In this document: in pieces, positions 1 to 64,000 of the stretch
Position numbering within the stretch: position 1 is the stretch's first letter
How the letters are laid out: the number at the start of each line of letters is the position of its first letter
DNA from: Thermoanaerobaculia bacterium
GTDB taxonomy: Bacteria; Acidobacteriota; Thermoanaerobaculia; Multivoradales; UBA5704
Assembly (NCBI GenBank): GCA_035995205.1
Contig: DASYKS010000041.1
Location: 173,671-237,670, forward strand
Direction of reading: 5' to 3'
Length of the DNA: 64,000 bases
Made by a program: the position numbers and the translations under genes
The notes under the pieces: generated by a model
What the model saw: the letters and a program-made list of their open reading frames with translations, nothing else
What the model was told of the DNA's origin: nothing
Database searches by the model: none

Positions 1-917
1 ACCGCCCAGTAAGTGCCCAGGAAGGCGCCGGCCCCGGCGTGGAAGAAGTCGTGCGCCCAGCCTCCGAGGCCGGTCAGTGAGAAGCCCGCGCGTGCCGTCT
101 GGCAGCCGTTCAGAAAGATCAGCGGCCGCTGCCCAAATAGTTTAGCCCGCTCGTAAATGTCGTCCGGCCGCAGCTCGTCGTTCTGTTCGAGCCCCAGCCA
201 GGCGCGTTGAGGATCGTTCGCCGGGGTCGAGGCGTGCCCCGTGAAGTGCCAGCCGTCGTAGCCGCCTTGGGCGAGCGCCTCCACCACGGGGTCAGTCCGG
301 GCGGCAATCTCGTCGACGCGACGCCCGTCGACCTGCTGAGTGAGGAGGAACCGGCGCTCGGGCTCGGCGTGGGGAAGGTTCGAATCGTGGGGGACCACCA
401 GCGCCATGCGCCGCAGCGGCAGACGCGGAGCGTCCGGCACCTTGCGCAGCCAGCGGGTGAGGGCGAAGGCCTCGCCGAAGAATCGGCCGGGTTCGCCGTC
501 CCGCTCGCGGAACTTCAACAACTCCCAGGGAATCCACGGCTCGTCGGACAGGATCTGGACCGTCCGGACCGTTCCGCGCAGCTGCTCGAACCGTCGCTGC
601 AGCGGCTCCGGCAATAGCTCTTCGAACAGCCGCGCCCCCTTGCCGGCCAGCCGGCGCGCGAGCTCGGCCGGGGTTTGGGCGTCCCGCGACAGGTTCCGGA
701 TGTCTTCGAATAAAGAATGGAAGAACGCCCCCGGCTCCTTGTCCAAGACGACGGGGCCGAACTCTTCGAGGTTCCCTTCCGGCGGCGCGACGCGGAAGAC
801 CAGCGTGTAGGTGAACTGGTGCCGACCGTCGCGCAGCTCGTAGCGCACGCGGAAGATCAGGTCCGGCAGGGTAGATCGAGGCGCAGCAGGGCCGAGGGCC
901 GGATCGGGTTCGATCAT
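1..917 (-). CDS. CHAT domain (caspase-like HetF-associated) protease, partial. The N-terminus is at 917 and the C-terminus runs off the window start.
   Basis: Reverse-strand translation from the ATG at 917 is open to position 1. It is absent from the ORF track because there is no stop in the window. It contains a CHAT-like His/Cys dyad context (…GWHFTGHAS… and …RPLIFLNGCQTARAG…) and …PWIPWELLKF… at the domain start. Confidence 0.7.
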   Translation of the reverse strand, partial: MIEPDPALGPAAPRSTLPDLIFRVRYELRDGRHQFTYTLVFRVAPPEGNLEEFGPVVLDKEPGAFFHSLFEDIRNLSRDAQTPAELARRLAGKGARLFEELLPEPLQRRFEQLRGTVRTVQILSDEPWIPWELLKFRERDGEPGRFFGEAFALTRWLRKVPDAPRLPLRRMALVVPHDSNLPHAEPERRFLLTQQVDGRRVDEIAARTDPVVEALAQGGYDGWHFTGHASTPANDPQRAWLGLEQNDELRPDDIYERAKLFGQRPLIFLNGCQTARAGFSLTGLGGWAHDFFHAGAGAFLGTYWA

Positions 918-1002
918 AAGGCACGCTCCGCTTCTAAGGGATCGGCTGACTTTAGCAGACCCTGCGCTACGCGCTTTCAGTCTCCCTCGGGCCGCCCTCG
1001 CC

Positions 1003-1413
1003 TCAATACCCCAATCCGGGATCCGGTACCTTCAATCCCAAGTGCCGCTCGCATACTTCGTACGCCGGGTCGGCGTGCAACAGCGCCACGTTCTTCAGGA
1101 TGCAGAAGCTCGCGATCAGCCGCTGGTAGGGAGGCGGAACCGGCGCGCCGCGCGCTTTCAAGATCCGGCCGTTGGTGGCGCTCGCCAGGGCGATTTCGAC
1201 GCCTCCGATCGTGAGGGTGGGGAACTTCGCGAGGGCCGCCCTCGCCGATTCGAGCTCGCCGGGATCCTCGAAGCCGCGCAGGACTTCCGCGAGCACCAAG
1301 TCGGCGGTGACGATCGGGGAACGGCCGAGCAACTCGTCGAGGTAGTCGGCGCGCGGCGTGCGCCGGCCGGAGAAGTATTCGATCCAGACCGTGGCATCCA
1401 CCAGGATCTGCAT
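1003..1413 (-). CDS. vapC: Type II toxin VapC (PIN domain ribonuclease)
   Basis: MQILVDATVWIEYF… is a PIN N-terminal signature. The start is trimmed to the internal Met. Its ATG overlaps the stop of the upstream antitoxin ORF (TGATG). Confidence 0.8.
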   Translation of the reverse strand: MQILVDATVWIEYFSGRRTPRADYLDELLGRSPIVTADLVLAEVLRGFEDPGELESARAALAKFPTLTIGGVEIALASATNGRILKARGAPVPPPYQRLIASFCILKNVALLHADPAYEVCERHLGLKVPDPGLGY

Positions 1414-1604
1414 CAGCTTCTCCCCTTCGCGGTCTCGCCTCCCTCCCAACGAAGGCGCCCGCGCAAATCCCGCACCTCCCGCTGGTCGTGCAGCGCTACG
1501 AGCGCCATGAGCGCGGCATGCACCACCTCTTTTTTCGTGCGCAATCCGGTCAATTTCATGGCCTGCGCCGTTAGCGTCGCGTCGATGTCGATGTTGGTCA
1601 GCAT
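1413..1604 (-). CDS. vapB: VapB-type antitoxin
   Basis: A small ORF (MLTNIDIDATLTAQAMKLTGLRTKKEVVHAALMAL…) sits immediately upstream of the PIN toxin and is translationally coupled to it. The start is trimmed to the internal Met. Confidence 0.65.
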   Translation of the reverse strand: MLTNIDIDATLTAQAMKLTGLRTKKEVVHAALMALVALHDQREVRDLRGRLRWEGGETAKGRS

Positions 1605-1639
1605 GGGACCTCCCGTTCGAGAATTATTGTACAGCGACA

Positions 1640-2134
1640 TCGCTTATCCATACAAGAAAAGTGGTTCGGAGCCGGATTCTTGTCCTCCAGTATACAGAAC
1701 CTGTCATACTATGTGCGTCAAATCCTGTCCGATGTATAGCGGAAGCCATTCCCTGTATATTTTTTGCCGTCCGGCATATAGCCGAAGGTGAGGGCTGTAC
1801 AGAGTAGAAGCTTCCGACCGGCGTCGAAGACGCTCGGCTATACAAGGTGCGTCAAAACCTGTGCGCCGGAGGGTGTCCGTCGGCCGTCGGAGCAGATTTC
1901 ATATATATGGAGATCTGTCCCATATATGTCAGATGGTCTCCGACATATAGCGGGCGGCCTCCCATATATAAGAAAACGGCTGGTCGCAGGCTGGGAATCG
2001 TTCCGGACGCCCCCGAACGGCTTGGATCGATGCGTCGTCGTCAATCTCTTTCGAAGTGCTAACCTTCGCTTGACGGGATCGTCGGCCGCGGCCGTCACCC
2101 GGCGCTCAACTCGGCAACCAAGGAGAGTCCATAC
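1640..2134. promoter_or_regulatory. AT-rich intergenic island with repeated motifs upstream of the peroxiredoxin gene
   Basis: GC is markedly lower than the flanks. A direct repeat gtgcgtcaaaWcctgtScg occurs at about 1703 and 1846. The motif CCGryATATAGCsG occurs three times (about 1726, 1769, 1950), alongside several CATATAT/ATATATG palindromes. A Shine-Dalgarno sequence (aaggagag) precedes the ATG at 2135. Confidence 0.35.
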
Positions 2135-2719
2135 ATGAAACACTTTGGCTTGGCAGCTCTGGTCGCGTTCACCGTGGTCGCATCCCCCTGCTTTGCGGCG
2201 CTTGCACCGGGAGTCGCGGCGCCGGTCTTTTCGGCGCCGGCCTCGCTCGCCGGCAAGGAGATGACCTTCTCCCTCGCCGAGTCCCTGAAGAAAGGACCGG
2301 TGGTCGTCTACTTCTACCCCTCGGCCTACACCGGGGGGTGCAACACCCAGGCGCATACGTTCGCCGAGGAGATCGACAAGTTCTCGGCCGCCGGAGCGAC
2401 CGTAGTGGGCGTCTCGCTAGACAGCATCGACCGGCTGAACAAATTCTCAGCCGACCCTAGCTACTGCGCAGGCAAGCTGCCGGTGGCCTCCGACGCCGAC
2501 GGCAAGATCGCGCGAAGCTACGACTTGACCGTGAGCGACGCGCAGCCGGGCGCCAAAGACTCACGGGGCGAGGAGATCGGTCACGGCTTCGCGCAGCGGA
2601 CGACGTTCGTCATCACCTCGGACGGCAAGATCGCAGCGACCATCGGTGGCGTCAGCCCGAAGGAAAACGTCGATCAAACGCTCGTAGCGGTCCAGGGGCT
2701 GAAGAAGTCTCACAGCTGA
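2135..2719 (+). CDS. Secreted peroxiredoxin / thiol-specific antioxidant (AhpC/TSA/Bcp family, thioredoxin fold)
   Basis: It has an N-terminal signal peptide and the motif VVVYFYPSAYTGGCNTQ (peroxidatic Cys context). Confidence 0.85.
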   Translation: MKHFGLAALVAFTVVASPCFAALAPGVAAPVFSAPASLAGKEMTFSLAESLKKGPVVVYFYPSAYTGGCNTQAHTFAEEIDKFSAAGATVVGVSLDSIDRLNKFSADPSYCAGKLPVASDADGKIARSYDLTVSDAQPGAKDSRGEEIGHGFAQRTTFVITSDGKIAATIGGVSPKENVDQTLVAVQGLKKSHS

Positions 2720-2811
2720 TCCGCCGGGCGGGCGTGCGCCCGAGAAGGGCTCGCGCTGAAACAAGAACTCCGTTGAAGATCTCGTCAGAGGATCAGGAGA
2801 GAGGAGGAACC

Positions 2812-3165
2812 ATGCCCATCAAAAACGCGTTGGCCAGCCTCGCCGTGAAAGATGTGGATGCAGCGGCTAAGTGGTACGAAAAGGTTCTCGGCACGACGTC
2901 GTCGAGGCCGATGCCCGAGGTGGCGGAATGGACTTTCGAGCGCGGCGGGGGCCTACAGGTCTACCAACTCCCGGAGCGCGCGGGGTCCGGCTCCTGCACT
3001 CTTGTGGTGACCGACATCGAGAAACTGGCGGCCCACCTGGAGACCTTGAGCATCGACACCTCGGAACGAACGTCGGGCGAACGGGTGAACACCCTCATGA
3101 TCACCGACCCGGACGGGAATCACATCGCCTTTGCGGAGCCGAAGGACTCGGGGTTGGCGCAGTAG
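2812..3165 (+). CDS. Glyoxalase/bleomycin-resistance/VOC family protein
   Basis: MPIKNALASLAVKDVDAAAKWYEKVLG… and …MITDPDGNHIAF. A strong Shine-Dalgarno sequence (aggagagaggagg) precedes the ATG at 2812. The upstream part of the ORF-track frame is trimmed. Confidence 0.8.
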   Translation: MPIKNALASLAVKDVDAAAKWYEKVLGTTSSRPMPEVAEWTFERGGGLQVYQLPERAGSGSCTLVVTDIEKLAAHLETLSIDTSERTSGERVNTLMITDPDGNHIAFAEPKDSGLAQ

Positions 3166-3207
3166 GGGATTGCCCAAGCGCGGCCAGCGTAAGCCGGATA
3201 TCAGCCC

Positions 3208-3615
3208 ATGAAGCAACCGACCCTCTCCTCCAGCCCCGATGTGATGGGAGGAACCCACGTCTTCTCGGGTACACGGGTGCCGGTCCAGACGCTTCTCGAT
3301 TATCTCGCGGCCGGTGAGACCATCGACGATTTCCTCGAAGGCTTCCCGATGGTTGATCGCGAGCAGGTGATCGCATTTCTGGAAGAGGTGAAAGACCCGA
3401 AAGGCGAAGCGGGGATCGCGGCCTGGACACCCGAGCAGCTGAACGAAGCTCTGGCAGTCGCCCCGATGACCGGGACGGAAATCGTGAACGCCGGTCTCAC
3501 CGGTGGTTGGTCGGATGTGGAGATCTCCGACGGCGTGGAATGGGTTCGGGAGAAGCGTCGGCAACGTAGCGAAGAGCGGCGACTGGGGAGAACGGCCTCC
3601 CAGACGTCCTTTTGA
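3208..3615 (+). CDS. DUF433 domain protein with a C-terminal extension
   Basis: GGTHVFSGTRVPVQTLLDYLAAGETIDDFLEGFP matches the DUF433 core. Confidence 0.7.
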   Translation: MKQPTLSSSPDVMGGTHVFSGTRVPVQTLLDYLAAGETIDDFLEGFPMVDREQVIAFLEEVKDPKGEAGIAAWTPEQLNEALAVAPMTGTEIVNAGLTGGWSDVEISDGVEWVREKRRQRSEERRLGRTASQTSF

Positions 3616-3754
3616 TCGCGACCTCCTCCGAAAACTTTCCCTCGAAGTCATCCCGAGCGGGAGCGAGGAATCCGGGGGCGGGTGGCCTTGAATCCCGTTG
3701 CGGTTTAGGGAGTTTCTTTTGTTGTTGGAAGCCTGGGTAGCGAAGGACGAGAAA

Positions 3755-5329
3755 ATGCCCTGGTTGAGCGAACTTGCGACCGAGATCGCGCGGCTCGGGA
3801 TCGCCGGGGAATGCGCACCAGTTCTCGTCGCGAGTGCTGCGGCGGCTGTGCTGACTCTGGCAAAGCGCTCGGCCTATCTTTTGGCTGCCACGCTCGGTAA
3901 ACAGGCGGTGGAAATCCTCGAAGTAAAGGGTGTGGTGGTACCGATTCACCTCCTCCAAATTGCGGGAGAGCAAGCCCATCTGATTGGTGGCGTCGAAACC
4001 GCTCGCTCCTGCTTCGCGAAGGCACTCGATGCGCTTGACGAGAATCAAGAGAGAGACGATCCAGAAGGTGCGGCCGCGATCCGCGCGGCGCAGGCAAGAT
4101 TGCTTTGGCAGAGTGGATCGCTCGATGAAGCGATTGTTCAGCTTGAGTATGCGGCACAGCTCTTGTCTGCCCTCAACTTTCCCCGGACCCTCGCGGTTGT
4201 GCGAGGCAACCTCGCTCAAATCCTTATCACCAAGGGCCGGGCTAACGAAGCGCTGCAACTTCTTCGAGAGGGGCTCAAAGTCCATGAGCTCCTTGGTGAC
4301 ACTCGGTCCAGAGCCGACACTCTCAGTATCTTTGCTCGAATTCTCTTCCATAGTGGGAAGGTGGAAGAATCATTGCAACTTCACCGAGAGGGACTCTTTT
4401 TCTATGAACTTGTCGGAGACCCTCGATCCAGAGCCATCACTATGGGCGATATCGCTCGAATCTTGAGAGCCCAGGGACAAGTCGACGAAGCGCTCAGACT
4501 CTTCGGAGAAAGGCTCGAAATCTTCCTTGACCTTGGGGATAGAAAATCCCAAGGCGTCACACTCGGTGATATTGCTCACATCCTTGAGCTTAAGGGCTCT
4601 ATCGACGAAGCGCTCAAGCTCTATGAGGAAAGGCTTGAAATCTTCCTCAACCTCGGTGATCTCCGATTTAGAGCAATCACGCTTGGTGATATCGCTCGCA
4701 TCCTCGTGTCCAAAGGTCGGATTGACGAAGCCCTCCAGCTTCATCAGGAGACGCTTGAAGTTTTTACAAGGCTTGGTGATCCTAGGGAACGAGCCGTGAC
4801 GCTTGGGTACATTGCTCGCATTCTTCTCTCTAAAGGCCAGATCGACGCAGCCCTCCGACTCCATAGAGAGAGGCTCGAAATACTTACGGTCCTCGGCGAT
4901 GCCAGAGAGCGGGCCGTGGCAGTTGGCGACATCGCCCGTATTCTCGGCTCCGAAGGGCATCTCGACGAAGCCCTCAAGATGCTCAGTGAGAGGCTTGAAA
5001 TGGCGAGAGCGCTAGCAGATCTAGATTCCATTGCCAATACCCTTTGGTACATCGCAGAGATTGAGGTCCGACAAAAAAAGTGGCAGGCTGCAATTGATAA
5101 CCTCTCCGAGGCTTATCGCCTCAATCTCCAGATCCAACGTCTGGAAGGCATCTGCGTCGTTGGCCGCGACCTGGGTCAGCTTCTTTGTTCGTCAGGACTG
5201 GTACTCGAAGGGCTTTCGGTTCTGGAACGCAGCCGCGCGGGTTTCGTGCAACTTGGGTGGAACGATCAAGCGAGGCATGTGGAGGAGTTAATGGAGCAGT
5301 TCCGCACAACCCCCCTCTCTCCCCCTTGA
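3755..5329 (+). CDS. TPR-like repeat protein with about 8 tandem 40-aa repeats
   Basis: The repeat LGDxRxRAxTLGDIARILxSKGxIDEALxLxxERLEIFxx is iterated about 8 times (120-bp DNA period, about 4300-5000). Codon usage is AT-richer than neighbouring genes. The start is set at the Met with an AAGGA spacer; the frame opens at the TTG at 3698. Confidence 0.7.
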   Translation: MPWLSELATEIARLGIAGECAPVLVASAAAAVLTLAKRSAYLLAATLGKQAVEILEVKGVVVPIHLLQIAGEQAHLIGGVETARSCFAKALDALDENQERDDPEGAAAIRAAQARLLWQSGSLDEAIVQLEYAAQLLSALNFPRTLAVVRGNLAQILITKGRANEALQLLREGLKVHELLGDTRSRADTLSIFARILFHSGKVEESLQLHREGLFFYELVGDPRSRAITMGDIARILRAQGQVDEALRLFGERLEIFLDLGDRKSQGVTLGDIAHILELKGSIDEALKLYEERLEIFLNLGDLRFRAITLGDIARILVSKGRIDEALQLHQETLEVFTRLGDPRERAVTLGYIARILLSKGQIDAALRLHRERLEILTVLGDARERAVAVGDIARILGSEGHLDEALKMLSERLEMARALADLDSIANTLWYIAEIEVRQKKWQAAIDNLSEAYRLNLQIQRLEGICVVGRDLGQLLCSSGLVLEGLSVLERSRAGFVQLGWNDQARHVEELMEQFRTTPLSPP

Positions 5330-5357
5330 GCGCAACACTCCCGATGGCGGGGCTCAT

Positions 5358-5858
5358 TCAGAAGCTATGCACGTCGCTAAAGGGGTCGTACACGGGGACG
5401 CCAAAGCCGCGAAAGTGAGCAAGGTTCCGCGTTGCGACGCCCAGATCCTGCGCCTTGGCTGTGGCGAGAATGTATAGGTCTCTCTGTTCGATGGTTCGCC
5501 CGCGGCGGCGGGTTTCCGATTCGAGCTTGGCGCAGCCGAGAGCCGCGTCGCGATCGAACGACAGCACTTGGCAGTTGGACGATAGGAGCTCAGAAAGCCA
5601 GTTTTCGAGAAATACGCGCCTCTTGCCCTCCGGGAGTCGCCAGATCCCCGATGCCAGCTCGTAGACCCCGATCGAAGGAAGCAGAAGCACAGGGAGGCGA
5701 GCGAGCCAGCGGGTTACGTCCTCATCGGGTTTCGGTCGGGTCGTCTCGGAGATGACGTTGGTGTCGAGCAGATAGCCGATCACTCCCCTATCACCCTCGG
5801 CTCGCTTTCTTTCGTCCGAAGGGCTGAGCCGGTTCAAAAGAAAATCGCCCGGGCTCAA
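5358..5858 (-). CDS. vapC: PIN domain toxin (VapC family)
   Basis: …VIGYLLDTNVISE… is a PIN signature. The true start is probably internal (GTG/ATG near 5790), since the ORF overlaps the upstream antitoxin by 67 nt. Confidence 0.75.
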   Translation of the reverse strand: MSPGDFLLNRLSPSDERKRAEGDRGVIGYLLDTNVISETTRPKPDEDVTRWLARLPVLLLPSIGVYELASGIWRLPEGKRRVFLENWLSELLSSNCQVLSFDRDAALGCAKLESETRRRGRTIEQRDLYILATAKAQDLGVATRNLAHFRGFGVPVYDPFSDVHSF

Positions 5859-6120
5859 AGTCGTCGACGCCTCCGCCGAGTCGCTTCTTCAAGGCTTCGA
5901 CCCGCTCTAGAAAGGCGGCGCCGCCGGAACTCTCTGCCTTGCCGGCCGTCAGACGTTCGTAATCTTCGATCGCCAGAACGACCGCGAGATCCTTCCCCCG
6001 GTTGTGGATGATGGTAGGACCCGCCGCCGCGTCTCGGAGAACCTCCGACAACTTACTCTTGGCTTCGGCGACCCCCAGTCGGCGACTCTGCGGAACGGGC
6101 TTCCAGGTATCCTTGATCAT
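5791..6120 (-). CDS. Phd/YefM-family antitoxin
   Basis: …VAEAKSKLSEVLRDAAAGPTIIHNRGKDLAVVLAIEDYERL… is the typical Phd/YefM fold signature. It lies directly upstream of the PIN toxin. Confidence 0.7.
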   Translation of the reverse strand: MIKDTWKPVPQSRRLGVAEAKSKLSEVLRDAAAGPTIIHNRGKDLAVVLAIEDYERLTAGKAESSGGAAFLERVEALKKRLGGGVDDFEPGRFSFEPAQPFGRKKASRG

Positions 6121-6167
6121 GACCAGCCTAGGTTACTCGATGGTCATCTCGGTTGCAAACGTCGCCC

Positions 6168-8816
6168 TTACTCCCCCTTAAGCGCCAACACCGGACTGAT
6201 CCGCGTAGCGCGCCGCGCGGGAAGCCAAGCCGCGAGTGCCCCAAGCGTTCCCAATATCAACGCCGTCGCTGCGTAGGTCGCCGGGGCGTGGGGATCGATG
6301 CCGTAAAGAAGGCTCTTTAGCCCAGTTCCGAGCAAAGCGGCGAGGAGAACTCCAAGGACGACTCCTGCGAGCGACAGCGTGAGACCTCGGGCTAGAACTT
6401 GCTTGAGAATTCGGCCCGGGGAGGCTCCGAGGGCGGCTCGGACCGCCAGCTCCGGGGTGCGGCGGGTGACGTTGTAGGCCACCAGGCCCGCGATTCCGAT
6501 GGCGGCGAGCAGGAGGGCGAGCCCGGCGAAGAGGGAGACGACCCAGGTTTGCAGGCGCGGTTGGGAGACGCTTCCCGCGATCACGGTCGAGAGGGTTCGG
6601 ACATCGAACAGGGCGAGATCCGGCGCGAGCTGAGAGAGGGTGCGGCGGATGTCGGGGGTGAGCGCCGCCGGATCGCCCGCCGTGCGGACCGTGAGCGACA
6701 TCGTCGGCCAGAGGTACCAGGAGGTCGAGAAGTACATCGTGGGCGTCATGTCTTCGCCGAGGCCGATTTGTCGGATGTCGCCCGCGACGCCCACGACGGT
6801 GAACTCCTTGCCGTTGGCCAGGTAAACCCTCCTGCCGATCGGATCGGCGCCGCGCGGAAAGAGGCGCCGGACGAGCCCTTCGGAGAGCACGAGCGACTGG
6901 CCCGGCTCGTCGTGCTCCGCGAACCATCGCCCGCGGAGAAGCGGCACACCGAGGGTCGGCAGATACCCCGCGGTCACGATCCGCCAGGAGGCCTGGGTGC
7001 CTTCGCGGTTCGCTCCACCTTCGATGCTGGTACCCGGCGGTGGGGCGACCGCGGAGATCCCCATGCTCGTATCGCCTTCTCCCAAAGGGATCTCGCTGGT
7101 GAGCCCCGCGGAGGTCACGCCGGGCAGCGCGCGCACTCTCTCCATCAGCGCGCCGTAGAACGCGAGGTTCTTCTCCATCGTCTGGTCGTCCTCGGCCTCC
7201 GGCAGGGTCAGGCGGGCGGTCAGCAGGTGATCCGGCCGGAAACCGAGCGGCACGTTCTGCAACCGGCCGAAGCTCTGCGCCAGCAGCACCGCGCCGATCG
7301 AAAGGGCGGTCGCGAGCGCAAGCTGCGCCACCACGAGCCCTTCGCGGAGCGGCGCCCGGCGCCCTTCGACCGCGGAACGCCCGCCCTGGGCGAGGGCGGT
7401 ACGGACATCCGTCCGTCCGGCGAGCGCGGAGGGGAGAACCCCGAACAGAAACGCGGTCGCGGCGGTGAGCAGGAAGGCGACGACCAGCACCGGTCCGTTG
7501 AGCGCGATCGAAGAGAGGCGGGGGAGCGTGGCGGGCAGGAGGGCCGAAGCGCCGCGCAAGGCGGCCGCCGCGAGCGCCAGGCCCAATGCGCCGCCGAGCC
7601 CCGCGAGCAGCAGGTTTTCGATCATCAGGTGGCGAATCACACGGGCGGGGCTTGCGCCGAGCGCGCGGCGGATGCCGATCTCGCGGACTCGCGCCGTGGC
7701 CCGGGCGAGCTGGAGATTCGCGACGTTGGCGCAGGCGACCAGCAGCAGGACGCCCACCGCGGCGAGCAGGACCCAAAGCCGGGTGCGCAGCTCTCCGCCG
7801 ACGATCCAGTCGCGGACCGGCTCGACCGTTGCCTGCCAGCCCAGGTTGGTGTTGGGGAAATCGTGTTCGAGCCGCGCGGTGATTCCCTTGAGCTCCGTCC
7901 CCGCCGCGGCGAGGGTCGCGCCGGGAGCGAGCCGGCCGACCAGATAGAGCTGACGGTTGCCCCGGTTCGCCGAGGGCTGCGGCGAAAGCGGCAGCCAGAG
8001 GCCGATGTCGGTCGCAAAACCGACGTCCCCCGGTGCAATGCCCACGACCGTGCGCGGCTCGCCATTGACCCGAATCGACTTGCCGAGGATCGAAGTCTGG
8101 CCGCCGTAGCGGCGGCGCCAGAGCCTCTCGCCGAGGATCGCGACGGCGAGTCCTCCTGGGGTGTCCTCTTCTTGGGTGAACGCGCGGCCGGCCACCATCG
8201 GCGTGCCGAGCAGGTCGAACAGATTGGCCGAAGCGGCGACGCCGGTCACTCGTTCTACCCCCGAGGCCACGCCGTCGCCGGACAGGTTCACGCTCACGTC
8301 GCCCAAACCGGCGAGCGCGGAAAAGCTCTTGGCATTCTCCCGCCAGGAGAGAAAGTCGGGCACCGAGACCGAGAAGCGCGGCAGGTCGTGCGACGGGTTC
8401 GCCGCGGCGAGACGGACCACCCGCTCGGGCTCCACGAACGGCAACGGCGCGAGCAGCACGGCATGGACCAGGCTGAAGATCGTGGTGGCGCCGCCCAACC
8501 CCAGCGCGAGCGTTGCGACCGAGGCGAGAGTGAACGCCCGGTTGCCGGACAGCGCCAACGTGCGGACCGCTTGGGCGAGATCCTGGGCGAAACGGTTGCG
8601 GTGCTCGGAGAGAGCGGTGATCAGGGCGTCGGCCGCGACCGAGAGCCACAGCCACACGGCGGCGACCGGGCGCCGGGTGCGCCGCGCCTCCGCCCAGCGG
8701 GCGCCGAACGCGGCGGTCATCTCGCCGCCGTACTCCTCACGGAAGGAACCGGGATAGAGCCAAAGGAGCGAGGCGTACGCCCGCTCGGCCCAAGACGTTC
8801 TGGCTTCAGCGTCCAT
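6168..8816 (-). CDS. ABC transporter permease, duplicated FtsX/MacB-like (ADOP family, Acidobacterial duplicated orphan permease)
   Basis: An 882-aa protein with two FtsX-type permease halves and large periplasmic domains. It is paired with a PadR regulator, which is the hallmark ADOP arrangement. Confidence 0.85.
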   Translation of the reverse strand: MDAEARTSWAERAYASLLWLYPGSFREEYGGEMTAAFGARWAEARRTRRPVAAVWLWLSVAADALITALSEHRNRFAQDLAQAVRTLALSGNRAFTLASVATLALGLGGATTIFSLVHAVLLAPLPFVEPERVVRLAAANPSHDLPRFSVSVPDFLSWRENAKSFSALAGLGDVSVNLSGDGVASGVERVTGVAASANLFDLLGTPMVAGRAFTQEEDTPGGLAVAILGERLWRRRYGGQTSILGKSIRVNGEPRTVVGIAPGDVGFATDIGLWLPLSPQPSANRGNRQLYLVGRLAPGATLAAAGTELKGITARLEHDFPNTNLGWQATVEPVRDWIVGGELRTRLWVLLAAVGVLLLVACANVANLQLARATARVREIGIRRALGASPARVIRHLMIENLLLAGLGGALGLALAAAALRGASALLPATLPRLSSIALNGPVLVVAFLLTAATAFLFGVLPSALAGRTDVRTALAQGGRSAVEGRRAPLREGLVVAQLALATALSIGAVLLAQSFGRLQNVPLGFRPDHLLTARLTLPEAEDDQTMEKNLAFYGALMERVRALPGVTSAGLTSEIPLGEGDTSMGISAVAPPPGTSIEGGANREGTQASWRIVTAGYLPTLGVPLLRGRWFAEHDEPGQSLVLSEGLVRRLFPRGADPIGRRVYLANGKEFTVVGVAGDIRQIGLGEDMTPTMYFSTSWYLWPTMSLTVRTAGDPAALTPDIRRTLSQLAPDLALFDVRTLSTVIAGSVSQPRLQTWVVSLFAGLALLLAAIGIAGLVAYNVTRRTPELAVRAALGASPGRILKQVLARGLTLSLAGVVLGVLLAALLGTGLKSLLYGIDPHAPATYAATALILGTLGALAAWLPARRATRISPVLALKGE

Positions 8817-8819
8817 GGC

Positions 8820-9185
8820 TCACCGTGCCTCGAACGAAAGGCCGGCGCGCCGGCCGAGGTTCAGCAGGTCGCCCAACCGGGAAAGCTCCAGCTCCGCAAC
8901 CTGGCGGCCGAACGGGGTCAGTCGGTAGTGCCGGCGGCGCTCGTCCGAATTCGCGGCGATGTCTCGGCCGTCCAGCTCGACGATCAGCCCCTGTTCAAGC
9001 AGCCGGTGGAGCGTCGTGTAGAGCGTGCCGGGATTGAGCTTCGTCCGTCCGCCAGTCCGTTCCGCGACCTCCTGCATGACCGCATAACCATGCCGGTCTC
9101 CTTCGGCGAGCGCGATCAGGATGTGGAACGTGGCGGTCGGAAGCGGCAGGAGAGAGGCGGCGGAAGGATCGTCGTGAGCGGCCAT
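8820..9185 (-). CDS. PadR family transcriptional regulator
   Basis: …FHILIALAEGDRHGYAVMQEVAERTGGRTKLNPGTLYTTLHRLLEQGLI… is a winged-helix PadR signature. Confidence 0.85.
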   Translation of the reverse strand: MAAHDDPSAASLLPLPTATFHILIALAEGDRHGYAVMQEVAERTGGRTKLNPGTLYTTLHRLLEQGLIVELDGRDIAANSDERRRHYRLTPFGRQVAELELSRLGDLLNLGRRAGLSFEAR

Positions 9186-9317
9186 GTCGGGCAGTATATT
9201 GGAGGCAGGTATATCTGGTCAAGATATAGTTTGAGGAGGTGGGTCGCTCGGGTGAGGCTCGGGTCCGGTATTGCCGAACAGTACGTCGAGTAGGCTTAGC
9301 GGAAAAGCGGAGACTCC

Positions 9318-9866
9318 ATGAGGGAAAACGACTACGGTGCCGGGAACGTCATGCTGGTCCTCGCCGCCGGTAGCGTTGCGGTAGGGATCTTGACGGTCTT
9401 GCTCTGGGCGCGGATGGCCCGGCTCGGGGCTCACGGTAGGGCGGCGAGAGGACGCACGGCCGGAGCGGCGTCGATGCTGGCGGTGCCTGCCGGAGGGTTC
9501 GCGGGGTTTTTCGCGGTCGAATTCTTCCCTTGGCTTCTGGTTGCGCCCGCGGTGCTGTTTGGAGGCTGGGCCTTTGGGGTTTGGCGCCGTCAAGGCATCA
9601 AGGCGACGGACCGGGGTGCGCTGCTCGTGGTGCTCGCTTTCCTCTGGCTCGGGCTCGCGCTCTATGGAGACCGGATGAAGCTCTGGGAGACGACGGTCTC
9701 GGGCCCCATTCGCGTCGACCTTCTGCTCACGGCGGCGATGGCCGCGGCCTGGGCGCTCCTGGGTGTCTGGCTGCGACGGGAGGTCGATGAGCAGGAAGAG
9801 GCGGAAGAAGAGGAAGAACAAGCCGCGCCGGACGGTCCGCTGAGCGCCGGGATTCGCAAGCGGTAA
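9318..9866 (+). CDS. Hypothetical membrane protein with an acidic C-terminal tail
   Basis: It has four predicted TM helices and a C-terminal EVDEQEEAEEEEEQ. It has no recognisable family. Confidence 0.4.
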   Translation: MRENDYGAGNVMLVLAAGSVAVGILTVLLWARMARLGAHGRAARGRTAGAASMLAVPAGGFAGFFAVEFFPWLLVAPAVLFGGWAFGVWRRQGIKATDRGALLVVLAFLWLGLALYGDRMKLWETTVSGPIRVDLLLTAAMAAAWALLGVWLRREVDEQEEAEEEEEQAAPDGPLSAGIRKR

Positions 9867-9900
9867 CTCGGGCCGGGCGTCTCGCCAGTGGGTGACCTGG

Positions 9901-11301
9901 TCAAGAGGTAGCCTGTCCCTCTCCGACCTTCACCACCACGAACGTCAGGTCGTCCCGCTGCGGCGCGCCGCGTTGAAACGCTCCAAAATCCGCCAGCAGG
10001 GCGTCGCGCACCGCCACCGCCCCGGCTTCCCGCGGAACCCGGCCGAGCGACGCCGCCAGGCGCTCCATGCCGTACGGTTCGCCGAACGGATCATCCCCTT
10101 CATAGAGACCATCGGAGTGGAGCAGCAGGACGTCGCCCGCTTCGAGCGGCAGCTCGCGAAGCCCGAAGTTGGGTTCGAGCTGCGTGCCGAGGGGCAACGA
10201 GGGGAGCGCGATTTCCGCCACCCCCGCGGCGTTCGACAGGAGGACGGGAGGGTGGCCGGCGTTCGCCACCGTGGCGATCCGGCGGATGGGATCGAGCACG
10301 ACGATCGCGAGCGTCACCAGCTTTCGGCGCCGCGCCGTCTGCTGCACCATCAGGTTGAGCTTGGCGAGCACCGCGAGCGGCCGGTCGAGATCCTCCGCCA
10401 GGATCGTGAGGCAGGAGCGCACTCCCGCGAGCAGCAGGCCGCTCGCCATGCCGTGGCCCGCGACGTCGCCCACCACGATGGCCAGGCGCCCTTCCCCCAG
10501 CTGGAAATAGTCGTAGTAGTCGCCGCCCACTTCGGTCGCCGGCCAGGAGAGGCTACAGATGTCGAGCCATCCCTGCGGCGGGCAACTCTCCGGCAGCATG
10601 GCGAGCTGGATCTCGCGCGCGTAGTCGAGCTCCTGCCGCATCCGCAACTGGTCCTTGGCGCTCGCCTGGGCGGTGGAAAAAAGGGCGAGGATCTCGCGTC
10701 GACGGCGCCGGGAGGTCACGAGCCCGATGGCCAATATGAAGCAGTGGTTGCTGCTGACCGCGGCCACCGTGCCCATGTCTTCCGAGCTGTCTTCCGCCGC
10801 GGGCAGTCCGAGAAGGGCCACGAGCACGAGAAAAAGCAGAAGCGAACCGTGCACCAGCAGGCGCTCGACCGGCCGCATGCGAAAGAACAGCGCGAAGAAG
10901 CCGGACATCACCAGCAGAGGGGTCATCGCGTCCAGGCCGAGCGTCGCCAGGAGGATCGAAAGGTACAGCACGACGAGCATCGTGACGATCGCGGCGCGCG
11001 GATGGCCGACGATCAGCCGGCGCGCCGGTTCGAGCGCCCGGTCGACTCCTTCGCCCGGCGCCCGGCCGAGGCGCTCGCGGCGCAGGGCGAAGAAGAAGAT
11101 CAGCGCGAACAGCAGGTTCGGCACCAGGATCGCGAGCCGCCGGGGGTCGGAGATCGACGCCGCGATCGTCCCGCAGGTCGCGGCGAGCGCGTAAGGAACC
11201 AGAATCCATCGCGCCTGGCGGAAGTTGGATTCGTCGAAGCGGCTGGCTACCGCCTGCTCCGCGGAAAGCGCGGACAGCTCGTCGAGTGTGAAGGGTTCCA
11301 C
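9901..11301 (-). CDS. Membrane-anchored PP2C-family Ser/Thr phosphatase (SpoIIE/RsbU-like)
   Basis: An N-terminal multi-TM domain is followed by the PP2C core (…GGDYYDYF…, …VVGDVAGHGMASGLL…, …LLHSDGL…). Confidence 0.8.
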   Translation of the reverse strand: MEPFTLDELSALSAEQAVASRFDESNFRQARWILVPYALAATCGTIAASISDPRRLAILVPNLLFALIFFFALRRERLGRAPGEGVDRALEPARRLIVGHPRAAIVTMLVVLYLSILLATLGLDAMTPLLVMSGFFALFFRMRPVERLLVHGSLLLFLVLVALLGLPAAEDSSEDMGTVAAVSSNHCFILAIGLVTSRRRRREILALFSTAQASAKDQLRMRQELDYAREIQLAMLPESCPPQGWLDICSLSWPATEVGGDYYDYFQLGEGRLAIVVGDVAGHGMASGLLLAGVRSCLTILAEDLDRPLAVLAKLNLMVQQTARRRKLVTLAIVVLDPIRRIATVANAGHPPVLLSNAAGVAEIALPSLPLGTQLEPNFGLRELPLEAGDVLLLHSDGLYEGDDPFGEPYGMERLAASLGRVPREAGAVAVRDALLADFGAFQRGAPQRDDLTFVVVKVGEGQATS

Positions 11302-11474
11302 GGCGCGTATCTTACTGCGGGCTTCTCGAGAGGCCCTCGCGCCTGCGTCCCGGAGGAACGGGTTGGGAGTGCGCCGACGCGTCGGCGCTTTAGACGAGAG
11401 TGGTTACGGAGCCGGCTCGGTCAAAGCGGCGACGCGTCGCCGCACTCCAAAAGGGCATTCTCGGGCTGACGTCC

Positions 11475-12182
11475 TCAGTCCTTCCCGAAGAACAGCAGTA
11501 CGGTTGAAGTGAGAGCGACCTGCGTCCGCAACTCGGGGGCGAGATTCTGCGCAAGGTAGACGCGACGCCCACCGGGATCGACGCTGCCGACCACATGATC
11601 GCCCTGGCGTAGCTCGAATCCGAGCGGCAGCGGCAGGCGACGAGGCGTGCCCTTTTTGTCGAGAATCTCGTGGAGAGAGCTGATTTCGATCGGATCGCCG
11701 CCGAATTCGACCACGCCGCGAATGTCGAGCGCGGGAGTCGCCAGCGCTAACACGTGAACCTCGCCCGCGGCGTTGCGCATCGCGCAGGCGATCTGGGTTT
11801 GGCCGACCGGAATCGTCCACGAAGCCTTGAGGGTCTCCTTGTGCAGGACCGGCGTGTTCGAGCGGCACTCGACCTTCCATTCTTCGCCCTGGTCGCCAAC
11901 GAAAACATACCGTTTCCGCGTCTTCTCCGTGCGGCCGCTGACCTCGAAGTAGCTGTCGCCCCAGCCCCAGTTCACCTGTTCGTCCCGAGAGGACGAAAAT
12001 CCTCCGCGGGTCGAGAACGGGCCGAACCGGAGCGGTTTGCGCCAAGTGTAATTACCGGTGATGTCGTAGACCTCGGCGTTCGACAACGAGGGATCGACGA
12101 CGATATAGATCGGAGCCGCGCTGCCGGCGGATGCGCCGAGCACGGCCAAGCCGAATGCGATGAGAAGTTTCTTTCCAAACAT
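11475..12182 (-). CDS. Secreted hypothetical protein
   Basis: Signal peptide MFGKKLLIAFGLAVLGASAGSA. There are no recognisable motifs. The start is trimmed to the Met preceding the signal peptide. Confidence 0.5.
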   Translation of the reverse strand: MFGKKLLIAFGLAVLGASAGSAAPIYIVVDPSLSNAEVYDITGNYTWRKPLRFGPFSTRGGFSSSRDEQVNWGWGDSYFEVSGRTEKTRKRYVFVGDQGEEWKVECRSNTPVLHKETLKASWTIPVGQTQIACAMRNAAGEVHVLALATPALDIRGVVEFGGDPIEISSLHEILDKKGTPRRLPLPLGFELRQGDHVVGSVDPGGRRVYLAQNLAPELRTQVALTSTVLLFFGKD

Positions 12183-12361
12183 GGTCTTGTGACCCTCCTG
12201 CGCGGGCTGGGATTGCAGCCGCCATGCCAAGCGTTCACGCAACCGGTTTCACGGCGAAATAAGCCTCTCGGCGTGCGATTCGGTGGTCGGTACCGCCCAC
12301 GCGAGGGGACGAACGGGACCCGAGTCCCGCTACACTCTCGCCGCTTTAGGGAGAGGTCGCC

Positions 12362-13378
12362 ATGGCGATTCGTGTATTGCAGGTTGGGCTGGGGCCGATC
12401 GGTGCGTCGATCGCGCGCCAGGTGATGGAACGGGCGGGGTTCGAGCTGGTCGGCGGAGTCGATCTCGATCCAGCGAAGGGAAGGGAGATCGGCGTCATGG
12501 TTTCGAGCGATCTGGCGACGGCGCTTCGAGAGATGAGACCCGACATCGCGGTCGTCTCGACCAACTCGGCGCTCGAAAAGGTGGCGGCGACGATCGAGAC
12601 CTGCCTTGCGGCCTGGGTCGCGGTCGTTTCGACCACCGAGGAACTTGCGTTCCCCTGGCGAGAGCGGCCGGAGCTCGCCCGCCGGATCGACTCGGCGGCT
12701 CGTGCGGCGGGGCGGGCGGTGCTCGGCACGGGGGTCAATCCCGGCTTCGCGATGGATGCTCTACCCCTCGCGCTCTCCGCGGTCTGCGAGCGGGTGGACG
12801 GGGTGATCGTCCGCCGCATCCAGGATGCTTCGAAGCGGCGGTTGCCGTTCCAGCACAAGATCGGCGCGGGGCTCTCCGTCGAGGAGTTCCATGCGAAGGT
12901 CGCGGCGGGCGGCGTTCGCCACGTCGGGCTTGCCGAGTCGATCGGGATGCTCGCGAGCGCGTTCGGCTGGAACCTCGATTCGGTCACCGACGAGATCTGG
13001 CCGAAGATCGCGACCGAGCGCGTCGCTTCGCCGGATCTCGTCGTGGCGCCGGGACATTGCAGCGGCGTCGTCCAGCTCGGATTAGGAATGGAGGCTGGAA
13101 CCGTCCGCGTCCGGCTCGAATTCGAGGCTTATCTCGGGGCGCCCGAGAGCTACGACGAGGTCGAGATCGCCGGCTCGCCCGCGCTCAAATCGCGAGTTGT
13201 CGGCGGGATCCCCGGGGATCTTGCGACCGCCTCGATCGTGGTCAACGCGATCCCGCGGGTCCTCGCCGCCCCGCCGGGTTTGATCACCATGCGCGACCTG
13301 CCTCCCGCGCATTGGTGGCCGGGCACCCCTACGGCGCCGCGGCCTGGCGTGGCCGCTGCTTCGCCGAGATCGATTTGA
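12362..13378 (+). CDS. NAD(P)-binding DapB-like (dihydrodipicolinate reductase family) oxidoreductase
   Basis: MAIRVLQVGLGPIGASIARQV… is a Rossmann N-terminus typical of DapB_N / amine dehydrogenase-like proteins. Confidence 0.65.
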   Translation: MAIRVLQVGLGPIGASIARQVMERAGFELVGGVDLDPAKGREIGVMVSSDLATALREMRPDIAVVSTNSALEKVAATIETCLAAWVAVVSTTEELAFPWRERPELARRIDSAARAAGRAVLGTGVNPGFAMDALPLALSAVCERVDGVIVRRIQDASKRRLPFQHKIGAGLSVEEFHAKVAAGGVRHVGLAESIGMLASAFGWNLDSVTDEIWPKIATERVASPDLVVAPGHCSGVVQLGLGMEAGTVRVRLEFEAYLGAPESYDEVEIAGSPALKSRVVGGIPGDLATASIVVNAIPRVLAAPPGLITMRDLPPAHWWPGTPTAPRPGVAAASPRSI

Positions 13379-13802
13379 TGATCAGGAGGTAGGGCTGGGC
13401 GGGATCGAGCGGTCTCTTTGCGTGCGCGAGGGCGGTTTCCATCAGATCCCGGATCTCCGGCCGATCGAGATCCTCGGCTTCGTCGAGCACGATGTGGCGG
13501 GCGACCGAGCCGCTGCCGGCGAGCAGCTTTTGCGGATCGGGAAGGTTCGCCGCTTGGAGGAAGAACAGGGTGACCCAGCGGGGATAGAGGGCGATCGAAA
13601 AGATCGCGTCGCCCGCCCGATCGGTTGGGCCGAAGCCGATCGCCAGAGCGTTGTAGTTGTCGTAGACCAGCTCGACCGCGCCGGGCAGGCGGGTGCGCAT
13701 CCGGGCCAGGACGTCGTGGGCGCGCTCCGCGATTTCGGGACTGAACCTGGCGATGAAACCGGCGAGCTGTTCGGCTTCCGTGACGACGGTTCGATCGGCC
13801 AT
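13329..13802 (-). CDS. DUF1801 (YdhG-like) domain protein
   Basis: The real start is MADRTVVTEAEQLAGFIARFSPEIAERAHDVLARMR… The upstream part of the ORF-track frame is Arg-rich antisense junk. Confidence 0.6.
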   Translation of the reverse strand: MADRTVVTEAEQLAGFIARFSPEIAERAHDVLARMRTRLPGAVELVYDNYNALAIGFGPTDRAGDAIFSIALYPRWVTLFFLQAANLPDPQKLLAGSGSVARHIVLDEAEDLDRPEIRDLMETALAHAKRPLDPAQPYLLIIKSISAKQRPRQAAAP

Positions 13803-13836
13803 GGGAATCTTTCCTCTCGAGCGTTCGGAAGGTGGG

Positions 13837-15966
13837 TCAGCTACCGTTGGATCGGGATAACAGCGTGTCTCGTTCGAGCAGCGGCCGGGTCGTCGCGTCG
13901 GCCCGCTCCCAGGCGCGGCGGATGTGCCCGGCGCTCTGCGGCTCGTGCAGCAGGACGGCGACCTCGGCGCGTTTGAACAGGGCCATCGGCAGGTCGGGAT
14001 GTTTCGCGGGCAGGCGCTCGATCGCTCGGTCAAGCGCGTCGCGCGCCTCGGCGAAGCGCCGGGCGGAAAGGTAGCAGACGCCCATTTCCAGGTCGTGGCC
14101 GAAGTGATCCCCTTCGAGCGTCCGGGCGCGTTCGAACGCGGACAGCGCTCCGGGCGTGTCGCCCACCGCCATGCGCAGAGCGCCAAGGCGGGCAAGCTCG
14201 GGTCCCGGCGCGCTCTTCTTTTCGATCACCTGTTCGAGCAGCCGCGCGGCCTCCGGGACGTTCCCCTCGTGCTCGCGGAGGGTGGCCAGCCCTTCGATCG
14301 CCGCCAGGCGATTTGGATCGGCGGCGAGCACGCTCGCGAGCAGCGGCTCGGCTTCTTTTTCATGGCCGAAGCGGAGCAGGTGGAGCCCCTCGTAAGCGTG
14401 CAGGTCTAGCGAATCGGGGCGCAGGCGGCGGGCTGCCGCGAACTGCTCGGCGGCTTTCCCTTCCTTGCCGAGGATCGACCAAGCGACCGCGAGGCGCAGG
14501 CGGGCCGTCGCGTTGTTCGGGTCTTTCGCCGCCACCCGTTCGAGCGGGCCGATCGCTCCCGCGTAGTCCTCGCGAACGAATCGCGCGGAGCCGAGATCGA
14601 GATCGCGGAACAGGTCGGTCCGGTCCTTCGGGTTCGGCGCATCGGGCCGGACCGCCGAGGGAGTCTCGCTTCCCGCGACATAGCCGAGGCTTGCCAGGCG
14701 TTTCTTGTCTTCGTCCGAGAGCGCGGAGTCGGAAGCGGTGGGAGAGGCGGGGAGCTTGCCTAGGTAGTCGGAGAGCGCGGCGGCCACCTCGCGTTTCGGC
14801 TCGGATCGCGCTCGCCGGGCGAGATCCGTCAGCTCGTGCGGGTCGGCCGCGAGGTCGTAGACCTCGGTGACGCCCGAGCGGATCACCTTGATCCGGTTCG
14901 AAACCGCCATCGCCTGCGGCTGCCAGCCGTAATCGAGAAACGGCATCATCGCTTCGCCGAGCACGATCTCCGGCCTTGGGGAGACGAGACTCGCTGCGGT
15001 GCTCGATCCTTCAATCCCCGCCCAGCCGAGGATCGTGTCGAACACGCGGCGCGTCGAGACCGGCTCGTCGCGGATTCCCGGCGTAAGCCCCGCGTTTTCC
15101 CCACCGGCGGCGATCACGAGCGGCACGCGCATCGTCCCCTGGTATAGCAGATGGCCGTGGAACGCCTCGCCATGCTCGCCTCGCCCTTCGCCATGATCGC
15201 CGACCACGATGACCCGCCAGCCGCCGGTCCTGGCGGAACGAGTCTGAAAGTCCTCAAGCAGCCGGCCGAGCTCCTGATCCATCGCGGCGATCTCGCCGAG
15301 GTACAGGTCTTTCGCGTAACGGGATCGGAACGGCTCCGGCGGTTCGTAAGGGTCGTGAGGATCGTAATAGTGGACCCAGAGGAACAGGGGATGGCCGGCC
15401 GCCGGGCTGTTCTTATTGAGGTAGGCGAGCGCCCGATCGGTCGTCGCCCGCGCGGAGCGCTCGGCTTTCCCCGCGCCGAATTCGTCGTCGTAGGTTTCGA
15501 ACCCGGGGGCTAGACCAAAAGTACGAGCGAGGGGGAATCCGGAGACGAACGCCGCGGTGCGGTAACCGGCTCGCGCGAGCTGGGCGGCGAGCGGCTCGCG
15601 CCCGGGCGTGCCTTCGGAGGGCGCCGAGAACGTCCGGCCGTTTTCGCGCACGCCGTGATCTTTCGGATAGAGCCCGGTGAGCATCGAGGCGTGCGCCGGA
15701 AACGTCTGCGGCGCCGTGGTGTACGCCTGGAAGAACTTGAGCCCACGCTCGGCCAGCGCATCGAGGCTCGGCGTCTCGGGGCCTTTCGACTCGTAGCCCA
15801 CCGCGTCGGCGCGGGTCGTGTCGAGGGTGACCAACAGGATCGAAGGGGACGTGGCGGAGCGCTCGGAGGTCGCCTCGGCGCTCGACGACGGCCCGGGCGA
15901 GCAGGCCATGGGCGCCAGGGACGCCAGGGACGCGAGGCAGAAGAGCGCGGTTGCGAGTCGTTTCAT
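13837..15966 (-). CDS. Secreted sulfatase-family hydrolase (alkaline phosphatase superfamily) fused to C-terminal TPR repeats
   Basis: Signal peptide MKRLATALFCLASLASLA, then …LVTLDTTRADAVGY…MLTGLYPKDHGV…VVGDHGEG…, with TPR-like helical repeats in the C-terminal 250 aa. Confidence 0.8.
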   Translation of the reverse strand: MKRLATALFCLASLASLAPMACSPGPSSSAEATSERSATSPSILLVTLDTTRADAVGYESKGPETPSLDALAERGLKFFQAYTTAPQTFPAHASMLTGLYPKDHGVRENGRTFSAPSEGTPGREPLAAQLARAGYRTAAFVSGFPLARTFGLAPGFETYDDEFGAGKAERSARATTDRALAYLNKNSPAAGHPLFLWVHYYDPHDPYEPPEPFRSRYAKDLYLGEIAAMDQELGRLLEDFQTRSARTGGWRVIVVGDHGEGRGEHGEAFHGHLLYQGTMRVPLVIAAGGENAGLTPGIRDEPVSTRRVFDTILGWAGIEGSSTAASLVSPRPEIVLGEAMMPFLDYGWQPQAMAVSNRIKVIRSGVTEVYDLAADPHELTDLARRARSEPKREVAAALSDYLGKLPASPTASDSALSDEDKKRLASLGYVAGSETPSAVRPDAPNPKDRTDLFRDLDLGSARFVREDYAGAIGPLERVAAKDPNNATARLRLAVAWSILGKEGKAAEQFAAARRLRPDSLDLHAYEGLHLLRFGHEKEAEPLLASVLAADPNRLAAIEGLATLREHEGNVPEAARLLEQVIEKKSAPGPELARLGALRMAVGDTPGALSAFERARTLEGDHFGHDLEMGVCYLSARRFAEARDALDRAIERLPAKHPDLPMALFKRAEVAVLLHEPQSAGHIRRAWERADATTRPLLERDTLLSRSNGS

Positions 15967-16074
15967 GCGGCGGTTCGATCCTTGCTTGAGTATATGGCTC
16001 CCGCCGGACACTAGAATGCCACCCGAAAAGCAAGCTCCGGGGTCGAACGCCCCATTTCGAAAGGACGCGGACGC

Positions 16075-17172
16075 ATGATCAGCCGCCGAGATTTCGCCGG
16101 TCTCCTCGCCGCACTACCGATTTCCGGGCTCGCCGCCCGTGCCGCGGAGGCCGCGAACGGCGGTTCGCCGAAAAAGCCCGCTTCGCCCCCTGCGCCGGCC
16201 GCGGCGTCCGCTACGACTCCGAAACCGGCGATCAAGCCGCGCAAGCTGTCGCCGGGCGATACGGTCGGCATGATCCTTCCCGCGACGCTCGAATTCACCC
16301 CGAGCATGATCGACCTGGGGCGGGAGCAGCTCGAAGCGATCGGGTTCAAGGTGAAGCTCGGAGCGCACGCCCGAGACCGGTACGGGTCGTTTGCCGGCAC
16401 CGACCAGAACCGCGCGGCGGACGTGAACGCGATGTTCGCCGACCCGGAGGTGAAAGGGATCATCTGCTACGCGGGCGGTTGGGGGACGCCGCGCATCCTG
16501 CCGCTGCTCGATTTCGGAATGATCGCGAAGAACCCCAAAGTGCTGGTCGGCTACAGCGACATCACCGCACTGCTGAACGCGATCCGCCAAGAGACCGGAC
16601 TGGTGACCTTCCACGGTCCGGTCGCGGCGTCGAACCTGCGTCCCTATTCTCTCGACCATCTGCGCCGCGCCGTGATGTCGACCGAGCCGCTCGGACTCCT
16701 GGAGAATCCGGAGAAGGAGGAGGATGAGCTGGTCCCCCGCACGTTCCGGATGAGGAAGATCCGTGGCGGCCGCGCCCGCGGCCGGCTAGTGGGGGGCAAC
16801 CTGACGCTCTTTTCCGCTCTCCAGGGGACACCCTGGCAGATCGACACCCGCGGCGCGATCGTCCTGCTCGAAGACGTCCACGAAGCGCCCTACCGGGTCG
16901 ATCGCATGCTCACCCAGATCGCCCAGGGGGGAGCGTTCGAGCACGCTGCGGCCGTCGTCTTCGGCTACTGCACGGAATGCAACGCCGACGGCCCCGCCTC
17001 GTTCAGCATCGAGGAAATCCTCGACGACCATCTGGCGAGTTTGGGGATTCCCGTCCTCACCGGCCTCGCCTTCGGCCACCTGCCGCAGATGCTCACGCTG
17101 CCTCTGGGTCTGGAGGCGGATCTGGACGTTGATGCCGGGACGATCTCGATCGGGGAGGCGGCGGTGGTGTAG
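16075..17172 (+). CDS. LD-carboxypeptidase (peptidase S66, LdcA-like) with a Tat-type signal
   Basis: RRDFAGLLAALP Tat motif, plus …GYSDITAL… and the …VFGY… S66 catalytic-region context. Confidence 0.8.
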   Translation: MISRRDFAGLLAALPISGLAARAAEAANGGSPKKPASPPAPAAASATTPKPAIKPRKLSPGDTVGMILPATLEFTPSMIDLGREQLEAIGFKVKLGAHARDRYGSFAGTDQNRAADVNAMFADPEVKGIICYAGGWGTPRILPLLDFGMIAKNPKVLVGYSDITALLNAIRQETGLVTFHGPVAASNLRPYSLDHLRRAVMSTEPLGLLENPEKEEDELVPRTFRMRKIRGGRARGRLVGGNLTLFSALQGTPWQIDTRGAIVLLEDVHEAPYRVDRMLTQIAQGGAFEHAAAVVFGYCTECNADGPASFSIEEILDDHLASLGIPVLTGLAFGHLPQMLTLPLGLEADLDVDAGTISIGEAAVV

Positions 17173-17187
17173 ACGTGGAAGCGAGGG

Positions 17188-17430
17188 CTATCCAGCCACT
17201 CTTTTTCGGGGACGCTTCGCGGTCAACTTGGCCGTTCGCTCGGCCAACGTGAGCAGGCCAAGTAGGGCTTCGTTGACGGCTTCCGAGGTGGGAAACGCCT
17301 TGGCGACCACCGGATCGAGCAGAGCCACTGAGGTACCCTCGACCGCTTCGCGGTAGAACTTGCCGCGCTCCAGCTTCGTGAAGTCGGAGCGCTGATACGA
17401 TTCACGCATCTCATCCTTATCTTTCTTCAT
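17188..17430 (-). CDS. brnA: BrnA-type antitoxin
   Basis: A small ORF, MKKDKDEMRESYQRSDFTKLERGKFYREAVEG…, whose ATG overlaps the 3' end of the brnT-like gene. Confidence 0.6.
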   Translation of the reverse strand: MKKDKDEMRESYQRSDFTKLERGKFYREAVEGTSVALLDPVVAKAFPTSEAVNEALLGLLTLAERTAKLTAKRPRKRVAG

Positions 17431-17689
17431 AGAGCATCCTTTCCGTCCGCGTTGTACGCCGCGCGCTGATGATGCGGTTCGCACCCGGACGATATGAATG
17501 CGACACCGCCAGCAGTCGGCCTAACCGAGACACTCCGAAGGTGAGATAACGCGACTCACCGACGGAATGATCGGGGTCGGGACCCGTAGAAGCCAGATCG
17601 TCGAGAAAAACCGTCACGGCTTCGTCGAATGAGACCCCATGCTTGCGGACGTTCGCCGCCGCCTTGGCTTTGTCCCATTCGAATCTCAT
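17417..17689 (-). CDS. brnT: BrnT-type toxin (DUF497 ribonuclease)
   Basis: MRFEWDKAKAAANVRKHGVSFDEAVTVFLDD… is the DUF497/BrnT signature. It is the C-terminal part of the long antisense ORF-track frame 17417..20863. Confidence 0.7.
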   Translation of the reverse strand: MRFEWDKAKAAANVRKHGVSFDEAVTVFLDDLASTGPDPDHSVGESRYLTFGVSRLGRLLAVSHSYRPGANRIISARRTTRTERMLYEER

Positions 17690-17950
17690 CTTCGCGCCCG
17701 ATCTTCGCGCCCGCTCGCGGCTCAACCCGATAATTCTAGCTCTATCCCGCCCGATCCCCACCCCCACATCCGCCGCCCGGCGTGTTATCGTCCCGCCAGC
17801 CTTTTTGCTCTGGTCATTTCTCGCGCAGCTCGTCGGCGTCTTTCGCCGGCTCCGTCGGTTTCCCGCCTCGGCTCGAATTCCCTTGACTCGCGGCGGAACC
17901 CGCCTCGGTGCCGCGCTTCGCTTCGGCTTTGCGCAACAGGGGGTTCCTCG

Positions 17951-20857
17951 ATGAAGAAGCTCGTTGCAGTCCTCGTCGTCCTGGCGGTCGTTCTCGGGCT
18001 CGGTTCGTTCGCCGCTTTCGCTCAACAGACCGGTTCGATCGAGGGGAAGGTCACCTTGGCCGACGGCTCGGCGGTTGCCGGGGTCGCGGTCGAGGCTCGG
18101 TCCAACGTGCTGCCGCAACCGCGTACCACGACCACCAACGCCGCCGGCGAGTATCGGTTGCCGCTGCTTCCGCCGGGCGAGTACGAGATCACCTACACGC
18201 TCGGCGACCTCGCGCCCGCGAAGGAGAAGGCGTTGGTCCTCTTGCAGCAGATCACGGCCAAGAACGTCACGCTGTCGCCCGAGGCGGTGACCGAGGCGAT
18301 CGAGGTGGTGGCCGAAGGGGCGCCGACGATCGACACGACGTCCTCCGAGCTCAAGACCGCGATCACCGAAGGGACGATCGACGCGCTGCCGGTCGGCCAG
18401 GAGTATCGCGACCTGATCAAGCTGATCCCCGGTGTCCAGTACACCGAGGACAACGTGCGCGGCCCGAGCGCCGGGGGCAGCGGCCAGGACAACGCCTACC
18501 AGTTCGATGGCGTAAACGTCGCTCTGCCGCTGTTCGGCACCCTGTCGGCCGAGCCCTCGTCGCACGACATCGACCAGATCGCGATCGTCAAAGGCGGAGC
18601 CAACGCGGTCGATTTCAACCGCTCGGGAGGCTTCACCATCAACTCGGTGAGCAAGTCGGGCACCAACAGTTTCCACGGCCAGGCGAGCTACCAGATCCAG
18701 CCGAAGAGCACCACGAGCACGCGCGAGAACCAAGGGAACACTTCGGTCTTCGATGACGACAAGGATTGGGCGACGCTTTCGGCGGGCGGCCCGTTGGTCC
18801 GCGACCGCCTGTTCTTCTACGGCTCGTACTACCGGCCGACGGTGCAGAGGGAAAACACCGCGAACGCCTACGGCTCGGTGCCGGACTTCGAGAGCACCCG
18901 CGACGAGTACTTCGGCAAGTTGTCGTACACGCCGCTGCCGAACGTTTCGCTCAACGGCAGCTACCGCGACTCGTCGCGCGAGAACGACGTCGCCTCGGTC
19001 GGCGCGTTCGCCGCGGCCTCGACGTCGCTCGGTGAAGCGGCGACCCTCGGCATCGCGATCGCCGAAGGTTCGTGGATCTTGAACGACAAGAGCTTCGCGA
19101 GCTTCAAGTACACCGATTTCAAGAACGAGACCTCGTCGCGGCCGGATATTCAACTTGGCTTTACGCCCGGCTTCGGCCAGCGCCTCGACCTTGCGAGTCT
19201 CGAAACCCAAGGCCTGTTGAACGTGCCGTTGCCGATCGCCGGGCAGACCGCCTTCAACAATTTCATCGCCCCGCTCATCCAGCGCTACGGATTCGACCGG
19301 AACGGCGCACGGGCGGGGGGCGGCCAAGTCGGCGCCGGCAGCACGGAGAGCGACGACGATTTCTTCCGCCAGAGCTACCAGGCCGGCTGGAACTACCTGT
19401 TCGGCCAGAAGGCGACCCACGAGATCCACCTCGGCTACAAGTATTCGAAGGATGAGGAGGATCTGCAGCGGACCAGCAACGGCTTTGGCTCGATCACGGT
19501 TCCCGGCGGCCGGACCTCGTTCAACGGCAGGCCGATCTTCTTCGAGGCCGCGGTCGACCAGATGGGTCTCCCGGGCGGCGTGCCGCTGATCCATTCCGAG
19601 TTCGTCTCGCACAGCGTCGAGATCAACGACCAGATCCGGCTCGACAACTGGACGTTCAACCTCGGGGTGCTCGCGAGCAACGACGTGTTCTACGGCCAGG
19701 GGCTCAAGGAGACCTCCGGCAACCTCTCCGGCTTTGCGCTCGCGCCGGGGCACAAGTACAAGATGTACGACATCGACTTTGCCGACATGATCCAGCCGCG
19801 GGTGGGTGCCACCTGGGCCTACAACGGCCGCGACACGCTGTTCGTGAACTATGCGCGCTACAACCCGGCGGCCAGCTCGCTGCCTCGGGCCGCCGCTTGG
19901 GACAGGAACCTCGCGCGGACCATTCGCTTCTTCTTCGCCGCCGACGGCAGTTTCATCGGGAGCGATCCGCTCGCCTCTTCGTCGGGTAAATTCTTCGACG
20001 ACGATCTCGATCCGCGCAGCGTCGAGGAATACCTGATCGGCACGTCGCGGCAGCTCTCGGCCCGATGGGTCGGCCGGGTTCACGCCCGCTACCGCTACGC
20101 CACCAACTTCTGGGAAGACACCAACAACGACGCTCGGATCCTGTTCAACGCCCCTTCGGACATTCCGCACGAGCTGTACGTGCCGAACCTGGCCCAGGTG
20201 CAGCGCGAGATCGGTGGCTCCTCCTACGTGATCGCGGAGCTCGACGGCGCGTTTTCCAAGTACTACGAGGCGAGCGTCGAAAGCGAGTACCGGGGCAACA
20301 AGACCTATGTCCGCGGCTCCTACGTTTGGAGCCACTACTACGGCAACTTCGACCAGGACAACACGACGACCGACAACGACCTGGCGATCTTCGTCGGCTC
20401 TTCCAACCTTGCCGATGGCGCAGGGCGCCAACTGTGGGACAAGAAATACGGCAACCTGCGCGGCGACCGCCGCCACCAACTGAAGATCTACGGTTCGTAC
20501 GACCTGGCATGGAAGGCATCCGTCGGTGCGTTCGCGATCTACCAGTCCGGCCAGCCTTGGGAGACCTGGGACGTCGAGGTCTATCGCGCGCTCACCACCA
20601 GCACGAGCGACGTGAACCGGAATGCCGAACCGGCGGGCTCGCACACCACGGACCCTCACTACCAGATCGACCTCAACTACACGCAGAACTTCTCGTTCGG
20701 CCGCTATAACGTCCAACTGCGCGGCGACCTGTTCAACGTCACGAACAACCAGACCGGCTACAACATCCAGAACCAGAAGCACTCGGCCGGGTTTGGCACG
20801 CCCCGCACGTTCTACGACCCGAGACGGCTGCAGCTCGGGGTGAAGTTCGAGTTCTAA
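17951..20857 (+). CDS. TonB-dependent receptor with an N-terminal carboxypeptidase-regulatory-like domain
   Basis: Signal peptide MKKLVAVLVVLAVVLGLGSFAAFAQQ. GSIEGKVT…AGEYRL is a CarboxypepD_reg signature. The plug and barrel end with the terminal aromatic …LGVKFEF. Confidence 0.8.
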   Translation: MKKLVAVLVVLAVVLGLGSFAAFAQQTGSIEGKVTLADGSAVAGVAVEARSNVLPQPRTTTTNAAGEYRLPLLPPGEYEITYTLGDLAPAKEKALVLLQQITAKNVTLSPEAVTEAIEVVAEGAPTIDTTSSELKTAITEGTIDALPVGQEYRDLIKLIPGVQYTEDNVRGPSAGGSGQDNAYQFDGVNVALPLFGTLSAEPSSHDIDQIAIVKGGANAVDFNRSGGFTINSVSKSGTNSFHGQASYQIQPKSTTSTRENQGNTSVFDDDKDWATLSAGGPLVRDRLFFYGSYYRPTVQRENTANAYGSVPDFESTRDEYFGKLSYTPLPNVSLNGSYRDSSRENDVASVGAFAAASTSLGEAATLGIAIAEGSWILNDKSFASFKYTDFKNETSSRPDIQLGFTPGFGQRLDLASLETQGLLNVPLPIAGQTAFNNFIAPLIQRYGFDRNGARAGGGQVGAGSTESDDDFFRQSYQAGWNYLFGQKATHEIHLGYKYSKDEEDLQRTSNGFGSITVPGGRTSFNGRPIFFEAAVDQMGLPGGVPLIHSEFVSHSVEINDQIRLDNWTFNLGVLASNDVFYGQGLKETSGNLSGFALAPGHKYKMYDIDFADMIQPRVGATWAYNGRDTLFVNYARYNPAASSLPRAAAWDRNLARTIRFFFAADGSFIGSDPLASSSGKFFDDDLDPRSVEEYLIGTSRQLSARWVGRVHARYRYATNFWEDTNNDARILFNAPSDIPHELYVPNLAQVQREIGGSSYVIAELDGAFSKYYEASVESEYRGNKTYVRGSYVWSHYYGNFDQDNTTTDNDLAIFVGSSNLADGAGRQLWDKKYGNLRGDRRHQLKIYGSYDLAWKASVGAFAIYQSGQPWETWDVEVYRALTTSTSDVNRNAEPAGSHTTDPHYQIDLNYTQNFSFGRYNVQLRGDLFNVTNNQTGYNIQNQKHSAGFGTPRTFYDPRRLQLGVKFEF

Positions 20858-21000
20858 CGGCACGCTTCACCACGTGAAGAACGGCGCCCCGGCCTCGCGG
20901 CTTGGGCGCCGTTTGCGTTTCAAGGCCGTCCTGGAATTAGATTCGCTCCAGGCTTTGTTCATACCTGAAGTACGCCGTTTCCACCGCCAGGAGGTCTCCG

Positions 21001-21903
21001 ATGTCCATTCGTCCCGTCAAACACATCTCCCGCTCCACCCCGACGATCGAGGGTGCGGGCGTCCATCTCCGCCGCGCGTTCGGCTTCGGGCAAACCGACG
21101 AAACCGATCCGTTCCTGCTGTTCGACGATTTCCGGAACGACCGCCCGGCCGACTACATGGCGGGCTTCCCCTGGCATCCGCATCGGGGGATCGAAACGAT
21201 CACCTACGTGCTCGCGGGCTCCGTCGACCATCGCGACTCCCTGGGCAATCAAGGGTCGCTCGGCGCGGGCGACGTCCAGTGGATGACCGCGGGCCGCGGC
21301 ATCCTCCATCAGGAGATGCCGCAAGGCGACCCGAAAGGGCGAATGCATGGCTTCCAGCTCTGGGCGAATCTGCCGTCTACGCTCAAGATGACTACGCCGC
21401 GCTATCAGGACGTGACGGCGAAAGACATTCCGGAGGTGACGGACGACGACGGCACGAAGGTCCGCGTGGTCTGCGGCGACTTCTGGGGGGTGTCCGGTCC
21501 GGTCGACGGCATCGCGGCCGAGCCGCGCTATCTCGACGTCTGGGTCCCGCCCGGACAGAAGAAGACGCTGCCGGTCGAGACCACCCGCCACGCCTTCGCC
21601 TACGTCTTCGAGGGAACGGGAAAGTTCCTCAACGCCTCGGCTCCCCGGGCGGTGGCGACCGAAGATCTCGAAAGCGGCCTCGTGACCCTCAGCTCGGCGG
21701 TTGAGAACCGCACCCTCGTGGTGTTCGATCGCGGCGACGAAGTCGTCGTCCAAGCGGGCGAAGAGGGGATCCGTTTCCTCCTCGTCTCCGGCAAACCGCT
21801 CGGCGAGCCGGTCGCCTGGCACGGCCCGATCGTGATGAACACGCAAGGAGAGATCCAGCAGGCGCTCTCCGACCTTCGCAACGGCACGTTCCTGGGTTCG
21901 TAA
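21001..21903 (+). CDS. Pirin family cupin protein
   Basis: …FPWHPHRGIETITYVLAG…WMTAGRGILHQE… are pirin N-terminal cupin motifs. Confidence 0.85.
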   Translation: MSIRPVKHISRSTPTIEGAGVHLRRAFGFGQTDETDPFLLFDDFRNDRPADYMAGFPWHPHRGIETITYVLAGSVDHRDSLGNQGSLGAGDVQWMTAGRGILHQEMPQGDPKGRMHGFQLWANLPSTLKMTTPRYQDVTAKDIPEVTDDDGTKVRVVCGDFWGVSGPVDGIAAEPRYLDVWVPPGQKKTLPVETTRHAFAYVFEGTGKFLNASAPRAVATEDLESGLVTLSSAVENRTLVVFDRGDEVVVQAGEEGIRFLLVSGKPLGEPVAWHGPIVMNTQGEIQQALSDLRNGTFLGS

Positions 21904-21910
21904 GGAGATG

Positions 21911-21941
21911 CCGCGCCCTGGGGTTGCGCCTCAGGGCGCGG
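21911..21941 (+). terminator. GC-rich hairpin downstream of the pirin gene (putative terminator)
   Basis: A ccgcgccctg…cagggcgcgg stem of 10 bp with an 11-nt loop. There is no clear U-tract. Confidence 0.3.
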
Positions 21942-22130
21942 GCTAGGCCGAACCGGCCTTCGAGAATCGCAAGATATAAACTGTATTGCGACGATTGATA
22001 TAAAGATCGCACGAACAATCGGTCGGTGTGCGGTTTCCCGGTCGTCCGAGTAGAATTCCGCCGCCCTTCCCGAAGAGCATCCGAGGCGTAACGTCTCGGC
22101 TCGGCCCGAGCCCAACAAGCGAGAACCGCT

Positions 22131-23303
22131 ATGTCCGATCTCATTCCTCGTTTCAACGAGTTTGGTTACTCCGCCGAAGGGGTCGCCGCGCGGCGCGGCT
22201 GGATCGAGCAGCGGACCGGCGCGGCTCTTCGTCATGTCGGCGCCTTCACTTTTCCGGCGGAAGAGATGCGCGGCAAGATCGAGAACCCGATCGGCGCGGT
22301 GCAGATGCCGCTCGGCGCGGCCGGTCCCCTGCGGGTCTGCGGCGAGCACGCGGAAGGGATCTTCTTCGTGCCAATGGCGACGACCGAAGGCGCTCTGGTG
22401 CGCTCCTACGAACGAGGGGCGATGGCGGTCACGCGAGCGGGCGGCGCGCACGTCCGGCTCTACGTCGACGAGAACCGGATCTCGCCGGTCTTCGTGTTCG
22501 CCGGTATCGCCGAGGCGGCGGCTTTCGCGCGCGAGCTACCCGAGCGGTTCGAAGCTTTGCGCGCCGAGGCCGAGGCGACCACCCGGCACGGCCGGTTGTT
22601 GCGCGTGGAGCCCTTTCCGCTGGGGCGCGAGGTGATGGTTCATTTTTGCTATTCGACCGGCGACGCGGGGGGAATGAACATGATCGCCCGCGCGACCGAT
22701 CGGGTCTGTCGTTGGTTGGTCGAGCAGAGCGCGGCATTGCGCTTCTACCTGTTCGCCGCGCTCGATTCGGAAAAGCACGCCAGCTCGTCGTTGTTTTTCG
22801 GCGGTAAGGGGAAGAAAGCCGTGGCCGGTGTCCGGCTGCCCGCTTCGCTGGTTCGGAACTATCTGGGCTCGACCCCGGAACAGATCCTGGAGCTTTGGCA
22901 CACCAACGTGCTCGCTCAGCTGCATGCCGGCGCTTCGACCTGCAACGCCCATCTGGCCAACGGGCTCGCCGCCCTGTTCATCGCCTGCGGCCAGGACGTC
23001 GCGAACATCGTGAACGCCTCGGTTGGGATCTTGCGCTTCGACATCGAGGCGGACGGCGCGCTGTTCGCAAGCGTCACCCTTCCTTCGCTCACCGTGGCGA
23101 CGGTCGGCGGCGGCACCCAGCAAGGGACCTCGCGCGAGTGTCTGGAGATGCTCGGCTGTCTCGGAGACGGCAAAGCCCCCCGCTTTGCCGAAATCGCCGC
23201 CGCGTTCCTGTTGGCGGGTGAAATCTCTCTGATGGCTGCGATCGCATCCGGCGAGTTGGTCGCGGCTCACGAAGCCTACGGTCGCAACCGGCCGGGGGGG
23301 TAA
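22131..23303 (+). CDS. HMG-CoA reductase, class I-type catalytic domain (soluble, no membrane anchor)
   Basis: …ENPIGAVQMPLGAAGPL…, …VPMATTEGALVRS…, …TGDAGGMNMI… and …ATVGGGTQ… match class I HMGR catalytic motifs. Confidence 0.8.
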   Translation: MSDLIPRFNEFGYSAEGVAARRGWIEQRTGAALRHVGAFTFPAEEMRGKIENPIGAVQMPLGAAGPLRVCGEHAEGIFFVPMATTEGALVRSYERGAMAVTRAGGAHVRLYVDENRISPVFVFAGIAEAAAFARELPERFEALRAEAEATTRHGRLLRVEPFPLGREVMVHFCYSTGDAGGMNMIARATDRVCRWLVEQSAALRFYLFAALDSEKHASSSLFFGGKGKKAVAGVRLPASLVRNYLGSTPEQILELWHTNVLAQLHAGASTCNAHLANGLAALFIACGQDVANIVNASVGILRFDIEADGALFASVTLPSLTVATVGGGTQQGTSRECLEMLGCLGDGKAPRFAEIAAAFLLAGEISLMAAIASGELVAAHEAYGRNRPGG

Positions 23304-23387
23304 ACCGCCGCTTCGTCATCCCGAGCGAGAGCGAGGGATCCGGGGGTTGGGCGGCCTTGAATTCCGCTGGAGTAGCGGGCAGTTTTT

Positions 23388-24173
23388 CTACCCCAGCCCA
23401 TCCAACCATCGACCGAGCGCGGGAAGCATCTCCGCGGCCGGCCCGGCCAGGCGCACATCCGCCAGATCGGAAAGCGGTGTCGGCTCGACGTTCACCTCGA
23501 TCACCAGGGCGCCGGATCGCGCGGCGATCTCGATCAGGCCAGCGGCCGGATAGACGGTGGCCGAGGTGCCGACCGCGAGAAACAGCTGGGCGGAGCGCGC
23601 CGCCTCCGCCGCGGCTTCGAACACTCCCTCCGGCAGTTGCTCGCCGAACCAGACGACGTCCGGCCGCATGCGCCCGCCGCACGCCGGGCAGCGCGGCGGC
23701 TCGCGGGGTGAACGCGAGACCGCTTCGGCCATCGGCTCGCGCCGGGCGCATGCGGAGCAACGGGCGAACGCGATCGTGCCGTGCAGCTCCAAGACCTCCG
23801 AGCTGCCGGCCGCAAGATGGAGCCCGTCGACGTTCTGGGTGACCACCTGGAGCAACTCGAAGCGATCCTCCCAGCGCGCGACCTCCCGGTGGGCGGGATT
23901 GGGAGCCGCAGCCGCCACCTGTTGCCAGCGCCAGGCATACCAACTCCAGACCGTCTCGGGATTGCGGGCGAACGCCTGCGGTGTGGCGAGCTCCTCCGGA
24001 CGCATTCGCTCCCAGAGCCCGCCCGGGCCGCGAAAGGTGTCGAGCCCGCTCTCTTTGGACAGTCCGGCGCCGGAAAACGCCACGGCCCGTCGCGCCGCGC
24101 GCGCCCGTTGGGCGATCGGGCCGGTGGTCGGGAGGTCGAGATCGGTGCGGCTTTCGATGGGTGCCTGGCGCAT
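23388..24173 (-). CDS. cobB: NAD-dependent protein deacylase (Sir2/CobB family)
   Basis: …FSGAGLSKESGLDTFRG…QNVDGLH…CxxC…CxxC…GTSATVYPAAG… are sirtuin motifs. Confidence 0.85.
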   Translation of the reverse strand: MRQAPIESRTDLDLPTTGPIAQRARAARRAVAFSGAGLSKESGLDTFRGPGGLWERMRPEELATPQAFARNPETVWSWYAWRWQQVAAAAPNPAHREVARWEDRFELLQVVTQNVDGLHLAAGSSEVLELHGTIAFARCSACARREPMAEAVSRSPREPPRCPACGGRMRPDVVWFGEQLPEGVFEAAAEAARSAQLFLAVGTSATVYPAAGLIEIAARSGALVIEVNVEPTPLSDLADVRLAGPAAEMLPALGRWLDGLG

Positions 24174-24244
24174 GGTCGCAGGTTATACCGCTCGCCGAGG
24201 GAGAGGTATCCTTCCTGGCGACCATTACTCAGGAGAGCTCTGCG

Positions 24245-25000
24245 ATGACCGCCAACGATCTGCTCGGCTCCGTCCTCGTCTATCTCGGTCTGTTCGGCGC
24301 TGCGGTCGGCACGTTCGCCGTCTTGCGTCCCGTCCATTGGTTGCGTCTGTCCACGCGGAGGCGGGGCGCGTTGCTGCTGGGAACTGGGCTCGTGTTCGTC
24401 CTCTTAGGGATGGCGATTCCCGCGCCGCTCCGGCACGCCATGGGCTCGACGCGCCTGGATGAGATCCTGCCGGACTACCAGTTCTCCGAATTTCACGAGA
24501 CCGAAGTCGAAGCCACTCCCGCGGTGATCCATCGGGCGATCTGGCAGGTGACGGCTCGGGAGATCCGCCTGTTTGGTCTGTTCACCTGGATTCGCTCCCC
24601 TCACTGGCCCGGCCGGCGGAAGGACGAGACGATCCTCTCGGCACCGGCCGATCGGCCGATCCTGGAGGTCGCGACCTCTTCCGGTTTCCGCCGGCTTGCC
24701 GACGAGGAGAACGAGGTCGTGGTCGGCGCGGCGGTGATCACCCCGCGGGGGCTGCGTCCGACGGGGGACCTGCGCAAGATCCCGGGGCTCGCTCTCGCGG
24801 TGATGAGCTTTCGGACCGAGCCGCTCGGCGCGGACCGCTGCCGGTTGACCACCGAGACGCGCATCTTCGCGACCGACCGCTCTACGTTCCGGCGCTTCAA
24901 GCGGTATTGGCGGCTGATCGCGCCGGGCAGCGCGATCCTTCGCAGCACCTGGCTCCAGGCGATCCGAGCGCGGGCGGAGCGCGAGCCCGCGGACCGTTAG
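24245..25000 (+). CDS. Hypothetical protein with N-terminal TM helices
   Basis: Start at MTANDLLGSVLVYLGLFGAAVGTF…. It has no recognisable family. The upstream part of the ORF-track frame is rejected. Confidence 0.45.
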   Translation: MTANDLLGSVLVYLGLFGAAVGTFAVLRPVHWLRLSTRRRGALLLGTGLVFVLLGMAIPAPLRHAMGSTRLDEILPDYQFSEFHETEVEATPAVIHRAIWQVTAREIRLFGLFTWIRSPHWPGRRKDETILSAPADRPILEVATSSGFRRLADEENEVVVGAAVITPRGLRPTGDLRKIPGLALAVMSFRTEPLGADRCRLTTETRIFATDRSTFRRFKRYWRLIAPGSAILRSTWLQAIRARAEREPADR

Positions 25001-26160
25001 GCCCGCGGATCGGCCGGCCGGCGGCGACGCTCGACGAGCAGGAGAGGGCCGTCCTGCGATTCTTTGCGGAAGCCGAGCAGATGGCAGACGTCGAGCGCGA
25101 AACCGCGGGAGTTAGGCGTGTCGAGGAGCAGGGCGTCGGACTTCCCCTCGACGCGCCGGACGCCCGGCAGGAGCGGCAGCAGGCGGTCGAATCGGAGCGC
25201 GCGGAGGAGGGTCGAGAGCCCCATCCAGAACGGCTTCACGCGGCGGACCAGAAAATAGCCGTCTTCGCCAAGTTTCTGGTAGAGCGGCATGAACAGATAG
25301 CCCCCTTCTTCGGTACGCACGTCGCCGCCTCGGTCGTGGGCGACCACGCTCCCTTTCTGAATCGGAAAGAAATTCTTGAAGCCGGGATTCATCGCGAACT
25401 CGTCCTCCGGCCGGATCGCGTGGCGATGGCGCAGCTCCAGCGCCTTGGGGAGGCCCTGGGTCGCGTCGGTTAGCAGCGCGCGTTGCGCGAAGAGACCGGC
25501 GACGCGCTCGGCGTCCGCCTCGGCGAGGCACCCCGCGGCGACCAGCGTCAGCCAGAGCGCGGCCTCCTGGCGCGCGGCCGACTCGGGCGCGTCGTGCTGT
25601 CCGGCTTCGAAGCCGATCGCGACGTGGCCGAGCTGGTTGACGTAGTTGAGCAGCGTCCCTTCCAGGCTCTCTTCCAGGCCGAGCAGGATCGGCACGTGAA
25701 GAGCGAGCGCGAGCCTTCGATTCACCCGGGAATCCGAGACGATCGCAAAGGGCGCGCTGTCCGACGAGGTGGTGTGCAGATCGAGGAATACCGCGGCCCC
25801 CGTGCGTACCCCAAGCGCCGCTTCGATTTCGCCGCCCAGCTCGACCAGCTCGCGATCCTCGCCGCTGAGATCTTCCGGCCGCGCGCCTTCGAGCGCCGCC
25901 AACCGCTCCGGCCGCCACGCCCGGTTCAAGTCGCGATCGAGAAAACGTTCTCCCCGGTTGAGCGCTTGCAGGTTGCCGGAAAGGCCAAGCACCCGGCCGC
26001 GGAATGGAGGCGCCACGGCGTGAAGCGCCTCGAACAGACGGACGATCGCCCGCGCTCCGGACGGCTCGTTGCCATGCATGCCGCCGGTCGCGATGAGCAG
26101 CGGGCCGGGGGTACCGGTCGAGTATGATCCGAGGACGCGGGGCAGCGGGGACGAGAGCAT
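24997..26160 (-). CDS. Succinylglutamate desuccinylase/aspartoacylase (AstE/AspA) family zinc hydrolase
   Basis: …IATGGMHGNEPSG…FLDLHTT… are metal-ligand motifs of the family. Confidence 0.75.
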   Translation of the reverse strand: MLSSPLPRVLGSYSTGTPGPLLIATGGMHGNEPSGARAIVRLFEALHAVAPPFRGRVLGLSGNLQALNRGERFLDRDLNRAWRPERLAALEGARPEDLSGEDRELVELGGEIEAALGVRTGAAVFLDLHTTSSDSAPFAIVSDSRVNRRLALALHVPILLGLEESLEGTLLNYVNQLGHVAIGFEAGQHDAPESAARQEAALWLTLVAAGCLAEADAERVAGLFAQRALLTDATQGLPKALELRHRHAIRPEDEFAMNPGFKNFFPIQKGSVVAHDRGGDVRTEEGGYLFMPLYQKLGEDGYFLVRRVKPFWMGLSTLLRALRFDRLLPLLPGVRRVEGKSDALLLDTPNSRGFALDVCHLLGFRKESQDGPLLLVERRRRPADPRA

Positions 26161-26187
26161 TTTGTTGAACGGGAGGATCGAGCCCGC

Positions 26188-27390
26188 CTACTCCCGCCGC
26201 CACGCGACCGGTTCGCCATCTTCGGTCCAGGGAAAACGGGAACGCGCGAGCCATTCGATCTCTCCGTCCTCGGTAGCCGAGTCGCCCGCGATCACCGTGC
26301 CCGCTCGCAGATCGCGCCGAAGCTGGATCGCCGCCCACGCGTCGCGCAGGCTCGAAACCCAAAACGGCGTCCATACCGCCCAAAAGACGACCGCAAGGGA
26401 CCACCAGCGGTCGCGAGGCTGGGGGTCCAGGAGCAGAACGCCGAGGACGATGGGAAAACCGATCGCAATCCAGAACCCGTTGTTATGACGCGACGCGAGG
26501 TGCGCGAGTCGATCGCGTTCGGAAGGCCGCAACCCACGGCGCCGGACCTCGCCGGTCGACGGCGCCGGCTTTTCAGGGCGCGGCTGGCTCGATTCTCCGG
26601 TTTCAACGGGGCTTTCCGCCGGCTCCTCCCCTTCGAGAAGATCGAGAAGCCAGACCCACGAGAGGATCGTGGGAATCACCCAGACGAATATCGCCAAAAC
26701 CTGCGATGCGGTCGGGTCGGGCGGCATCCCCACGACGATCGAGATCAGGAGGACGGAGCACCCGAAGGGGACCACCGCCAACAGCGCGCGAGGGCTCTGG
26801 ATCGAGGGCTGAATGCGGCGCCACTTTTCCCGGATCCGTAGGCGGAGGCTCGTGTCTGAAACCAGGTGCCGATTCAAGGTCGAGCTCGGTGCCAGGTCTG
26901 CCTTTTCCGACTCGGAAAGAGGTGGACTTTCGGCCCGCGAACGACGGCCTCCGAGCCCCACTTCGAGCCGAGAGAGCGGCAGGATCGACGCCTGGCCTAC
27001 GACAGCGGCTTCGGGATCCGCCTCCGCGCGCCGCTCGTATCGCTCAACCCTACCGGCGGTCAGGTCGAGGCGCAGATTCTTCATCTCTTTCCCAAGTCTA
27101 AGGAATCCGACCAGGGCTCCGCCGAGGCAGGCGCCGCTGCCGAGCCCCAACAGGCTGAGCTCGGAATCCCGGTAGAAATCGAGCCGCGCTTGCGGGAAAA
27201 ACGAGAAGAGCAGAATCAAGCCTGCGGCTCCGAGCGCAACGGTCCGATACCCGCGGAGGATGCGCCGCCGTGCCAGCCGGCGCTCGGCCCGACGGCGCTC
27301 GCAGTCGGTCAGCGGGCGTTGCCCGACGAAAGGCAAACCCAAACAGGTCCGGCCGAGAGGTTCGTCGTGCACCGCGATCTCGTCCGCCAT
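26188..27390 (-). CDS. Hypothetical membrane protein
   Basis: Start at MADEIAVHDEP…. It has multiple TM segments and no recognisable family. Confidence 0.45.
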   Translation of the reverse strand: MADEIAVHDEPLGRTCLGLPFVGQRPLTDCERRRAERRLARRRILRGYRTVALGAAGLILLFSFFPQARLDFYRDSELSLLGLGSGACLGGALVGFLRLGKEMKNLRLDLTAGRVERYERRAEADPEAAVVGQASILPLSRLEVGLGGRRSRAESPPLSESEKADLAPSSTLNRHLVSDTSLRLRIREKWRRIQPSIQSPRALLAVVPFGCSVLLISIVVGMPPDPTASQVLAIFVWVIPTILSWVWLLDLLEGEEPAESPVETGESSQPRPEKPAPSTGEVRRRGLRPSERDRLAHLASRHNNGFWIAIGFPIVLGVLLLDPQPRDRWWSLAVVFWAVWTPFWVSSLRDAWAAIQLRRDLRAGTVIAGDSATEDGEIEWLARSRFPWTEDGEPVAWRRE

Positions 27391-27587
27391 CGTTCCTCCC
27401 GGTTGGTCTTTTCGAAAGGTAAAGGAAATGGGTGGGTTTGACCAGTGTTTTTCGTTCGCCGCCCTCGCGCTCCTTGACACTCCCCCACGAGCCGGGCTAC
27501 GTTGCCCCCGACCCTAGATCGGAAATCGTCGCTTCCTCCCTCGTGCTCTCATTCGCCGGGGCGGAAGCGTTCAAGGAGGATCGTATT

Positions 27588-28718
27588 ATGCCCTCTCGAT
27601 TGCGCGCCGCCTTGTGTTGGGTCGTCGTTCTCGCCGCCTTCTCGGTTCCCCCGAGCCTTCGGGCTCAAAATGACCCGGAGACAGCGCTTGCTCCGGCCGG
27701 GCAGCCCCTTTCGTCCGACATCGGGGACGCTCCCGCGCCGGCTCCTCTCGCCCAGCCCATTCCGCCGCCGTCGAGCTTGGCCGCGGTGATCGGAACGGAG
27801 CCCGCTCCCAACGATCCGGTGCTCCACCTCGTGACCTCGCACAACCAGACCTATCCGCATCGGGCCGGGCTCCACGACCGGGTGACGGTCGAGATCAAGA
27901 ACATCAACCAACTGCTCGCGTCGGTCGGCAACGACTGCTCGCGCCTGATCCTGTTCATCGACGGGGTTCCGCTCACCGGAACGGCTCCCGAATCGTGCAA
28001 TCCGCTGCTCGGACGGGTCCGCTTCGAGCTCGACCGCACCGAAGCCTCGGACAACGGCTGGCGCGCTCTGCTCGGCAGCCCTACCGGCTTCGTGCGCAAG
28101 GTTCCGGTAAGCATCGGGCCGACCGGCGGTTTTCCGATTTTCACCGCGGTCCGGGAATTCGAGCTGCGCCTGCTGCCCACCACCGGCTTTTACAGTTTTC
28201 TCGGCCTGCTCAGTCTGGCGCTCCTGGTTCTCCTCTGGCTCGCGAGACGCACGTCGCTGCTGCGCGACCCGGGTCCTCCGGGATCCCTCGGCGCCTTCAA
28301 CCTCGGGCGGATTCAGCTCGCGTTTTGGTTCTTCCTGGTGGTCTCCGCTTTCGTCTTCATTTGGCTGGTGACCGACGAGGTCGATTCCGTCACCGGCTCA
28401 GTGGTCGCGTTGCTCGGCATTGGCTCGGGCACGGCGCTCGGTTCGGCGATCATCGACAGCGACAAACGCGAGAACGCCGGGCAGACTGCTCCGCCGGCCC
28501 GCACCTCGTCCGGATTGATCCGCGACGTCTTGCGCGACGACCATGGGAACTTGAGCTTCTACCACTTCCAGCTCGCGGTCTGGACCCTGGTGCTCGGCAT
28601 CATCTTCTGCGCCTCGGTTTACGACCGCCTTTCCATGCCCCAGTTCAACGGTACGCTGCTCGCCCTGCTCGGCATCAGCTCCGGAACCTTCCTAGGAGCG
28701 AAGAGTCCGAAGGGGTAG
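27588..28718 (+). CDS. Hypothetical secreted/membrane protein
   Basis: A Shine-Dalgarno sequence (aaggagga) lies 7 nt before the ATG. It has a signal peptide MPSRLRAALCWVVVLAAFSVPPSLRAQ and three or four C-terminal TM helices. Confidence 0.5.
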   Translation: MPSRLRAALCWVVVLAAFSVPPSLRAQNDPETALAPAGQPLSSDIGDAPAPAPLAQPIPPPSSLAAVIGTEPAPNDPVLHLVTSHNQTYPHRAGLHDRVTVEIKNINQLLASVGNDCSRLILFIDGVPLTGTAPESCNPLLGRVRFELDRTEASDNGWRALLGSPTGFVRKVPVSIGPTGGFPIFTAVREFELRLLPTTGFYSFLGLLSLALLVLLWLARRTSLLRDPGPPGSLGAFNLGRIQLAFWFFLVVSAFVFIWLVTDEVDSVTGSVVALLGIGSGTALGSAIIDSDKRENAGQTAPPARTSSGLIRDVLRDDHGNLSFYHFQLAVWTLVLGIIFCASVYDRLSMPQFNGTLLALLGISSGTFLGAKSPKG

Positions 28719-28780
28719 GGGAGAGGAGGGGGAGAGCAAGGCTGAAGGCTCGTCCCATCGCAGGACACTCTCCGACTTTG

Positions 28781-29095
28781 CACCGTGGCATTGGAGATTG
28801 CACCGGTGCAACGGAGTTTTGTAGTGGTACGCCGCCGTTTTGCACAGGTGCGCTGGAGAATTGCAGGGGTGCCCCGGCATTTTGTACTCGTGCAATCCGT
28901 CTGTGCACATGTGCAATCTCGCAGTGCACTCGTGCAATCCGCCAGTGCACATGTGCGCTGCGATTTTGCAGTGGTGCGCCGGCATTTTGCACCTGTGCAA
29001 TCCGACATTGCACTTGTGCACAGCCGCAGTGCACACGTGCATTCCGATTTTGTAGTGGTGCACAGCCGCAGTGCACCTGTGCACAGCGCTGTGCA
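28781..29095. repeat. Phased tandem array of about 15 copies of a 21-bp palindromic unit (consensus TGCACnnGTGCAAnCCGnnnt)
   Basis: There is an exact 21-bp period over at least 14 units. The core is TGCAC-nn-GTGCA with a variable tail. All six frames are open across the array. Variation falls on positions that would be codon positions 1-2, not wobble positions. The array sits in the convergent gap between the 27588 gene and hxsC. Confidence 0.8.
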
Positions 29096-29338
29096 CCTGC
29101 CTCCCGCGGGATGCGGCCCGCGGCCAGAACGCGGCGGAGCGGATCCAAGAATCGGCGTACAAACAACAGGAAACAAGAGACTTCGGCCGAGATCCGATGC
29201 GTCGATCCCGGGGAACGCCGCGCTGCGTCCCGGATGCGATGCTCAAGCTCCCCCCTTAAACGCCCTTCATGATGGGGCCGCCCATCTGCCGCAGTCAAGG
29301 AAAGTGCCTGCATTCCCTAGGGGAGCGCCTTGGGTTGC

Positions 29339-30514
29339 CTAAGGGCGGATCGGGGTGGCGAGGAGCCGAAGGGTTTCTCGCCTTTGCACCGCGGAGGCGA
29401 AAAACCCGCCGCACTGGTTGCGCACAGTACAGCCTGTGCAAGCCGCGAGGTACTCGTTCTTCCAGTCGGAGATCGAGCGCCGGCAGAACCGCCAGAGACT
29501 TTTGGGCACGGCGCAAAGCGGATGGTTGTAGATCGACACGTGGAGACCCCGGGCAGCGAGATGGAGCGTCGCGGCCTCGAGCGCCTCGGCGTAGTCGCGC
29601 GGATCGATCCAGAGCGCGTCGAGGTTCTTGACCGCGAGGCCGATCGGTTCGAGCCCCATCAGCGCGATGTGGGCGGCAAAAGGAAAGTTTCGATAGATGA
29701 ATTCGGCGGTCGGCAGCAGGCGCTCGACCGTCATTTGATGAAGGACCACCCGGATCTCCACCGGAACGCCGAAGCGGCCGAGGTTTTGGAGGCCAATCAC
29801 GGTTTGGCCGAACGCGCCGGGCGCTTCGACGACGCGATCGTGCTCGACGTCCAAATCCGAGTAGAGCGGCACGCCGACCATGAGATCGGGATGCTCGATC
29901 TCGCCAAGCTTGCGCGCGAAGGAACCGTAGTAGAACAACCGGCCGTTCGAAAGGATGTGAAGCGCCGTCGCCGGGAGGAGATCACGGCAGCGTTCGACGA
30001 TTCGCAGCAGGTCGTCCCCGAGCAGCGTCGGCTCTCCCCCCGTGATCCCGAGCTCGCGTGGAATGTCGGACGGCGCGCCGCGAGCGATCAGCTCGATCAG
30101 CCGCAAGTGCTCGACGATCCGCTCGCGGTCGTCGATCTTCCTAGGCGGCTGCGAGCACATCACACAGTAACTGTTGCAGCGGTCGGTGGTAAAGATCGAA
30201 TTGTGAGGAGAGCCGGGCCGAAACAGAGTGCGCACGCTGCCGGTCGGCTGGAGGGCCACGATGTCGCCTGCCGAAAGGTGGTCCAGGAACCGGGCGCGCG
30301 AGATGGCCGGCACCGTCGTGGCTGCGTCGGGCTCTTCCCCGTCGGTGAGAATCCCTGCATAGCCCTTGAGGTCCGGGTCGCATTCGCCGTCGTGCAGCAG
30401 CCGCACCGTTTCTCCTCGCGCTTCGTGTTCGGTCGGCGCGAGCGAAATCCGGCCGAGTACGTTGGCCCGCAGATTGGGCGAGGCGTGGCCCTGGGTCTGG
30501 AGTCGGAGACTCAC
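29339..30514 (-). CDS. hxsC: Radical SAM enzyme, His-Xaa-Ser system maturase (HxsC-like; B/C assignment tentative)
   Basis: CNSYCVMC (CxxxCxxC) lies near residue 95. The GTG start overlaps the stop of the upstream radical-SAM gene (GTGA). The long Arg-rich N-terminal part of the ORF-track frame is rejected. Confidence 0.7.
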   Translation of the reverse strand: MSLRLQTQGHASPNLRANVLGRISLAPTEHEARGETVRLLHDGECDPDLKGYAGILTDGEEPDAATTVPAISRARFLDHLSAGDIVALQPTGSVRTLFRPGSPHNSIFTTDRCNSYCVMCSQPPRKIDDRERIVEHLRLIELIARGAPSDIPRELGITGGEPTLLGDDLLRIVERCRDLLPATALHILSNGRLFYYGSFARKLGEIEHPDLMVGVPLYSDLDVEHDRVVEAPGAFGQTVIGLQNLGRFGVPVEIRVVLHQMTVERLLPTAEFIYRNFPFAAHIALMGLEPIGLAVKNLDALWIDPRDYAEALEAATLHLAARGLHVSIYNHPLCAVPKSLWRFCRRSISDWKNEYLAACTGCTVRNQCGGFFASAVQRRETLRLLATPIRP

Positions 30515-32010
30515 GCGGGGACCTCTTCTTCGAATCGGGGAGTTGGCACCCCGGTCGCCCAACTCGTTAGCAAGTCGATCTCGAATCGATCTCCCGAGCG
30601 GAGGCGCTCGAAGAGGTGGCGAAGAATCCCCATGTTCTTGGCGCAGAAGGCGCTGGTCGGCCGATGGCCGATCGGGTCGCCCTGGGTGCGATGGTGGAAG
30701 ATCGGGTCGCCGCCGCAGAAGGGGAGGAAGGCGCACCGGTTGCAGCCGGGCAAAGCCTCCAAGACGGAGCTTGCGACCAGCGACCGGAGCGTCTCGCCGC
30801 CGAAGATTTCTTCGTACGAATCGCGGTGGACGTTGCCGAGGCGGAAGGTGAAATCGCCCATCTCGGCCAGCATGCGCGCCTCGTCCGAGGCGTAGACGTT
30901 GCCCTCGTAGTTGTAGACCACGGCGCCGATTCCGGCGCCTCCGGGAGATTGAAGATCCACGTAGTGCGTGGGAAACGGCATCAGCATCTTGGACAGGAGG
31001 ATCTGCGCGTACACCTCTCGGATCGGCGTCCCACGCCGGTTCCAATCGATGATCCGGTCGAGGGCGACGCGGTAGAAGTCCAAGAACTGAGAGGTCTGGT
31101 AGCGCGCCGCGGCCCCCGTTCGAACCGCGAAGCCGTACGGGCTGATCGAGCGCAGGAAAATCGAGTGAAACCCGAGCCGGACGTATTCGTCGACGATCTC
31201 CCGCGGCTGCGTCAGGCTTCTCTCGGTGGTCGTCATCAAGGCGGACACCCGATCGTGACCGAGCGCCTCCCGGGCGCGCGCAAGATTCCTTTCGACCAAA
31301 GCGTGGCTGTCGCGTCCCGGCCGAGGGCGGTTGGCATTATGGAGAGGCGCCGGCCCGTCGAGAGAGGTCGAGAGCAAGATGGACCGCTCCTTGAGATACG
31401 CGAGCATCTCGTCGTCGAGCGGAGCGAGGTTGGTCGCGATCACGAATTCGATCTGGCGGCTTTCGGTGCGATTGCGTTCGAGAACCCGCTCGACGATGAA
31501 ACGGATCAGGTCGAACCGCAGCAGCGGCTCGCCGCCCTGGATCTCGACCTTGAGCGTCGGAGAAGGGCTGCGAAACATCAGATCGATCGCCCGCTCCGCC
31601 GTCTCTTCGCTCATGTCCCAGCGGGAGCCCTCCTTGACGCGCGAGACCTGGCAATAAGGGCAAGAGTGATCGCAACGCAGGGTGACCACGAACAGGTGCA
31701 GCCCGGTGAAACCCGCAAGGAAACTTTTGTTCGTCCGGTAGCGCGTCGCGAGCAGATCGATCGCGAAGGTGGGGTCGCCGTCCGAAAGGAACAGTTTGGA
31801 CTTGAGCTCTCGATAGCCGGGCGAGGTCGGCGGCAGCCGGTGCCCGATCAGAGCCTCGAAGCTCGGCGCATCCAGGAATGCCGAATCTCCCACGTCATTG
31901 ACCAGCAAGACCTCTCGCTCGTTCCAGCGCTCGAAGCGAAAGGGAAGGAGTCGATAGGCCGGAGTCGAAGACTCAGCGAAGTCGGCCGATGCCAAGGGGA
32001 TCCTCGCCAT
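30511..32010 (-). CDS. hxsB: Radical SAM/SPASM-type enzyme, His-Xaa-Ser system maturase (HxsB-like)
   Basis: CDHSCPYC (CxxxCxxC) plus a C-terminal Cys-rich SPASM-like region (…LPGCNRCAFLPFCGG…). It is co-operonic with hxsA/hxsD. Confidence 0.75.
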   Translation of the reverse strand: MARIPLASADFAESSTPAYRLLPFRFERWNEREVLLVNDVGDSAFLDAPSFEALIGHRLPPTSPGYRELKSKLFLSDGDPTFAIDLLATRYRTNKSFLAGFTGLHLFVVTLRCDHSCPYCQVSRVKEGSRWDMSEETAERAIDLMFRSPSPTLKVEIQGGEPLLRFDLIRFIVERVLERNRTESRQIEFVIATNLAPLDDEMLAYLKERSILLSTSLDGPAPLHNANRPRPGRDSHALVERNLARAREALGHDRVSALMTTTERSLTQPREIVDEYVRLGFHSIFLRSISPYGFAVRTGAAARYQTSQFLDFYRVALDRIIDWNRRGTPIREVYAQILLSKMLMPFPTHYVDLQSPGGAGIGAVVYNYEGNVYASDEARMLAEMGDFTFRLGNVHRDSYEEIFGGETLRSLVASSVLEALPGCNRCAFLPFCGGDPIFHHRTQGDPIGHRPTSAFCAKNMGILRHLFERLRSGDRFEIDLLTSWATGVPTPRFEEEVPA

Positions 32011-32329
32011 AGTCGCCCTCGTCGCGGAGAGAATCCAGAAGATTTCCCTCGGCGAAGGCCTGGGCCACGATCAGGTCGCGAATCGGCGCCATCTCCAAAT
32101 CGAGAGCCGTCCGAATCTCCTGGTCGATCAGCTCGTTGCGGAAGATTCCGGCGATCGACGGGTCGAGCGTTCCCTGCCGCGCACGGAAACCGACGACCAG
32201 CAGGTTCGGGTTCCCCGGATCGCGCGAGAGCGAGACGTAGGCTCGGTCGGTGAGTCTGTAACAGGCCTCGAAGATCGCGCGCCGCGAGTGAAGGGCTGTA
32301 TCGACCGAGACCTCGATCTCGTCGTTCAT
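31973..32329 (-). CDS. hxsD: Small His-Xaa-Ser system-associated protein (HxsD-like)
   Basis: A 118-aa protein. …IFRNELIDQEIRTAL… resembles the LLNDYxLRE signature of the HxsD family as I remember it. Its start overlaps the hxsA stop by 4 nt. Confidence 0.6.
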   Translation of the reverse strand: MNDEIEVSVDTALHSRRAIFEACYRLTDRAYVSLSRDPGNPNLLVVGFRARQGTLDPSIAGIFRNELIDQEIRTALDLEMAPIRDLIVAQAFAEGNLLDSLRDEGDYGEDPLGIGRLR

Positions 32330-33057
32330 TTCGTGTTTTTCGCCGGGTCGATCGTGAACCGCAGCGCGACGCGCCTGTGGCTCTCATACGTCCAGTTGAC
32401 CACGACCTTCTGGCCGACGTGGAGGGGGAAGGCTTGCGGGGCGATCGCGAGAAGCTGGTCGAGCTGGATTTTCAGCTCGCTCGGTGTGTACACGACGATT
32501 TCCACGGTCGGCGCGTAGTAGAAATCCTCCACAAGGCCCGAGGCGAGCTTGGCGGTCACCTTCCTCTCTTTCAGGTCGATCGCCTCGATCGTCACCGAGG
32601 TATCGATCCCCACGTGGGCTCCGCCCGGCGAGAACGGCCTCGGCTTGACCGGAGGCGCGGGCGGTTCGGGCGTGGCTCTGGGGGTGTAGAGCGGAGCTGG
32701 ATCGGATCGGGGAGTCGGCCGACTCGGGGCTGGCGAGGGGCTTCCGCCCGAGCCGGAGTAGTGCGAAGCGTGCGAGCTATGCGAAGAGTGAGAGCTGTGC
32801 GATCCATGACCGGAAGACCGCTTGAGCCCCAAGCCGCCGAGCCGGAGGACGAGCTTGCCCGGCTTGCCTCGCCGGTCGCGGCTCTCCAGGATGGGCTCGG
32901 CGGTCGGCGCATGCCTCTCGACGGTTGCTGCCCCGGCGTCGACGTTCGTGCCCAGGCCGAGCACTCCGAGGCCCGCGACCGCCGTGCGGCGGAGGAGCCG
33001 ACCCCACGAGGCGAATCGCTTGGCGGGGATCTCACGTCGATCTTCGGGTCCGGGCAT
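32326..33057 (-). CDS. hxsA: His-Xaa-Ser repeat protein (HxsA-like putative precursor/substrate)
   Basis: An N-terminal signal-like segment is followed by …SSGHGSHSSHSSHSSHASHYSGSGG…, which is six consecutive His-Xaa-Ser triplets. A Pro-rich linker and a C-terminal folded domain follow. Confidence 0.75.
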   Translation of the reverse strand: MPGPEDRREIPAKRFASWGRLLRRTAVAGLGVLGLGTNVDAGAATVERHAPTAEPILESRDRRGKPGKLVLRLGGLGLKRSSGHGSHSSHSSHSSHASHYSGSGGSPSPAPSRPTPRSDPAPLYTPRATPEPPAPPVKPRPFSPGGAHVGIDTSVTIEAIDLKERKVTAKLASGLVEDFYYAPTVEIVVYTPSELKIQLDQLLAIAPQAFPLHVGQKVVVNWTYESHRRVALRFTIDPAKNTK

Positions 33058-33224
33058 CGCGTTCCTGGACAGATGTCCTGAAGGAAAACGCGAGGTCGGC
33101 GCCTAGAACGGCTCACCTGCCGCAACCTTCCCCCGCCCGTCCGCGTACCAAGTCCCGAGGCTCTCACGCCCATTTCGGCCCGGCCGTCCGGCCGCCGGCC
33201 TGATCTTGCTTTTAGGAGAACGGT

Positions 33225-34748
33225 ATGACCAGGAAGTCCTTCGTGTTCACCGCCTTGCTGCTGTTTTCGACCGCACTGGCTCGCGCGGAGGGTGCGCCCG
33301 CCGCGGCGGGGGAGGCGAAGCCCACTCCGAAGTCCGAGCAGTCGGTCACCCAACACAGCCTCGCGATCGACGGCAAGGCCTTCGCCTATACCGCGACGGC
33401 CGGGACGTTGATCGTCCGGAACGGCAAGGACGAGCCGGTCGCGAGCATGGGTTACACCGCGTACACGAAGAAGGACGCGGATCTGGCGAACCGGCCGATC
33501 ACCTTCGCGTACAACGGCGGCCCGGGCTCGTCGTCGATCTGGCTGCACATGGGGGCGCTTGGGCCCCGTCGGGTGGTGACCGTCGATTCCGGCCCGACGC
33601 CGCCGCCTCCCTATGACGTGGTGGACAACCCGTGGAGCGTGATCGACAAGACCGACCTGGTGATGATCGATCCGGTCGGCACGGGCTTCAGCCGTGCGGT
33701 GGGCGATGCCAAGGACAAGGACTTCTGGGGCGTCGATCAGGACATCGAGTCGATCAGCCGGTTCATCAAGGAGTACGTCTCGACCAACGGGCGTTGGCGC
33801 TCGCCGAAGTTCCTGCTTGGCGAAAGCTATGGCTCGACCCGCTCCGGCGGCATCGCGAAGTATCTCGAAACCGAAGTGAACATGGGGCTGAACGGCGTGA
33901 TCCTGGTTTCGGTGGCGCTCGACATCGAGGCGATCTTCGCTTGGCCGGGCAACGACCGGCCGTATCCGCTGATCCTCCCTTCGTTCGCCGCGGTGGCCGC
34001 GTTTCACAAGGCGTTGCCCAATCCGCCGGGAGAGCTGGAACCGTTTCTCGACGAAGTCCGCGCTTTCGCCCTGGGCGAATACTCGGCGGCGCTCGCGAAA
34101 GGCGATCGCCTGAGCGATCCCGAGCGCGACGCCCTGGCCGAGAAGCTCCACCGCTATACGGGGCTCTCTGCCGACTTTTGGAAGCGCGCCAAGTTCCGCG
34201 TGCGCGAGTCGCAGTTCACCCAGGAGCTGCTGCGCGGGAAGGGCGAAGTGGTCGGCCGGCTCGACGCGCGATTCCTCGGCCGTTCCTATGATCAGCTGGC
34301 CGAAGAGGCGGACTACGACCCGCAGTCCGCGGCGATCTCCGCCGCCTTCACTTCGGCGCTTTTCGACTACCTGCACAACGACCTGAAATTCGGCGACGGC
34401 AAGACCTACAACGTGTCCAGCGACCAGGCCGGACGTTCCTGGGACTGGAAGCACAACACCGGCTGGTTCGTCCCGGTGCCGATTCCCAACACCGGCATCG
34501 ACCTCGGCGAAGCGATGGTCTACAACCCGAACCTGCGCCTGCTGGTGCTCAACGGGCTGTACGACCTCGCGACGCCGTTCTTTGCGACCGAGTCGATGAT
34601 CGACCATCTCGGCCTGCCCGCCGACCTGCGCTCGCACGTCGAGATGAAGTACTACCCGGCCGGCCATATGATGTACCTGCACGAGCCGTCGCTTAAAGCT
34701 TGGAAGGCGGACATCGCGGCGTTCATCGACGGCGCGAGCCACAAGTAG
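33225..34748 (+). CDS. Secreted serine carboxypeptidase (peptidase S10 family)
   Basis: Signal peptide. …LLGESYGS… is the catalytic Ser motif. Overall length and order are S10-like. Confidence 0.8.
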   Translation: MTRKSFVFTALLLFSTALARAEGAPAAAGEAKPTPKSEQSVTQHSLAIDGKAFAYTATAGTLIVRNGKDEPVASMGYTAYTKKDADLANRPITFAYNGGPGSSSIWLHMGALGPRRVVTVDSGPTPPPPYDVVDNPWSVIDKTDLVMIDPVGTGFSRAVGDAKDKDFWGVDQDIESISRFIKEYVSTNGRWRSPKFLLGESYGSTRSGGIAKYLETEVNMGLNGVILVSVALDIEAIFAWPGNDRPYPLILPSFAAVAAFHKALPNPPGELEPFLDEVRAFALGEYSAALAKGDRLSDPERDALAEKLHRYTGLSADFWKRAKFRVRESQFTQELLRGKGEVVGRLDARFLGRSYDQLAEEADYDPQSAAISAAFTSALFDYLHNDLKFGDGKTYNVSSDQAGRSWDWKHNTGWFVPVPIPNTGIDLGEAMVYNPNLRLLVLNGLYDLATPFFATESMIDHLGLPADLRSHVEMKYYPAGHMMYLHEPSLKAWKADIAAFIDGASHK

Positions 34749-34795
34749 GATCTTGGGGCGTGCGCGGCGGCCGGCCCGATCGAAAAGAGTTCGGA

Positions 34796-36697
34796 TCAAA
34801 GATCGAGCCGGCCGCGCCACCAGACCACGCGCGCCTCGCTTCGGTAGGCCGCAAGGCCCGGGCCGCCGAAGCGTAGGCGCACGACGCCAGAGGGCGCGCC
34901 GCCATCTCCCCAGAGCGCCGCAAGCTCCGCCGGGTTGCGCGCCGCCGGGGCGAGCAGCCAGCCGCCCGAGGCGGTCGCCGGCACCAGGCGCCAGGTCTTC
35001 TTGCCGCCGTCGGCATAGGTGGTTTCGGCGAACAGCGGGGGCACCCGCCAGAGCGCGGCGGCGAGGCGACCGCGCGCCGAGGGCTCGATGTGAAGCTCGG
35101 CAAACAGCCAGCCCGGACCGCTCGGCACTTCGAGCGGCTGCGCGAGCGCGAATCGAGAGTCGCCCACCTTTTCGAGCTTGAACGCCCCCGGTCGCGTCCT
35201 CTTGTGGAGGACGATCCAGCCCGGTCGCGGCCGGCGCGGATCGAGCTCGTACCGTTCGAGAATCGCCCGCCAGGTTTCCGGCGTGTCCCAAAGCATCTGG
35301 CGCCGATCGATCGCTCGGTTCTCCACCAGCAGCAAGTCCGCTCCGCTCCCGGCGCGGAAGTGCTCGGCGTTCCAGCGGTCGAGGCGCGGCGTATAGGCGA
35401 GGTAGAGCTGGAGCGTCGGAGTGGGTACCCAAGGGAGCGAATTCGCCGCGATCAGGCTCAGCTCCAAGGGCAGCACGTCGACGCTCGATCCGGCGGCGCG
35501 AATCGGCGCCAGGAACGCTTCCGGCAGCCGGGACGGGGCGAGGGCGCGGCGCTCGATCGCCGCGAGCCTCCGCCGGGCCGTCTCGGGTTGGAGCGCCGCG
35601 CTCAGGTTTTCCACGCCGCGCACGCCGAGCGCCAGCTCGTAGCGCGAATTCTCGGCCGGGCCGGCGAACGAGATCGCGGCCGGCAGGGCCACGACCAGCG
35701 CTGCGAGCCAGGCCGCGAGGCTTGCCTGGATCTCGTCGCTCCGCTCGGCGAGCAGGACGCCGAGCGCAAGCACGGCCAGCAGGAACGACGGGAAGATGCT
35801 CCCGTGGCCCCCTTGGCGCACCAGCGCGTGGCGGAACGAAAGGATCAAGACCGGCAGCATCACGCCCCAGAGGGGAGCGAGCGCGCTCCGGGTGCGCCAC
35901 GCGTAGACCCAGAGCGCGAGGATCGCCAGGAGCCCGAGGAGATCCGCCGCGACTTCGAGATCGGAGCCCGCCACGGCCATGGCGACCGGAAAGCCGCTCG
36001 CGAGATCCGCCTGGAAGCCGAGCCAGGCGAGCGCCCAGCGCGGCGACTCGAACGCCAAGGGAATGGCGAGCGCGATGCTCGCTGCGAGGGCGCCGAGCCC
36101 GGCCGCCACGCTCCGCCAGGTATGCGGCGGCCGGCGCGCCGCGAGAGCGACCAGCCAGGCGGCGAACAGGGCGAGCGCGCTGATCCCGAGGCTCAATTTG
36201 ATCAATCCGAACAGCGTCACGAGCAGGCCGCCCGCGATTGCCGCGATCGGCATTCGGTTCGGCCGGGCGACCTCGGGGGCGATGAGCAGCGCGAGAGCGA
36301 ACAGCAGCTGGTACTCGTAACGGAGGCCGGCGAGGTGGGCGACCAGCAGCAGCCCGGCGAACGCCAGGCCGCGCTTCGGCGAAACCCGCCGAAGCGCCCG
36401 GGCCAGCGCTGCGGCGAACAGCGCGTAGAGGAAGAGGCGGAGCGCCAGAATCGTTCCGGCGTTCCGCGCGGTGGGCAGGAGCACCGGACCGAGCGGGCCG
36501 TAGGTATAAACGACGTCCCGGCCATGGATGAGGCTCCGGGCGGCGGCGATCTCACTGATACCGAACGCGTACGACGGATCGAGTCCGGGGCCGAGCGAGC
36601 CGCGGGTGCCGGGAAACAGGAAGACGACCAATCCGAGCCAGACGACGGCTCGGAGCGCGAGCGGCCAGACTTCTGAGGGCGGAAGGAATTTGCGCAC
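34796..36697 (-). CDS. Large polytopic membrane protein, unknown function
   Basis: At least 12 hydrophobic segments. It has no recognisable catalytic motif. Confidence 0.55.
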   Translation of the reverse strand: MRKFLPPSEVWPLALRAVVWLGLVVFLFPGTRGSLGPGLDPSYAFGISEIAAARSLIHGRDVVYTYGPLGPVLLPTARNAGTILALRLFLYALFAAALARALRRVSPKRGLAFAGLLLVAHLAGLRYEYQLLFALALLIAPEVARPNRMPIAAIAGGLLVTLFGLIKLSLGISALALFAAWLVALAARRPPHTWRSVAAGLGALAASIALAIPLAFESPRWALAWLGFQADLASGFPVAMAVAGSDLEVAADLLGLLAILALWVYAWRTRSALAPLWGVMLPVLILSFRHALVRQGGHGSIFPSFLLAVLALGVLLAERSDEIQASLAAWLAALVVALPAAISFAGPAENSRYELALGVRGVENLSAALQPETARRRLAAIERRALAPSRLPEAFLAPIRAAGSSVDVLPLELSLIAANSLPWVPTPTLQLYLAYTPRLDRWNAEHFRAGSGADLLLVENRAIDRRQMLWDTPETWRAILERYELDPRRPRPGWIVLHKRTRPGAFKLEKVGDSRFALAQPLEVPSGPGWLFAELHIEPSARGRLAAALWRVPPLFAETTYADGGKKTWRLVPATASGGWLLAPAARNPAELAALWGDGGAPSGVVRLRFGGPGLAAYRSEARVVWWRGRLDL

Positions 36698-36753
36698 GCG
36701 CTGAGGACTATACCCGCGCGGGGGAGAGGGCGAGATCGGGGCCGATGAGACAT

Positions 36754-36793
36754 AAAAAAAAGGCCGGTGCGCCTCGCGGCGTACCGGCCTTTT
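36754..36793 (-). terminator. Rho-independent terminator of cspA
   Basis: Stem ggccggt/accggcc with a GC-rich interior. On the minus strand it is followed by an 8-nt U-tract (A8 on plus). Confidence 0.6.
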
Positions 36794-36829
36794 CCCCTAG
36801 CTATTGGAAAAGCTTCGGGTTCTTCGGGC

Positions 36830-37039
36830 TTAGCCGATCTTGACGACGTTCTCGGCCGCGGGGCCCTTCTGGCCCTGGACGATGTCGAACTGGACCCGCT
36901 CGCCCTCGGCGAGGCTCTTGAAACCCTGAGCCTGAATCGCCGAGTGATGGACGAAGCAATCCTTCTCGCCATTGTCCGGGGTGATGAAACCGAAGCCCTT
37001 AGTGTCGTTGAACCACTTCACAACGCCGGTGGTACGCAT
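36830..37039 (-). CDS. cspA: Cold-shock protein (CspA family)
   Basis: [36 protein letters not shown]… shows canonical RNP1/RNP2 motifs. Confidence 0.9.
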
Positions 37040-37369
37040 AGCTGACCTTCTCCTTTGAGTTTGTAATCGGAGTCCGGCCAAAACCGTGCGTGCCGACTAC
37101 ATATCGTGACATACGCCCTCACGCTGGGCTTTATACCGCCACGGACGGCGACCATCGTGGTCTCCGTTCGAGCGGCCAATTCGTGCAGATTCTACCTGGG
37201 TCGTCTTTTTCTCGTCGAGCGTTCTGGGGAGTTCTTTGACCAGAGGGAGGGATGGCTCGGTTGTGCTGGGCTATACCGTCGCCCACTCGGCGAGCGGGAG
37301 AATCATACTCGGTTCCCTCGTCAAGTGCAAAGTTTGGGGGTCGGGACGAGTGAACTAGACTTCCGGCCC

Positions 37370-38467
37370 GTGTCGACGCCAGAGCCCACCCGGAGAGCTC
37401 GATGGGGGCATCGCCTCCGTTTTCTGCTGTGCAACCTGGGCGGTTGGGTGCTCTTTGCCGCCGTGGCGTCGATCTGGCTGAAGGCCGAGCGCCGGGGTTT
37501 GGGCGTGCCGGCGGACGGTTGGGCGATCTTCCGTAGCGCCGCCCTGATCTGGGGCCTGTGGTCGATCCCGACCGCGTTCATCTTCAAAACGTTCCGGCGC
37601 CATCCATGGGAGCCCGGCCGCTGGCGGCGCACCCTGGGGTTTCATTTTCTGGCGAGCCTCCTGTGGATGCCGCTCTACGGCGCGCTGCTGATTCCGGCCT
37701 GTGCGATCGCGTTCGGCATTCCCTGGCGGCGGCTTCCCGAGTTTGCCCCAGGCTTCTACGGCACGATGTTCTGGACCGAGTACCTGTTCTATTGGCCGGT
37801 CTTCGCGGTGGCCGCGGCGAACGACGGCCTGCGCCGGGCGCGCGACCGCGAAGCGCTCGCCCGCGAGCTCGCCCAGGCGCGGCTCGACGCTCTCCGCTCG
37901 CGCATCCAGCCGCATTTCCTCTTCAACACCCTGGCCGCCATCTCCGGACTGTTGCGGTCGGGTGAGATCGACCGCTCCGCCCGCTCGATCGAGCTGTTGG
38001 CGGACCTGTTGCGGCGCGTGGTATCGCAATCCGACCAGCCGCTGGTTCGGCTGGACGAGGAGCTGGCCGCCGCCGACCTCTACCTGGAGATCCAGAAGAC
38101 GCGCTGCGGCCCCCGGCTCGACGTCGACGTCCGCGCGGAGCCCGAGGCGATGGCGTTCGGAGTGCCGAGCCTGCTGCTCCAGCCGCTGCTGGAAAACGCC
38201 TTCGAGCATGGCGTCGCGCGGGTTCCAGGGCCGGTGAAGGTTTCGCTTGCCGCGCGCAGGATGGCGGATCGGCTCGAAATCGAGATCACGAACCCGATCG
38301 CCGAAGGCGCCGGTCGGGGCCACGGCGCCCAAGGCGTGGGCCTCGCGAACACGCGATCGCGCATCGAGCTGCTGTTTCCCGAAGAGGGCCGCTGCGATCT
38401 CGTGCTCGACCCCGAGGCGCGCGTCGCCCGAACGACCGTGATCCTGCCCGCGAGGCCGCTCGAATGA
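37370..38467 (+). CDS. LytS/YehU-type sensor histidine kinase
   Basis: A multi-TM N-terminus is followed by …RSRIQPHFLFNTLAAISGL… (His_kinase PF06580 H-box) and …LLQPLLENAFEHGV… (ATPase N-box). The GTG start is uncertain. Confidence 0.7.
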   Translation: MSTPEPTRRARWGHRLRFLLCNLGGWVLFAAVASIWLKAERRGLGVPADGWAIFRSAALIWGLWSIPTAFIFKTFRRHPWEPGRWRRTLGFHFLASLLWMPLYGALLIPACAIAFGIPWRRLPEFAPGFYGTMFWTEYLFYWPVFAVAAANDGLRRARDREALARELAQARLDALRSRIQPHFLFNTLAAISGLLRSGEIDRSARSIELLADLLRRVVSQSDQPLVRLDEELAAADLYLEIQKTRCGPRLDVDVRAEPEAMAFGVPSLLLQPLLENAFEHGVARVPGPVKVSLAARRMADRLEIEITNPIAEGAGRGHGAQGVGLANTRSRIELLFPEEGRCDLVLDPEARVARTTVILPARPLE

Positions 38468-39291
38468 CCGCTCCGCTGCGGGTTCTGGTGGTCGACGACG
38501 AGCCTTTGGCCCGGAAGGACTTGGAGCTGATGCTCGGAGCGGAGCCCGGAATCGAGGTGCTCCCCGGCGCGGACGACGGAGAGAGCGCGCTCTCTCCGAT
38601 CGCGGAGGCAAAACCCGACGTGCTGTTTCTCGACATCCGAATGCCCGGGCTCGATGGCTTCGAGCTACTCGCCCGGATCGAGCCGCGAAATCTTCCGCTG
38701 GTCGTGTTCGTCAGCGCCTACGACGAGTTCGCGCTCAAGGCGTTCGCCGTTTGGGCCCTGGACTACCTGGTAAAGCCGGTGAACCCCGCCCGTCTGCGTG
38801 AAACGCTCGATCGCGTCAGGAGCCGCCGGGACGAGCACTGGCAGTCGCGGGTCGCCCAAGAGGTCGCCGAGCTTCGCGGGCTGTTCGAAAGCCTGGCGAG
38901 CGGACAGCCGATTTCGGCACAGGAAAAGCGGACGCAGGAAAAGCGAGGCGAATACCCCCTGCGGCTCGCGGCGCGCGAAACGGATCGCATTCGCTTCGTG
39001 GCGGTCGAATCGATCGTCTGGATCGAAGCGGACCGCAACTACTGCGTGCTGCACGGCCGGGAGGGACGGTTCTCGCTGCGCGCCACCCTCTCCGAAATGG
39101 AGTCGCAGCTCGATCCAAGCCGCTTCGTGCGCATCCACCGCTCCGCGATCGTGGCGCTCGACCAGATTCGCGAGCTTCGCCCGACGTTCCGGGGCGAGTA
39201 CGCGGTGGCCCTGCGCGACGGCACCTCGCTGCGCTGGTCCCGCGGGTACCTCGCGGCGCTCCGGAAGTTTCTCGGCACGAAGGGAGACTGA
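38464..39291 (+). CDS. LytTR-family response regulator
   Basis: A receiver domain (…LVVDDEPLAR…LFLDIRMPGLDGFEL…) is fused to a LytTR DNA-binding domain. Its start overlaps the kinase stop (ATGA). Confidence 0.85.
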   Translation: MTAPLRVLVVDDEPLARKDLELMLGAEPGIEVLPGADDGESALSPIAEAKPDVLFLDIRMPGLDGFELLARIEPRNLPLVVFVSAYDEFALKAFAVWALDYLVKPVNPARLRETLDRVRSRRDEHWQSRVAQEVAELRGLFESLASGQPISAQEKRTQEKRGEYPLRLAARETDRIRFVAVESIVWIEADRNYCVLHGREGRFSLRATLSEMESQLDPSRFVRIHRSAIVALDQIRELRPTFRGEYAVALRDGTSLRWSRGYLAALRKFLGTKGD

Positions 39292-39371
39292 GAGCAATTT
39301 CGTCCCGGCAAGCGGCGCATCCGTCCCTCGCGGCTCGCCCGGAACGGCGCGATCGGTCCAGCCTTCGCACC

Positions 39372-40790
39372 ATGTCTCACCGAAAACGGCGCCCCCTTCG
39401 ATTTCTTCTCCTCGCCCTCGCCGCGTTGACCACCTTCGTCGCAATCGGCGCACGGTCCCAACAACCGGAGGCCCCTCCGCAACGCTCATGCGACGAGGCG
39501 CGGTACCGAGAATTCGATTTCCTGATCGGCGAATGGGAGGCCTACTCGCCCGACGGCAAGCTCGCCGGCCGCGACCGGATCACGCCGATCTACGACGGTT
39601 GCGCGCTTGAGGAAGCTTGGAGCGGCCCGGTCCTGCCGCCCAAATATCGCGGCGGCAGCGTGAGCGCCTTCGATGCGCGGAGCGGCGGATGGCACCAGAC
39701 CTGGGTCGACAATCAAGGGGTCACCGCCAGGATGGAAGGAGGCCTCCGCGAGGGGCGCATGGTGCTTGTAGGCGACGCGGGCTCGGGAGCCCCCGGACGC
39801 CGGGTTCGGCTCACCTGGGAGCCGCAGAAAAAGGGCGAGGTCCGCCAGACGATCGAGCACGCCGAAGGACCGGAAGGGATTTGGACGACCGCCACGGTTC
39901 TCCTCTATCAGCACGCCGGTTGGGCCGCGATCCCTTTGCATTACGACGAACGCCTGGCGAAAGCAGGGTTTCCCAGCCCGGCCGTGCGTCTGAAAATCGG
40001 CGATCGGACGGCATGGTTTCTCGTCGACAGCGGCGCGGGCGTTTCGACGTTTGCCTCGTGGTTCATCGAAAGTGCCAGGCTCGCGACCGAGACGACGGCC
40101 ACCACGATGCGCGACGCGGCCGGGCGGCCCGTGCCGCTCCGGGTCGTACGCAATATCACCGGGACTCTCGCCGACGGCTCGACCCTTCGGATCGAAGCCG
40201 CGGGGATCGCCGATTTTCCGCCCCTCTTTGAACAGAACGAGCTCGGGGGCCTACTCTCGCCCCAACTGCTCGCACCGAAAGGGCTCGCCGCGGTGCTCGA
40301 CCTACGGGTGCCGGAGCTGCGCTTCGAGCCGTTCGAAGCCGCGGTCGCCCGGCTGGGCGCCGCGCGCATCTCCGCCGCGAAAGTCTGCGAAGAATCCGGC
40401 GCCGATCTCGCCAATCGCCTCTACGCCCTGCCGGCTACCGTGGCGGGTGTTCCCACGTCGCTCCTCCTCGACAGCGGCTCGACCGATACAGAGGTACGGC
40501 GGGATTCTGCGGTCGCCCGATCGCTCGCCGGTCGCGCGGTGGAGGGCAGGAGCACGGTCGCCATTTCCGGCGGCGAAGAGAAAAGGCTCCGAGCCGCCGC
40601 GGTGGCCGTTGGATTTGCGGAAACGGTTCGTACCCTCGACGTGTCGATCGGAGCCGCGACCTCGAACTGCGCCCCCGACGGGCTGCTCGGAATCGACGCG
40701 CTCCGGAGCTGCGCGGTCGTATTGGGCGCGAAAGATTTGGGCGTCGTTTGCGATGCGGCCGGCGGGGGTGAGCCTGCTCGCAAGCCGTGA
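39372..40790 (+). CDS. Secreted protein with a duplicated retropepsin-like aspartic peptidase signature
   Basis: Signal peptide. There are two D-S-G motifs (…WFLVDSGAGVST… and …LLLDSGSTDTEV…). The N-terminal domain has FDFLIGEWEA…. Confidence 0.55.
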   Translation: MSHRKRRPLRFLLLALAALTTFVAIGARSQQPEAPPQRSCDEARYREFDFLIGEWEAYSPDGKLAGRDRITPIYDGCALEEAWSGPVLPPKYRGGSVSAFDARSGGWHQTWVDNQGVTARMEGGLREGRMVLVGDAGSGAPGRRVRLTWEPQKKGEVRQTIEHAEGPEGIWTTATVLLYQHAGWAAIPLHYDERLAKAGFPSPAVRLKIGDRTAWFLVDSGAGVSTFASWFIESARLATETTATTMRDAAGRPVPLRVVRNITGTLADGSTLRIEAAGIADFPPLFEQNELGGLLSPQLLAPKGLAAVLDLRVPELRFEPFEAAVARLGAARISAAKVCEESGADLANRLYALPATVAGVPTSLLLDSGSTDTEVRRDSAVARSLAGRAVEGRSTVAISGGEEKRLRAAAVAVGFAETVRTLDVSIGAATSNCAPDGLLGIDALRSCAVVLGAKDLGVVCDAAGGGEPARKP

Positions 40791-40875
40791 GAAGAGATTC
40801 GAGAACTTTCCCGAGATACCCTACGACCGCCGCACGGTTTCGCCGTCCTGGTGTCTGAAGGAGGGTCCCTCGCTC

Positions 40876-41600
40876 ATGTCTTGCCACTCGACGTTCGTCC
40901 GCTCTTCATGCTTCGCCCTTGTCCTTCTTGGCGTCCTCGGTACGGGGATGGTCGTTCCTCCCGTCCTCTTCGCCGCCGACCCTGCCGTGCTGGGGAGCGA
41001 GGTCTACGAGGGTTTCGACCTCGACCGCTTGGCGAAGGCCCTCGCCCGGCTCACCACGCTTCGCACCCAATATGGCGAGAAGGAGGGGAACGCGGCGTTC
41101 CAGCGCTGGCTTGCCGAGCAGGGGTCGTCGCGCAAAGAGTACGAGAGGGCCTACTCCTCGTGGTTCGAGCGGTTCCGCGCCGACTCGTCGGGCCAGTTGG
41201 AGGCGCGGTTCCAGATGCTGAACAGCCGCTACGTGACCGAGGAAAACTTCGCCGACACACCCGACCGCAGCCAGGAGGTGCGCGGCGGGATGACACTCGA
41301 CCGCTACGCGCAGATCGCCGTGGCGCTCTCCCGGCCGCCGGGGGCGGATGTCACGAAGGTGCTCGCCAAGTTTGGGATCAAGAGCCAGGCCGAATGGAAA
41401 AAGGCGACCGATGCCTGGGTCGCGGCGATGCGCGAGGATACGAGCTTCGGCGTCAGCCAGCAGTATGGAGCGCTTTATCAGAAGTACGCTTCGCGCCGAT
41501 CCAAGACAAGGAGGTGCCCGAGCGCATCATCCTGCGCGGCCGGATCGACGGGTACACGGGAGCACTGCGCGATTTCGAGGGCGCCCTCGAAGACTGGTAG
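40876..41600 (+). CDS. Secreted hypothetical protein with a probable frameshift near 41480
   Basis: The N-terminal frame is MSCHSTFVRSSCFALVLLGVLG…QQYGALYQKYAS. A plausible C-terminus (…FAPIQDKEVPERIILRGRIDGYTGALRDFEGALEDW) continues in the +2 frame that ends at 41600. Confidence 0.3.
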
Positions 41601-41713
41601 AGAGGAAGTAAACCGGGCAGGCACGGGGGCCTGCCGCTACAGATCCATCGATTGAATCCGGGAATTTCCGGTAGGGGCGGCCCCCCGTGGCCGCCCGGGA
41701 CGAACGGGGACCT

Positions 41714-42250
41714 CTACCGCAGGGGCTTGGCCAACCGGTAGCTGAACGTCTTGACCGGCGTGCCGGTCTGCTGCTCGATCTCGCCGCGGAACGACTCGAT
41801 CAGCTGGCGCAGGTTCGGATTGATCTCCGACGCGTGCGCCGGGAACGTGGCGAACGGCTCGCCGCAGGAGCCCTCTCCGTCCCCGCACACCGGGGAGTCG
41901 TCGAGGCCGCACTGGATCACTTCGGCGCTGTCGATAATCACGTCGACATTGCCCGGATTGTTTTCATCGGTTCCGGTCGCGACACGGAAGTAGGGATAGG
42001 GATTGCCGACCGGAAAGTCGTAGGTGGTCATCGTGCAGTGGCACTCCGCGGGGAGAACCGCAAGCGGCGGGCACGAGCTGGCGCCGACATATTGAGCCGT
42101 CGAATGGCCATCCGAGTATGGACCGCAGCTCTTGACCCAGTGGTAGAGCCCCGTGCCGTAGTGGACGGGTGCGGCCCCAGCGGGCAGGGCCAAAGCGACA
42201 CCAAGGGCGAGCACCAGGAACGTCAAAGACAGGGTAATCCTAGATTTCAT
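41714..42250 (-). CDS. Secreted Cys-rich hypothetical protein
   Basis: Signal peptide MKSRITLSLTFLVLALGVALALPAGA, then 10 Cys in about 150 aa. Confidence 0.45.
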   Translation of the reverse strand: MKSRITLSLTFLVLALGVALALPAGAAPVHYGTGLYHWVKSCGPYSDGHSTAQYVGASSCPPLAVLPAECHCTMTTYDFPVGNPYPYFRVATGTDENNPGNVDVIIDSAEVIQCGLDDSPVCGDGEGSCGEPFATFPAHASEINPNLRQLIESFRGEIEQQTGTPVKTFSYRLAKPLR

Positions 42251-42485
42251 GCTTTCTCCGAAAAGTGGGGTTTCCGGCCTGGAACAGGCGCGGGGATGAA
42301 GGTGATGCAAAAGATGGGGTGCGCTCGGAGGGATTAAGCGAGCCGCGAGTTTCGGCATCGGCCCGCACGGCGCCCGCGCGAGATCGGAGAAAACTCATTT
42401 GGAGTGCGGCGACGCGTCGCCGCTTTTCTCCGGGCCGACGCGTCGGCCCGGCTCGTAGCGATCGAGCGGTGAGGGCTGCGCCCCT

Positions 42486-43421
42486 TCAGCGCGGCCCTCC
42501 AGCTTCCTTCCCCGCCAACGCCTCGATCATCCCCTCCAATTTCGCGACGCGCGCCGCAAGGTCCGCGACCTGCCGGTCCTTCTCGGCGATGACCTGGTTC
42601 ATCCCTTGGAGCGCCAGGAATGCCACGCCCGCCTGGTCGCCGGGTGCTATGTGGCGGTTGTCGGCGCCGAGGCCGAAGGCTTGGTGGAAGTCCTGGGCCA
42701 TGGGTCCGAGGTGGCGGATGCCGGGGCTCTCGGTCTTGTAGCTCCAGAGCGAGACGGGCATCGTGAGGACGCGGTCGAGAGCGGTGCGCGGATCGAGGGT
42801 TTCGAAATCGGTCTTGATGTCGCGGCTCGATCCTTCGGTCAGCATGCCGTGGATCGTCAGGTTGCCGTCGACGTCGAGGACCGAGGCCCGGAACGCCGCA
42901 CCCGACAGAATGAAGCTAAAGCCTTGCGAGTCGTTCAGCAGACGCCAGGCGTCGCCGCCGGTCGTGGTCAGGCGCATCTCGGGACTGCTCGCCGCTTCGA
43001 CGTCCAGCCGGGCGTCGGGCGTGGCGGTTCCCAGGCCGACCCGGCCGATGTTGCTCACGAAGAACGAATTGGTCGGCGCGGCGCCGCGTATGGTGACCGG
43101 CACGGTCGCTGCGGTGACGTCCTCGATCGAGAACCGGTTCACTCCGCCGTTGGTCGAGTCGTTCGCGGTCAGGCGCCAATCGGTCGCTGGGAAACCCGCC
43201 GTGGTGCTGGAGTCGTCGAACAGCAGGTGAGTGTTGTTGTGCTTGATCTTCAGGATGTCGAGCCCGAAGCTCTCGGTCGCGCTGCAATCGGTTCCCGCGC
43301 ACAGATCGCCCTGGACGATCAGGGTGTCGGCGATCACCTCCTGCGCGCTCAGGAAAGCCGGCGTGCAGAGCCCGGTCCACAGCAGCAGCAAGATCCATCG
43401 GAACGCCAGTTTCTTGGTCAT
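42486..43421 (-). CDS. Secreted protein with a C-terminal intramolecular-chaperone auto-processing domain (peptidase S74 / tail-fibre-like)
   Basis: …SSRDIKTDFETLDPRTALDRVLTMPVSLWSYK…HLGPMAQDFHQAFGLGADN…LQGMNQVIAEKDRQVADLAARVAKLE… matches the endosialidase/tail-fibre chaperone domain pattern. Confidence 0.65.
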   Translation of the reverse strand: MTKKLAFRWILLLLWTGLCTPAFLSAQEVIADTLIVQGDLCAGTDCSATESFGLDILKIKHNNTHLLFDDSSTTAGFPATDWRLTANDSTNGGVNRFSIEDVTAATVPVTIRGAAPTNSFFVSNIGRVGLGTATPDARLDVEAASSPEMRLTTTGGDAWRLLNDSQGFSFILSGAAFRASVLDVDGNLTIHGMLTEGSSRDIKTDFETLDPRTALDRVLTMPVSLWSYKTESPGIRHLGPMAQDFHQAFGLGADNRHIAPGDQAGVAFLALQGMNQVIAEKDRQVADLAARVAKLEGMIEALAGKEAGGPR

Positions 43422-43533
43422 CGCTTTCTCCTCTCGTCGTGATGCGTTGGAGGAGAGGCGGAGGGCGAACGCGAGATGTTACGCCGGAGCCCCGGGCTTG
43501 CGCGTCGTCCAGCGTTCCGGCGCATATCCTCGA

Positions 43534-43734
43534 ATGACAACGCCGGTGTTTAAGGGAGGCTCGCAATGCGCAAGGCGGCGTGTTTCGCACGCCGCCTTGG
43601 TCGGCTTGGCCCCTGGGCAGTACTACCTGTTCACCGACTCTGGCGCTACAGGCCCCAGCTCGTCCGGGAGCTATACCCTGTCGATCGGTCCTTCGGTTTG
43701 TCCGGTCGAGCTGATGGAGTTCTCGATCGAATGA
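43534..43734 (+). CDS. Small ORF or gene remnant encoding a PPC-like β-strand segment that ends in the recurrent C-terminal motif
   Basis: MTTPVFKGG…GQYYLFTDSGATGPSSSGSYTLSIGPSVCPVELMEFSIE. Only the last 66 codons of the 43231 frame look protein-like. Confidence 0.3.
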   Translation: MTTPVFKGGSQCARRRVSHAALVGLAPGQYYLFTDSGATGPSSSGSYTLSIGPSVCPVELMEFSIE

Positions 43735-43741
43735 GCGCGGC

Positions 43742-44857
43742 TCACTCCGTCCAGATCTGGCCCAGAGCGCGGCGGAAATTGCCGCCCAGGACCAGCTGCA
43801 CCTCGGCGTCGCCGAAGCCCCGGGAGAGCAGGCCGGCGGCCAGATCGTAGGCGCGGCGGGTGTTGCGCAGGCCGCGGATGTCGTAAGCCATCCGCGCGCG
43901 GCCGGTCGCCGGGTCGGAGAGATCGAGGTCGCAGTCGCTGCCGATCCCCACGTGCTCGACACCCACCAACTGCGCCACGTGGACGAAGTGATCGAGCAGG
44001 CCCTCGATCGTGGGCTCGCCGCCTAGGAAGGCGCGCACTGTCGCGATTCCCATCACCCCGCCGCGCCGGGCGAGAGCCCGAATCACCGCATCGGATTTGT
44101 TACGCGGATGGTGCGCGAGAGCCTGGCAATTGGCATGCGTCACCAGAACGGGCCGGTCCGAGCGGGCGATCGCATCGAGCGTCGTCTTCTCCGAGCAGTG
44201 CGAGACGTCGATCGCCATACCCACCCGATTCATCTCGGCGACAATCCGGCGGCCGAAATCGGTCAGCCCCTGGTCGCGGGGGTCGCGGCAGCCGGAGCCC
44301 AGGCGGCAGCGATCGTTGTAGGTCAGCTGCGAGACCCGTTGGCCGAGGCCGTAGAACAGGGCCACGTCTTCCACGGTGCGGAAATGCTCGCTGCTCTGGA
44401 AGCCGATCAGGATGCCGATCCGTTTCTCGGCCCGAGCGCGATCGAGATCCGCGACGCCGCGGACGGCCAGCAGGTAGCGCGCCTGATTCTGCAGCAGCTC
44501 GTTCCAATCCGCCGCCCAGCCGAGCGCGGCGGCGTGAGGGTTGGAAGAGTTGGGGTCGACCGCGGGGTGGAAGACGTCCACTCCGGAGGCGAGCAGGCGC
44601 TTAAAGTCGGCGTCGCCGAAAGCGGTGGGATTGCGTTGCCAGGAGCGCAAACGGCCCCAGTCAAGCGTCAAGAGGCCGAGCATGTCGATCACCGTGGCGC
44701 GCTCGACGAGCCCTAAGACCCGCGGATCGTCGGCCCCGATCGCGATCGCCGCGCCGGAGCGAGCCTCGGCCAAGGCTACGGCCAGGCCACGTCGAGCCGG
44801 AATGCCGCCGCCCGTTGCGAGGGCGCAGCCCAGAAGAAACCGCCGCCTGCTCAGCAT
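43742..44857 (-). CDS. Membrane dipeptidase (peptidase M19) with a Tat signal
   Basis: RRRFLLGCALATGG Tat motif. …HNDRCR…VSHCSE… are M19 metal-ligand contexts. Confidence 0.8.
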   Translation of the reverse strand: MLSRRRFLLGCALATGGGIPARRGLAVALAEARSGAAIAIGADDPRVLGLVERATVIDMLGLLTLDWGRLRSWQRNPTAFGDADFKRLLASGVDVFHPAVDPNSSNPHAAALGWAADWNELLQNQARYLLAVRGVADLDRARAEKRIGILIGFQSSEHFRTVEDVALFYGLGQRVSQLTYNDRCRLGSGCRDPRDQGLTDFGRRIVAEMNRVGMAIDVSHCSEKTTLDAIARSDRPVLVTHANCQALAHHPRNKSDAVIRALARRGGVMGIATVRAFLGGEPTIEGLLDHFVHVAQLVGVEHVGIGSDCDLDLSDPATGRARMAYDIRGLRNTRRAYDLAAGLLSRGFGDAEVQLVLGGNFRRALGQIWTE

Positions 44858-44998
44858 CGAAAGTCGCCGAACGCTAGGCGACCTCGAAAGTCAAGTCAAG
44901 AGTGATGTGACGGACCGTTTGGCTCGGTAAAAGTCCCCGCCTACCGGACCCCCGCTCCGCCCTGGTACGATCCGCGTCCTTGTCGGAGGTTTTTCACC

Positions 44999-46339
44999 AT
45001 GGCGATGTTCGACGGTCTACAAAACAAGCTGCAAGAGGTATTCCGCAATCTGCGGGGCGAAGGACGGATTTCGGAGGAGGTGCTCCAGGGTGCGCTCCGC
45101 CAGATCCGGCTCGCGCTGCTGGAAGCGGATGTCCATATCCGGGTGGTCAAGCCGTTCGTCGAACGGATCAAAGAACGGGCGCTCGGCGCGGAGGTAATGG
45201 AGAGCCTCTCCCCGTCGCAGCAGGTGGTGAAAATCGTCCGCGACGAGCTCGCCGTGCTGCTCGGCGAGGAAGGCAAGGAGCTGCAGCTCACCAGCCGTCC
45301 CTCGATCGTCCTGCTCTGCGGCCTCCAGGGCTCCGGCAAGACGACCACCGCGGGCAAGCTCGCCAAGCGCCTGGTAGGGAAGGGCCGGCACCCGATCCTG
45401 GTCGCGGGCGATCTTCAGCGCGCCGCGGCGGTCGAGCAGCTCCAGCAGGTGGGCAAGATCGCCGGCGTGCCGGTCGTGACGCCTGAGCCGGGGGAGGACG
45501 TGATCCGCCTCGCGGAGCGGGCGCTCAAAGTGGCGCGGGATCGCGGCAACGACGTGGTGATCGTCGACACCGCCGGCCGTCTTCACGTCGACCAGGCCCT
45601 GATGGCCGAGATCGCCCAGCTCGCGGCGCGCCTGAAGCCGGACGAGGCGCTGTTCGTCGCCGACTCGATGACCGGCCAGGACGCGGTGAAAAGCGCCGAG
45701 CAGTTCGCCGCGGTGGTGCCGCTCACCGGGGCGATCCTGACCAAGCTCGACGGCGACTCGCGCGGCGGCGCGGCGCTGTCGATCCGCACGGTCGCCAAGG
45801 TCCCGATCCGGATGGTCGGAACGGGCGAGAAGGTCGACGACCTGGAGTTGTTCCACCCCGAGCGGATGGCGTCCCGGATGATCGGCATGGGCGACGTCTT
45901 GTCGCTGATCGAGAAGGCCGAGAAGGGAATCGACGTCGAAGAGGCCAAGCGCCTCGCCGAGCGGGCGGTTTCCCAGGAGTTCTCGCTCGAAGACCTGCGC
46001 GATCAGCTACGCCAGATGCGGAAGCTCGGTCCCCTCGCCTCGGTCCTGGAGATGCTGCCCAAGATGGGGCCGCTGCGCGATCTCGACGCCTCGAAGATCG
46101 ACGAGTCGGGCCTGGTCCGCATCGAGGCGATGATCAACTCGATGACCCCGCAGGAGCGGCGCCGCCCCGACGTGATCAACGGCAGCCGCAAGATCCGGAT
46201 CGCCAAAGGCTCCGGCACCTCGGTGCAGGAGATCAACCGCCTGCTCAAGCAGCACAAGATGATGAAAAAGATGATGAAGGGCGTCCAGGGCAAGTTCATG
46301 CGCCGGGCGATGGGGATGAAGGGGAAGATGCGCGGATAG
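44999..46339 (+). CDS. ffh: Signal recognition particle protein Ffh
   Basis: N-domain, G-domain (…LCGLQGSGKTTTAGKLA…DTAGR…TKLDGD…) and Met-rich M-domain (…KMMKKMMKG…). Confidence 0.95.
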   Translation: MAMFDGLQNKLQEVFRNLRGEGRISEEVLQGALRQIRLALLEADVHIRVVKPFVERIKERALGAEVMESLSPSQQVVKIVRDELAVLLGEEGKELQLTSRPSIVLLCGLQGSGKTTTAGKLAKRLVGKGRHPILVAGDLQRAAAVEQLQQVGKIAGVPVVTPEPGEDVIRLAERALKVARDRGNDVVIVDTAGRLHVDQALMAEIAQLAARLKPDEALFVADSMTGQDAVKSAEQFAAVVPLTGAILTKLDGDSRGGAALSIRTVAKVPIRMVGTGEKVDDLELFHPERMASRMIGMGDVLSLIEKAEKGIDVEEAKRLAERAVSQEFSLEDLRDQLRQMRKLGPLASVLEMLPKMGPLRDLDASKIDESGLVRIEAMINSMTPQERRRPDVINGSRKIRIAKGSGTSVQEINRLLKQHKMMKKMMKGVQGKFMRRAMGMKGKMRG

Positions 46340-46435
46340 GGGCGGGCGAGGGCGCAAAGGAGAAGTTCGTTCTGAGTAGGTAACGAAGGTTGCCACGACG
46401 GTCAGGTTGGGTGAGCCGCACTGGGAGAGCGACGA

Positions 46436-47400
46436 TTGCCCTACTTTACGAGGCGATACCGGCTGGTAGTCCTGTCTGGACTGGTAAGCGTCATTGCGCT
46501 GGTACTCGTGGGCAGGTGGCTTAACGCGACAAAGCGAGGCGGGCAGGGGCTCGCCGAACCGTTCCGCATCGCCGCAAACTGTACTACGTCGGCGCGAGCG
46601 ATGCCTCGGCCTTCCTCATCACCGGACCCGAGGGCCACATCCTCCTCGACGGTGGCTATCCCACCACCGCGTCCATGATCATGGCGAGCATCGCGAAGCT
46701 CGGTTTCAACATAAAGGATGTGAAGGTGCTCCTGAATTCGGAGCCGCACCCCGACCACGCAGGCGGGCTGGGGGTGATCCAGCAAGCGTCGGGTGCAGAA
46801 CTTTGGGCGAGCGAAGCGAGCGCCGTCACCCTCGCCTCCGGCGGCGATGACCCCGATGGATTCCTGCCGCTGAGAGCCCTCGTGTGGCTCGGCGTCCTGG
46901 GTTATCCGAAGAGGCGGGTCGACCATCGTTTTCAGGACGGAGGCGCTATCCACCTCGGGCCGCTCATACTCACCGCGCACATCACCGGGGGCCACACGCG
47001 CGGATGCACTTCATGGTCGTTCCAGGTTCATGACGGTGACCGCGTGCTGAACGTCGTGAGCGCCTGCGACCTGGGTCGGTTGGCCACGGCGCAATATCCA
47101 GAGCAGAAGGCCGACCTCGAGCGCAGCTTCAGAGTGCTCCGGGGCTTGCCCGTTGACATCTGGGTGACGTGCCATGCGAGATGGTGGGGCAGATACCGAA
47201 AGTTCGTCGCCAGCGCTACCGCAAAGGACCCCGGCCGCGCATCGAGCTGCCGAACCACCAGGGCCCTCTGTCGCGGTATACGACCCGAAAGAGCACGGTT
47301 TCGAGGAGAACCGGCGGACCGGGCAGCCCAGCAAGGCAGAACGATCCTCGGGCGGCCAACCGCGGCGAGGCCTGGTACGCGAGCGCCACCTCGGGGCGCT
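46436..47400 (+). pseudogene. Subclass B3-like metallo-beta-lactamase-fold gene, frameshifted
   Basis: An N-terminal signal/TM region plus …EPFRIAAN is in frame 1. It continues as …LYYVGASDASAFLITGPEGHILLDGGYPTTASMIMASIAKLG…LLNSEPHPDHAGG…GGHTRGCTSW… in another frame, indicating a 1-nt indel near 46580. The C-terminal end is also out of frame after about 47200. The 3' boundary is approximate. Confidence 0.55.
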
Positions 47401-47455
47401 AACGATCCAGGCGCTCGACCTGGCAATGGGCGCAAAGGGAGTCGGCGGGTTGTGC

Positions 47456-47908
47456 TCATCCGGAGGTCTCTCCGACCTCTATCGGGTCGACAGCGCGGAT
47501 CCCAAGCACCTCGTAACGCTGGAAGTCGGCGGCGTTGAAGGTCAGGATCCGATCGATGCCGTTGGCGAGCATGAGAGCAACCAAGCGGGTATCGTGGACC
47601 TTGACGCCCGAGACGCCGAAGCGTACGACCAACTCCCGCCAGCGGGCGTAGGTCTCGGCGGGTTCGGGCAGCCGTGCAAAGGCTTGCTCGAAGGTTTTCA
47701 ATATTTGGTCGGCGGCTGCGATGGTCTGGCCAAGGCCGTTATTCTCAACCGATCGGGTAGCAACGTTCCAAAGTTCTATGAAGTTTTGACTTGCGGCGTA
47801 GAGGTCATCTTCCACCAGAGCCTCGACGGCAAGGCGTGCGCTTATGTGGCGCGGGTCGGCCGGTACCGCGAGCCGCACCAGGACGTTGGTATCGACCAGA
47901 TGGGCCAC
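47456..47908 (-). CDS. vapC: PIN domain toxin (VapC family)
   Basis: MAHLVDTNVLVRLAV… is a PIN signature. Confidence 0.8.
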   Translation of the reverse strand: MAHLVDTNVLVRLAVPADPRHISARLAVEALVEDDLYAASQNFIELWNVATRSVENNGLGQTIAAADQILKTFEQAFARLPEPAETYARWRELVVRFGVSGVKVHDTRLVALMLANGIDRILTFNAADFQRYEVLGIRAVDPIEVGETSG

Positions 47909-47913
47909 GGTCG

Positions 47914-48183
47914 TTAGGGGTGATCGGTGTAAATCCCTGCGCGCGAAACCGCTTCATCCGACAACGCGGGTGCGTCGCGAAGACCGAGAGCGATCTGGTC
48001 CAGCAGGGCGGAGAGCGCGCTGGCCTTGTGCCGACGGCCGGGCGTGCGCAGAATCCCTTCGACGGTCGAATCGACCGCCTGAAGCAGGATCTCGCGAACG
48101 ACCGCTGCGTCTTGTTGGGCGGCCCCGGCCCGTAACCGGCGCTCCTGTTCGGAAGAAAGCTCAAGCGTGATCGTCATCGACAT
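47914..48183 (-). CDS. Putative antitoxin partner of the PIN toxin
   Basis: An 89-aa ORF lies 5 nt upstream of the vapC start, in the typical TA arrangement. It shows no strong family signature. Confidence 0.5.
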   Translation of the reverse strand: MSMTITLELSSEQERRLRAGAAQQDAAVVREILLQAVDSTVEGILRTPGRRHKASALSALLDQIALGLRDAPALSDEAVSRAGIYTDHP

Positions 48184-48405
48184 CCTCTTTCACCTAATCT
48201 AATTCTAGTACGCATCGGCGTCTCAAGGAGCAGGCGGGATGGCGGCGAGGCTGGATGGCCAAACCTCACGCGCCACACATCTTGGCCACCTGGCCGAATC
48301 GTAGAAAGGACCCAGGGCGTCGTTCCAGCGCGAACGTTCTAGTGAAGGCGATCGAGGCACGTCGGTTATCATGACTTCAAAGAAGATCCCAAAGGAAGAG
48401 TCCTC

Positions 48406-49962
48406 ATGAGAAACCGCCTCTCGCCTCTCGCCTGCGGCGTCCTTTCGACCGCACTCGCCCTGCTGTTCCTCGCCGCTGCCTCTCTCCGCGCCGAGACGGC
48501 CCCGGCGTCGGCGAAACCCACTGTCTATGCCGCCTACGTGCTGCTGGCGGAGTCACCCGCGGGACGCACGGTCGCGTTTGCCCGGGTGATCGTCGATCCT
48601 GGAACGCCTTGTCCGCGGCTGATCGGTGCAGGGAAGGAGCGGATCGCGACGACGCCGCGGCGCAATCCGCATGGGTTTGCGGTCAAGGTTTGCGAGGCCC
48701 GCTATCCGTTCGGGCGCTCTTTTTCGGTCGCGGGCGGCCCGCGGCTGCCGAAAGCGGTCGAGGCGCCCACGCGGATCGCGGTTCTCGGCGATTCCGGCTG
48801 CGAGCCGAAGGATCAGGCGGGGTGCGGGCTGGACGATCCGGCGTGGCCGTTCCCGGCGATCGCCCGGGCGGCCGCGGTGGGGCGCCCGGATCTCGTGCTC
48901 CATGTGGGCGATTACAACTACCGCGGCACGCCGAGCGGCTTTACGGTCACGGTAGACGGCCAGCCCGTCAAGCAGTGGTATTACGATGCCGGCGACGGGG
49001 CCGAGCCGTCGGAGCTTTGCGGCCTGCCGGGTCCCTATTACAGCCAGAACAGCACGGGCAATCCGGACGCCGACACCTGGCAGGCCTGGTCGTTGGATTT
49101 CTTCCAGCCGGCCGGCGATCTGCTCGCCGCGGCGCCCTGGGTCTTTGGGCGCGGCAATCACGAGCTGTGCAGCCACGCGGGGCCGGGCTGGTTCTACTTT
49201 CTCGACCCAAGCTCCGAGCTGGCCGCGGGCGGTGGCAAGCAGCTCGCCTGCCCTTCGCAGGACGGCGCGGGTCCGGCGCTGCCGCATCTTCAGCTCGTCG
49301 AGCCCCAGGTGCTGCATCTCGGCGACCTCGAACTGTTGGTGATCGACTCGGCCAACGCCTGCGACCAGCTGCCCGGCTTGACCGACGTCTACCGGCGCCA
49401 GTTCTCCCAAGCGACGAAGCGGCTGCGCGGCCACCGGGCCTGGTTGATGGGCCATCGGCCGATTTGGGGAATCCAAGACGAGGCGGAGACCCTTTACGGT
49501 TGCGACGGCAAGCCGCAGAGCGGTCCCGCGGTTCCCTACGGCGAGCTGAACCAGACGCTTCAGTGCGCCCTCGAAGGCGAGGTGGGCGCGGCGCTCCTGC
49601 CCAAGCTCGATCAGATCCTTGTCGGCCACATGCACCGGTTCGAAGCGCTCTCGTTCGCCGCCCCGAGCCATCGCCCGCCGACTCTGATCGTCGGCAACAG
49701 CGGAGTCGAAGAGGACACCGGACCACCGACCGGCGCCTTCGCCCAGACCGTCGACGGCGCACCGGCTTCCGGTTTCTCAATCGACCAGTTCGGCTATCTG
49801 GAGCTGACCCGGGACCGCCATGGGGTCTGGCGGGGGGCGATGGTCGCCGAAGACCCCACAGCTTGGTCGCCGTTTCTCGCTCCCTGCGCCACGCCGCCGA
49901 CCGCGGAGCAGGCTCTCTGCGTGAAGCCGATGCCTGCGGGGCCAGGTGGATCGAGCCCATAG
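48406..49962 (+). CDS. Secreted calcineurin-like metallophosphoesterase
   Basis: Signal peptide. …IAVLGDSG…GDYNYRG…GNHE…VGHMHRF… are metallophosphatase motifs. Confidence 0.75.
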   Translation: MRNRLSPLACGVLSTALALLFLAAASLRAETAPASAKPTVYAAYVLLAESPAGRTVAFARVIVDPGTPCPRLIGAGKERIATTPRRNPHGFAVKVCEARYPFGRSFSVAGGPRLPKAVEAPTRIAVLGDSGCEPKDQAGCGLDDPAWPFPAIARAAAVGRPDLVLHVGDYNYRGTPSGFTVTVDGQPVKQWYYDAGDGAEPSELCGLPGPYYSQNSTGNPDADTWQAWSLDFFQPAGDLLAAAPWVFGRGNHELCSHAGPGWFYFLDPSSELAAGGGKQLACPSQDGAGPALPHLQLVEPQVLHLGDLELLVIDSANACDQLPGLTDVYRRQFSQATKRLRGHRAWLMGHRPIWGIQDEAETLYGCDGKPQSGPAVPYGELNQTLQCALEGEVGAALLPKLDQILVGHMHRFEALSFAAPSHRPPTLIVGNSGVEEDTGPPTGAFAQTVDGAPASGFSIDQFGYLELTRDRHGVWRGAMVAEDPTAWSPFLAPCATPPTAEQALCVKPMPAGPGGSSP

Positions 49963-49994
49963 CGGGAGGTGTTGAGGCTCGTCAAAGCTCTCAG

Positions 49995-50064
49995 CCGCAG
50001 CAGCCCTCACCCCCGGCCCCTCTCCCGAAAACGGGAGAGGGGCCGGGGGTGAGGGCTGCTGCGG
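49995..50064. repeat. Perfect 70-nt palindrome (32-bp stem, 6-nt loop)
   Basis: ccgcagcagccctcacccccggcccctctccc-gaaaac-gggagaggggccgggggtgagggctgctgcgg. It lies between the metallophosphoesterase and prsW genes. Confidence 0.5.
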
Positions 50065-50182
50065 CAAGTCGCTGCCGATTTTGACGGAGCCCTGCCGGTA
50101 GGTGCCGAGACCTGCCTGGCACCCACCGCCTCTGTGAGACAATGCCGCCACCGGATCCGTTGTCTCGGAGGAAGGTGGTCCC

Positions 50183-51172
50183 ATGGGGTTTCTGGTCGCC
50201 CTGATCGTGAGCTTCGTGCCGGCTTTCGCCTGCGCCCTGCTGGTCTATTGGTTAGATCGGTACGAGAAGGAGCCGCGGCTACTGCTCGGCGCGGTCTTCT
50301 TCTGGGGCGCCGTGGTCGCGGTGGTGGGCGCGCTCGTCGCGCAGCTGATCCTCGCCGGGGCGGTGACCGCGGCGACCGGTTCGGAGAAGGCGGCCGACGT
50401 CGCGGGCTCGACGCTGTTCGCGCCGATCACGGAAGAGAGTTTGAAAGGAATCGCCATCCTCGCCGTCTTCCTGGTGCTGCGCCGCGAATTCGACTCGGTG
50501 CTCGACGGCATCGTCTACGCCGCGGTCGTGGCGCTCGGTTTCGCCGCCACCGAAAATGTCTTTTACCTTTACGGGGAATTCACCGAGAAAGGGATGAACG
50601 GTCTGTTCAGTCTGTTCATCGTACGGGTGGTCCTCGGGATCTGGAACCATCCGTTCTACACCTCATGGATCGGCATCGGCCTTGCGCTCTCGCGCTTAAG
50701 CCCGAAGGCCTTCGTCCGTTGGTTCGCGCCGCCGTTGGGCTGGGCCGCGGCCTTGGGCTTTCATTCGCTGCACAACACGCTCGCGACGTTCGCGGAAGGG
50801 GCGCCCGGGTTGGGCGTTCTGATGTTTCTCGTCGACTGGCTCGGCTGGCTGGCGATCAGCATTCTGATCCTCGTCTCGATTCGCCGGGAGGGGCGCCTGT
50901 TGGGCACCCATCTGGCCGAAGAGGTGGGACTCGGCCGGCTGACCGCCGCTCAGTACAAAACGGCGACCTCCAGCTGGGCGCAGTCCGGCGCCCGGCTGCG
51001 TACCCTATTCGGCGCCGGCCGGCGGCCGACCCGGCGCTTCTACCAGGTGTGCGGCGAGCTGGCGCACAAGAAAGCCCAGCTCGCCCGGCTCGGCGACGAG
51101 GGGCGCAACCTGGCCCTGGTCGAGAAGCTGCGCGCCGAGCTGGCCGGCCTGTCCAGCCGGGCGATATGCTGA
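50183..51172 (+). CDS. PrsW-family intramembrane metalloprotease
   Basis: …ITEESLKG… (EExxK), …GFAATENVFY… and …FHSLHNTL… (HxxxN) sit on a polytopic membrane scaffold. Confidence 0.75.
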   Translation: MGFLVALIVSFVPAFACALLVYWLDRYEKEPRLLLGAVFFWGAVVAVVGALVAQLILAGAVTAATGSEKAADVAGSTLFAPITEESLKGIAILAVFLVLRREFDSVLDGIVYAAVVALGFAATENVFYLYGEFTEKGMNGLFSLFIVRVVLGIWNHPFYTSWIGIGLALSRLSPKAFVRWFAPPLGWAAALGFHSLHNTLATFAEGAPGLGVLMFLVDWLGWLAISILILVSIRREGRLLGTHLAEEVGLGRLTAAQYKTATSSWAQSGARLRTLFGAGRRPTRRFYQVCGELAHKKAQLARLGDEGRNLALVEKLRAELAGLSSRAIC

Positions 51173-51249
51173 GCTGTACCGACCGTCTATGACGTGCCGC
51201 AATTCTTGCTTGCCACAGCCGCTTCAACACACCATCTAAAGGGGAAGTC

Positions 51250-51924
51250 ATGGAAGTAACGATCAAGCATCAGCCCGCGTTCGCGCTCGCCATCGTCAAA
51301 CTGGGCAGCAACGAAGAGATCAAAGTGGAACCGGGCGCAATGGTCAGCCACACCGACGGCCTGACCACCGAAACCAAGGCGCAGGGGGGCTTTTTCGGCG
51401 GGCTCAAGCGCATGGTGGCGGGCGAGAGCTTCTTCCAGAACACCTGGAAGGCGCCGGCGGAAGGGGGCGAAATTACGCTCGCGGCGACCTTGCCCGGCGA
51501 CTTGATCACGCTGAAAATCGAGGGCAACGAATTCCTGCTGCGCAGCGGCGCCTATGTCGCGAGCGAAATGAACGTCGTCACGGATGCCAGCTGGGGCGGG
51601 GCGAAAGGCTTCTTCGGGGGAGGCGGCTTGATCCTGCTCAAAGTGAGCGGCCAAGGCCAGGTGCTCGCGTGCGCCTACGGCGCGATCGAGGAGCGGACGT
51701 TGGCCGCCGGGCAGTCCTATGTAGTGGACACCGGCCACATCGTCGGAATGGACGCGACCGTGCAGTTCGCGGTGCAAGGTTCCGGCGGCTGGAAATCCAC
51801 CATCCTCGGCGGCGAAGGGCTGGTCTGCCGCCTGACCGGACCGGGCCGTATCCTGATGCAGAGCCGCTCGGAAGAAGCCTTCCTGGGCTGGCTGCTGCCG
51901 AAGATTCCGACCAAGTCGAACTAG
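51250..51924 (+). CDS. AIM24/TIGR00266 (DUF124) family protein
   Basis: The length and the Gly-rich β pattern (…GGFFGG…GGGGLILLKVSGQG…VVDTGHIVGMD…) fit the family. Confidence 0.75.
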   Translation: MEVTIKHQPAFALAIVKLGSNEEIKVEPGAMVSHTDGLTTETKAQGGFFGGLKRMVAGESFFQNTWKAPAEGGEITLAATLPGDLITLKIEGNEFLLRSGAYVASEMNVVTDASWGGAKGFFGGGGLILLKVSGQGQVLACAYGAIEERTLAAGQSYVVDTGHIVGMDATVQFAVQGSGGWKSTILGGEGLVCRLTGPGRILMQSRSEEAFLGWLLPKIPTKSN

Positions 51925-51977
51925 GGGGCTGGTTCGCCGCCGACATCCGCCGGCCGGTAGGATGAACCTCGGGTCCT

Positions 51978-52847
51978 GTGACTTATACTTTCGCCATGGT
52001 GAAGAGTTCGCACCAGCACGAGACCCGAGGACCGTTTCACGCGGATCAGCTTCGCCCTGGCGATCCGTACGAGCTGTCGAACGGCCACCCGATTCACGGC
52101 CTGCCCACGGGGAGCCGGGGGGGAAGGGCGACGAACGTGGGGGGCGGAGTCCTCGCGAGCGATCCGGCGGTGCAGGACGTGGGGGTCGACATCGGCTTTT
52201 CTCCTTCCCCGGAAATCCTCCGCGCTCCGGACCTTGCGGTCGGCGAGATGCCCGACGAGCCGGGCTGGGTTCACGGAGCTCCGCCCTTGGCGGTTGAATA
52301 TGCCGACACCGGCCAAGACGAGGCCGCGTTGCGGATCAAGATGCAGGAGCTTTTCGCCGCGGGCACCCGCTATGTCTGGGTGGTGCGGCTGACGGGCCCG
52401 CGGCGCGTAGAGGTGCATCAGCCGGGTCTGAAGATGCGGATCGCAAATCCCGGCGAACAGCTCGTGGCGCCCGGAATCCTCGCCAATCCGGTGCCGGTCG
52501 AGGCCCTCTACGACCGTGAAGCGGCAAACCGGGTGATCTTCAAGAATCTCTTGGAGCGCCAGGGTTACGCCAGCCTGGACGACGTTCGTGCGGAGGGAGA
52601 GGCCCACGGACGTGCTGAGGGAGAGGCGATCGGACGTGCGGAGGGGGAGGCGCTTGGACGAATCGAAGGGGAGGCCCAGGGGTTGCGCCGGGCGATCGTC
52701 GCGGTTCTGGAAGGCCGCGGCCTGCCGGTCGACAATGAGCTGGAAACCGCCCTCGCAAGCGCCGATGACCCCTTCGTCCTCGAATCCACCCTCCGCCAGG
52801 CGGCCACGGGCTCTCTCGCCGACGTGCTCGCCGCCCTCCGCGCCTGA
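51978..52847 (+). CDS. Uma2 (DUF820) family endonuclease with a C-terminal AEGEAxGR octapeptide repeat tail
   Basis: …PDLAVGE…LAVEYADTGQDEA…GTRYVWVVRL… is the Uma2 PD-(D/E)xK core. It carries 4 copies of the (A/I)EGEA(H/I/L)GR repeat (24-bp DNA period, about 52600-52690). Confidence 0.7.
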   Translation: MTYTFAMVKSSHQHETRGPFHADQLRPGDPYELSNGHPIHGLPTGSRGGRATNVGGGVLASDPAVQDVGVDIGFSPSPEILRAPDLAVGEMPDEPGWVHGAPPLAVEYADTGQDEAALRIKMQELFAAGTRYVWVVRLTGPRRVEVHQPGLKMRIANPGEQLVAPGILANPVPVEALYDREAANRVIFKNLLERQGYASLDDVRAEGEAHGRAEGEAIGRAEGEALGRIEGEAQGLRRAIVAVLEGRGLPVDNELETALASADDPFVLESTLRQAATGSLADVLAALRA

Positions 52848-52984
52848 GCCGTCGAGCGGCTCCGTTGCGGTCAGTCCTTCTCGCGTCCGTGACAGCATGT
52901 CCCGGACCCCGACGCTGGTTCGCAGAGCACGGAAACCGCTTCGCGGCGGCAGAATACGACTCCACCGTCTTGGGGGCGCACTGC

Positions 52985-53640
52985 GCGCAACGCGAACACC
53001 CGTTCACCGGGTCCGGAACCCGGTGTTGTCGTTTGGATCACCACTCCGCCAGACCGGCGAACTTGTTTCTTGGCTGCGTCCACCACTTCGCCGGACCGGC
53101 GAACCGGTGTTTGGGCCCACCACCACTCCCATGAGCCGGAGTCGCGGTGTTCTCGCCCAGTACACCACTCCGCTGGCCCGGCGTAGTCGTGCCTTCGACC
53201 CGCGCACCACTCCCCGGGCCCAGAGGAGCGGTGATTTCCTTCAGTTCACTACTCCGCTGGCCCGGGGGAGTGGTGTTTTCGTCCAGCTCACCACTCCGCT
53301 GGCCCAGGGGAGTGGTGTTTTCATCCAGCTCACCACTCCGCTGGCTCAGGGGAGTGATGTGCTGGACCTTCGAACCACTCCCCCGGACCGGCGGACCGGT
53401 GGGCGGACGCGTATCACCACTTCCCTGAACGAGCGGAGTGGTGTTCCGGGTTGGCTTACCGCTTCGCCGAGCCCGCGGACTCGTGTTCGGGTTCGGCTCA
53501 CCGCTCCGGCGGGTCCGCGAAGGGGTGTTCCGAAGCGTGGGACCGCTTTGCCCTCTCCGCGGAGTCCTGTGAGGAAGCCGCGAACCGGTGGTCTCGGCCC
53601 GCGCACTGGTTTTAGGCTGTGGATCGGTCCGTCGGCGCCG
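52985..53640. repeat. Tandem array of about 14 degenerate 42-bp hairpin-forming units (core CCACTCC-GCTGGCCCrGG-GGAGTGG)
   Basis: There is an exact 42-bp phase between copies starting at 53247, 53289 and 53331. Flanking copies are more degenerate. Each unit contains a 7-bp inverted repeat. All six frames are open across the array. Confidence 0.7.
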
Positions 53641-53668
53641 GCCGCTACCGGTGTCCTCGTGCCGGAGA

Positions 53669-54529
53669 CTAGAGGGGCGCCGCGAGCCGATCCTGGAAAG
53701 TCTTGCGGTCTCCCTTCGCCGCCCGGCGGAAGCGTCGGGGGGAGACTCCGGCGGCGCGGTGGAAGGTCCGTACGAAGTTCGAAAGGTCGCCGAAGCCGAC
53801 GTCGAGCGCGATGTCGGTGATCGACCGCGAGTCGTCGAGCAGCCGGCGCGCCGCTTGGCGCAATCGCGAGCGGATCAAATACTGGTGCGGCGTGACGCCG
53901 AGAACGGCGGAGAAAAGCCGCAGGAAGTGAAACGAGCTGAGACCGGCCGCGGTGGCCGCCGCTTCGAGATCGATCGGCTCGTGCGAGCTCTCGTCGATCC
54001 ACAGCGCGGCTTCGACTGCGCGGCGGCGATCCCGGGCTTGCAGCTGCGATGGCCTCGGCGCCCGCCCGCTGACGGCTTCCAAGAATTGGCCGGCCAGCCC
54101 AAGGCCCGCCTCTTCGAGGCCGATATCGCTCCGGCCTTCGGCGGCGGCCTGCGCGAGCTCTCCGGCGACCATCAATTCGGGTAGCGGCGGCAAGCCGCCA
54201 ATCCGCCAGACGTTCCGGCCTGCCGGCGGCGACAGCTCGGCGAGGGTTTCTACCTGGGCGGGCGGGAAGTGAAACGACAGGCATTCATCGCCGCCGGCAT
54301 GATGATCGTGGGAACAGACGAACTCGTCCCCCGCGCAACCGACCAGGATCGATCCGGCGACCAGCTCGAAAGACTCCCCCCGGGTGCGATAGCCGAAGGT
54401 TCCCCGGCGCACGTAGGAGAGGCAGAAATCGACGTGACGCTCGGTGAAGGGCGCGTCGGCCGGGCCGGCGGCGCAACGGAAGTCGATCGCCGAGATCGCT
54501 CCGGTCTCTAGGATCTTGGTGGCTTTCAT
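53669..54529 (-). CDS. AraC/XylS family transcriptional regulator
   Basis: A C-terminal double HTH (…[24 protein letters not shown]…[33 protein letters not shown]). Confidence 0.8.
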
Positions 54530-54593
54530 GGTCCGAAACCTCCGCCGCCCGGGTTACGAAGATCCGGGCGGCGGAGGGTTGCTAGTCAGAGAC

Positions 54594-57236
54594 CTACTTG
54601 CTTGCCTCGACCGAGAAGTCGATCAGCTCGGCAGGGGTCAAACCGGACAGTTTCCACATGCCGCGGCCGTGGGTGGCGACGACGATCTGGCCGGTCGGAT
54701 TGTCGGTGGAGATCGCCGCCTTCATGTCCATCACGGCGACGTTGGGCAGACCCGTGCCGTACGGCGCCCAGCTGCCGCCGCTGTTGAACGAGACGTAGAC
54801 GCCGATGTCGGTCCCGGCCCAGATGCGGTTGTTGTCGGTCGGATCGACCGCCAGCGCGTTCACCGGGATGTTCGGGATGCCGGTCCCCGAGGGGAGCCAG
54901 GTGGTGCCGCCGTCGATCGACTTCCTGACGTTTTGGCCGGCGCTCGCGGAGAAGCCGGAGAGCGCCGAGTAGACGACCATCGAGTTGCTCGGGTTGATCA
55001 CCAGGTCGGAGACGTAGATGTTCGGCGAATCGACCAAAGTGAAGCTCGCGCCGGTGTCGGTCGAGCGGAAGACCCGGCCGTCGGACGAGCCGGTGTAGAG
55101 GATTGCGGCGTTGGTGCCGCCATGCGCGGGCGCCTGGGCCGCGAGCGTCTCGATGGTGCTGATCGCACCGCCGCCCGCCGTGAGATCCTGTCCGCCGCCG
55201 GTGCCGAGCGGGAAGAAGATCACGGTCGTCGGGGTCGCCGTCTGGGCGGCCGCGAAGAAGCCGGGGGACCGGTAGAGCTTGTTGGTGCCGTAGTAGAACG
55301 TGTCGGTGGCGCCGCGGTCGAGCGCCAACGGGGCGTAGAACAGGACCCGGTCGGAGAGCGGGATGCCGTTGTTGACCAGGACGCCGCACGACGCCGCGGA
55401 ACAGGCGCCGACGATCGTCGTGTAGTCGTTCGGCGTGGACGCCACGCCGAGCAGCGAGGTGGTGGCGGCCATCAGGCTGCCGCTCTGGTTGAAGTAGGTG
55501 TGGACGACGTTGAGCGGAGCGGTCTGGTCGATCAGCGCGAAACCGCCGTCGCCGTCGTCCGAATGAGCCCAGCCGAACGAGCCGCTGCCGGTGTTCGTGC
55601 CGTTGTCCTGGGTGCCGCCGTACGCGGTGCTCGCGGTGGCCGGATGCAGGTCGACGCCGGTGAACTGGACGGTGTTGATGTTGGAGTTCTTGGTCGCCCA
55701 GTTCGTGCCGCGGTCGGGCGAGCGCCAGACGCCGCCGTCGCAAGCCGCCCACAGGGTCGTGGGGGTGACCGGGTCGGTGATCAAGTAGTGGGTGTCGGAG
55801 TGGACGGCGGTCGTGGCGTCCGCGCTGATCATGATGTCGGCGAACGTGGTGCCGCCGTCGGTCGAGCGGCGGACGTTCGCGCGGGTGGCGCCCGCCGAGG
55901 CGACCGCTCCGGCGCCGCCGTGGTAGACGATCATCGGGTTGTCCGGCTGAGCCCAGACCGGCTGGTCATAGAAGCACTGGCCGCCGCAGTAGCCGTTCGC
56001 CGCCGCGAGCTGAACCCAGGTGGCGCCGCCGTCGACCGACTTGTAGATGCGCCCCGGGTTCTGGCCGGCGTTGGTGAAGCTGTTGCCCACGTAATAGGTC
56101 GCCAGGGGGTCGGCCGGTGCTTTGGCGACCGCGATCGTCGCGCGCGCCCAGGCGGCGGCCGCCGCCGGCAAACCGCTCGCGCCGCCCGCGACCTGCGTCC
56201 AGGTGACGCCGTTGTCGATCGACTTGACGACACCGCCGTTCAGAGTTCCGGCGCCGAGGGCCGACTGCCAGCCGGCCGCGAACCAGGTGGTCGCGGTGAC
56301 CGGGTCTTGCACGAGGTTGTTGTAGCGGTTGTTGTCGGTTCCGGCGCCGCAGGTGGTGCAGGTCCAGGTGAGCCCGGCGTCGGCCGAGCGGTAGATGCCG
56401 CGCGGAGCCAAGACCGCCGGCTGGGTGGCGCCGACGCCGAAGATGCCGGACGCGGTGGCCACGAGCAGGATGCTCGGGTTGTTGCGGTCGATCACGATCG
56501 AGCCGATCGTCCGGCCGGTGAACTCGACGCTGCCGAACGGGCCGCTCCAGGTGGCGCCGGAATTCGTCGACTTGTAGACGCCGACGCCCGCGTAACTGTC
56601 GCCCGAGCCGTTCGCTTCGCCGGTGCCGAGATAGATCGTCGCGGTCGTCGCGGTGTGCGCGGTGGAATCGATCGCAATCGAGCCGACCGCGAGCGAGCCC
56701 AGGAAGTCGGTGATCGGGCTCCAGGTCGTGCCGTCGTCGGTGCTCTTCCAGATTCCGCCCTGGGCGGTGCCGAGGTAGACCGGGTACGGCGCGGCGACGC
56801 CGGCGTCGATGCCGATCACGTTCGCTCGACCGCTGCAGTCGCTCCGGTTGTTGCCGTTCTGCGGCGTCTGGCCCTGCTGAATCGGCTGCGGGCCGAGGGG
56901 AGTCCACACCGTGCCGGTCCGGAGCGTCGCCGGGGGCTGGGTCGATTTCATTTGGATCGCTTCCGCGCGGGCGGCCGCGGCATTGAATTCGCCTCCGCCG
57001 ATATTCTGCCGACGAAGAGCGTAATAGGCATCGCGTAGCGAGACGTTCGCCTCTTCCTTGACGGTCTCGAATGCCTGCTCCGGCAGGCGAGGGGTGGTGG
57101 CGGGGGCTTTGGCCCCCTGGGCGATCAGCGCGCCGGAGGCGCCGATCGCGGTCGCCAGGATCATGGCGACGACAGATTTCGAGCGGGGTGCTGTTTTATT
57201 CAAAGAATCCTCCTTTTCCTGCCGGGGGGTCGGCAA
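54594..57236 (-). CDS. Secreted BNR/Asp-box repeat protein (GH74/sortilin-like β-propeller)
   Basis: At least 10 Asp-box motifs (S-x-D-x-G-x-T-W), for example …KSTDDGTTWSP…, …KSVDGGATWVQ… and …KSIDGGTTWLP…. The C-terminus ends …LTPAELIDFSVEASK. The start may be the internal Met MILATAIG…. Confidence 0.7.
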   Translation of the reverse strand: MPTPRQEKEDSLNKTAPRSKSVVAMILATAIGASGALIAQGAKAPATTPRLPEQAFETVKEEANVSLRDAYYALRRQNIGGGEFNAAAARAEAIQMKSTQPPATLRTGTVWTPLGPQPIQQGQTPQNGNNRSDCSGRANVIGIDAGVAAPYPVYLGTAQGGIWKSTDDGTTWSPITDFLGSLAVGSIAIDSTAHTATTATIYLGTGEANGSGDSYAGVGVYKSTNSGATWSGPFGSVEFTGRTIGSIVIDRNNPSILLVATASGIFGVGATQPAVLAPRGIYRSADAGLTWTCTTCGAGTDNNRYNNLVQDPVTATTWFAAGWQSALGAGTLNGGVVKSIDNGVTWTQVAGGASGLPAAAAAWARATIAVAKAPADPLATYYVGNSFTNAGQNPGRIYKSVDGGATWVQLAAANGYCGGQCFYDQPVWAQPDNPMIVYHGGAGAVASAGATRANVRRSTDGGTTFADIMISADATTAVHSDTHYLITDPVTPTTLWAACDGGVWRSPDRGTNWATKNSNINTVQFTGVDLHPATASTAYGGTQDNGTNTGSGSFGWAHSDDGDGGFALIDQTAPLNVVHTYFNQSGSLMAATTSLLGVASTPNDYTTIVGACSAASCGVLVNNGIPLSDRVLFYAPLALDRGATDTFYYGTNKLYRSPGFFAAAQTATPTTVIFFPLGTGGGQDLTAGGGAISTIETLAAQAPAHGGTNAAILYTGSSDGRVFRSTDTGASFTLVDSPNIYVSDLVINPSNSMVVYSALSGFSASAGQNVRKSIDGGTTWLPSGTGIPNIPVNALAVDPTDNNRIWAGTDIGVYVSFNSGGSWAPYGTGLPNVAVMDMKAAISTDNPTGQIVVATHGRGMWKLSGLTPAELIDFSVEASK

Positions 57237-57413
57237 AGGACAAGTAGGAACACGCTAGACCCTGTGCCGAGCCGGGTCAAGAGGGCAGCCGCCCTCGCAA
57301 CATTCTTGCGAGAGGCCTTTTGAGATCTTTCAGGAGACCCAAACCGGACCGAGGGGGTGGAACGGTGGCGGGGACGGCGTGGCGGCGTTCATGGGTGGGG
57401 ACGGAGGAGCCCC

Positions 57414-57443
57414 GGAAAAAGAAAAAGGCCGGTTTCCCGGCCT
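57414..57443 (-). terminator. Rho-independent terminator of the 57471..58169 gene
   Basis: On the minus strand, ggccgg-gaaa-ccggcc is followed by uuuuucuuuuu. Confidence 0.45.
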
Positions 57444-57470
57444 CTCTTCCCTCGCGCTGGCGAGCTTCGA

Positions 57471-58169
57471 TCAGTTGACTTCGAACGACATCAGCTCGAC
57501 CGGGGTCGTGTCGGTGACGACCACGTCGTCGATGCTGATGATGTTGGAGTTGTTGCCGAGCGGGCCGGCGTCGTTCACGAAGTAGCGGAACGCGAACCGG
57601 CCGGCGTTGGGTCCCGCCGGCAGACCGGAGAGCGTGACCGAGAACTGGGTGAAGACGGTCGGGTAGGCCCCGGCGCCGCTGGTGACGAGGCTCGGATTGA
57701 CCGTGGTGAGCAGAGTGGTGAAGCTGCCCACGTCGGCCGACGTGGCGCCGCTGCTGCCCGCCGCGCCGCAGGAATCCGGCGTCGTGTCGATGCACTGCCG
57801 CACTTCCAGGCGATCCGGGAACTGGGTGGGCGCGTTGGCCGTACGGGTCCAGAAGCTGATCTGGTTGCCGTTCTGGAGCGCGGTGAGCTGCTTGGTGATC
57901 AGCCAGCCGCTGATCGTGTCGGCATTGGCCGTGCAGTTGAAGTTCGCGCCGGTGTGGTTTACGCCCCCGTGGGGCGCCCACGGAGTCGCCGTGAACAGGT
58001 TCCAACAGGTGGTGTTCGTGCCGATCGACTGACTCTGGTTGCGCACCAGCCATCCGGTCGGAGGGAACGCACCCTCGAAACCTTCGTTCATCTGTTGCGC
58101 TGCAGCAACGCCGAGAGAGGCCACGGCGGAGAGCAGGACGATCGAGGCGAGACGGATTTTCCGGTTCAT
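57471..58169 (-). CDS. Secreted protein with a choice-of-anchor-like β-sandwich domain, ending in the recurrent C-terminal motif
   Basis: A GGAGG Shine-Dalgarno sequence precedes the start. Signal peptide MNRKIRLASIVLLSAVASLGVAAAQQ. …FRYFVNDAGPLGNNSNIISIDDVVVTDTTPVELMSFEVN at the C-terminus. Confidence 0.55.
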   Translation of the reverse strand: MNRKIRLASIVLLSAVASLGVAAAQQMNEGFEGAFPPTGWLVRNQSQSIGTNTTCWNLFTATPWAPHGGVNHTGANFNCTANADTISGWLITKQLTALQNGNQISFWTRTANAPTQFPDRLEVRQCIDTTPDSCGAAGSSGATSADVGSFTTLLTTVNPSLVTSGAGAYPTVFTQFSVTLSGLPAGPNAGRFAFRYFVNDAGPLGNNSNIISIDDVVVTDTTPVELMSFEVN

Positions 58170-58287
58170 AGGTGAAACCTCCAAGGAATTTTGCCGGACC
58201 TTACAGGAACTCGAGTCGAGATGGAAGAGTGAATTTTCGGCATCTATTCCGTCGCATTTTAGCGCGGAGATTGCAGCATCCGCGGCC

Positions 58288-59883
58288 TCATCCGCGCTCC
58301 CGCGCGAGCCGCTGCATGTCCTCCAGCTCGTGGTGGAATTCGTCGACGATGCGTTCCGGATCGGGCACCAGAACGGCATCGGTGCCGATCCCGAGGCGCA
58401 CGTGGCCGTTGTAGCTGAAGATGCTGATCCCCAATCCCACGCGACCGGATTGCGGCACCCAGAAGAAGATGTCGCGGATCGGCACGTCGGCCAAAAACAG
58501 CTCCTCGCGCGGGCCGGGGACGTTGGTCATCACCGCGGTGGTCTTGGTGGCGAAGATCGCGACCACCAGCCGCTGGATGAAATGCGGCAGCTTGCCCAGC
58601 AGGCGCAGGATGCCGTAGACCACCACCGGTTCGGTCGACAGGCGGAGCTTCTTCGACAGCCGGCGCAACTCGGCAAGGCGCTCGATCGGATCGGCGATGC
58701 CGACGGGGATCGACAGGAACACCAGGCCGAAGCGGTTGCCCAGCGCGGCCATCTCTTCCAGACCGCGCAGGTTGACCGGCATCGCGGCGCGGAACGACAC
58801 CCGGTCGACCCGCTCGCCGCGCGCGAGCAGATAGCGCCGCAGGCCGCCCGCCATCGCGGTGAGCAGCACGTCGTTGATCGTGCCGCCGAGCGCCTGGCCC
58901 AGCGCCTTGACGTCGGCGACGCGAAGCGGCTGGGACCAGGCGGCCTTCTTCGCCACCCCGAGCGGCCCTTTGAACGCCGTCTTCGGGTCCGGCCACCGGG
59001 CGACCAGCCGGACGAACGACGCGGCCGAGGAGAGCGCGGTCAGGAAGCGATGAGCGCGGAACGCCTCGTTGGGGGCGAGCAGCAGCTTCATTCCCTCCGG
59101 CATCAGCTGCTCGGCCTCGGTGCGAATGCCCGCGATGTCCGGCCGCTCCTGCTGGAAGATGCGGGTGAACGGGTTGCCCTGCGGAAGATCCACTACCTGC
59201 TCGAGCGCGGCGGGATCGACGTACGGCACCGCCGTCCGCGCGTCCGGATGCCGGTCGGTGAGCGACAGAAGCACCAGCATCAGGGCCATGCCGTCGCCCA
59301 CGGCATGATGGATGCGCCCCATCAGGACCGAGCCGCCGAGATAGTTGTGGATCAGCCGGAACTCCCAGAGCGGCCGGGACGGGTCGAGCGGCTCGCCGAG
59401 CAGAGGATTGACCACCTCGGTCAGTTCGGAATCGCCGCCCGGATCGGGCAGCGTCACCGCGAACACATGGCGGTCGAGCTCGAAATCCGGCGCGATCTCC
59501 CAGCGCGAATCCCCGCCGAATTTCACCACCCGCTGGCGAAAGCGCTCGATCGGCAAAAGCCGTTCGACGATCACCTGGCGCAGCCGTTCGATCGCGAGCG
59601 GCGCCGCCAGCGTGAGCACTCCGTTGATCAACATCAGGTTCGTCGGCTCGTCCATCCGCAGCCAGGCGAAATCGATGCTCGACAGCGGCTGGCGCCCCAC
59701 GGCGCGACGACGGTCCGGACTGGTGGCCACGCGATGATCCTCCGAAGGTCTCAGTGTATCGCGGCGGGAGACGCCCCGACGGTAGTAGACCCGGTCTACC
59801 GTGGTTAGGTACTGGGGCGTCTGTACATCAGGCCCCGAAAGACAGGCGGGAGCGGGAACCGATGCGCGCTGGCGCGGGTCCAA
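58288..59883 (-). CDS. Wax ester synthase / diacylglycerol acyltransferase (WS/DGAT) family
   Basis: …GRIHHAVGDGMALM… (HHxxxDG active site) plus …NDVLL…GALRRYL…. The true start is probably downstream, near the GTG at about 59745, since the first about 45 codons of the ORF-track frame look non-native. Confidence 0.75.
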   Translation of the reverse strand: MDPRQRASVPAPACLSGPDVQTPQYLTTVDRVYYRRGVSRRDTLRPSEDHRVATSPDRRRAVGRQPLSSIDFAWLRMDEPTNLMLINGVLTLAAPLAIERLRQVIVERLLPIERFRQRVVKFGGDSRWEIAPDFELDRHVFAVTLPDPGGDSELTEVVNPLLGEPLDPSRPLWEFRLIHNYLGGSVLMGRIHHAVGDGMALMLVLLSLTDRHPDARTAVPYVDPAALEQVVDLPQGNPFTRIFQQERPDIAGIRTEAEQLMPEGMKLLLAPNEAFRAHRFLTALSSAASFVRLVARWPDPKTAFKGPLGVAKKAAWSQPLRVADVKALGQALGGTINDVLLTAMAGGLRRYLLARGERVDRVSFRAAMPVNLRGLEEMAALGNRFGLVFLSIPVGIADPIERLAELRRLSKKLRLSTEPVVVYGILRLLGKLPHFIQRLVVAIFATKTTAVMTNVPGPREELFLADVPIRDIFFWVPQSGRVGLGISIFSYNGHVRLGIGTDAVLVPDPERIVDEFHHELEDMQRLARERG

Positions 59884-59904
59884 TCGGTCCAGGAGGTTGC
59901 GCTC

Positions 59905-60342
59905 ATGGACTCAGGAAACGGCCCGCGCGGCATGCGCAGCGAGATCAACATCACGCCTCTGGTCGACGTCGTCTTGGTGCTCCTGATCATCTTCATGTGT
60001 CTCACGCCCGTGATCCAACTGGGGCATCCGGTCCAGGTGCCGCCGGCGCAGAAAGGACCCGCCGCGCCGCCCGAGCCGCAGCTGATCCTCCGTCTCGACC
60101 GGTCCGGGAAAATCCATCTCAACTCGCTCGAAATTCCGCGGATGCAGCTCGCGGCCAAGCTCGGCGAGGTCTTGGCCACCCGCTCGACACAGGTCGTCTT
60201 CCTCGCCGCCGACGGCGAGCTCCCTTACGGCCAGGTGGCGGATTTCCTCGATCTCTGCCGCGCGAGCGGCGCCACCAACATCGGCATCGTGTTCGAGGAT
60301 CTGAATGGGCCGGAGGCACCCGCCGACCAGCCCGCCGGCTGA
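59905..60342 (+). CDS. exbD: ExbD/TolR family biopolymer transport protein (orphan; no exbB or tonB adjacent)
   Basis: …EINITPLVDVVLVLLIIFM… TM helix plus a periplasmic domain (…VFLAADGELPYGQVADFLD…). Confidence 0.8.
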   Translation: MDSGNGPRGMRSEINITPLVDVVLVLLIIFMCLTPVIQLGHPVQVPPAQKGPAAPPEPQLILRLDRSGKIHLNSLEIPRMQLAAKLGEVLATRSTQVVFLAADGELPYGQVADFLDLCRASGATNIGIVFEDLNGPEAPADQPAG

Positions 60343-60365
60343 CGAGGCTGGTAAGCTCGGCAGCC

Positions 60366-61079
60366 ATGCCGAGCGTGAGCGCCTCCCTCCCTGCCGTCGT
60401 TTCCGGCGCCGGTTCCGGCATCGGCCGCGAGATCGCGATCGAGCTGGGCCGGCGCCGTCATCCCCTCGCCCTGCTCGGCCGGCGGCTGCCGCCGCTCGAA
60501 GAAACGCTCGCGCTCGCCGGGGGAGTCGGTCTCGCGCTTTCCTGCGACGTGGCGGACCCCTCCGCGGTCGCCGCCGCGGCGGCGGAGATCGAGGCGCGGT
60601 GGGGAGGCGCGGAGATCCTGGTGCCGGCGGCGGGAGTGGCCACGATCGGCCCGATCGAAACGCTCGACCCCCAGGCGATCGCCGCGATGCTCGGCATCAA
60701 CCTCGGCGGCACGTTTCACCTGCTCCAAGCGTTTCTGCCCGGTATGAAGGAACGGCGGCGCGGCTGGATCTTCCCTCTGCTTTCGGCCGCGTCGCGGCGC
60801 GGATTTCCCGGTTGGACGGGCTACTGCGCGACCAAGTGGGGGCTCGACGGAATGATCGCCGCCCTGCGCGAAGAGCTCAAAGGCAGCGGTATCCGCATTT
60901 CGGCGCTCTTCCCGGGCGCCACCGACACGCCGATCTGGGACGGCATGCCGGGCGATTGGAATCGCGCGGGCATGGTGCCGCCGAGCGAAATCGCCCGCGC
61001 GGTCGCCTGGGCGCTCGACGCGCCGGAATCGACCCTGATGGAGGAGATCCACATCGGCCCCGCCGGAGGCGCGCTGTGA
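60366..61079 (+). CDS. Short-chain dehydrogenase/reductase (SDR)
   Basis: …VVSGAGSGIGREIA… (TGxxxGxG) and …GYCATKWGL… (YxxxK). Confidence 0.8.
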   Translation: MPSVSASLPAVVSGAGSGIGREIAIELGRRRHPLALLGRRLPPLEETLALAGGVGLALSCDVADPSAVAAAAAEIEARWGGAEILVPAAGVATIGPIETLDPQAIAAMLGINLGGTFHLLQAFLPGMKERRRGWIFPLLSAASRRGFPGWTGYCATKWGLDGMIAALREELKGSGIRISALFPGATDTPIWDGMPGDWNRAGMVPPSEIARAVAWALDAPESTLMEEIHIGPAGGAL

Positions 61080-61792
61080 GCCCCGCACGAATCGCCCTTC
61101 TCGCGACACCGCTCGTCGTGCTGCTCGCCTACCTCCCCGGCGGCCAATGGCTGCTGCCGGTCCTCGCGCCGCTCACGCTCTACCCGACATTTCAAGCCCG
61201 AGTGAAGGCGGCCGACGTGCGCGGCGCCTGGTTCGCCGGGGTGACTTGGGCAATCCTGCTCTCGCTCGGCGTGATCGTCCTCACCCAACTCGCGCCCGAG
61301 GCGGCGGCGCGCGGCATTTTGAACGGCGAGCCCTACCGGAAAGAGATGTTCGGCTGGATCACGACCGGCATCGCCCCGGAAAACTCGCCGCGCCAATTCG
61401 TGCCGATCCACCTGCTCCACCTGAGCCTGTTCGCCCTGCTCACCTACGTCTCCGCCGGCTACCTCGGCCTGGTCCTCGGCGCCGCGCTCACCGGCTACAT
61501 GAGCTACTTCGTCGGTTCCTACGCCGCGGCCTCGCACCACCCTCTGCTCGGCTCGCTCGTCGCCTGGGTCCCCTGGTCGGTTCTCCGCGTCGCCGCCTTC
61601 GTCCTCCTCGGCGCCCTGCTCGCCCGGCCGCTCCTGCTCCGTCGTCTCTGGCCCTTCGAACGGCAAGAAGCCCGCCTCTTCGCCCTGGTAGGAACCGGCA
61701 TCGTCGCCGACCTCCTGATCAAGACCCTCGCCGCCCCCGCCTACGGCCGCGCGTTACGGGCGCTCGCGGGGGGACTGTTGGGGTTGACCTAA
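61076..61792 (+). CDS. Hypothetical membrane protein
   Basis: The GTG start overlaps the SDR stop (GTGA). It has five or six TM helices and no recognisable family. Confidence 0.45.
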   Translation: MSPARIALLATPLVVLLAYLPGGQWLLPVLAPLTLYPTFQARVKAADVRGAWFAGVTWAILLSLGVIVLTQLAPEAAARGILNGEPYRKEMFGWITTGIAPENSPRQFVPIHLLHLSLFALLTYVSAGYLGLVLGAALTGYMSYFVGSYAAASHHPLLGSLVAWVPWSVLRVAAFVLLGALLARPLLLRRLWPFERQEARLFALVGTGIVADLLIKTLAAPAYGRALRALAGGLLGLT

Positions 61793-62316
61793 GCCTTCCG
61801 AGCCCTGGCCAGCCGGAAATGGAGGATCTCCCCGACCATCTGGATGACCGTTTGCCCGCCCGCTTCGAGGATCAGGGCGAGCGCCTGGGGATGCCGGGCG
61901 AGCCAGGCGGCGAGGTTCAGGGCGGCGAGCATCGAGTCCTCGCGGTGGGAGAGCGCGCCGACGACGGCCGGAGGCCGCAGCGGATCGAGGAGGGCGCGCA
62001 GAAGGAAATACCCGTCGGCGGTCGGCTCGGTATCCTGGACGAACAGCGGATCGCGGCCGGCGGCCGAGCGCACGGCGGCGGCGAGCAGGGCATCTTCGAG
62101 CCGGGAGAACAGTGCCACCGGCCGATGGCCGTGGATCCGGCTCTGCCAACTCCGGTAGAGCGCAAAGCCGCCGGTCGAGTCGGTTTCGACGAACCACTCG
62201 CCGTCCATTTCAGCTTCGAGCGCGCCGGGCGGGTCGTCTCGGTCTCCAAGTCCGGCGAGGAAGTCGGGATCGAAGGCGTTGGGCGGTTGCTTCTTCGGGT
62301 CGTCGGAGTCGGCCAT
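61789..62316 (-). CDS. Hypothetical protein
   Basis: MADSDDPKKQPPNAFDPDF…. An ORF of plausible composition with no recognisable motifs. Confidence 0.35.
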   Translation of the reverse strand: MADSDDPKKQPPNAFDPDFLAGLGDRDDPPGALEAEMDGEWFVETDSTGGFALYRSWQSRIHGHRPVALFSRLEDALLAAAVRSAAGRDPLFVQDTEPTADGYFLLRALLDPLRPPAVVGALSHREDSMLAALNLAAWLARHPQALALILEAGGQTVIQMVGEILHFRLARARKA

Positions 62317-62387
62317 GGCGCACCTCACGGGGTTTCCAGCAAAAGGGCCGGGCGACAGGCCCGGCCCGGGAGTTGCGATCTACGGTT

Positions 62388-62804
62388 CTAGCGCGCTTCC
62401 GGCGCGCCGGTCTTTTCGCCGGGCTTGCCGTTCTCTTTCTGGATCTCCTGGAGCAGCTCTTCCTGGATCTCCTTCTTGGTCTTCCGCTTCCGCGGCGCGC
62501 GGGGCGACAAGCCATAGCGGACGAGGCGTTGGCTGTCGTCGCCGTACTCTGCTTCGAGCAACCGTTCGAGAGCCTTCCGCGGCCGGCTCGCCGCCTGGAC
62601 CAGGGTTTGACGCTCTTTGACCGCCGTTTGCAGGGCGGCTCGCTGAGCCTCGATCTGCTCATTCAACGCGACGAGGCGAACCTGCCGCTCCTGCAACTCG
62701 TCGTGGGGCCTCCTGGCGTGCGGCAGCACGGTGAGATCCTCCATCGAGTTCATCAGCAGGGTGTCCCATTCGCTGGCGAGATTGGCATACGTCTTTTGGC
62801 GCAT
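62388..62804 (-). CDS. Hypothetical coiled-coil protein
   Basis: Gln/Glu/Arg-rich heptad-like sequence (…LQERQVRLVALNEQIEAQRAALQTAVKERQTLVQ…). An AT-rich repeat island lies upstream. Confidence 0.4.
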   Translation of the reverse strand: MRQKTYANLASEWDTLLMNSMEDLTVLPHARRPHDELQERQVRLVALNEQIEAQRAALQTAVKERQTLVQAASRPRKALERLLEAEYGDDSQRLVRYGLSPRAPRKRKTKKEIQEELLQEIQKENGKPGEKTGAPEAR

Positions 62805-62929
62805 CGTGTTCCTCCACGGCGAAAAACGCCGTCGGCAGGAGGGCCGACGGACGGACGACTCGGTGCAGACCGACAGCAGGAGGAGAGAGAAACGGGGGAT
62901 GGGAGAACGTCCGCGGTGCGCCGGAAGCG

Positions 62930-63290
62930 CTCCGTAACGTGGGAGCTCCGTTTTTTAACCGGGAACGACGGATTTTACGGCCCAAAACGCTGTGCGAGCC
63001 GGGGAAATCATTTTTTAACTCCAGAAACCGAAAACTACGGTAAGAAATGATTTTGGAGCCTGGAGAACCGAACGTCCGGCTTAAAATTTGATTTCTCAGC
63101 TCCCAGAATCGTTTTTTAACTCCAGAAATCGAATTCCGACCTGGAAAAATGATTCCCGGAGTTAAAAAACAATTCTGGGAGTTAAAAAGGGATTCTGGAG
63201 CCTGAGAAATCGTCTTGTCGGTTAAAACGTCGTTCCGGGGCTTGAGATCGCGCGCGGGAAGCCCGGGAACGGTTCTCGGAGCTGGAAAAG
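62930..63290. promoter_or_regulatory. AT-rich intergenic island with repeated, partly inverted copies of TTTTTTAACTCCAGAAA / GGAGTTAAAAA
   Basis: There are at least 6 copies of a motif of about 17-23 bp in both orientations (about 62945, 63005, 63108, 63160, 63180). GC is far below the genome average. It lies upstream of the 62388..62804 gene and downstream of the TPR gene that extends past 64000. Confidence 0.4.
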
Positions 63291-63296
63291 GAAGCA

Positions 63297-64000
63297 TCAA
63301 CCGGCCTCCGGTCGAAAGGGCACCAGGGGATTCCAGCGGGCACGACGGAGGTAGCGGGCGAGAGACCGAACCCGGGCGTCGGTTGCATCGCCCGCCGCCA
63401 GCTCGGCGATTCCGATATCGAGAGCGGCACGAAGGTCGGCATGAAGGTCCAGCCGGCCGATCGCGGTTTTCATCTCCGCCAGCCGTTCGGGTGGTGCGAG
63501 GGGAAGCCCGGCAGCGAGCATTGCGCCCACTTCGTCGAGATTTGCGAGCAAGGCCTCCCAAGGCGGGCCGTCGGCTACCGCTTTGCGCACTTCGACCAAG
63601 CGCGCCAACGCTTCGTCGAAGCGTCCCACCGCGGCGAGCGATCGCCCGAGCTCGGCAAGCAGCGCCAAGCGGTGGCGGGGAACTTCGACCGCCGCGATCT
63701 TGCGGCGCGCGCGTTCGAGCGCCCAGTGGGTTCGCAGGGGCTCGGCCAAGCCGTCGTAGGCGGCGGCCAGGCCGAGCCAGAGAGCTGCGGCGGCTTGAGG
63801 GTCGGCTTCCCCGGCGAACCGTTGCTCCGCTTCGACCAGGCGACGGCGGGCGAGGTGCGGATCTCCCCCGGCGGCGGCGAGGCGCCCCGCAAGGAGTAGA
63901 AGATGGGCGATCTGCAAGGACTGTTCGAAGGGACGGAGCAGCTCGACCGCCCGATCGTAGAGAGCAAGCGCCTCGTCGTATCGCCCGAGCTGCTCGTAGC
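63297..64000 (-). CDS. TPR-like repeat protein, partial (N-terminus beyond the window end)
   Basis: Ala/Leu-rich helical repeats (…LAELGRSLAAVGRFDEALARLVEVRKA…). The frame is open to position 64000 with no start in the window. Confidence 0.5.
   Translation of the reverse strand, partial: YEQLGRYDEALALYDRAVELLRPFEQSLQIAHLLLLAGRLAAAGGDPHLARRRLVEAEQRFAGEADPQAAAALWLGLAAAYDGLAEPLRTHWALERARRKIAAVEVPRHRLALLAELGRSLAAVGRFDEALARLVEVRKAVADGPPWEALLANLDEVGAMLAAGLPLAPPERLAEMKTAIGRLDLHADLRAALDIGIAELAAGDATDARVRSLARYLRRARWNPLVPFRPEAG

What the first reader, a model, noticed from the sequence alone, without database searches (positions are those of the whole stretch)
29339..33057. Complete four-gene His-Xaa-Ser (Hxs) radical-SAM peptide-maturation operon with the genes overlapping end to end
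On the minus strand there are four consecutive genes whose start and stop codons overlap at three junctions (ATGA/GTGA at two, a 38-nt overlap at hxsD/hxsB). The first encodes a signal-peptide protein whose only striking feature is …GHGSHSSHSSHSSHASHYS… (six perfect His-Xaa-Ser triplets). The second encodes a 118-aa protein, and the third and fourth encode two radical-SAM enzymes (CDHSCPYC and CNSYCVMC). The larger enzyme has a C-terminal Cys-rich SPASM-like tail. This matches the HxsA/HxsD/HxsB/HxsC set known only from comparative genomics. To my knowledge no product, modification chemistry or physiological role has been shown experimentally. The presence of two radical-SAM enzymes implies a two-step modification of the His/Ser repeat, such as cross-linking or a metal-binding cofactor-like structure. 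The partner system is intact here, not a fragment, with tight translational coupling and a secreted substrate.
Basis: partly seen in the sequence, partly recalled or inferred. Interest (0 to 1): 0.8.

Follow-up and report, generated by a model that had tools for sequence, protein, structure and literature searches.

The report
Variant His-Xaa-Ser (Hxs) radical-SAM operon
This is an intact four-gene Hxs operon, a family shown in 2026 to block phage DNA entry in E. coli, but here from an Acidobacteriota lineage with a different gene order and a small beta-barrel (OB-fold) domain in place of the cell-wall-binding domain.

Summary
Four overlapping minus-strand genes, hxsA-hxsD-hxsB-hxsC (33057..29339), encode a signal-like protein with six HxS triplets, a 118-aa HxsD and two radical-SAM enzymes. 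HxsB, HxsC and HxsD pass NCBIfam equivalog cut-offs. The HxS tract is invariant in 23 homologues.

The claim that no function is known is outdated. Li et al. 2026 (PMC13128918) showed that E. coli HXS is an antiphage system. There, HxsB/C/D process HxsA and HxsA carries a +8 Da modification; mature HxsA acts in the periplasm and impedes phage DNA entry.

The window copy is not the canonical type:
- HxsA fails every NCBIfam HxsA model.
- It lacks the peptidoglycan-binding domain that is essential in E. coli. It has a Pro-rich linker and a confidently predicted CusF-like OB-fold instead.
- Gene order is A-D-B-C, not D-B-C-A.
- The maturases are 34% identical to a Klebsiella system and about 50% identical to HxsA2-type systems.
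- Relatives found are Acidobacteriota/Thermoanaerobaculia MAGs.

Best reading: a divergent Hxs effector-maturation cassette, probably an envelope antiphage barrier with a different targeting domain. It is a new variant of a known kind, of moderate interest.

The parts
33058..33224 (.). Divergent intergenic region between hxsA and a secreted S10 peptidase gene; presumed promoter region of the hxs operon
   Evidence: Sequence. AGGA lies 6 nt upstream of the hxsA ATG. No sigma-70 consensus hit was found here, so the promoter is inferred, not shown.
32326..33057 (-). hxsA: 243-aa precursor/effector (leader with signal-like segment, HxS repeat, Pro-rich linker, OB-fold domain)
   Evidence: TIGR03979 scores 55.5 bits, below the cut-off of 121.65. 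About 30 full-length homologues have no Pfam domain.
32944..32994 (-). Signal-like hydrophobic segment of HxsA (aa 22-38, LRRTAVAGLGVLGLGTN) after a charged N-terminus with a twin arginine
   Evidence: Hydropathy peak at aa 30-34. The hydrophobic segment is conserved in the family; RR occurs at that position only in the window, P0001-P0004 and P0006. Not tested with SignalP or TatP.
32839..32856 (-). KLVLRL motif (aa 68-73), candidate recognition/processing element of the leader
   Evidence: L69 is nearly invariant and L71 invariant. An LV(L/I)x(L/P) motif lies 10-16 residues before the first His in the HxsA types where it can be recognised. In Klebsiella/E. coli it falls inside residues 23-47, which the paper shows are required for defence.
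32755..32808 (-). Six His-Xaa-Ser triplets (aa 84-101: HGS HSS HSS HSS HAS HYS); the last, invariant SHYS is the candidate modification site
   Evidence: By analogy with the +8 Da modification on the last repeat in E. coli; this is inference.
32611..32754 (-). Gly/Ser then Pro-rich linker (aa 102-149)
   Evidence: Sequence. Predicted disordered, pLDDT 50-69.
32338..32610 (-). C-terminal OB-fold (CusF-like) beta-barrel domain (aa 150-240), in place of the PG_binding_1 domain of canonical HxsA
31973..32329 (-). hxsD: 118-aa accessory protein (partner of HxsC in E. coli)
   Evidence: TIGR03976 58.6 bits, cut-off 50. A C-terminal tail, NLLD..RDEGDY.EDP.GIG.RR, is conserved in this clade only.
30511..32010 (-). 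hxsB: radical-SAM maturase (CX3CX2C at C113/117/120; auxiliary Cys 423/426/432/456)
   Evidence: TIGR03978 612 bits. Pfam Radical_SAM hit. The Cys residues mutated in E. coli are conserved.
29339..30514 (-). hxsC: radical-SAM maturase (C113/117/120; auxiliary Cys 334/359/362/368), GTG start
   Evidence: TIGR03977 372 bits. Relatives align from residue 1. Cys conservation shown.

Best explanation
This is a complete, translationally coupled hxsA-hxsD-hxsB-hxsC cassette from a Thermoanaerobaculia-like (Acidobacteriota) genome. It belongs to the Hxs radical-SAM protein-maturation family but is an unclassified subtype.

Shown here:
- HxsB, HxsC and HxsD are equivalog-level members of the family.
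- Every Cys whose mutation abolishes or reduces HxsA processing in E. coli is conserved.
- HxsA has the family's leader motif and HxS array.
- HxsA carries a Pro-rich linker and a CusF-like OB-fold instead of a peptidoglycan-binding domain.

Inferred from the E. coli HXS work:
1. In the cytoplasm, HxsC (bound to HxsD) and HxsB use [4Fe-4S]/SAM radical chemistry to modify the HxS array. The invariant last repeat, SHYS, is the likely site.
2. HxsB, HxsC and HxsD are also needed for removal of the leader around the KLVLRL motif.
3. [quoted passage not shown] The most likely role is a barrier to incoming phage DNA.
4. The OB-fold supplies a localisation or binding function different from the peptidoglycan anchoring of the canonical effector.
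For: - Family membership: with a Klebsiella positive control.
- Operon anatomy and overlaps.
- Repeat and KLVLRL motif invariant in 24 sequences.
- A-D-B-C order conserved in eight related loci.
- Conservation of HxsB C117/C120/C423/C426 and HxsC C117/C120/C359/C362, which correspond to the E. coli mutants C98/C101/C399/C402 and C105/C108/C342/C345: with the paper.
- Experimental function of the family (defence, processing, +8 Da, periplasmic effector, HxsC-HxsD complex): PMC13128918.
- OB-fold.
- The leader motif at fixed spacing lies inside the region required in E. coli.
Against: - The defence role is transferred from a system whose maturases are only 34% identical.
- The peptidoglycan-binding domain, shown to be essential in E. 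coli, is absent.
- The window's repeats contain no Arg or Lys. The E. coli model invokes basic residues in the repeats.
- The OB domain is not basic in the window copy, with net charge 0.
- Neighbouring genes give no hit to PADLOC defence models. No copy was found in IMG/VR.
- No experiment exists for any non-proteobacterial Hxs system.
Confidence: 0.6

Rival explanations
1. It is a periplasmic metal-binding or metal-homeostasis protein. The rSAM-modified His-rich array together with a CusF-like OB domain would bind or buffer Cu, Ag, Zn or Ni in the envelope rather than act against phages.
For: - Distant sequence relatives of the domain are CusF_Ec/DUF5666 repeat proteins.
- The same OB domain is fused to a His/Cys-rich YHYH module in P0168 and P0211.
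- His repeats are classical metal ligands.
Against: - The CusF ligand set (His, two Met, Trp) is not conserved. The window's OB domain has no Met, and no His is conserved in the family.
- Pfam CusF_Ec does not match the domain: 1 of 23 members hits at E 0.023.
- No metal-resistance genes are adjacent.
- The only experimental data for the family point to phage defence.
Confidence: 0.15
2. It is a RiPP-type natural-product pathway. HxsA would be a precursor whose modified HxS core is released as a small secreted peptide, for example a His-to-Ser cross-linked, triceptide-like product.
For: - The maturases are closest (about 50% identity) to HxsA2-type systems. Their 91-96-aa precursors end with the HxS array, like leader-core RiPP precursors.
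- HxS fits the aromatic-X-X three-residue pattern used by cyclophane-forming rSAM enzymes, some of which cross-link His C2 (PMC11499958 abstract).
- HxsB gives weak hits to peptide maturases.
Against: - A conserved, folded 90-aa domain and a 45-aa linker follow the repeat.
- No protease or exporter gene is conserved in the eight loci.
- HxsB scores to cyclophane, sactipeptide and ranthipeptide families are far below their cut-offs.
- In E. coli the product is a ~170-residue protein with +8 Da, not -2 Da per repeat.
Confidence: 0.1
3. It is another envelope function unrelated to phages or metals, such as adhesion, cell-envelope organisation or stress protection. The HxS module would be a generic rSAM-matured unit attached to different targeting domains.
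For: - HxS-repeat proteins occur with at least six other C-terminal modules: PG_binding_1, PG_binding_2, CHRD, PEGA, Sel1, fasciclin, and a ~200-aa domain in P0027, P0032 and P0033.
- The window's genomic context is housekeeping and is syntenic in close relatives.
Against: No positive evidence supports any specific alternative. The one tested member of the family is a defence system.
Confidence: 0.14
4. The HxS tract is a chance low-complexity run and the gene cluster is a coincidence.
For: None beyond the simple composition of the tract.
Against: - The repeat is invariant across 24 homologues with 27-76% overall identity.
- It is always followed by hxsD, hxsB and hxsC.
- E-values reach 5e-184.
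Confidence: 0.01

Closest known systems
E. coli/Klebsiella HXS antiphage system (hxsD-hxsB-hxsC-hxsA; Li et al., Nat Commun 2026, PMC13128918; NCBIfam TIGR03976-TIGR03979)
   Same: - Four components: two rSAM enzymes, HxsD, and an HxS-repeat protein with an N-terminal export/leader region.
- Both rSAM Cys clusters are conserved.
- The LV(L/I)x(L/P) leader motif sits at the same spacing from the repeat.
- A Gly/Ser stretch follows the repeat.
- The genes are tightly packed.
   Different: - Gene order is A-D-B-C rather than D-B-C-A.
- HxsB and HxsC are only 34% identical.
- HxsA fails TIGR03979 (55.5 vs 121.65 bits), whereas Klebsiella HxsA passes at 162.8.
- There is no PG_binding_1 domain. A Pro-rich linker and OB-fold take its place.
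- There are six repeats without Arg/Lys, ending in HYS, rather than five repeats with HRS, ending in SHRSS.
- The host is Acidobacteriota, whereas 99.7% of known systems are in Pseudomonadota.
HxsA2-type Hxs systems (NCBIfam NF038296; e.g. Nostoc sp. C057 plasmid, hxsA2-hxsD-hxsB-hxsC, locus L006)
   Same: - Same A-D-B-C order.
- Closest maturases among those compared: HxsB 49-52%, HxsC 45-50%, HxsD 31% identity.
- The repeat ends in HYS.
   Different: - HxsA2 is a 91-96-aa protein that ends 3 residues after the repeat.
- The window's HxsA continues for 142 residues (linker plus OB-fold).
- The window's HxsA scores 34.2 bits, below the cut-off of 48.
CusF/SilF periplasmic Cu(I)/Ag(I) chaperones (Pfam PF11604) and DUF5666 beta-barrel repeats
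   Same: Small five-stranded OB-type beta-barrel in a secreted protein. These are the best Foldseek matches, with distant profile-level relatives.
   Different: 12-17% identity. The metal ligands are not conserved. There is no significant Pfam match.
rSAM/SPASM peptide maturases with solved structures (CteB 5WGG, anSME 4K36-4K39)
   Same: Radical-SAM core with CX3CX2C and a C-terminal auxiliary Cys cluster. These are the closest solved sequences to HxsB.
   Different: Only the rSAM core aligns (aa 110-243). HxsB has 4 rather than 7 tail Cys. HxsC has no solved relative at E<=1e-3.

Membership tests
Hxs system (NCBIfam TIGR03976-TIGR03979) | HxsB equivalog (TIGR03978, cut-off 370 bits) | tested here: met
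   612.4 bits, full-length match 1-466/466
Hxs system (NCBIfam TIGR03976-TIGR03979) | HxsC equivalog (TIGR03977, cut-off 267.9 bits) | tested here: met
   371.7 bits, 2-291/292
Hxs system (NCBIfam TIGR03976-TIGR03979) | HxsD equivalog (TIGR03976, cut-off 50 bits) | tested here: met
   58.6 bits. The Tyr of the LYW motif is kept (Y24). LLNDYxLRE is divergent, reading FRNELIDQE.
Hxs system (NCBIfam TIGR03976-TIGR03979) | HxsA equivalog (TIGR03979, cut-off 121.65 bits) | tested here: not met
   55.5 bits, covering only profile positions 12-105 of 190. The Klebsiella control scores 162.8.
Hxs system (NCBIfam TIGR03976-TIGR03979) | Tandem His-Xaa-Ser repeats in a protein encoded next to the two rSAM genes, conserved in orthologues | tested here: met
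   Six triplets in the window; 5-8 in 24 homologues, with invariant His and Ser columns. The genes are adjacent in eight loci.
HXS antiphage system as characterised in E. coli (PMC13128918) | Peptidoglycan-binding domain in HxsA (mutating it abolishes defence) | tested here: not met
   No Pfam hit. Canonical HxsA proteins carry PF01471. The model shows an OB-fold instead.
HXS antiphage system as characterised in E. coli (PMC13128918) | Gene order hxsD-hxsB-hxsC-hxsA (99.6% of systems) | tested here: not met
   The order here is A-D-B-C. The canonical order was confirmed in Klebsiella locus L007.
HXS antiphage system as characterised in E. coli (PMC13128918) | Cys ligands of both Fe-S clusters in HxsB and HxsC that are required for HxsA processing | tested here: met
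   All eight mutated positions align to Cys residues in the window proteins.
HXS antiphage system as characterised in E. coli (PMC13128918) | Basic residues within the HxS repeats and an SHRSS last repeat carrying +8 Da | tested here: not met
   The window repeats are HGS, HSS x3, HAS, HYS, with no Arg or Lys. The last repeat is SHYSG. The modification itself cannot be tested here.
HXS antiphage system as characterised in E. coli (PMC13128918) | N-terminal signal peptide and periplasmic location of HxsA | tested here: inconclusive
   A hydrophobic segment at aa 24-38 follows RR. No signal-peptide predictor was available.
HXS antiphage system as characterised in E. coli (PMC13128918) | Protection against phage by blocking DNA entry | not testable with these tools
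   Requires an experiment. Context gives no support: there are no PADLOC hits in neighbouring genes.
HxsA2 subtype (NF038296) | Short precursor ending with the repeat; score at or above 48 bits | tested here: not met
   34.2 bits on the repeat only. 142 residues follow the repeat.
SPASM-domain rSAM enzymes | Seven-Cys CX9-15GX4C...CX2CX5CX3C...C tail binding two auxiliary clusters | tested here: not met
   HxsB has four tail Cys, arranged CX2CX5C...X23...C. There is no Pfam SPASM hit at E<=0.01. This is consistent with one auxiliary cluster.
CusF-like metallochaperones (PF11604) | OB-fold with a conserved His/Met/Met/Trp Cu(I)/Ag(I) site | tested here: not met
   The fold matches. No Met is present and no His is conserved. 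There is no Pfam match.
Three-residue cyclophane (triceptide) rSAM maturases | Enzyme belongs to a cyclophane-forming family and the substrate has aromatic-X-X motifs | tested here: not met
   HxS fits the motif pattern. HxsB scores only 48-63 bits against YhhB, GrrM, AmcB and FxsB models whose cut-offs are 310-445.

The most novel reading that the evidence does not exclude
The OB-fold HxsA and its A-D-B-C cassette define an unclassified Hxs subtype, found so far only in Acidobacteriota genomes and unassigned metagenome contigs. More broadly, the rSAM-matured HxS array may be a portable module that evolution has attached to at least seven different C-terminal domains: PG-binding, PEGA, CHRD, Sel1, fasciclin, a ~200-aa beta domain, and OB. 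If so, peptidoglycan anchoring is not intrinsic to Hxs function. The OB-type effector would then act on a different periplasmic partner (DNA, a glycan or a protein) or serve a non-defence role.
Probability: 0.45. Interest if true: 0.55.

Novelty: new variant of a known kind. Interest (0 to 1): 0.4.

Why it matters
The Hxs family has just been given a function: a periplasmic, rSAM-matured protein that stops phage DNA entry. That rests on one enterobacterial subtype, and the chemistry of the +8 Da modification is unsolved.

This locus shows that the maturation machinery and HxS array persist in a distant phylum while the part of the effector that is essential in E. coli, the peptidoglycan anchor, is replaced by an OB-fold. 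That gives a natural test of which parts of the published model are general: the repeat, the leader motif and the Fe-S ligands. It also shows which part is subtype-specific, namely the anchor.

Current NCBIfam models do not reach their cut-offs on this HxsA subtype, so it would probably be annotated as a hypothetical protein. As a single locus it is an incremental extension, not a new kind of system.

Tried and rejected
1. Chance low complexity: rejected by invariance of the repeat.

3. CusF-type metal site: ligands not conserved.

4. Defence-island context: PADLOC 2023 has no Hxs model, and none of 10 neighbouring ORFs hit any defence model. No relative was found in IMG/VR.

5. S10 peptidase upstream as a dedicated processing protease: it is syntenic only in the two closest relatives, L001 and L002, and absent next to the other loci. 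It is not part of the system.

6. A possible fifth gene downstream of hxsC. The 21-nt TGCAC array can be read as His-Xaa-Cys heptads on the operon strand. This was rejected as coding for three reasons. No protein homologues were found. A homologous DNA element in L022 is conserved equally in all frames. That element sits next to unrelated genes.

7. The afdb50 fold library was unavailable.

8. A global pairwise alignment of the window's HxsD with Klebsiella HxsD failed because of divergence. Membership rests on the HMM score.

Full report
**1. Observation**

The minus strand of window 29339-33057 carries four consecutive genes:
- hxsA 33057..32326 (243 aa).
- hxsD 32329..31973 (118 aa). It shares ATGA with the hxsA stop.
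- hxsB 32010..30511 (499 aa). It overlaps hxsD by 38 nt.
- hxsC 30514..29339 (391 aa). Its GTG start sits in GTGA with the hxsB stop.

The mechanical ORF list extends hxsC to a TTG at 31045. Relatives align from residue 1 of the GTG-started protein, so 30514 is the real start.

Codon-position GC (about 0.65/0.46/0.82) is the same as in neighbouring genes.

HxsA contains HGS-HSS-HSS-HSS-HAS-HYS at aa 84-101. HxsB and HxsC each carry CX3CX2C at C113/C117/C120.

**2. Family assignment**

Against NCBIfam:
- HxsB scores 612 bits on TIGR03978 (cut-off 370).
- HxsC scores 372 on TIGR03977 (cut-off 268).
- HxsD scores 58.6 on TIGR03976 (cut-off 50).
- HxsA reaches only 55.5 bits on TIGR03979 (cut-off 121.65), and the match stops after the repeat.
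- HxsA2, HxsA3 and HxsA4 models match only the repeat and are also below their cut-offs.

A Klebsiella HxsA used as a positive control passes TIGR03979 at 162.8 bits over the full length.

So three components are bona fide members, and the substrate/effector is a different subtype.

**3. What is already known**

A literature search found Li et al., Nat Commun 2026 (PMC13128918; read). Its findings:
- An E. coli hxsD-hxsB-hxsC-hxsA operon restricts 110 of 113 coliphages. It does so without abortive infection or loss of adsorption, by delaying genome entry. T7 escape mutations map to the ejectosome proteins gp15 and gp16.
- HxsA has a signal peptide, five HxS repeats and a peptidoglycan-binding domain. 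Both the signal peptide and the PG-binding region are required.
- HxsB, HxsC and HxsD are all required for an N-terminal cleavage of HxsA.
- A +8 Da modification maps to the last repeat (SHRSS).
- HxsC binds HxsD.
- Periplasmic HxsA binds DNA in vitro.
- 99.7% of systems are in Pseudomonadota, and 99.6% have the order D-B-C-A.

The exact chemistry remains unsolved.

**4. How this copy differs**

*Gene order and relatedness.* The order here is A-D-B-C. I confirmed the canonical order on a Klebsiella plasmid (L007). The A-first order also occurs in a PGAP-annotated Nostoc hxsA2-hxsD-hxsB-hxsC locus (L006). By BLASTP, the window's HxsB and HxsC are 34% identical to the Klebsiella proteins. They are 45-52% identical to the Nostoc and Novosphingobium (HxsA2-like) systems.

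*Fe-S ligands.* The Klebsiella numbering coincides with the residues mutated in the paper. All of them align to Cys in the window proteins:
- HxsB C117/C120 and C423/C426.
- HxsC C117/C120 and C359/C362.

Each enzyme has exactly four conserved C-terminal Cys, which is consistent with one auxiliary cluster each. This is not a full seven-Cys SPASM motif, and it is not restricted to the larger enzyme.

**5. The HxsA subtype**

A search of 5.8 billion proteins gave about 30 full-length homologues of 196-252 aa with no Pfam domain. All weaker hits match only through the repeat. Most of those are canonical HxsA proteins with PF01471 (PG_binding_1). A few carry CHRD, PEGA, Sel1 or fasciclin domains, or a ~200-aa C-terminal region.

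In a 24-sequence alignment:
- SHxSHxSHxSHYS is invariant.
- L71 is invariant; R60 and L69 (the RxxxxxxxKLVLRL region) are nearly invariant.
- P211 and W222 in the C-terminal domain are nearly invariant.
- Repeat number varies from 5 to 8, and all but one of the 24 arrays end in HYS.

An LV(L/I)x(L/P) motif lies 10-16 residues before the first His in the OB-type, canonical, PEGA, Sel1, fasciclin and HxsA2 proteins examined. In Klebsiella/E. coli it falls within residues 23-47, which the paper showed to be required. I infer that it is the leader element recognised by the maturation or processing machinery.

**6. The C-terminal domain**

AlphaFold2 with the family alignment gave pLDDT >90 for aa 150-240. 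The model has six strands and one short helix there, and a disordered rest.

- Foldseek ranked CusF first (E 2e-4 to 5e-4, target TM 0.63-0.74). SilF, cold-shock proteins and IF1 followed.

There is no significant Pfam or PDB sequence match.

A profile of the domain, searched against 1.84 billion representative proteins, found 418 hits at E<=1e-3, of which 108 were at E<=1e-10. The listed top 150 fall into four groups:
- HxS-plus-OB proteins of 195-277 aa.
- Truncated gene calls of the same proteins.
- A few proteins that fuse the domain to a YHYH His/Cys module.
- Long secreted proteins with 3-11 partial repeats that Pfam calls CusF_Ec or DUF5666.

The domain is therefore a CusF/DUF5666-like periplasmic OB barrel.

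The CusF metal ligands are not conserved: the window domain has no Met and no conserved His. Its net charge is 0 in the window and -1 to +8 in the family. Neither a metal site nor a strongly basic DNA-binding surface is evident.

**7. Distribution and context**

In one genome per GTDB species, the only loci encoding relatives were three Thermoanaerobaculia MAGs and one uncultured Acidobacteriota genome. The window's S10 peptidase is 88% identical to that of L001 and its HxsA 71% identical, so the window comes from a related organism.

A-D-B-C order holds in L002-L004 and in the metagenomic loci L008-L011.

Some distant members have an extra HxsD-like ORF between hxsD and hxsB. It is absent here.

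Flanking genes differ between loci, apart from the S10 peptidase in the two closest relatives. In the window they are housekeeping-like: S10 peptidase, HMG-CoA reductase, an AstE/AspA-like enzyme and a histidine kinase. None hits PADLOC, and no relative was found in IMG/VR.

The cassette is self-contained. Its context neither supports nor excludes a defence role.

**8. Mechanism proposed**

Shown here: an intact, probably translationally coupled operon; enzyme family membership; conserved Fe-S ligands; a conserved leader motif and repeat; an OB-fold C-terminus.

Inferred from the E. coli work:
1. HxsC-HxsD and HxsB act on the HxS array in the cytoplasm. The likely site is the invariant terminal SHYS.
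2. They are also needed for leader removal.
3. The mature protein (about 170 aa: HxS array, Pro-rich spacer, OB barrel) is exported and acts in the envelope.

I consider an antiphage barrier the most likely role (about 0.6). The OB-fold would provide a different anchoring or ligand-binding function.

The rivals are a periplasmic metal-binding role (0.15), a released RiPP peptide (0.1) and some other envelope function (0.14).

**9. Verdict**

The finding is real and correctly named, but its premise of an uncharacterised system no longer holds. What remains of interest is that this is an unclassified, OB-fold-bearing HxsA subtype with non-canonical gene order, in a phylum where Hxs is rare. It lacks the domain that is essential in the only tested system.

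That makes it a new variant of a known kind, with interest 0.4.

Noticed in passing
window 28778-29099 (between the hxsC stop at 29339 and the end of the convergent + strand gene 27432..28718): There are fifteen in-register 21-nt units, TGCACNNGTGCANNCNGNNNT. Each contains the palindrome TGCAC-N2-GTGCA. GTGCACNNGTGCA occurs 6 times in the window, all here, against 0.01 expected. One frame on the operon strand reads as His-Xaa-Cys heptads, but that ORF has no protein homologues. A homologous element (74% identity over 515 bp) occurs in a soil metagenome contig (L022) next to unrelated genes, and it is conserved equally in all reading frames. The array is therefore probably a non-coding repeat element or an array of binding sites spaced at two helical turns. 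Similar 21-bp-phased arrays exist in 18 other unrelated metagenome contigs. Its function is unknown.
   Followed up: partly
L008 8090-8362; L010 1873-2157; L004 about 8600-8900: In more distant OB-type Hxs loci an extra ~90-aa ORF lies between hxsD and hxsB. It resembles HxsD (LY...FLNxLL motifs) and gives a weak hit to NCBIfam HxsD-like NF038315 (28 bits, cut-off 41). It is absent from the window and its closest relatives, where hxsD overlaps hxsB by 38 nt.
   Followed up: partly
proteins P0027, P0032, P0033, P0046, P0072, P0081, P0086: HxS-repeat proteins with the same leader motif carry other C-terminal modules: CHRD, PEGA, Sel1, fasciclin, and an unassigned ~200-aa region. This suggests the HxS array is a portable module. 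P0032 and P0072, the two tested, fall below the NCBIfam HxsA cut-offs.
   Followed up: partly
proteins P0168, P0211: The same OB domain is fused, after a signal peptide and a linker, to a YHYH His/Cys-rich module (NF033223) instead of HxS repeats. This is a second case of the barrel being paired with a His-rich N-terminal element.
   Followed up: partly
window 31973-32070 (C-terminus of hxsD): HxsD of this clade has a conserved acidic/Gly tail, NLLD..RD(D/E)GDY.EDP.GIG.RR. The 90-aa Klebsiella HxsD and the Nostoc HxsD lack it. Its last codons lie in the 38-nt overlap with hxsB.
   Followed up: no
window 33225-34748 (+): A secreted S10 serine carboxypeptidase is divergently transcribed from hxsA. 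It is syntenic with the hxs operon only in the two closest relatives (L001, L002), so it is probably not part of the system.
   Followed up: yes
window about 17417-17700 (-), overlapping the 5' part of a TonB-dependent-receptor-like gene 17639-20857 (+): A BrnT ribonuclease toxin domain (PF04365, E 3e-23) lies at the C-terminal end of a long, probably spurious minus-strand ORF. A small type II toxin gene probably lies here.
   Followed up: no
window 22131-23303 (+): There is a full-length HMG-CoA reductase (PF00368, E 2e-100). No Rfam family reaches its gathering score anywhere in the 64-kb window.
   Followed up: no

Follow-up and report, generated by a model that had tools for sequence, protein, structure and literature searches.

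Tripartite C-terminal signals combine a motif with a transmembrane helix and a tail rich in Arg, and include LPXTG with sortase, PEP-CTERM with exosortase, GlyGly-CTERM with rhombosortase and MYXO-CTERM with myxosortase (Haft 2023, bioRxiv 10.1101/2023.06.07.544157). [quoted passage not shown] 2015, PMC4560394). Here we describe a short C-terminal motif, referred to below as the tag, in a 64 kb window (the whole stretch of DNA that was analysed). We found neither a Pfam or NCBIfam model of the tag nor a description of it in the literature. The tag, its match to one strand of an FN3-like domain and its gene linkage are pointers to a hitherto undescribed way of sorting proteins.

In the six-frame translation of the window, the pattern P[VA]EL[MI].F.[VI][EN] has exactly three matches, against a chance expectation of 1.6e-5 calculated from the window's own six-frame residue frequencies, and 100 shuffles gave no match. 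The tag PVELMSFEVN (57474-57503, minus strand; terminus ...TTPVELMSFEVN) is followed directly by the stop codon at 57471-57473, PAELIDFSVE (54606-54635, minus strand; terminus ...LTPAELIDFSVEASK) has three further residues, ASK, before the stop, and PVELMEFSIE (43702-43731, plus strand) ends its reading frame as ...CPVELMEFSIE. These offsets of 0, 3 and 0 residues bear out the preliminary description, which had placed the motif at or within three residues of the C-terminus; its coordinates were also correct. The C-terminal tag is a real, non-random motif.

The first carrier is a choice-of-anchor J domain protein of 232 aa (57471..58169, minus strand) with a Sec signal peptide (MNRKIRLASIVLLSAVASLGVAAAQ). 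It is identical to P0001 from a Thermoanaerobaculia MAG, which confirms its start Met. It belongs to the choice-of-anchor J family: NCBIfam NF038128, with a membership cut-off of 30 bits, matches residues 97-288 of the 302-aa ORF 57471-58379 (minus strand) at 92.2 bits (E = 3.9e-26). Only 10-12 residues extend beyond the last folded domain, and in the AlphaFold model the core has a pLDDT of >90 and the final 12 residues one of ~62-65, with no secondary structure. The second carrier, encoded directly downstream on the same strand, is an exported BNR/Asp-box, sortilin-Vps10-like beta-propeller protein of 856 aa, which also has an N-terminal signal peptide (54594..57164, minus strand, as called on the source contig). 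Its ORF reaches 57236, beyond the called gene, and the protein matches Pfam PF15902 (7.3e-14) in addition to BNR repeats.

The third tag follows what reads as a PPC-like domain end (...SGSYTLSIGPSVC) in the ORF 43534..43734 (plus strand), which lies within a 320-bp gap separating two minus-strand genes. Outside the tag, this ORF has no similarity to the other tagged ORFs, and its tail resembles that of P0318 (...SGSYTLTMTGIEFCIITPVELQAFDIA). It has no signal peptide; the earlier statement that all three carriers are exported holds for the choice-of-anchor J and BNR proteins only. Public annotation has no gene call for the ORF, and its GC3 is 0.73-0.78 as against 0.88-0.93 in intact genes. It had been described as a small ORF or remnant, and the missing signal peptide, the reduced GC3 and the lack of a public gene call favour the latter; most probably the ORF is what is left of the 3' end of a tagged gene.

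A DNA pattern that permitted TRR after the tag was run over 185,579 genomes and gave 115 further copies. TAA, TAG or TGA stands directly after the tag in all 115 matches, and TGG in none. These matches comprise 111 distinct DNA 33-mers in which all synonymous codons are used, and therefore selection acts on the peptide. In 0.79 Mb of retrieved loci we found eight extra tag-like matches, all within five residues of a stop and none internal to a protein. The hosts are mainly Thermoanaerobaculia and Holophagae, with some Gammaproteobacteria. A signal peptide is present in at least 90 of the 115 carriers, and the 121 tagged ORFs fall into 62 BLAST clusters, or about 60 unrelated families, with folds that include Kelch, FG-GAP, lamin-tail, beta-helix with choice-of-anchor Q, PA/M36-like, PD40 and P-domain. 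The consensus of the tag is [VLIT]-P-V-E-L-[MILQ]-x-[FY]-x-[VI]-[ED]-COOH; the penultimate position is Val or Ile, and nearly every unbiased homologue has Glu or Asp as its final residue, with Asn, Gln, Ser or Arg only rarely in this place. About 60 choice-of-anchor J homologues terminate in ...TPVELMSFEV[ED], and other homologues have a PEP-CTERM or a T9SS C-terminal domain in the same slot.

In AlphaFold models from two different cargo families the tag has a pLDDT of ~58-65 and no secondary structure; it is thus predicted to be a free tail outside the preceding fold. Two of the checks proposed in the preliminary description, a search for further instances and for signal peptides on their carriers, gave positive results. 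Its counter-hypothesis, a strand of one domain family shared by the carriers, is at odds with the number of unrelated families and with the modelled free tails. The tag is a widespread modular label at the C-terminus of proteins exported by Acidobacteriota and some Gammaproteobacteria.

The tag does not belong to the described signal classes, as had already been noted for PEP-CTERM, LPXTG and GlyGly-CTERM. The window tails (...PVELMSFEVN, ...PAELIDFSVEASK and ...PVELMEFSIE) have no PF07589 match, and the true PEP-CTERM of homologues (VPEP...LLRRRRK) is clearly distinct from the tag. LPXTG, GlyGly-CTERM, MYXO-CTERM and IPTL-CTERM were rejected because the motif is followed by neither a hydrophobic segment, such as a helix, nor basic residues. 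When the window proteins and 20 other tagged proteins were scanned with Pfam and NCBIfam models, none matched the T9SS C-terminal domain (PF18962/TIGR04183), and the tagged proteins were on this ground rejected as T9SS cargo of type A or B.

We observed that the sequence of the tag matches that of strand A, LPVELSSFTA, in a small unnamed FN3/Ig-like domain, full copies of which read ...LPVELSSFTA(x5-7)VxLxWxTxxExxNxGFxxYR. A scoring matrix built only from 28 strand A sequences of this domain picked the C-terminal tag as the best 11-mer in 48/59 tagged choice-of-anchor J homologues and in 53/60 homologues of the c2 family, and chose the C-terminus in just three of 61 untagged homologues. For the BNR protein of the window, TPAELIDFSVE (residue 842 of 856) was the best 11-mer overall, at 17.4 bits.

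The same domain occurs in a receptor form that starts at NTLRWxTASEVDNFGFDVYRG. Across 98 stand-alone receptor proteins, conservation begins abruptly four residues ahead of the Trp, with nothing upstream but a signal peptide or lipobox and a low-complexity linker. At the level of sequence comparison, these data show a receptor-form domain that lacks strand A and a tag that is equivalent to this strand. The receptor domain is found in three settings: in small lipoproteins with a long Ala/Pro/Glu-rich tether; fused to PorU-like C25 peptidases (L036, L124, P0214, P0216, P0246, P0259, P0280, P0304 and P0344); and fused to parvulin-type PPIase lipoproteins (L084, L122, P0331, P0338, P0351, P0364 and P0366). 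P0318 combines in a single chain cargo, ITPVELQAFDIA, a linker of 14 residues and a receptor-type domain.

These partners are also encoded near tagged genes. Locus L020 has, on one strand, genes for a receptor lipoprotein, a C25 peptidase, a tagged protein, a PPIase and a sulfatase-TPR protein; L040 has genes for a tagged protein, a PPIase, a sulfatase-TPR protein and a C25 peptidase. In L036 a C25-receptor fusion precedes a tagged choice-of-anchor J gene, and in L128 such a gene, a C25 gene and a receptor lipoprotein gene lie inside 4.5 kb. Among the tagged genome-scan loci, each of at most 8 kb, a PPIase gene is present in 26, a sulfatase-TPR gene in 20 and one or both in 28. Genes of these two kinds accompany at least nine BLAST clusters of tagged proteins, and in 5/6 metagenome loci found with PPIase the tagged gene is immediately upstream. 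Many of the PPIase or sulfatase-TPR neighbourhoods belong to one diversified, c2-like cargo superfamily with the pre-tag motif NAxxRxxG, and these are in part conserved synteny rather than independent events.

The neighbouring C25 proteins match the NCBIfam PorU sortase model NF033707 over positions 7-739 of 1095 at 195-197 bits (E ~1e-57). Because this falls short of the cut-off of 420 bits, they are relatives of PorU and not PorU itself. The repeated occurrence of a PorU-like C25 gene beside tagged genes lends weight to the earlier idea of a sortase-like enzyme with a novel recognition site. Some C25 loci lie among glycan or glycolipid genes (glycosyltransferases, Wzy_C, PMT_2). In most of the C25 or receptor loci found through homology (L124-L127), no tagged gene lies within 10 kb. 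Co-occurrence of tagged proteins with their partners in one genome was seen elsewhere, in W. sediminis (L121), Thermoanaerobaculia JAUIJL01 (L004 and L122) and MAG GCA_036005845.1 (L055 and L124). In L121 and L122 the C25 gene adjoins one for a DUF11 protein bearing an IPTL-CTERM signal, and therefore the C25 enzyme might serve IPTL-CTERM instead. None of the partner genes (C25, receptor domain or PPIase) is within the 64 kb window.

We consider it rather likely that the tag is a modular sorting or anchoring signal of Sec-exported proteins, a detached strand A that is read by the strand-A-less receptor through beta-strand complementation. After export, the flexible tail of the cargo would insert as the missing edge strand of the receptor domain. 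Docking of this strand on the foldase (PPIase) would hold or fold the cargo, and docking on the receptor lipoprotein would tether it to a membrane. On the PorU-like enzyme, which probably processes tagged cargo, docking would offer the C-terminus to be cleaved and, if the analogy with PorU holds, possibly transferred to a glycolipid. We infer the physical binding of tag and receptor, the cleavage and the final location of the cargo from the relations described above. The preliminary description had suggested a signal recognised by a pathway dedicated to processing, attachment or secretion, and this is supported by the spread and modularity of the tag, its alternation with other signals in the anchor slot and its C25 linkage.

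A different role, which we regard as improbable, is that of an outer-membrane export signal for an uncharacterised translocon, similar to the T9SS C-terminal domain, with the receptors only shuttling cargo and no lasting anchoring. The cargo does resemble that of T9SS or secretion-linked systems (choice-of-anchor J and Q, M36-like, Kelch, FG-GAP), PorU relatives are present, and in other phyla full FN3-like copies precede T9SS C-terminal domains (P0376 and P0392). However, ~1 Mb of neighbourhoods yielded no recurrent gene for an outer-membrane channel or the T9SS core, and a ten-residue strand together with a tethered lipoprotein receptor suits docking better than translocation.

Slightly less probable still is a role as receptor for the TPR domain of the co-encoded sulfatase-TPR lipoprotein, holding the ...F-x-V-E/D-COOH terminus in a carboxylate clamp; the alkaline-phosphatase-superfamily domain would then modify the cargo and the FN3-like domain would be incidental. 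The sulfatase-TPR genes of the 20 genome-scan loci lie within 4 kb of the tagged genes, often with overlapping stop and start codons, a further C25 locus has one 4 kb away, and the tag ends in a free Glu or Asp after Val or Ile in nearly all homologues. The window itself has one such gene, for a sulfatase-family (alkaline-phosphatase superfamily) and TPR lipoprotein (13837..16011, minus strand; PF00884 at 1.9e-38, TPR repeats), with 30-40% identity to copies in tagged-gene operons elsewhere. This copy is not adjacent to a tag: it lies 27 kb from the nearest one and shares no operon with any. It is a paralogue or orthologue of the operon enzyme, and its link to the tag is a weak candidate. Paralogues of this architecture are numerous, and it is widespread in these phyla. 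Nothing specific connects TPR repeats with the tag peptide, and a TPR receptor does not account for the match of the tag to strand A in a domain that, without this strand, is found fused to the neighbouring enzymes. The sulfatase-TPR protein may be an additional component of the strand-docking system rather than an alternative to it.

PDZ ligands end in a hydrophobic residue. The preliminary description offered a PDZ protease as an example of a reader, and the motif does require a free C-terminus; a degron or activation signal for PDZ-type proteases (Prc/Tsp, CtpA, DegS/DegP) is nevertheless very unlikely, since the tag ends in Glu or Asp, no PDZ protease or other PDZ protein recurs near tagged genes, and a degron would hardly replace PEP-CTERM or T9SS anchors in the choice-of-anchor families. 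We give least credence of all to functionless vestiges of a full FN3-like domain truncated after strand A: the tag shares homology with strand A of a domain found C-terminal to cargo domains in other phyla, but about 60 families from several phyla have precisely the same last residue position, the consensus of the tag (Met at -6, acidic end) is its own and differs from internal strand A, the peptide is fixed while synonymous codons vary freely, and gene-linked strand-A-less partner domains exist.

For the docking of a detached strand A, the fuller proposal is a natural tag-catcher type of sorting, in which strand A alone is the C-terminal address of an entire class of exported proteins, and membrane-tethered lipoproteins, a PorU-like sortase and a foldase read it with strand-deficient domains; we give this about an even chance. 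If true, PorU-type surface attachment would exist beyond T9SS, in Acidobacteriota and Gammaproteobacteria, and the recognition principle would be new among sorting signals. To our knowledge, recognition by strand completion is not known for any sorting signal.

Compared with T9SS, the tag system likewise has a C-terminal signal on Sec-exported cargo, a PorU-related family-C25 peptidase encoded beside this cargo and some C25 loci amid glycan or glycolipid genes. The cargo also overlaps, as Bacteroidota homologues of choice-of-anchor J carry PF18962 C-terminal domains. However, the tag is a single strand of 10-11 residues whereas the T9SS signal is an Ig-like domain of about 80 (70-100) residues, and the hosts are Acidobacteriota and Gammaproteobacteria rather than Bacteroidota. 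No T9SS core genes (PorK/L/M/N, Sov/SprA, PorV) were noticed among the recurrent neighbours of tagged or C25 loci, and PorU is not known to carry the strand-deficient FN3-like module by which the tag appears to be recognised. With tripartite signals the tag shares its shortness, its extreme C-terminal position, the same anchor slot in choice-of-anchor families, its presence on many unrelated exported proteins per genome and a presumed processing enzyme that is sometimes adjacent; it differs from them in having an acidic end and neither helix nor basic tail.

TPR domains read C-terminal peptides, as in Hop-EEVD and PEX5-SKL, and the tag is similarly acidic and free at the C-terminus, with TPR proteins encoded nearby. 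For the tag, such TPR binding is hypothetical. SpyTag/SpyCatcher pairs were engineered from CnaB domains and become joined by an isopeptide bond. As proposed for the tag system, a short peptide strand docks in an Ig-like domain missing that strand, but the split described here seems natural, concerns another domain family and has no sign of covalent bonding. Chaperone-usher pili also use an incomplete Ig-like fold that is completed by the strand of another polypeptide. No usher or PapD-like chaperone gene is among the neighbours of tagged genes, and the resemblance is one of principle only. Pilins miss the C-terminal G strand, which is filled by an N-terminal extension or a chaperone strand, whereas here the N-terminal A strand is missing, the donor would be the extreme C-terminus of unrelated cargo, and the proposed purpose is sorting or anchoring rather than polymerisation.

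We searched the six-frame translation of the window with a regular expression for the C-terminal motif ...PVELMxFxVE (the tag) and observed exactly three matches, at 57474-57503(-), 54606-54635(-) and 43702-43731(+), which end ...VVVTDTTPVELMSFEVN, ...KLSGLTPAELIDFSVEASK and ...SIGPSVCPVELMEFSIE*, respectively. The window's own residue frequencies predict 1.6e-5 matches by chance and none appeared in 100 shuffles, which confirms the recurrent motif pointed out in the preliminary description. The chance of a random window position lying within 4 codons of a stop is only 5.6%. A search of the window for in-frame continuation past the stops of the three copies (read-through) found none.

The first carrier of the tag is a choice-of-anchor J protein of 232 aa (NF038128, 92 bits), whose choice-of-anchor J domain stops ~12 residues short of the stop codon and which has an identical counterpart in a Thermoanaerobaculia MAG. 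The second, a BNR/sortilin-like propeller of 856 aa, is encoded directly downstream on the same strand, and each of the two bears a signal peptide. The third carrier, which ends at the plus-strand copy, has no signal peptide, is absent from the public record as a gene, shows a reduced GC3 and sits in a 320-bp gap separating two minus-strand genes. Its likeness to other tagged proteins is confined to the tag, and its final residues, SGSYTLSIGPSVC-PVELMEFSIE, are similar to the end of the database protein P0318, SGSYTLTMTGIEFCIITPVELQAFDIA. We interpret this ORF as what remains of the 3' end of a tagged gene (the remnant); the earlier statement that all three proteins are exported holds for the first two carriers only.

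Beside the remnant, the gene at 42486-43421(-) encodes an exported 311-aa protein with a Peptidase_S74 domain (PF13884, 6.5e-9) and a C-terminal coiled coil. Peptidase_S74 serves endosialidase and tail-fibre proteins as an intramolecular chaperone, and its usual place is in phage tail fibres. Next after the remnant comes 43742-44857(-), a gene with a Tat-like signal (MLSRRRFLLGCALATGG) that is suspected, on sequence alone, to encode an M19 dipeptidase. A PIN-domain toxin gene (PF01850) and its small upstream partner (47456-47908(-) and 47914-48183(-)) apparently form a VapBC-like toxin-antitoxin pair. A PrsW-family intramembrane metalloprotease (50183-51172(+); PF13367, 3.9e-45) is encoded 3.4 kb from the tagged BNR gene, and no link of this family to the tag was found at other loci. 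The gap between a Uma2-family gene (51978-52847) and an AraC-type regulator (53669-54529) contains a 42-bp tandem repeat array (53146-53530; ~5 plus 2.3 copies, 76-78% identity), each unit of which holds an inverted repeat (CACCACTCC...GGAGTGGTG).

Beyond the window, we gathered choice-of-anchor J homologues via their N-terminal domain. About 60 of them terminate in ...TPVELMSFEV[ED]-COOH (PVELQSFSVE, PVSLQSYEIE and PVALQNFSVD are among the variants), and in other homologues the same position holds a PEP-CTERM signal (VPEP...RRRR) or a type IX secretion system (T9SS) C-terminal domain (PF18962). The tag therefore occupies the anchor slot of this family, which is named after its exchange of anchors.

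We also scanned 185,579 genomes, one per species, with the DNA pattern CCNGTNGARCTNATGNNNTTYNNNGTNGANTRR, which carries ~40 bits, so that roughly one chance match is expected. The scan yielded 115 matches at 112 loci. All 115 stop on TAA, TAG or TGA and none on TGG, though the pattern permitted TGG. As many as 111 distinct DNA 33-mers, using all synonymous codons, were present among the matches, and this diversity indicates selection on the peptide and not on a DNA repeat. A looser protein pattern, applied to the 0.79 Mb fetched, added 8 true-looking tags, 7 directly on the stop, one 5 residues before it and none protein-internal. By a crude test, at least 90 of the 115 carriers have a Sec signal peptide, most of the others being cut by contig ends. 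BLAST sorts the 121 tagged ORFs into 62 clusters. The motif recurs well beyond the instances first described, in the genome scan each time on a stop. The folds that Pfam and NCBIfam find among the tagged proteins include Kelch propellers, FG-GAP, a lamin-tail domain, PD40, a P-domain, a beta-helix with choice-of-anchor Q and PA-domain/M36-like proteins, a set typical of C-terminal sorting systems.

Most hosts belong to Thermoanaerobaculia, Holophagae, Vicinamibacteria and other Acidobacteriota; gammaproteobacterial hosts comprise a Wenzhouxiangella isolate, Lysobacteraceae, Xanthomonadaceae, Rhodanobacteraceae and Alcanivoracaceae, and the remainder are one Methylomirabilota and one 'Multivoradales'. 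Tandem paralogues of one tagged family, 2-3 in a row, are common (fetched loci L123, 10001-10861 and 11128-11985; L030, 56-943, 1077-1949 and 2050-2937; L093, L096 and L108). No Pfam or NCBIfam model matches the tag in the window or in the other tagged proteins scanned, bare tag tails gave nothing against NCBIfam at E up to 10, and in the literature we found nothing relevant on the motif, on Wenzhouxiangella sorting or on strand-complementation sorting.

We modelled the window choice-of-anchor J protein with AlphaFold (53-sequence alignment), as well as an unrelated cargo family; both models have confident beta-sandwich cores and leave the last 12 residues as a tail that lacks structure (pLDDT 58-65). 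The tag is thus predicted to lie outside the preceding fold, and a free tail in both models speaks against the motif being the C-terminal beta-strand of one shared domain family.

Clustering of all ORFs at the 112 tagged loci revealed two untagged families that recur beside tagged genes: a parvulin-type PPIase lipoprotein of ~590 aa (PF13145, PF00639; 26 loci) and a sulfatase-family lipoprotein with TPR of ~650-720 aa (PF00884 plus TPR; 20 loci). Start and stop codons of these genes and the tagged genes frequently overlap, and the tagged genes beside them belong to at least 9 BLAST clusters. Many of these tagged genes are members of one diversified jelly-roll superfamily ('c2-like', after the cargo family c2), and part of the linkage signal is therefore conserved synteny. 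In the reciprocal test, a scan with the PPIase profile, a tagged gene stood immediately upstream of the PPIase in 5 of 6 metagenome loci. The window sulfatase-TPR lipoprotein (13837-16011(-)) is 30-40% identical to the operon copies and is not adjacent to a tag. A Foldseek comparison of the c2 model with the PDB gave generic jelly-roll or CBM-like matches only, none at E<=1e-3; the UniRef name of this family, 'transferrin-binding protein B beta-barrel', is unsupported by Pfam or by the structure model. This linkage could mean that the PPIase and sulfatase-TPR pair alone constitutes the machinery, with the TPR as a carboxylate-clamp receptor; we rank this reading lower in view of the link to a C25 peptidase and a receptor-type domain described below.

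A larger cluster conserved in L121 (Wenzhouxiangella sediminis) and L122 (a Thermoanaerobaculia MAG) has a TPR protein, an FG-GAP/UnbV protein and a second PPIase on one strand and, divergently, a tagged c2 gene, the first PPIase and the sulfatase-TPR gene; a family-C25 cysteine peptidase lies near it. In L020, a single strand carries a small lipoprotein, C25, a tagged gene, PPIase and sulfatase-TPR, and L040 has a tagged gene, PPIase, sulfatase-TPR and C25. C25 is directly upstream of a tagged choice-of-anchor J gene in L036, and L128 packs P0037, a tagged choice-of-anchor J protein, together with C25 and a small lipoprotein into 4.5 kb; contigs of matching length suggest that this C25/choice-of-anchor J synteny recurs in four more cases. 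The C25 proteins align with ~730 positions of the NCBIfam PorU sortase model (E ~1e-57, under the cut-off). PorU cleaves off T9SS C-terminal domains and links the cargo to anionic LPS (PMC4560394). A sortase-like enzyme, given as one example in the preliminary description, thus gains support from a PorU-related peptidase inside or beside tagged operons. Some C25 loci lie among glycosyltransferase, Wzy_C, PMT_2 and sulfotransferase genes, a setting that would fit an acceptor that, as in T9SS, is a glycan or glycolipid. No partner gene (C25, receptor-type domain or PPIase) was found in the 64-kb window, and around several C25 and receptor loci no tag lies closer than 10 kb.

A DUF11-repeat protein with an IPTL-CTERM signal (PF18203; ...VPTLDAWSILLMIMMMGVLGVAGLMRRFS) adjoins C25 in a gammaproteobacterium (L121, 15003-15950(+) and 16083-18377(-)) and an acidobacterium (L122, 2583-3896(-) and 1-2122(+)). 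Because of this adjacency, the C25 enzyme might process IPTL-CTERM as well, or instead of the tag; we know of no sorting enzyme for IPTL-CTERM.

C25 is accompanied by a domain of ~90 aa (NTLRWxTASEVDNFGFDVYRG...YFYYVESISLSGxRERFTPV), for which Pfam, NCBIfam and PDB sequence searches gave no match. This receptor-type domain is fused to the C-terminus of C25 (once to the N-terminus) and to the C-terminus of the second PPIase, and it also occurs as a stand-alone small lipoprotein beside C25 or PPIase; L128 5702-6151 and, in W. sediminis, L121 4208-4591 are examples of such receptor lipoproteins. In L127 (OZ375331, a 12.2 Mb genome), a Peptidase_M19 gene (6031-7317(+)) directly precedes the C25 and receptor-lipoprotein genes.

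A phmmer search of the full library with the receptor-type domain returned 7237 cluster representatives at E<=1e-3, and the best 150 of these 7237 FN3-like matches could be divided into two classes. The first comprises 'full' domains that are internal or present in several copies, with T9SS C-terminal domains after some of them. In this class an extra strand (strand A), such as IPVELSSFTAV, LPVELSSFTAM, TAVELLSFSAE or LPVTLSAFAAV, precedes the conserved Trp strand. In sequence, this strand is the tag almost residue for residue (cf. LPVELMSFSVE). In the second class, to which 118 small proteins and the C25 and PPIase fusions belong, the domain begins at the Trp strand. Among 98 aligned small proteins of this class, the information is <1 bit at -30 to -7, ~1.2 bits at -6 and 0.85 at -5, and jumps to ~3 bits at -4 (N-T-L-R-W); upstream are a signal peptide, often with a lipobox, and an Ala/Pro/Glu-rich linker. 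Since conservation starts so abruptly and only signal peptide and linker precede it, strand A seems to be missing from these receptor domains.

We built a position matrix from 28 strand-A segments of full domains only and took the best 11-mer of each whole protein. The C-terminal tag was the top 11-mer in 48 of 59 tagged choice-of-anchor J homologues, in 53 of 60 c2 homologues and in the window BNR protein (residue 842 of 856, 17.4 bits), while the C-terminus came top in only 3 of 61 untagged homologues (~2% expected from position alone). P0318 combines in one chain a cargo domain, ITPVELQAFDIA and, after a linker of 14 residues, a receptor-type domain, a fusion that ties a tag-type strand to the receptor-type body. 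A 128-aa ORF (L128, 2369-2755(-)) between the tagged choice-of-anchor J gene and C25 contains EFRIYRG...YRFQD...VYEVRFADEAGRERV and looks like a further diverged FN3-like copy.

We propose that, once Sec has exported the cargo, its floppy C-terminal strand would complete the strand-deficient FN3-like domain of a partner. A foldase (PPIase) would hold or fold the cargo, a tethered lipoprotein would dock it at the membrane, and the PorU-like peptidase would cleave and perhaps transfer it. The recognition signal envisaged in the preliminary description is supported in its general form, the motif being terminal, modular, free-tailed and gene-linked to C25, and we are highly confident that it truly serves as a tag for sorting or recognition. 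We consider it rather probable that the FN3-like receptor domain reads it by strand complementation, with the PorU-like enzyme handling it.

C-terminal sorting signals determine which proteins reach the bacterial surface, and a helix-less ten-residue tag read via strand complementation would, if true, represent a new recognition principle. In the abundant and nearly uncultured Thermoanaerobaculia and Holophagae, it would account for the handling of dozens of hypothetical exported proteins in each genome, and it would give PorU-like C25 peptidases a role outside Bacteroidota. A simple model is enough for immediate genome-wide annotation of the tag, the system is open to testing in culturable Wenzhouxiangella species, and a natural peptide/receptor-domain pair this small might serve as a protein-engineering tool.

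Every small sorting signal so far described from prokaryotes has a tripartite build of motif, transmembrane helix and Arg cluster (Haft 2023, bioRxiv 10.1101/2023.06.07.544157). In contrast, the tag has neither helix nor basic tail and therefore lies outside all of them, which bears out its earlier separation from PEP-CTERM, LPXTG and GlyGly-CTERM. The truncated PEP-CTERM implied by the NCBI name of P0047 is ruled out because the motif differs and the helix is absent. Whereas the T9SS signal is a whole domain, the tag has no domain and no model match, and so is not a T9SS C-terminal domain; compared with the T9SS sortase, its C25 partner is a PorU relative under the family cut-off. We class the tag and C25 with the C-terminal sorting signals having a dedicated sortase-like enzyme. 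The proposed reading of the tag would resemble the donor-strand complementation of chaperone-usher pili, from which it would differ in using the opposite strand, in the donor and in the purpose; if confirmed, recognition by strand complementation would be new for sorting signals.

Follow-up and report, generated by a model that had tools for sequence, protein, structure and literature searches.

The window, meaning the whole 64,000-nt stretch of DNA analysed here, carries two converging genes, and the gap between them is filled by a tandem array of 42-bp repeats (52995-53666). Upstream of the array and pointing toward it lies a gene of the Uma2 family (PD-(D/E)XK-like; Pfam PF05685, E 1.3e-7) at 51978-52847 on the + strand. 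As stated in a preliminary description of this DNA, this gene ends with a coding 24-bp repeat (AEGEAxGR), which was located at 52587-52660. An AraC/HTH_18 regulator gene at 53669-54529 on the - strand converges on the array from the right side, and the right flank of the array stops 2 nt short of its stop codon. Besides Uma2 and AraC, the neighbourhood contains AIM24 and BNR/sortilin genes. No partition, cas, transposase or IS200/RAYT gene was detected by Pfam among the called genes within 10 kb of the array.

The Uma2 gene, the array and the AraC gene together make up a segment of 2,638 bp (51926-54563), in place of which the syntenic relative L049 has 311 bp. As determined by blastn, positions 50127-51925 of the window correspond to 5862-7676 of L049 and positions 54564-57170 to 7988-10594. 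This relative, whose AIM24 protein is 88% identical, has kept both flanks, one with Metallophos, PrsW and AIM24, the opposite one with the BNR/sortilin gene. Other relatives, retrieved by AIM24-based look-ups, have different genes after AIM24 and are without the array. Hence, the array lies in a variable, strain-specific segment, and the strain comparison gave no close relative carrying the segment at the window's locus. The nearest homologues of the AraC protein are ~70% identical and taxonomically scattered. A JGI metagenome contig is identical to the window, with 0 differences over 823 nt. An NCBI entry named after a Thermoanaerobaculia MAG matches the window's AraC protein at 100% identity, which places the source of the DNA in this class.

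The array is organized in 16 slots that follow a single 42-nt register, as laid out from position 52995. Each slot consists of a 29-nt palindrome and a 13-nt spacer; the palindrome reads CACCACTCCGCTGG-C-CCAGGGGAGTGGTG, its two arms of 14 nt each being 93% complementary and separated by 1 nt. Tandem Repeats Finder reported period 42 at 53146-53360 (5.1 copies, 78% matches, 0% indels, score 248), a further period-42 stretch at 53433-53530 and also an 84-nt super-period. According to the register layout and a MAFFT alignment, the sole register break is a 2-nt offset of slots 1-3. The 42-bp tandem array announced in the preliminary description is therefore real, and so is its arrangement of three near-identical central copies with decaying flanks. 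When the 29-mer in full, CACCACTCCCCTGGGCCAGGGGAGTGGTG, was searched at up to 3 mismatches, it matched at 53247 (2 mismatches), 53289 (0) and 53331 (2), with no other match in the 64 kb and none expected by chance. The looser pattern CACCACTCC-N11-GGAGTGGTG at up to 3 mismatches recovered 9 units, all in phase, against 0.03 expected.

These three matches form the core of the array (53247-53372), with the palindrome CAC(C/T)ACTCCGCTGG-C-(C/T)C(A/G)GGGGAGTG(G/A)TG and a G.G mismatch at pair 10/20; their number is to be read with caution, as near-identical units may be collapsed in a short-read assembly. The spacer TTTTC(G/A)TCCAGCT is found in the first two core units. The best palindrome of the array is located at 53289-53317, where 13/14 pairs form and 11-nt arms (CACCACTCCGC and GGGGAGTGGTG) flank the 7 nt TGGCCCA in an 11-7-11 layout. 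The left flank (52995-53246) comprises 6 degraded 42-nt units, which retain 3-11 of the 14 palindrome pairs. The right flank (53373-53666) comprises 7 degraded units in exact register, and their TTC(C/G)G.. spacers match in type those in the right arms of related arrays. Units 53037 and 53079 of the left flank are similar to edge units of the related array L024. The claim that each unit carries CCACTCC...GGAGTGG is accordingly correct near the centre, where both motifs are exact in 53289 only and 53247 and 53331 are each one base off in one motif, and incorrect for the flanks.

A second, 21-bp phased palindromic array was also confirmed in the window, at 28777-29092, where ~15 units of [T/G]TGCAC-NN-GTGCA palindromes follow a 21-nt register. 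The preliminary description had drawn a common process or element class from the two arrays. Beyond both being phased palindromes, no link between them was found: the sequences of the two palindromes have nothing in common, and none of the 44 loci fetched contains the TGCAC motif.

Related arrays and their coding potential

One genome per species was scanned with CACCACTCC-N11-GGAGTGGTG, and 32 loci were returned. Seven of them (L001, L009, L011, L022-L024 and L031) belong to Thermoanaerobaculia or 'Holophagales' MAGs and carry nearly the same palindrome, CACCACTCCCC-N7-GGGGAGTGGTG, in period-42 tandem arrays; the others are unrelated single hairpins. A metagenome scan added 7 more loci (L035-L041), some of which are identical to those of the genome scan. 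Both scans together amount to ~11 distinct arrays, i.e. about ten besides the window array. All of them share the same anatomy, namely 11-17 units in exact register with a near-perfect centre and degradation at both ends. In L001, a variant unit keeps the 42-nt period and the 14-bp stem with different outer stem bases.

Scanning with a unit profile gave exactly one unit cluster per locus, and neither the 64-kb window nor the loci with arrays contained a solitary unit. No units were found in 75 kb of relatives, nor in plasmids, phages or viral contigs. Because no more than 3 contigs were matched per representative genome, a genome appears to hold a handful of arrays. The 42-bp palindromic arrays thus constitute a small repeat family, apparently undescribed and confined to the Thermoanaerobaculia-type lineage, and our search of the accessible literature found no report of such arrays in that lineage. 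The expectation that the array belongs to a class of intergenic elements was borne out to this extent, since the arrays occur at several loci in several genomes of this type.

The neighbouring genes are unrelated between loci and include CN hydrolase, XerC/D-like, FGE-sulfatase, Ada-like, RibD_C, secreted protease, CHAT-NACHT, FtsX and helicase genes. As the flanking genes differ at every locus, a partner gene for the arrays was rejected. An origin from a mobile element or phage was rejected as well, since plasmids and phages gave no match and viral contigs gave only 3 single, unrelated hairpins. The arrays are situated downstream of genes and in many cases between converging ones, as in the window, L009/L023 and L011. 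In another relative (L048), a different, unrelated array of 53-bp hairpin units also lies between converging genes, which suggests a general propensity for such arrays in the lineage.

The window array is non-coding and not a gene. All six frames had been described as open, and this was wrong: across 52995-53666, the three + frames contain 4, 0 and 3 stops and the three - frames 3, 10 and 1, so that the only open frame is the + frame encoding TTPL. An alternative explanation is that this frame encodes a repeat protein of 14-residue TTPLAxGSGVFxQL units. It would account for a period of 42 nt, or 14 codons, with rare indels, for an uninterrupted TTPL frame through the window array (ORF 52588-53820, 410 aa) and for a 233-aa ORF in the equivalent frame of L035. 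Nevertheless, the window ORF overlaps ~260 nt of Uma2 and ~150 nt of AraC, and the TTPL frame is broken by stops in 5/10 arrays. None of the 11 arrays is overlapped by an ORF that has the GC3 bias of coding sequence, and the GC content by codon phase is flat in the window array (0.66/0.68/0.67) compared with the Uma2 gene (0.77/0.49/0.78). The TTPLAxGSG translation has no Pfam match, and at E <= 0.001 none of 5.8 billion protein clusters is homologous to it.

Between homologous arrays, the best-frame pN/pS is 0.46-0.56, compared with 0.13 for a neighbouring real gene, and the 'synonymous' sites of the best array frame are more conserved than those of this gene. A repeat protein is therefore extremely improbable, the coding reading being close to refuted, and the preliminary view of the array as non-coding is upheld by these tests, which gave no conserved repeat protein. 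As for non-coding RNA, Rfam gave 0 matches in the array at the gathering threshold and sub-threshold miRNA-like noise only in an E-value scan, and no tRNA or tmRNA was found. A CsrB-like sponge with GGA in the 13-nt linkers was considered and dropped, since GGA is common by chance at this GC content and the linkers are not conserved between arrays.

Turnover and spread of the arrays

Four of the arrays (L009, L023, L035 and L037) are homologous, and their edge units correspond one-for-one. The number of near-perfect units differs among them, ranging from 1-4 on the left of a landmark unit and from 4 to at least 7 on its right; the number of central units differs likewise between L024 and L036. 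Since the edges correspond and the central numbers vary, expansion and contraction happen in the centre. The repeat-generating process suggested in the preliminary description thus gains substance, as the central copy-number differences point to an ongoing process. With head-to-tail 42-bp units whose number is variable between homologous loci, the arrays behave as minisatellites or VNTRs. The FGE-sulfatase gene adjoining the L009 array recurs with the L035 array as a truncated 3' fragment. Arrays therefore spread as blocks by segmental duplication.

The spacers are of array-specific types and homogenised within arrays. Their polarity flips clearly in L024, where spacers located past the near-perfect unit in the centre read as the reverse complement of the earlier ones (8-11/13 positions). 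Weaker signs of a flip were seen in L031 and L009 (9/13 at best), and the core block of the window aligns best to the reverse complement of the left block of L009. The simplest explanation of the flips would be internal inversions between inverted arms.

The 42-nt register holds almost without indels in units that are ~40% diverged, and the other register breaks, seen elsewhere (L031 and L038), are 21-nt half-units only. In one array set, identity between loci is 81-93% in the outer-left units, compared with 68% at the 4-fold sites of the gene next to them. The edge units of L024 and L036 evolve at about the neutral rate.

Hairpin folding and arm conservation

Folded as single-stranded DNA, the core units 53247, 53289 and 53331 gave -8.0, -13.0 and -8.8 kcal/mol, with z values of -1.6, -4.8 and -2.1. 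Only 53289 folds clearly better than shuffled sequences; 53079, 53247 and 53331 do so marginally, and the other units cannot be told from shuffles. Pairing within units (9.00 of 14) hardly exceeds that between the arms of different units (8.84) or of adjacent units (8.89), and in diverged units it is 7.62 compared with 7.87 when permuted. In 85 units from 6 independent arrays, 73.4% of the cells were paired compared with 71.9% after shuffling, and the covariation score was 0.186 compared with 0.161 (5/500), a difference within the range that relatedness alone can give. The bases at positions 5 and 25 combine almost independently of each other (AT 43, AC 31, GC 24, GT 16).

Selection for a hairpin is thus largely absent at the level of the single unit, and the pairing in non-core units is leftover likeness to the palindromic consensus rather than compensatory change. 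Unit types, by contrast, have retained their palindromy: CACCGCTCCGC...GCGGAGCGGTG, the consensus of the edge units, and CACCACTCCCC...GGGGAGTGGTG, that of the centre units, are both palindromes, with three pairs that differ on both sides. Because covariation is almost nil and only one unit of the window clearly folds better than shuffles, the string of stem-loops proposed in the preliminary description is true of the core and not of the whole array. When the whole array was folded as RNA, both strands gave structures much more stable than those of shuffled sequences (z -9 and -16). These folds are uninformative, as inter-unit pairing dominates and is trivial where every unit is palindromic. 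The bias of G.T against A.C pairs allowed no call of an RNA strand, since the signs are mixed, clustered by block and non-independent.

These folding data bear directly on a REP/BIME-like explanation, in which a selected single-strand hairpin in the 3' ends of converging mRNAs would terminate transcription, block 3' exonucleases or serve as a gyrase- or RAYT-type target. The core does provide GC-rich stems downstream of Uma2, two of them with a 13-14-bp stem then TTTTC on the + strand, and the position of several arrays between converging genes, the unrelated L048 array included, is in keeping with such a role. The two-sided changes between unit types and the stable long-range folds of both strands might also be cited in its favor. 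On the other hand, the near absence of covariation at unit level goes together with frequent A.C mismatches, most units fold no better than shuffles, and the wobble-pair bias has no consistent strand. No Rfam family, dispersed single copies, GTAG/CGTC tag or, within 10 kb, IS200/RAYT gene was found, which also speaks against it.

A terminator consensus scan left the core units uncalled, and several related arrays are without T-rich tails. The only hairpin called by the scan, CACCGGGTCCGGAACCCGGTG then TTGTCGTTTG, lies at 53005-53025 on the + strand, in the first array slot and 158 nt past the Uma2 stop; one such site compared with 1.1 expected in shuffles is chance frequency, and the call is weak by itself. 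Considering both sides, we regard a selected hairpin as quite improbable.

The conservation of the palindrome is distributed differently along its length. Between arrays, identity is 90% in the 11-nt arms, 57% in the central 7 nt and 47% in the spacers. Some arm positions (A2, T7, C9, C11 and the mirror positions) are more than 0.9 conserved even in degraded units; other arm positions vary freely and independently in each arm. Such a pattern is consistent with a phased array of putative duplex sites for a lineage-specific dimeric DNA-binding protein with the half-site CACCRCTCC(C/G)C in an 11-7-11 layout. Sites every 42 bp, equal to four helical turns, would align the bound dimers on one face. 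A strong central site could nucleate a nucleoprotein complex that extends over the weaker flanks, as in a centromere-like, nucleoid-organising or recombinase-site array.

Arm variants that assort almost independently with weak covariation, a spacer length fixed at 13 despite differing sequences, register breaks of 21 nt (two turns) and the nucleotide-level constraint on the outer-left units of one array set all agree with this explanation. The layout is similar to that of the core sites of tyrosine recombinases, of which dif is one (11-6-11). The array palindrome presumably matches neither the DnaA-box nor the dif consensus and is dif-like in its 11-7-11 geometry only. The array of L009/L023 begins just past a XerC/D-like gene, and the window has a 21-bp phased array of another palindrome as well.

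Several observations weigh against protein-binding sites. There is no candidate protein, the neighbours being different at every locus, and partition, cas and transposase genes are absent within 10 kb. The units of L001 with changed arms and the 53-bp hairpin array of the relative favour a generic structural process. Moreover, the roughly neutral rate of the L024/L036 edge units does not speak for recognition, and the symmetric conservation profile is partly due to mixed block orientations. Phased binding sites are therefore a possible but rather unlikely explanation.

We hold as doubtful the wider proposal that the arrays are chromosomal nucleoprotein assembly sites. According to it, the 11-7-11 palindrome would be the target of a putative dimeric protein restricted to this lineage, for which a tyrosine-recombinase-like or ParB/NAP-like factor might be considered. 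Binding would nucleate at the perfect sites in the centre and extend, at intervals of four turns, to the weaker sites in phase with them; the arrays and the 21-bp TGCAC array would then jointly represent a new class of phased palindromic arrays organising Thermoanaerobaculia chromosomes. If the arrays were indeed phased binding sites, they would point to a new DNA-binding system in a poorly studied phylum, for which the 29-bp palindrome is a ready-made bait.

Interpretation and comparison with known systems

Our main explanation, to which we give about an even chance, is that the array is a non-coding, self-propagating palindromic minisatellite, one copy of the low-copy, lineage-restricted 42-bp family. 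For its propagation we infer a mechanism of slippage and drive. Identical, hairpin-capable central units would expand and contract through slipped-strand mispairing or unequal exchange. The inverted arms would permit internal inversions of blocks, giving rise to the spacer polarity flips beside the central near-perfect unit, and units displaced to the edges would drop out of exchange and then decay. If efficient amplification were limited to self-complementary arms, the arms would stay conserved while loops and spacers drift. Now and then, whole arrays are duplicated into new intergenic sites. Any effect on the host would be secondary. The most plausible one, given the TTTTC after two core units on the + strand, is that the hairpins would act as a barrier or terminator where the Uma2 and AraC transcripts converge.

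Not all observations sit well with a self-propagating minisatellite. The near indel-free 42-nt register in units that are ~40% diverged looks like a constraint on spacing, which simple decay does not predict. The conserved outer-left units suggest a function for at least those units, and the conservation pattern of the arms fits sequence-specific recognition better than pure hairpin drive. In addition, the amplified core unit of the window itself has the G.G mismatch.

If the minisatellite explanation is right, annotation should mask the arrays as a repeat family instead of predicting ORFs or RNAs in them, and core copy numbers taken from short-read MAGs are probably not reliable. As VNTRs, the arrays could also help to tell apart strains of an acidobacterial class that is uncultured. 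The family would offer a clean natural case of palindromic minisatellite evolution, in which the centre is young and the edges are old, blocks are inverted internally and the arms stay conserved without covariation of their pairs.

Several known systems resemble the array in part. Like CRISPR, it has a 29-nt partly palindromic repeat in a regular tandem array. CRISPR, in which unique spacers of ~30-40 nt separate identical repeats, was rejected, as the 13-nt 'spacers' of the array are homologous to each other, the repeats degrade toward both ends and no cas genes occur within 10 kb. The sopC centromere of plasmid F consists of a 43-bp unit repeated twelve times in tandem, and SopB binds to an inverted repeat within each unit. 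Both sopC and the array have tandem units of ~42-43 bp with a palindromic binding-type site, about a dozen copies and a phasing of approximately four turns; unlike sopC, the arrays are chromosomal, several per genome, and their palindrome is much longer (29 bp). A plasmid centromere of the sopC/parC type, expected to adjoin genes for a partition ATPase and a centromere-binding protein, was rejected, with no partition genes within 10 kb and no plasmid or phage match.

Repetitive extragenic palindromes (REP) and BIMEs, known from Enterobacteria and Pseudomonas, are associated with RAYT genes (IS200/IS605-like tyrosine transposases). REP elements are short (20-40 bp), GC-rich, extragenic, non-coding palindromes that favour positions downstream of genes and between converging ones, at times in clusters of up to about a dozen, with a GTAG or CGTC tetranucleotide at one stem foot (PMC3733652). 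Like REP/BIME, the array is built from a short GC-rich palindrome outside genes (29 nt, with 11/11 arrays free of coding-like ORFs); position relative to genes and clustering are shared as well. Unlike BIMEs, which alternate in orientation, it occurs in direct tandem arrays of fixed period only; successive units share spacer type and orientation, and the flips in L024, L031 and L009 occur at a single point. Instead of scattered singletons and dimers in hundreds of copies, there is a handful of arrays per genome. The GTAG/CGTC tag is not conserved, the units being flanked by ..AGCT|CACC and GGTG|TTTT, no RAYT Pfam family is present among the called genes within 10 kb, and compensatory variation is almost nil. 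Membership in REP/BIME was therefore rejected on dispersion, tag and alternating orientation.

BOX elements of Streptococcus pneumoniae (boxA-boxB(n)-boxC) and Neisseria intergenic mosaic elements have variable central repeats of ~45 bp, more constant ends, high folding potential and many contexts. The array is similarly a modular intergenic element with variable central repeats, high folding potential and many genomic contexts. It differs in its unrelated sequence, its lineage and its far fewer copies per genome, and at its ends stand degraded versions of the repeated unit itself instead of separate modules. Unlike the array, STAR repeats of Staphylococcus are short GC-rich direct motifs with longer spacers and no long palindromes. 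Like it, they are interspersed intergenic direct repeats whose copy number varies between strains (PMC3532100). MIRU-type minisatellites of Mycobacterium are also interspersed in intergenic regions and variable in copy number between strains. Unlike the array, MIRUs are non-palindromic and some are translated. By analogy, the array would function most like the intergenic palindromic clusters (REP/BIME, BOX, NIME, STAR) combined with a minisatellite.

Variant and edge units of related 42-bp arrays

The related array at locus L001 contains a second type of 42-nt unit (7300-7657), which consists of GGAACACTCCGTTG-GAA-CAACGGAATGTTCC and an 11-nt spacer. Within this one array the variant is flanked on both sides by ordinary CACCACTCC units; the two types share their architecture but differ in the outer stem bases on both sides. 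At L001 (7742-7900), as well as at the homologous pair L024 (2055-2171) and L036 (2339-2455), the array stops approximately 100 nt 5' of a homologous 120-aa gene. The product of this gene reads MGDKSYAAKI(N/D)RWQS..., and no Pfam family was found for it. A motif, TTTCT..CAG.GA.TTAC, is common to the three loci and lies 5' of the gene.

In another set of homologous arrays, four outer-left 'degraded' units were located at L009 5881-6048, L023 6274-6441, L035 3798-3965 and, on the reverse strand, L037. These units are 81-93% identical between loci, while the 4-fold sites of the neighbouring gene are only 68% identical, and no convincing coding signal was detected in them. The outer-left units form a constrained block at the edge of this array set.

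The variable site downstream of AIM24

The site 3' of AIM24 is a variable-cargo hotspot (window 51926-54563 versus 7677-7987 in the syntenic relative L049 and 7799-9394 in a further relative, L048). In the window, the cargo comprises a Uma2 nuclease-like gene and an AraC gene; L048 has a PDDEXK_11 nuclease with a D12 methyltransferase, and further relatives have different genes again. No homologue of the window AraC exceeded about 71% identity, and its best homologues are spread across taxa (Sorangium, Dokdonella and Methylocapsa).

A hairpin at window 54539-54577 delimits the strain-specific segment (51926-54563) on its right side. It is composed of CCTCCGCCGCCCGGG-TTACGAAGA-TCCGGGCGGCGGAGG with a 15-bp stem, and lies 3' of a BNR/sortilin gene. 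An apparently equivalent hairpin occurs at the matching position in L049; the blastn match proper starts only at 54564.

Other hairpins and tandem arrays

A hairpin, AGCCGCAGCAGCCCTCACCCCCGGCCCCTCTCCCG-AAAA-CGGGAGAGGGGCCGGGGGTGAGGGCTGCTGCGGC, was observed at window 49993-50066 by a search tolerating one mismatch, between a Metallophos gene (end 49962) and a PrsW gene. Its stem has 35 positions, of which 34 pair, and greatly exceeds that of an ordinary terminator in length. Long hairpins of reiterated CCACTCC / GGAGTGG heptamer-like motifs were also found in a Chthoniobacter MAG (L005 7300-7360) and a viral contig (L042 9290-9400). They have the arm motif in common with the 42-bp family, yet form no 42-bp array.

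L048 also harbors a different tandem array (3252-3557; period 53, 5.8 copies, 91% matches), located between converging AMP-binding and PDZ genes, in which each 53-nt unit contains two small palindromes. In the window itself, about 15 units follow one another in an exact 21-nt register at 28777-29092, directly 3' of a gene ending at 28718. The palindrome motif of this array was present in none of the 44 loci examined, and the array displays no centre-to-edge gradient. Each unit combines a 12-13-bp palindrome, [T/G]TGCA[C/G]-NN-GTGC[A/G], with about 8 nt of spacer. The whole looks like a phased operator array.
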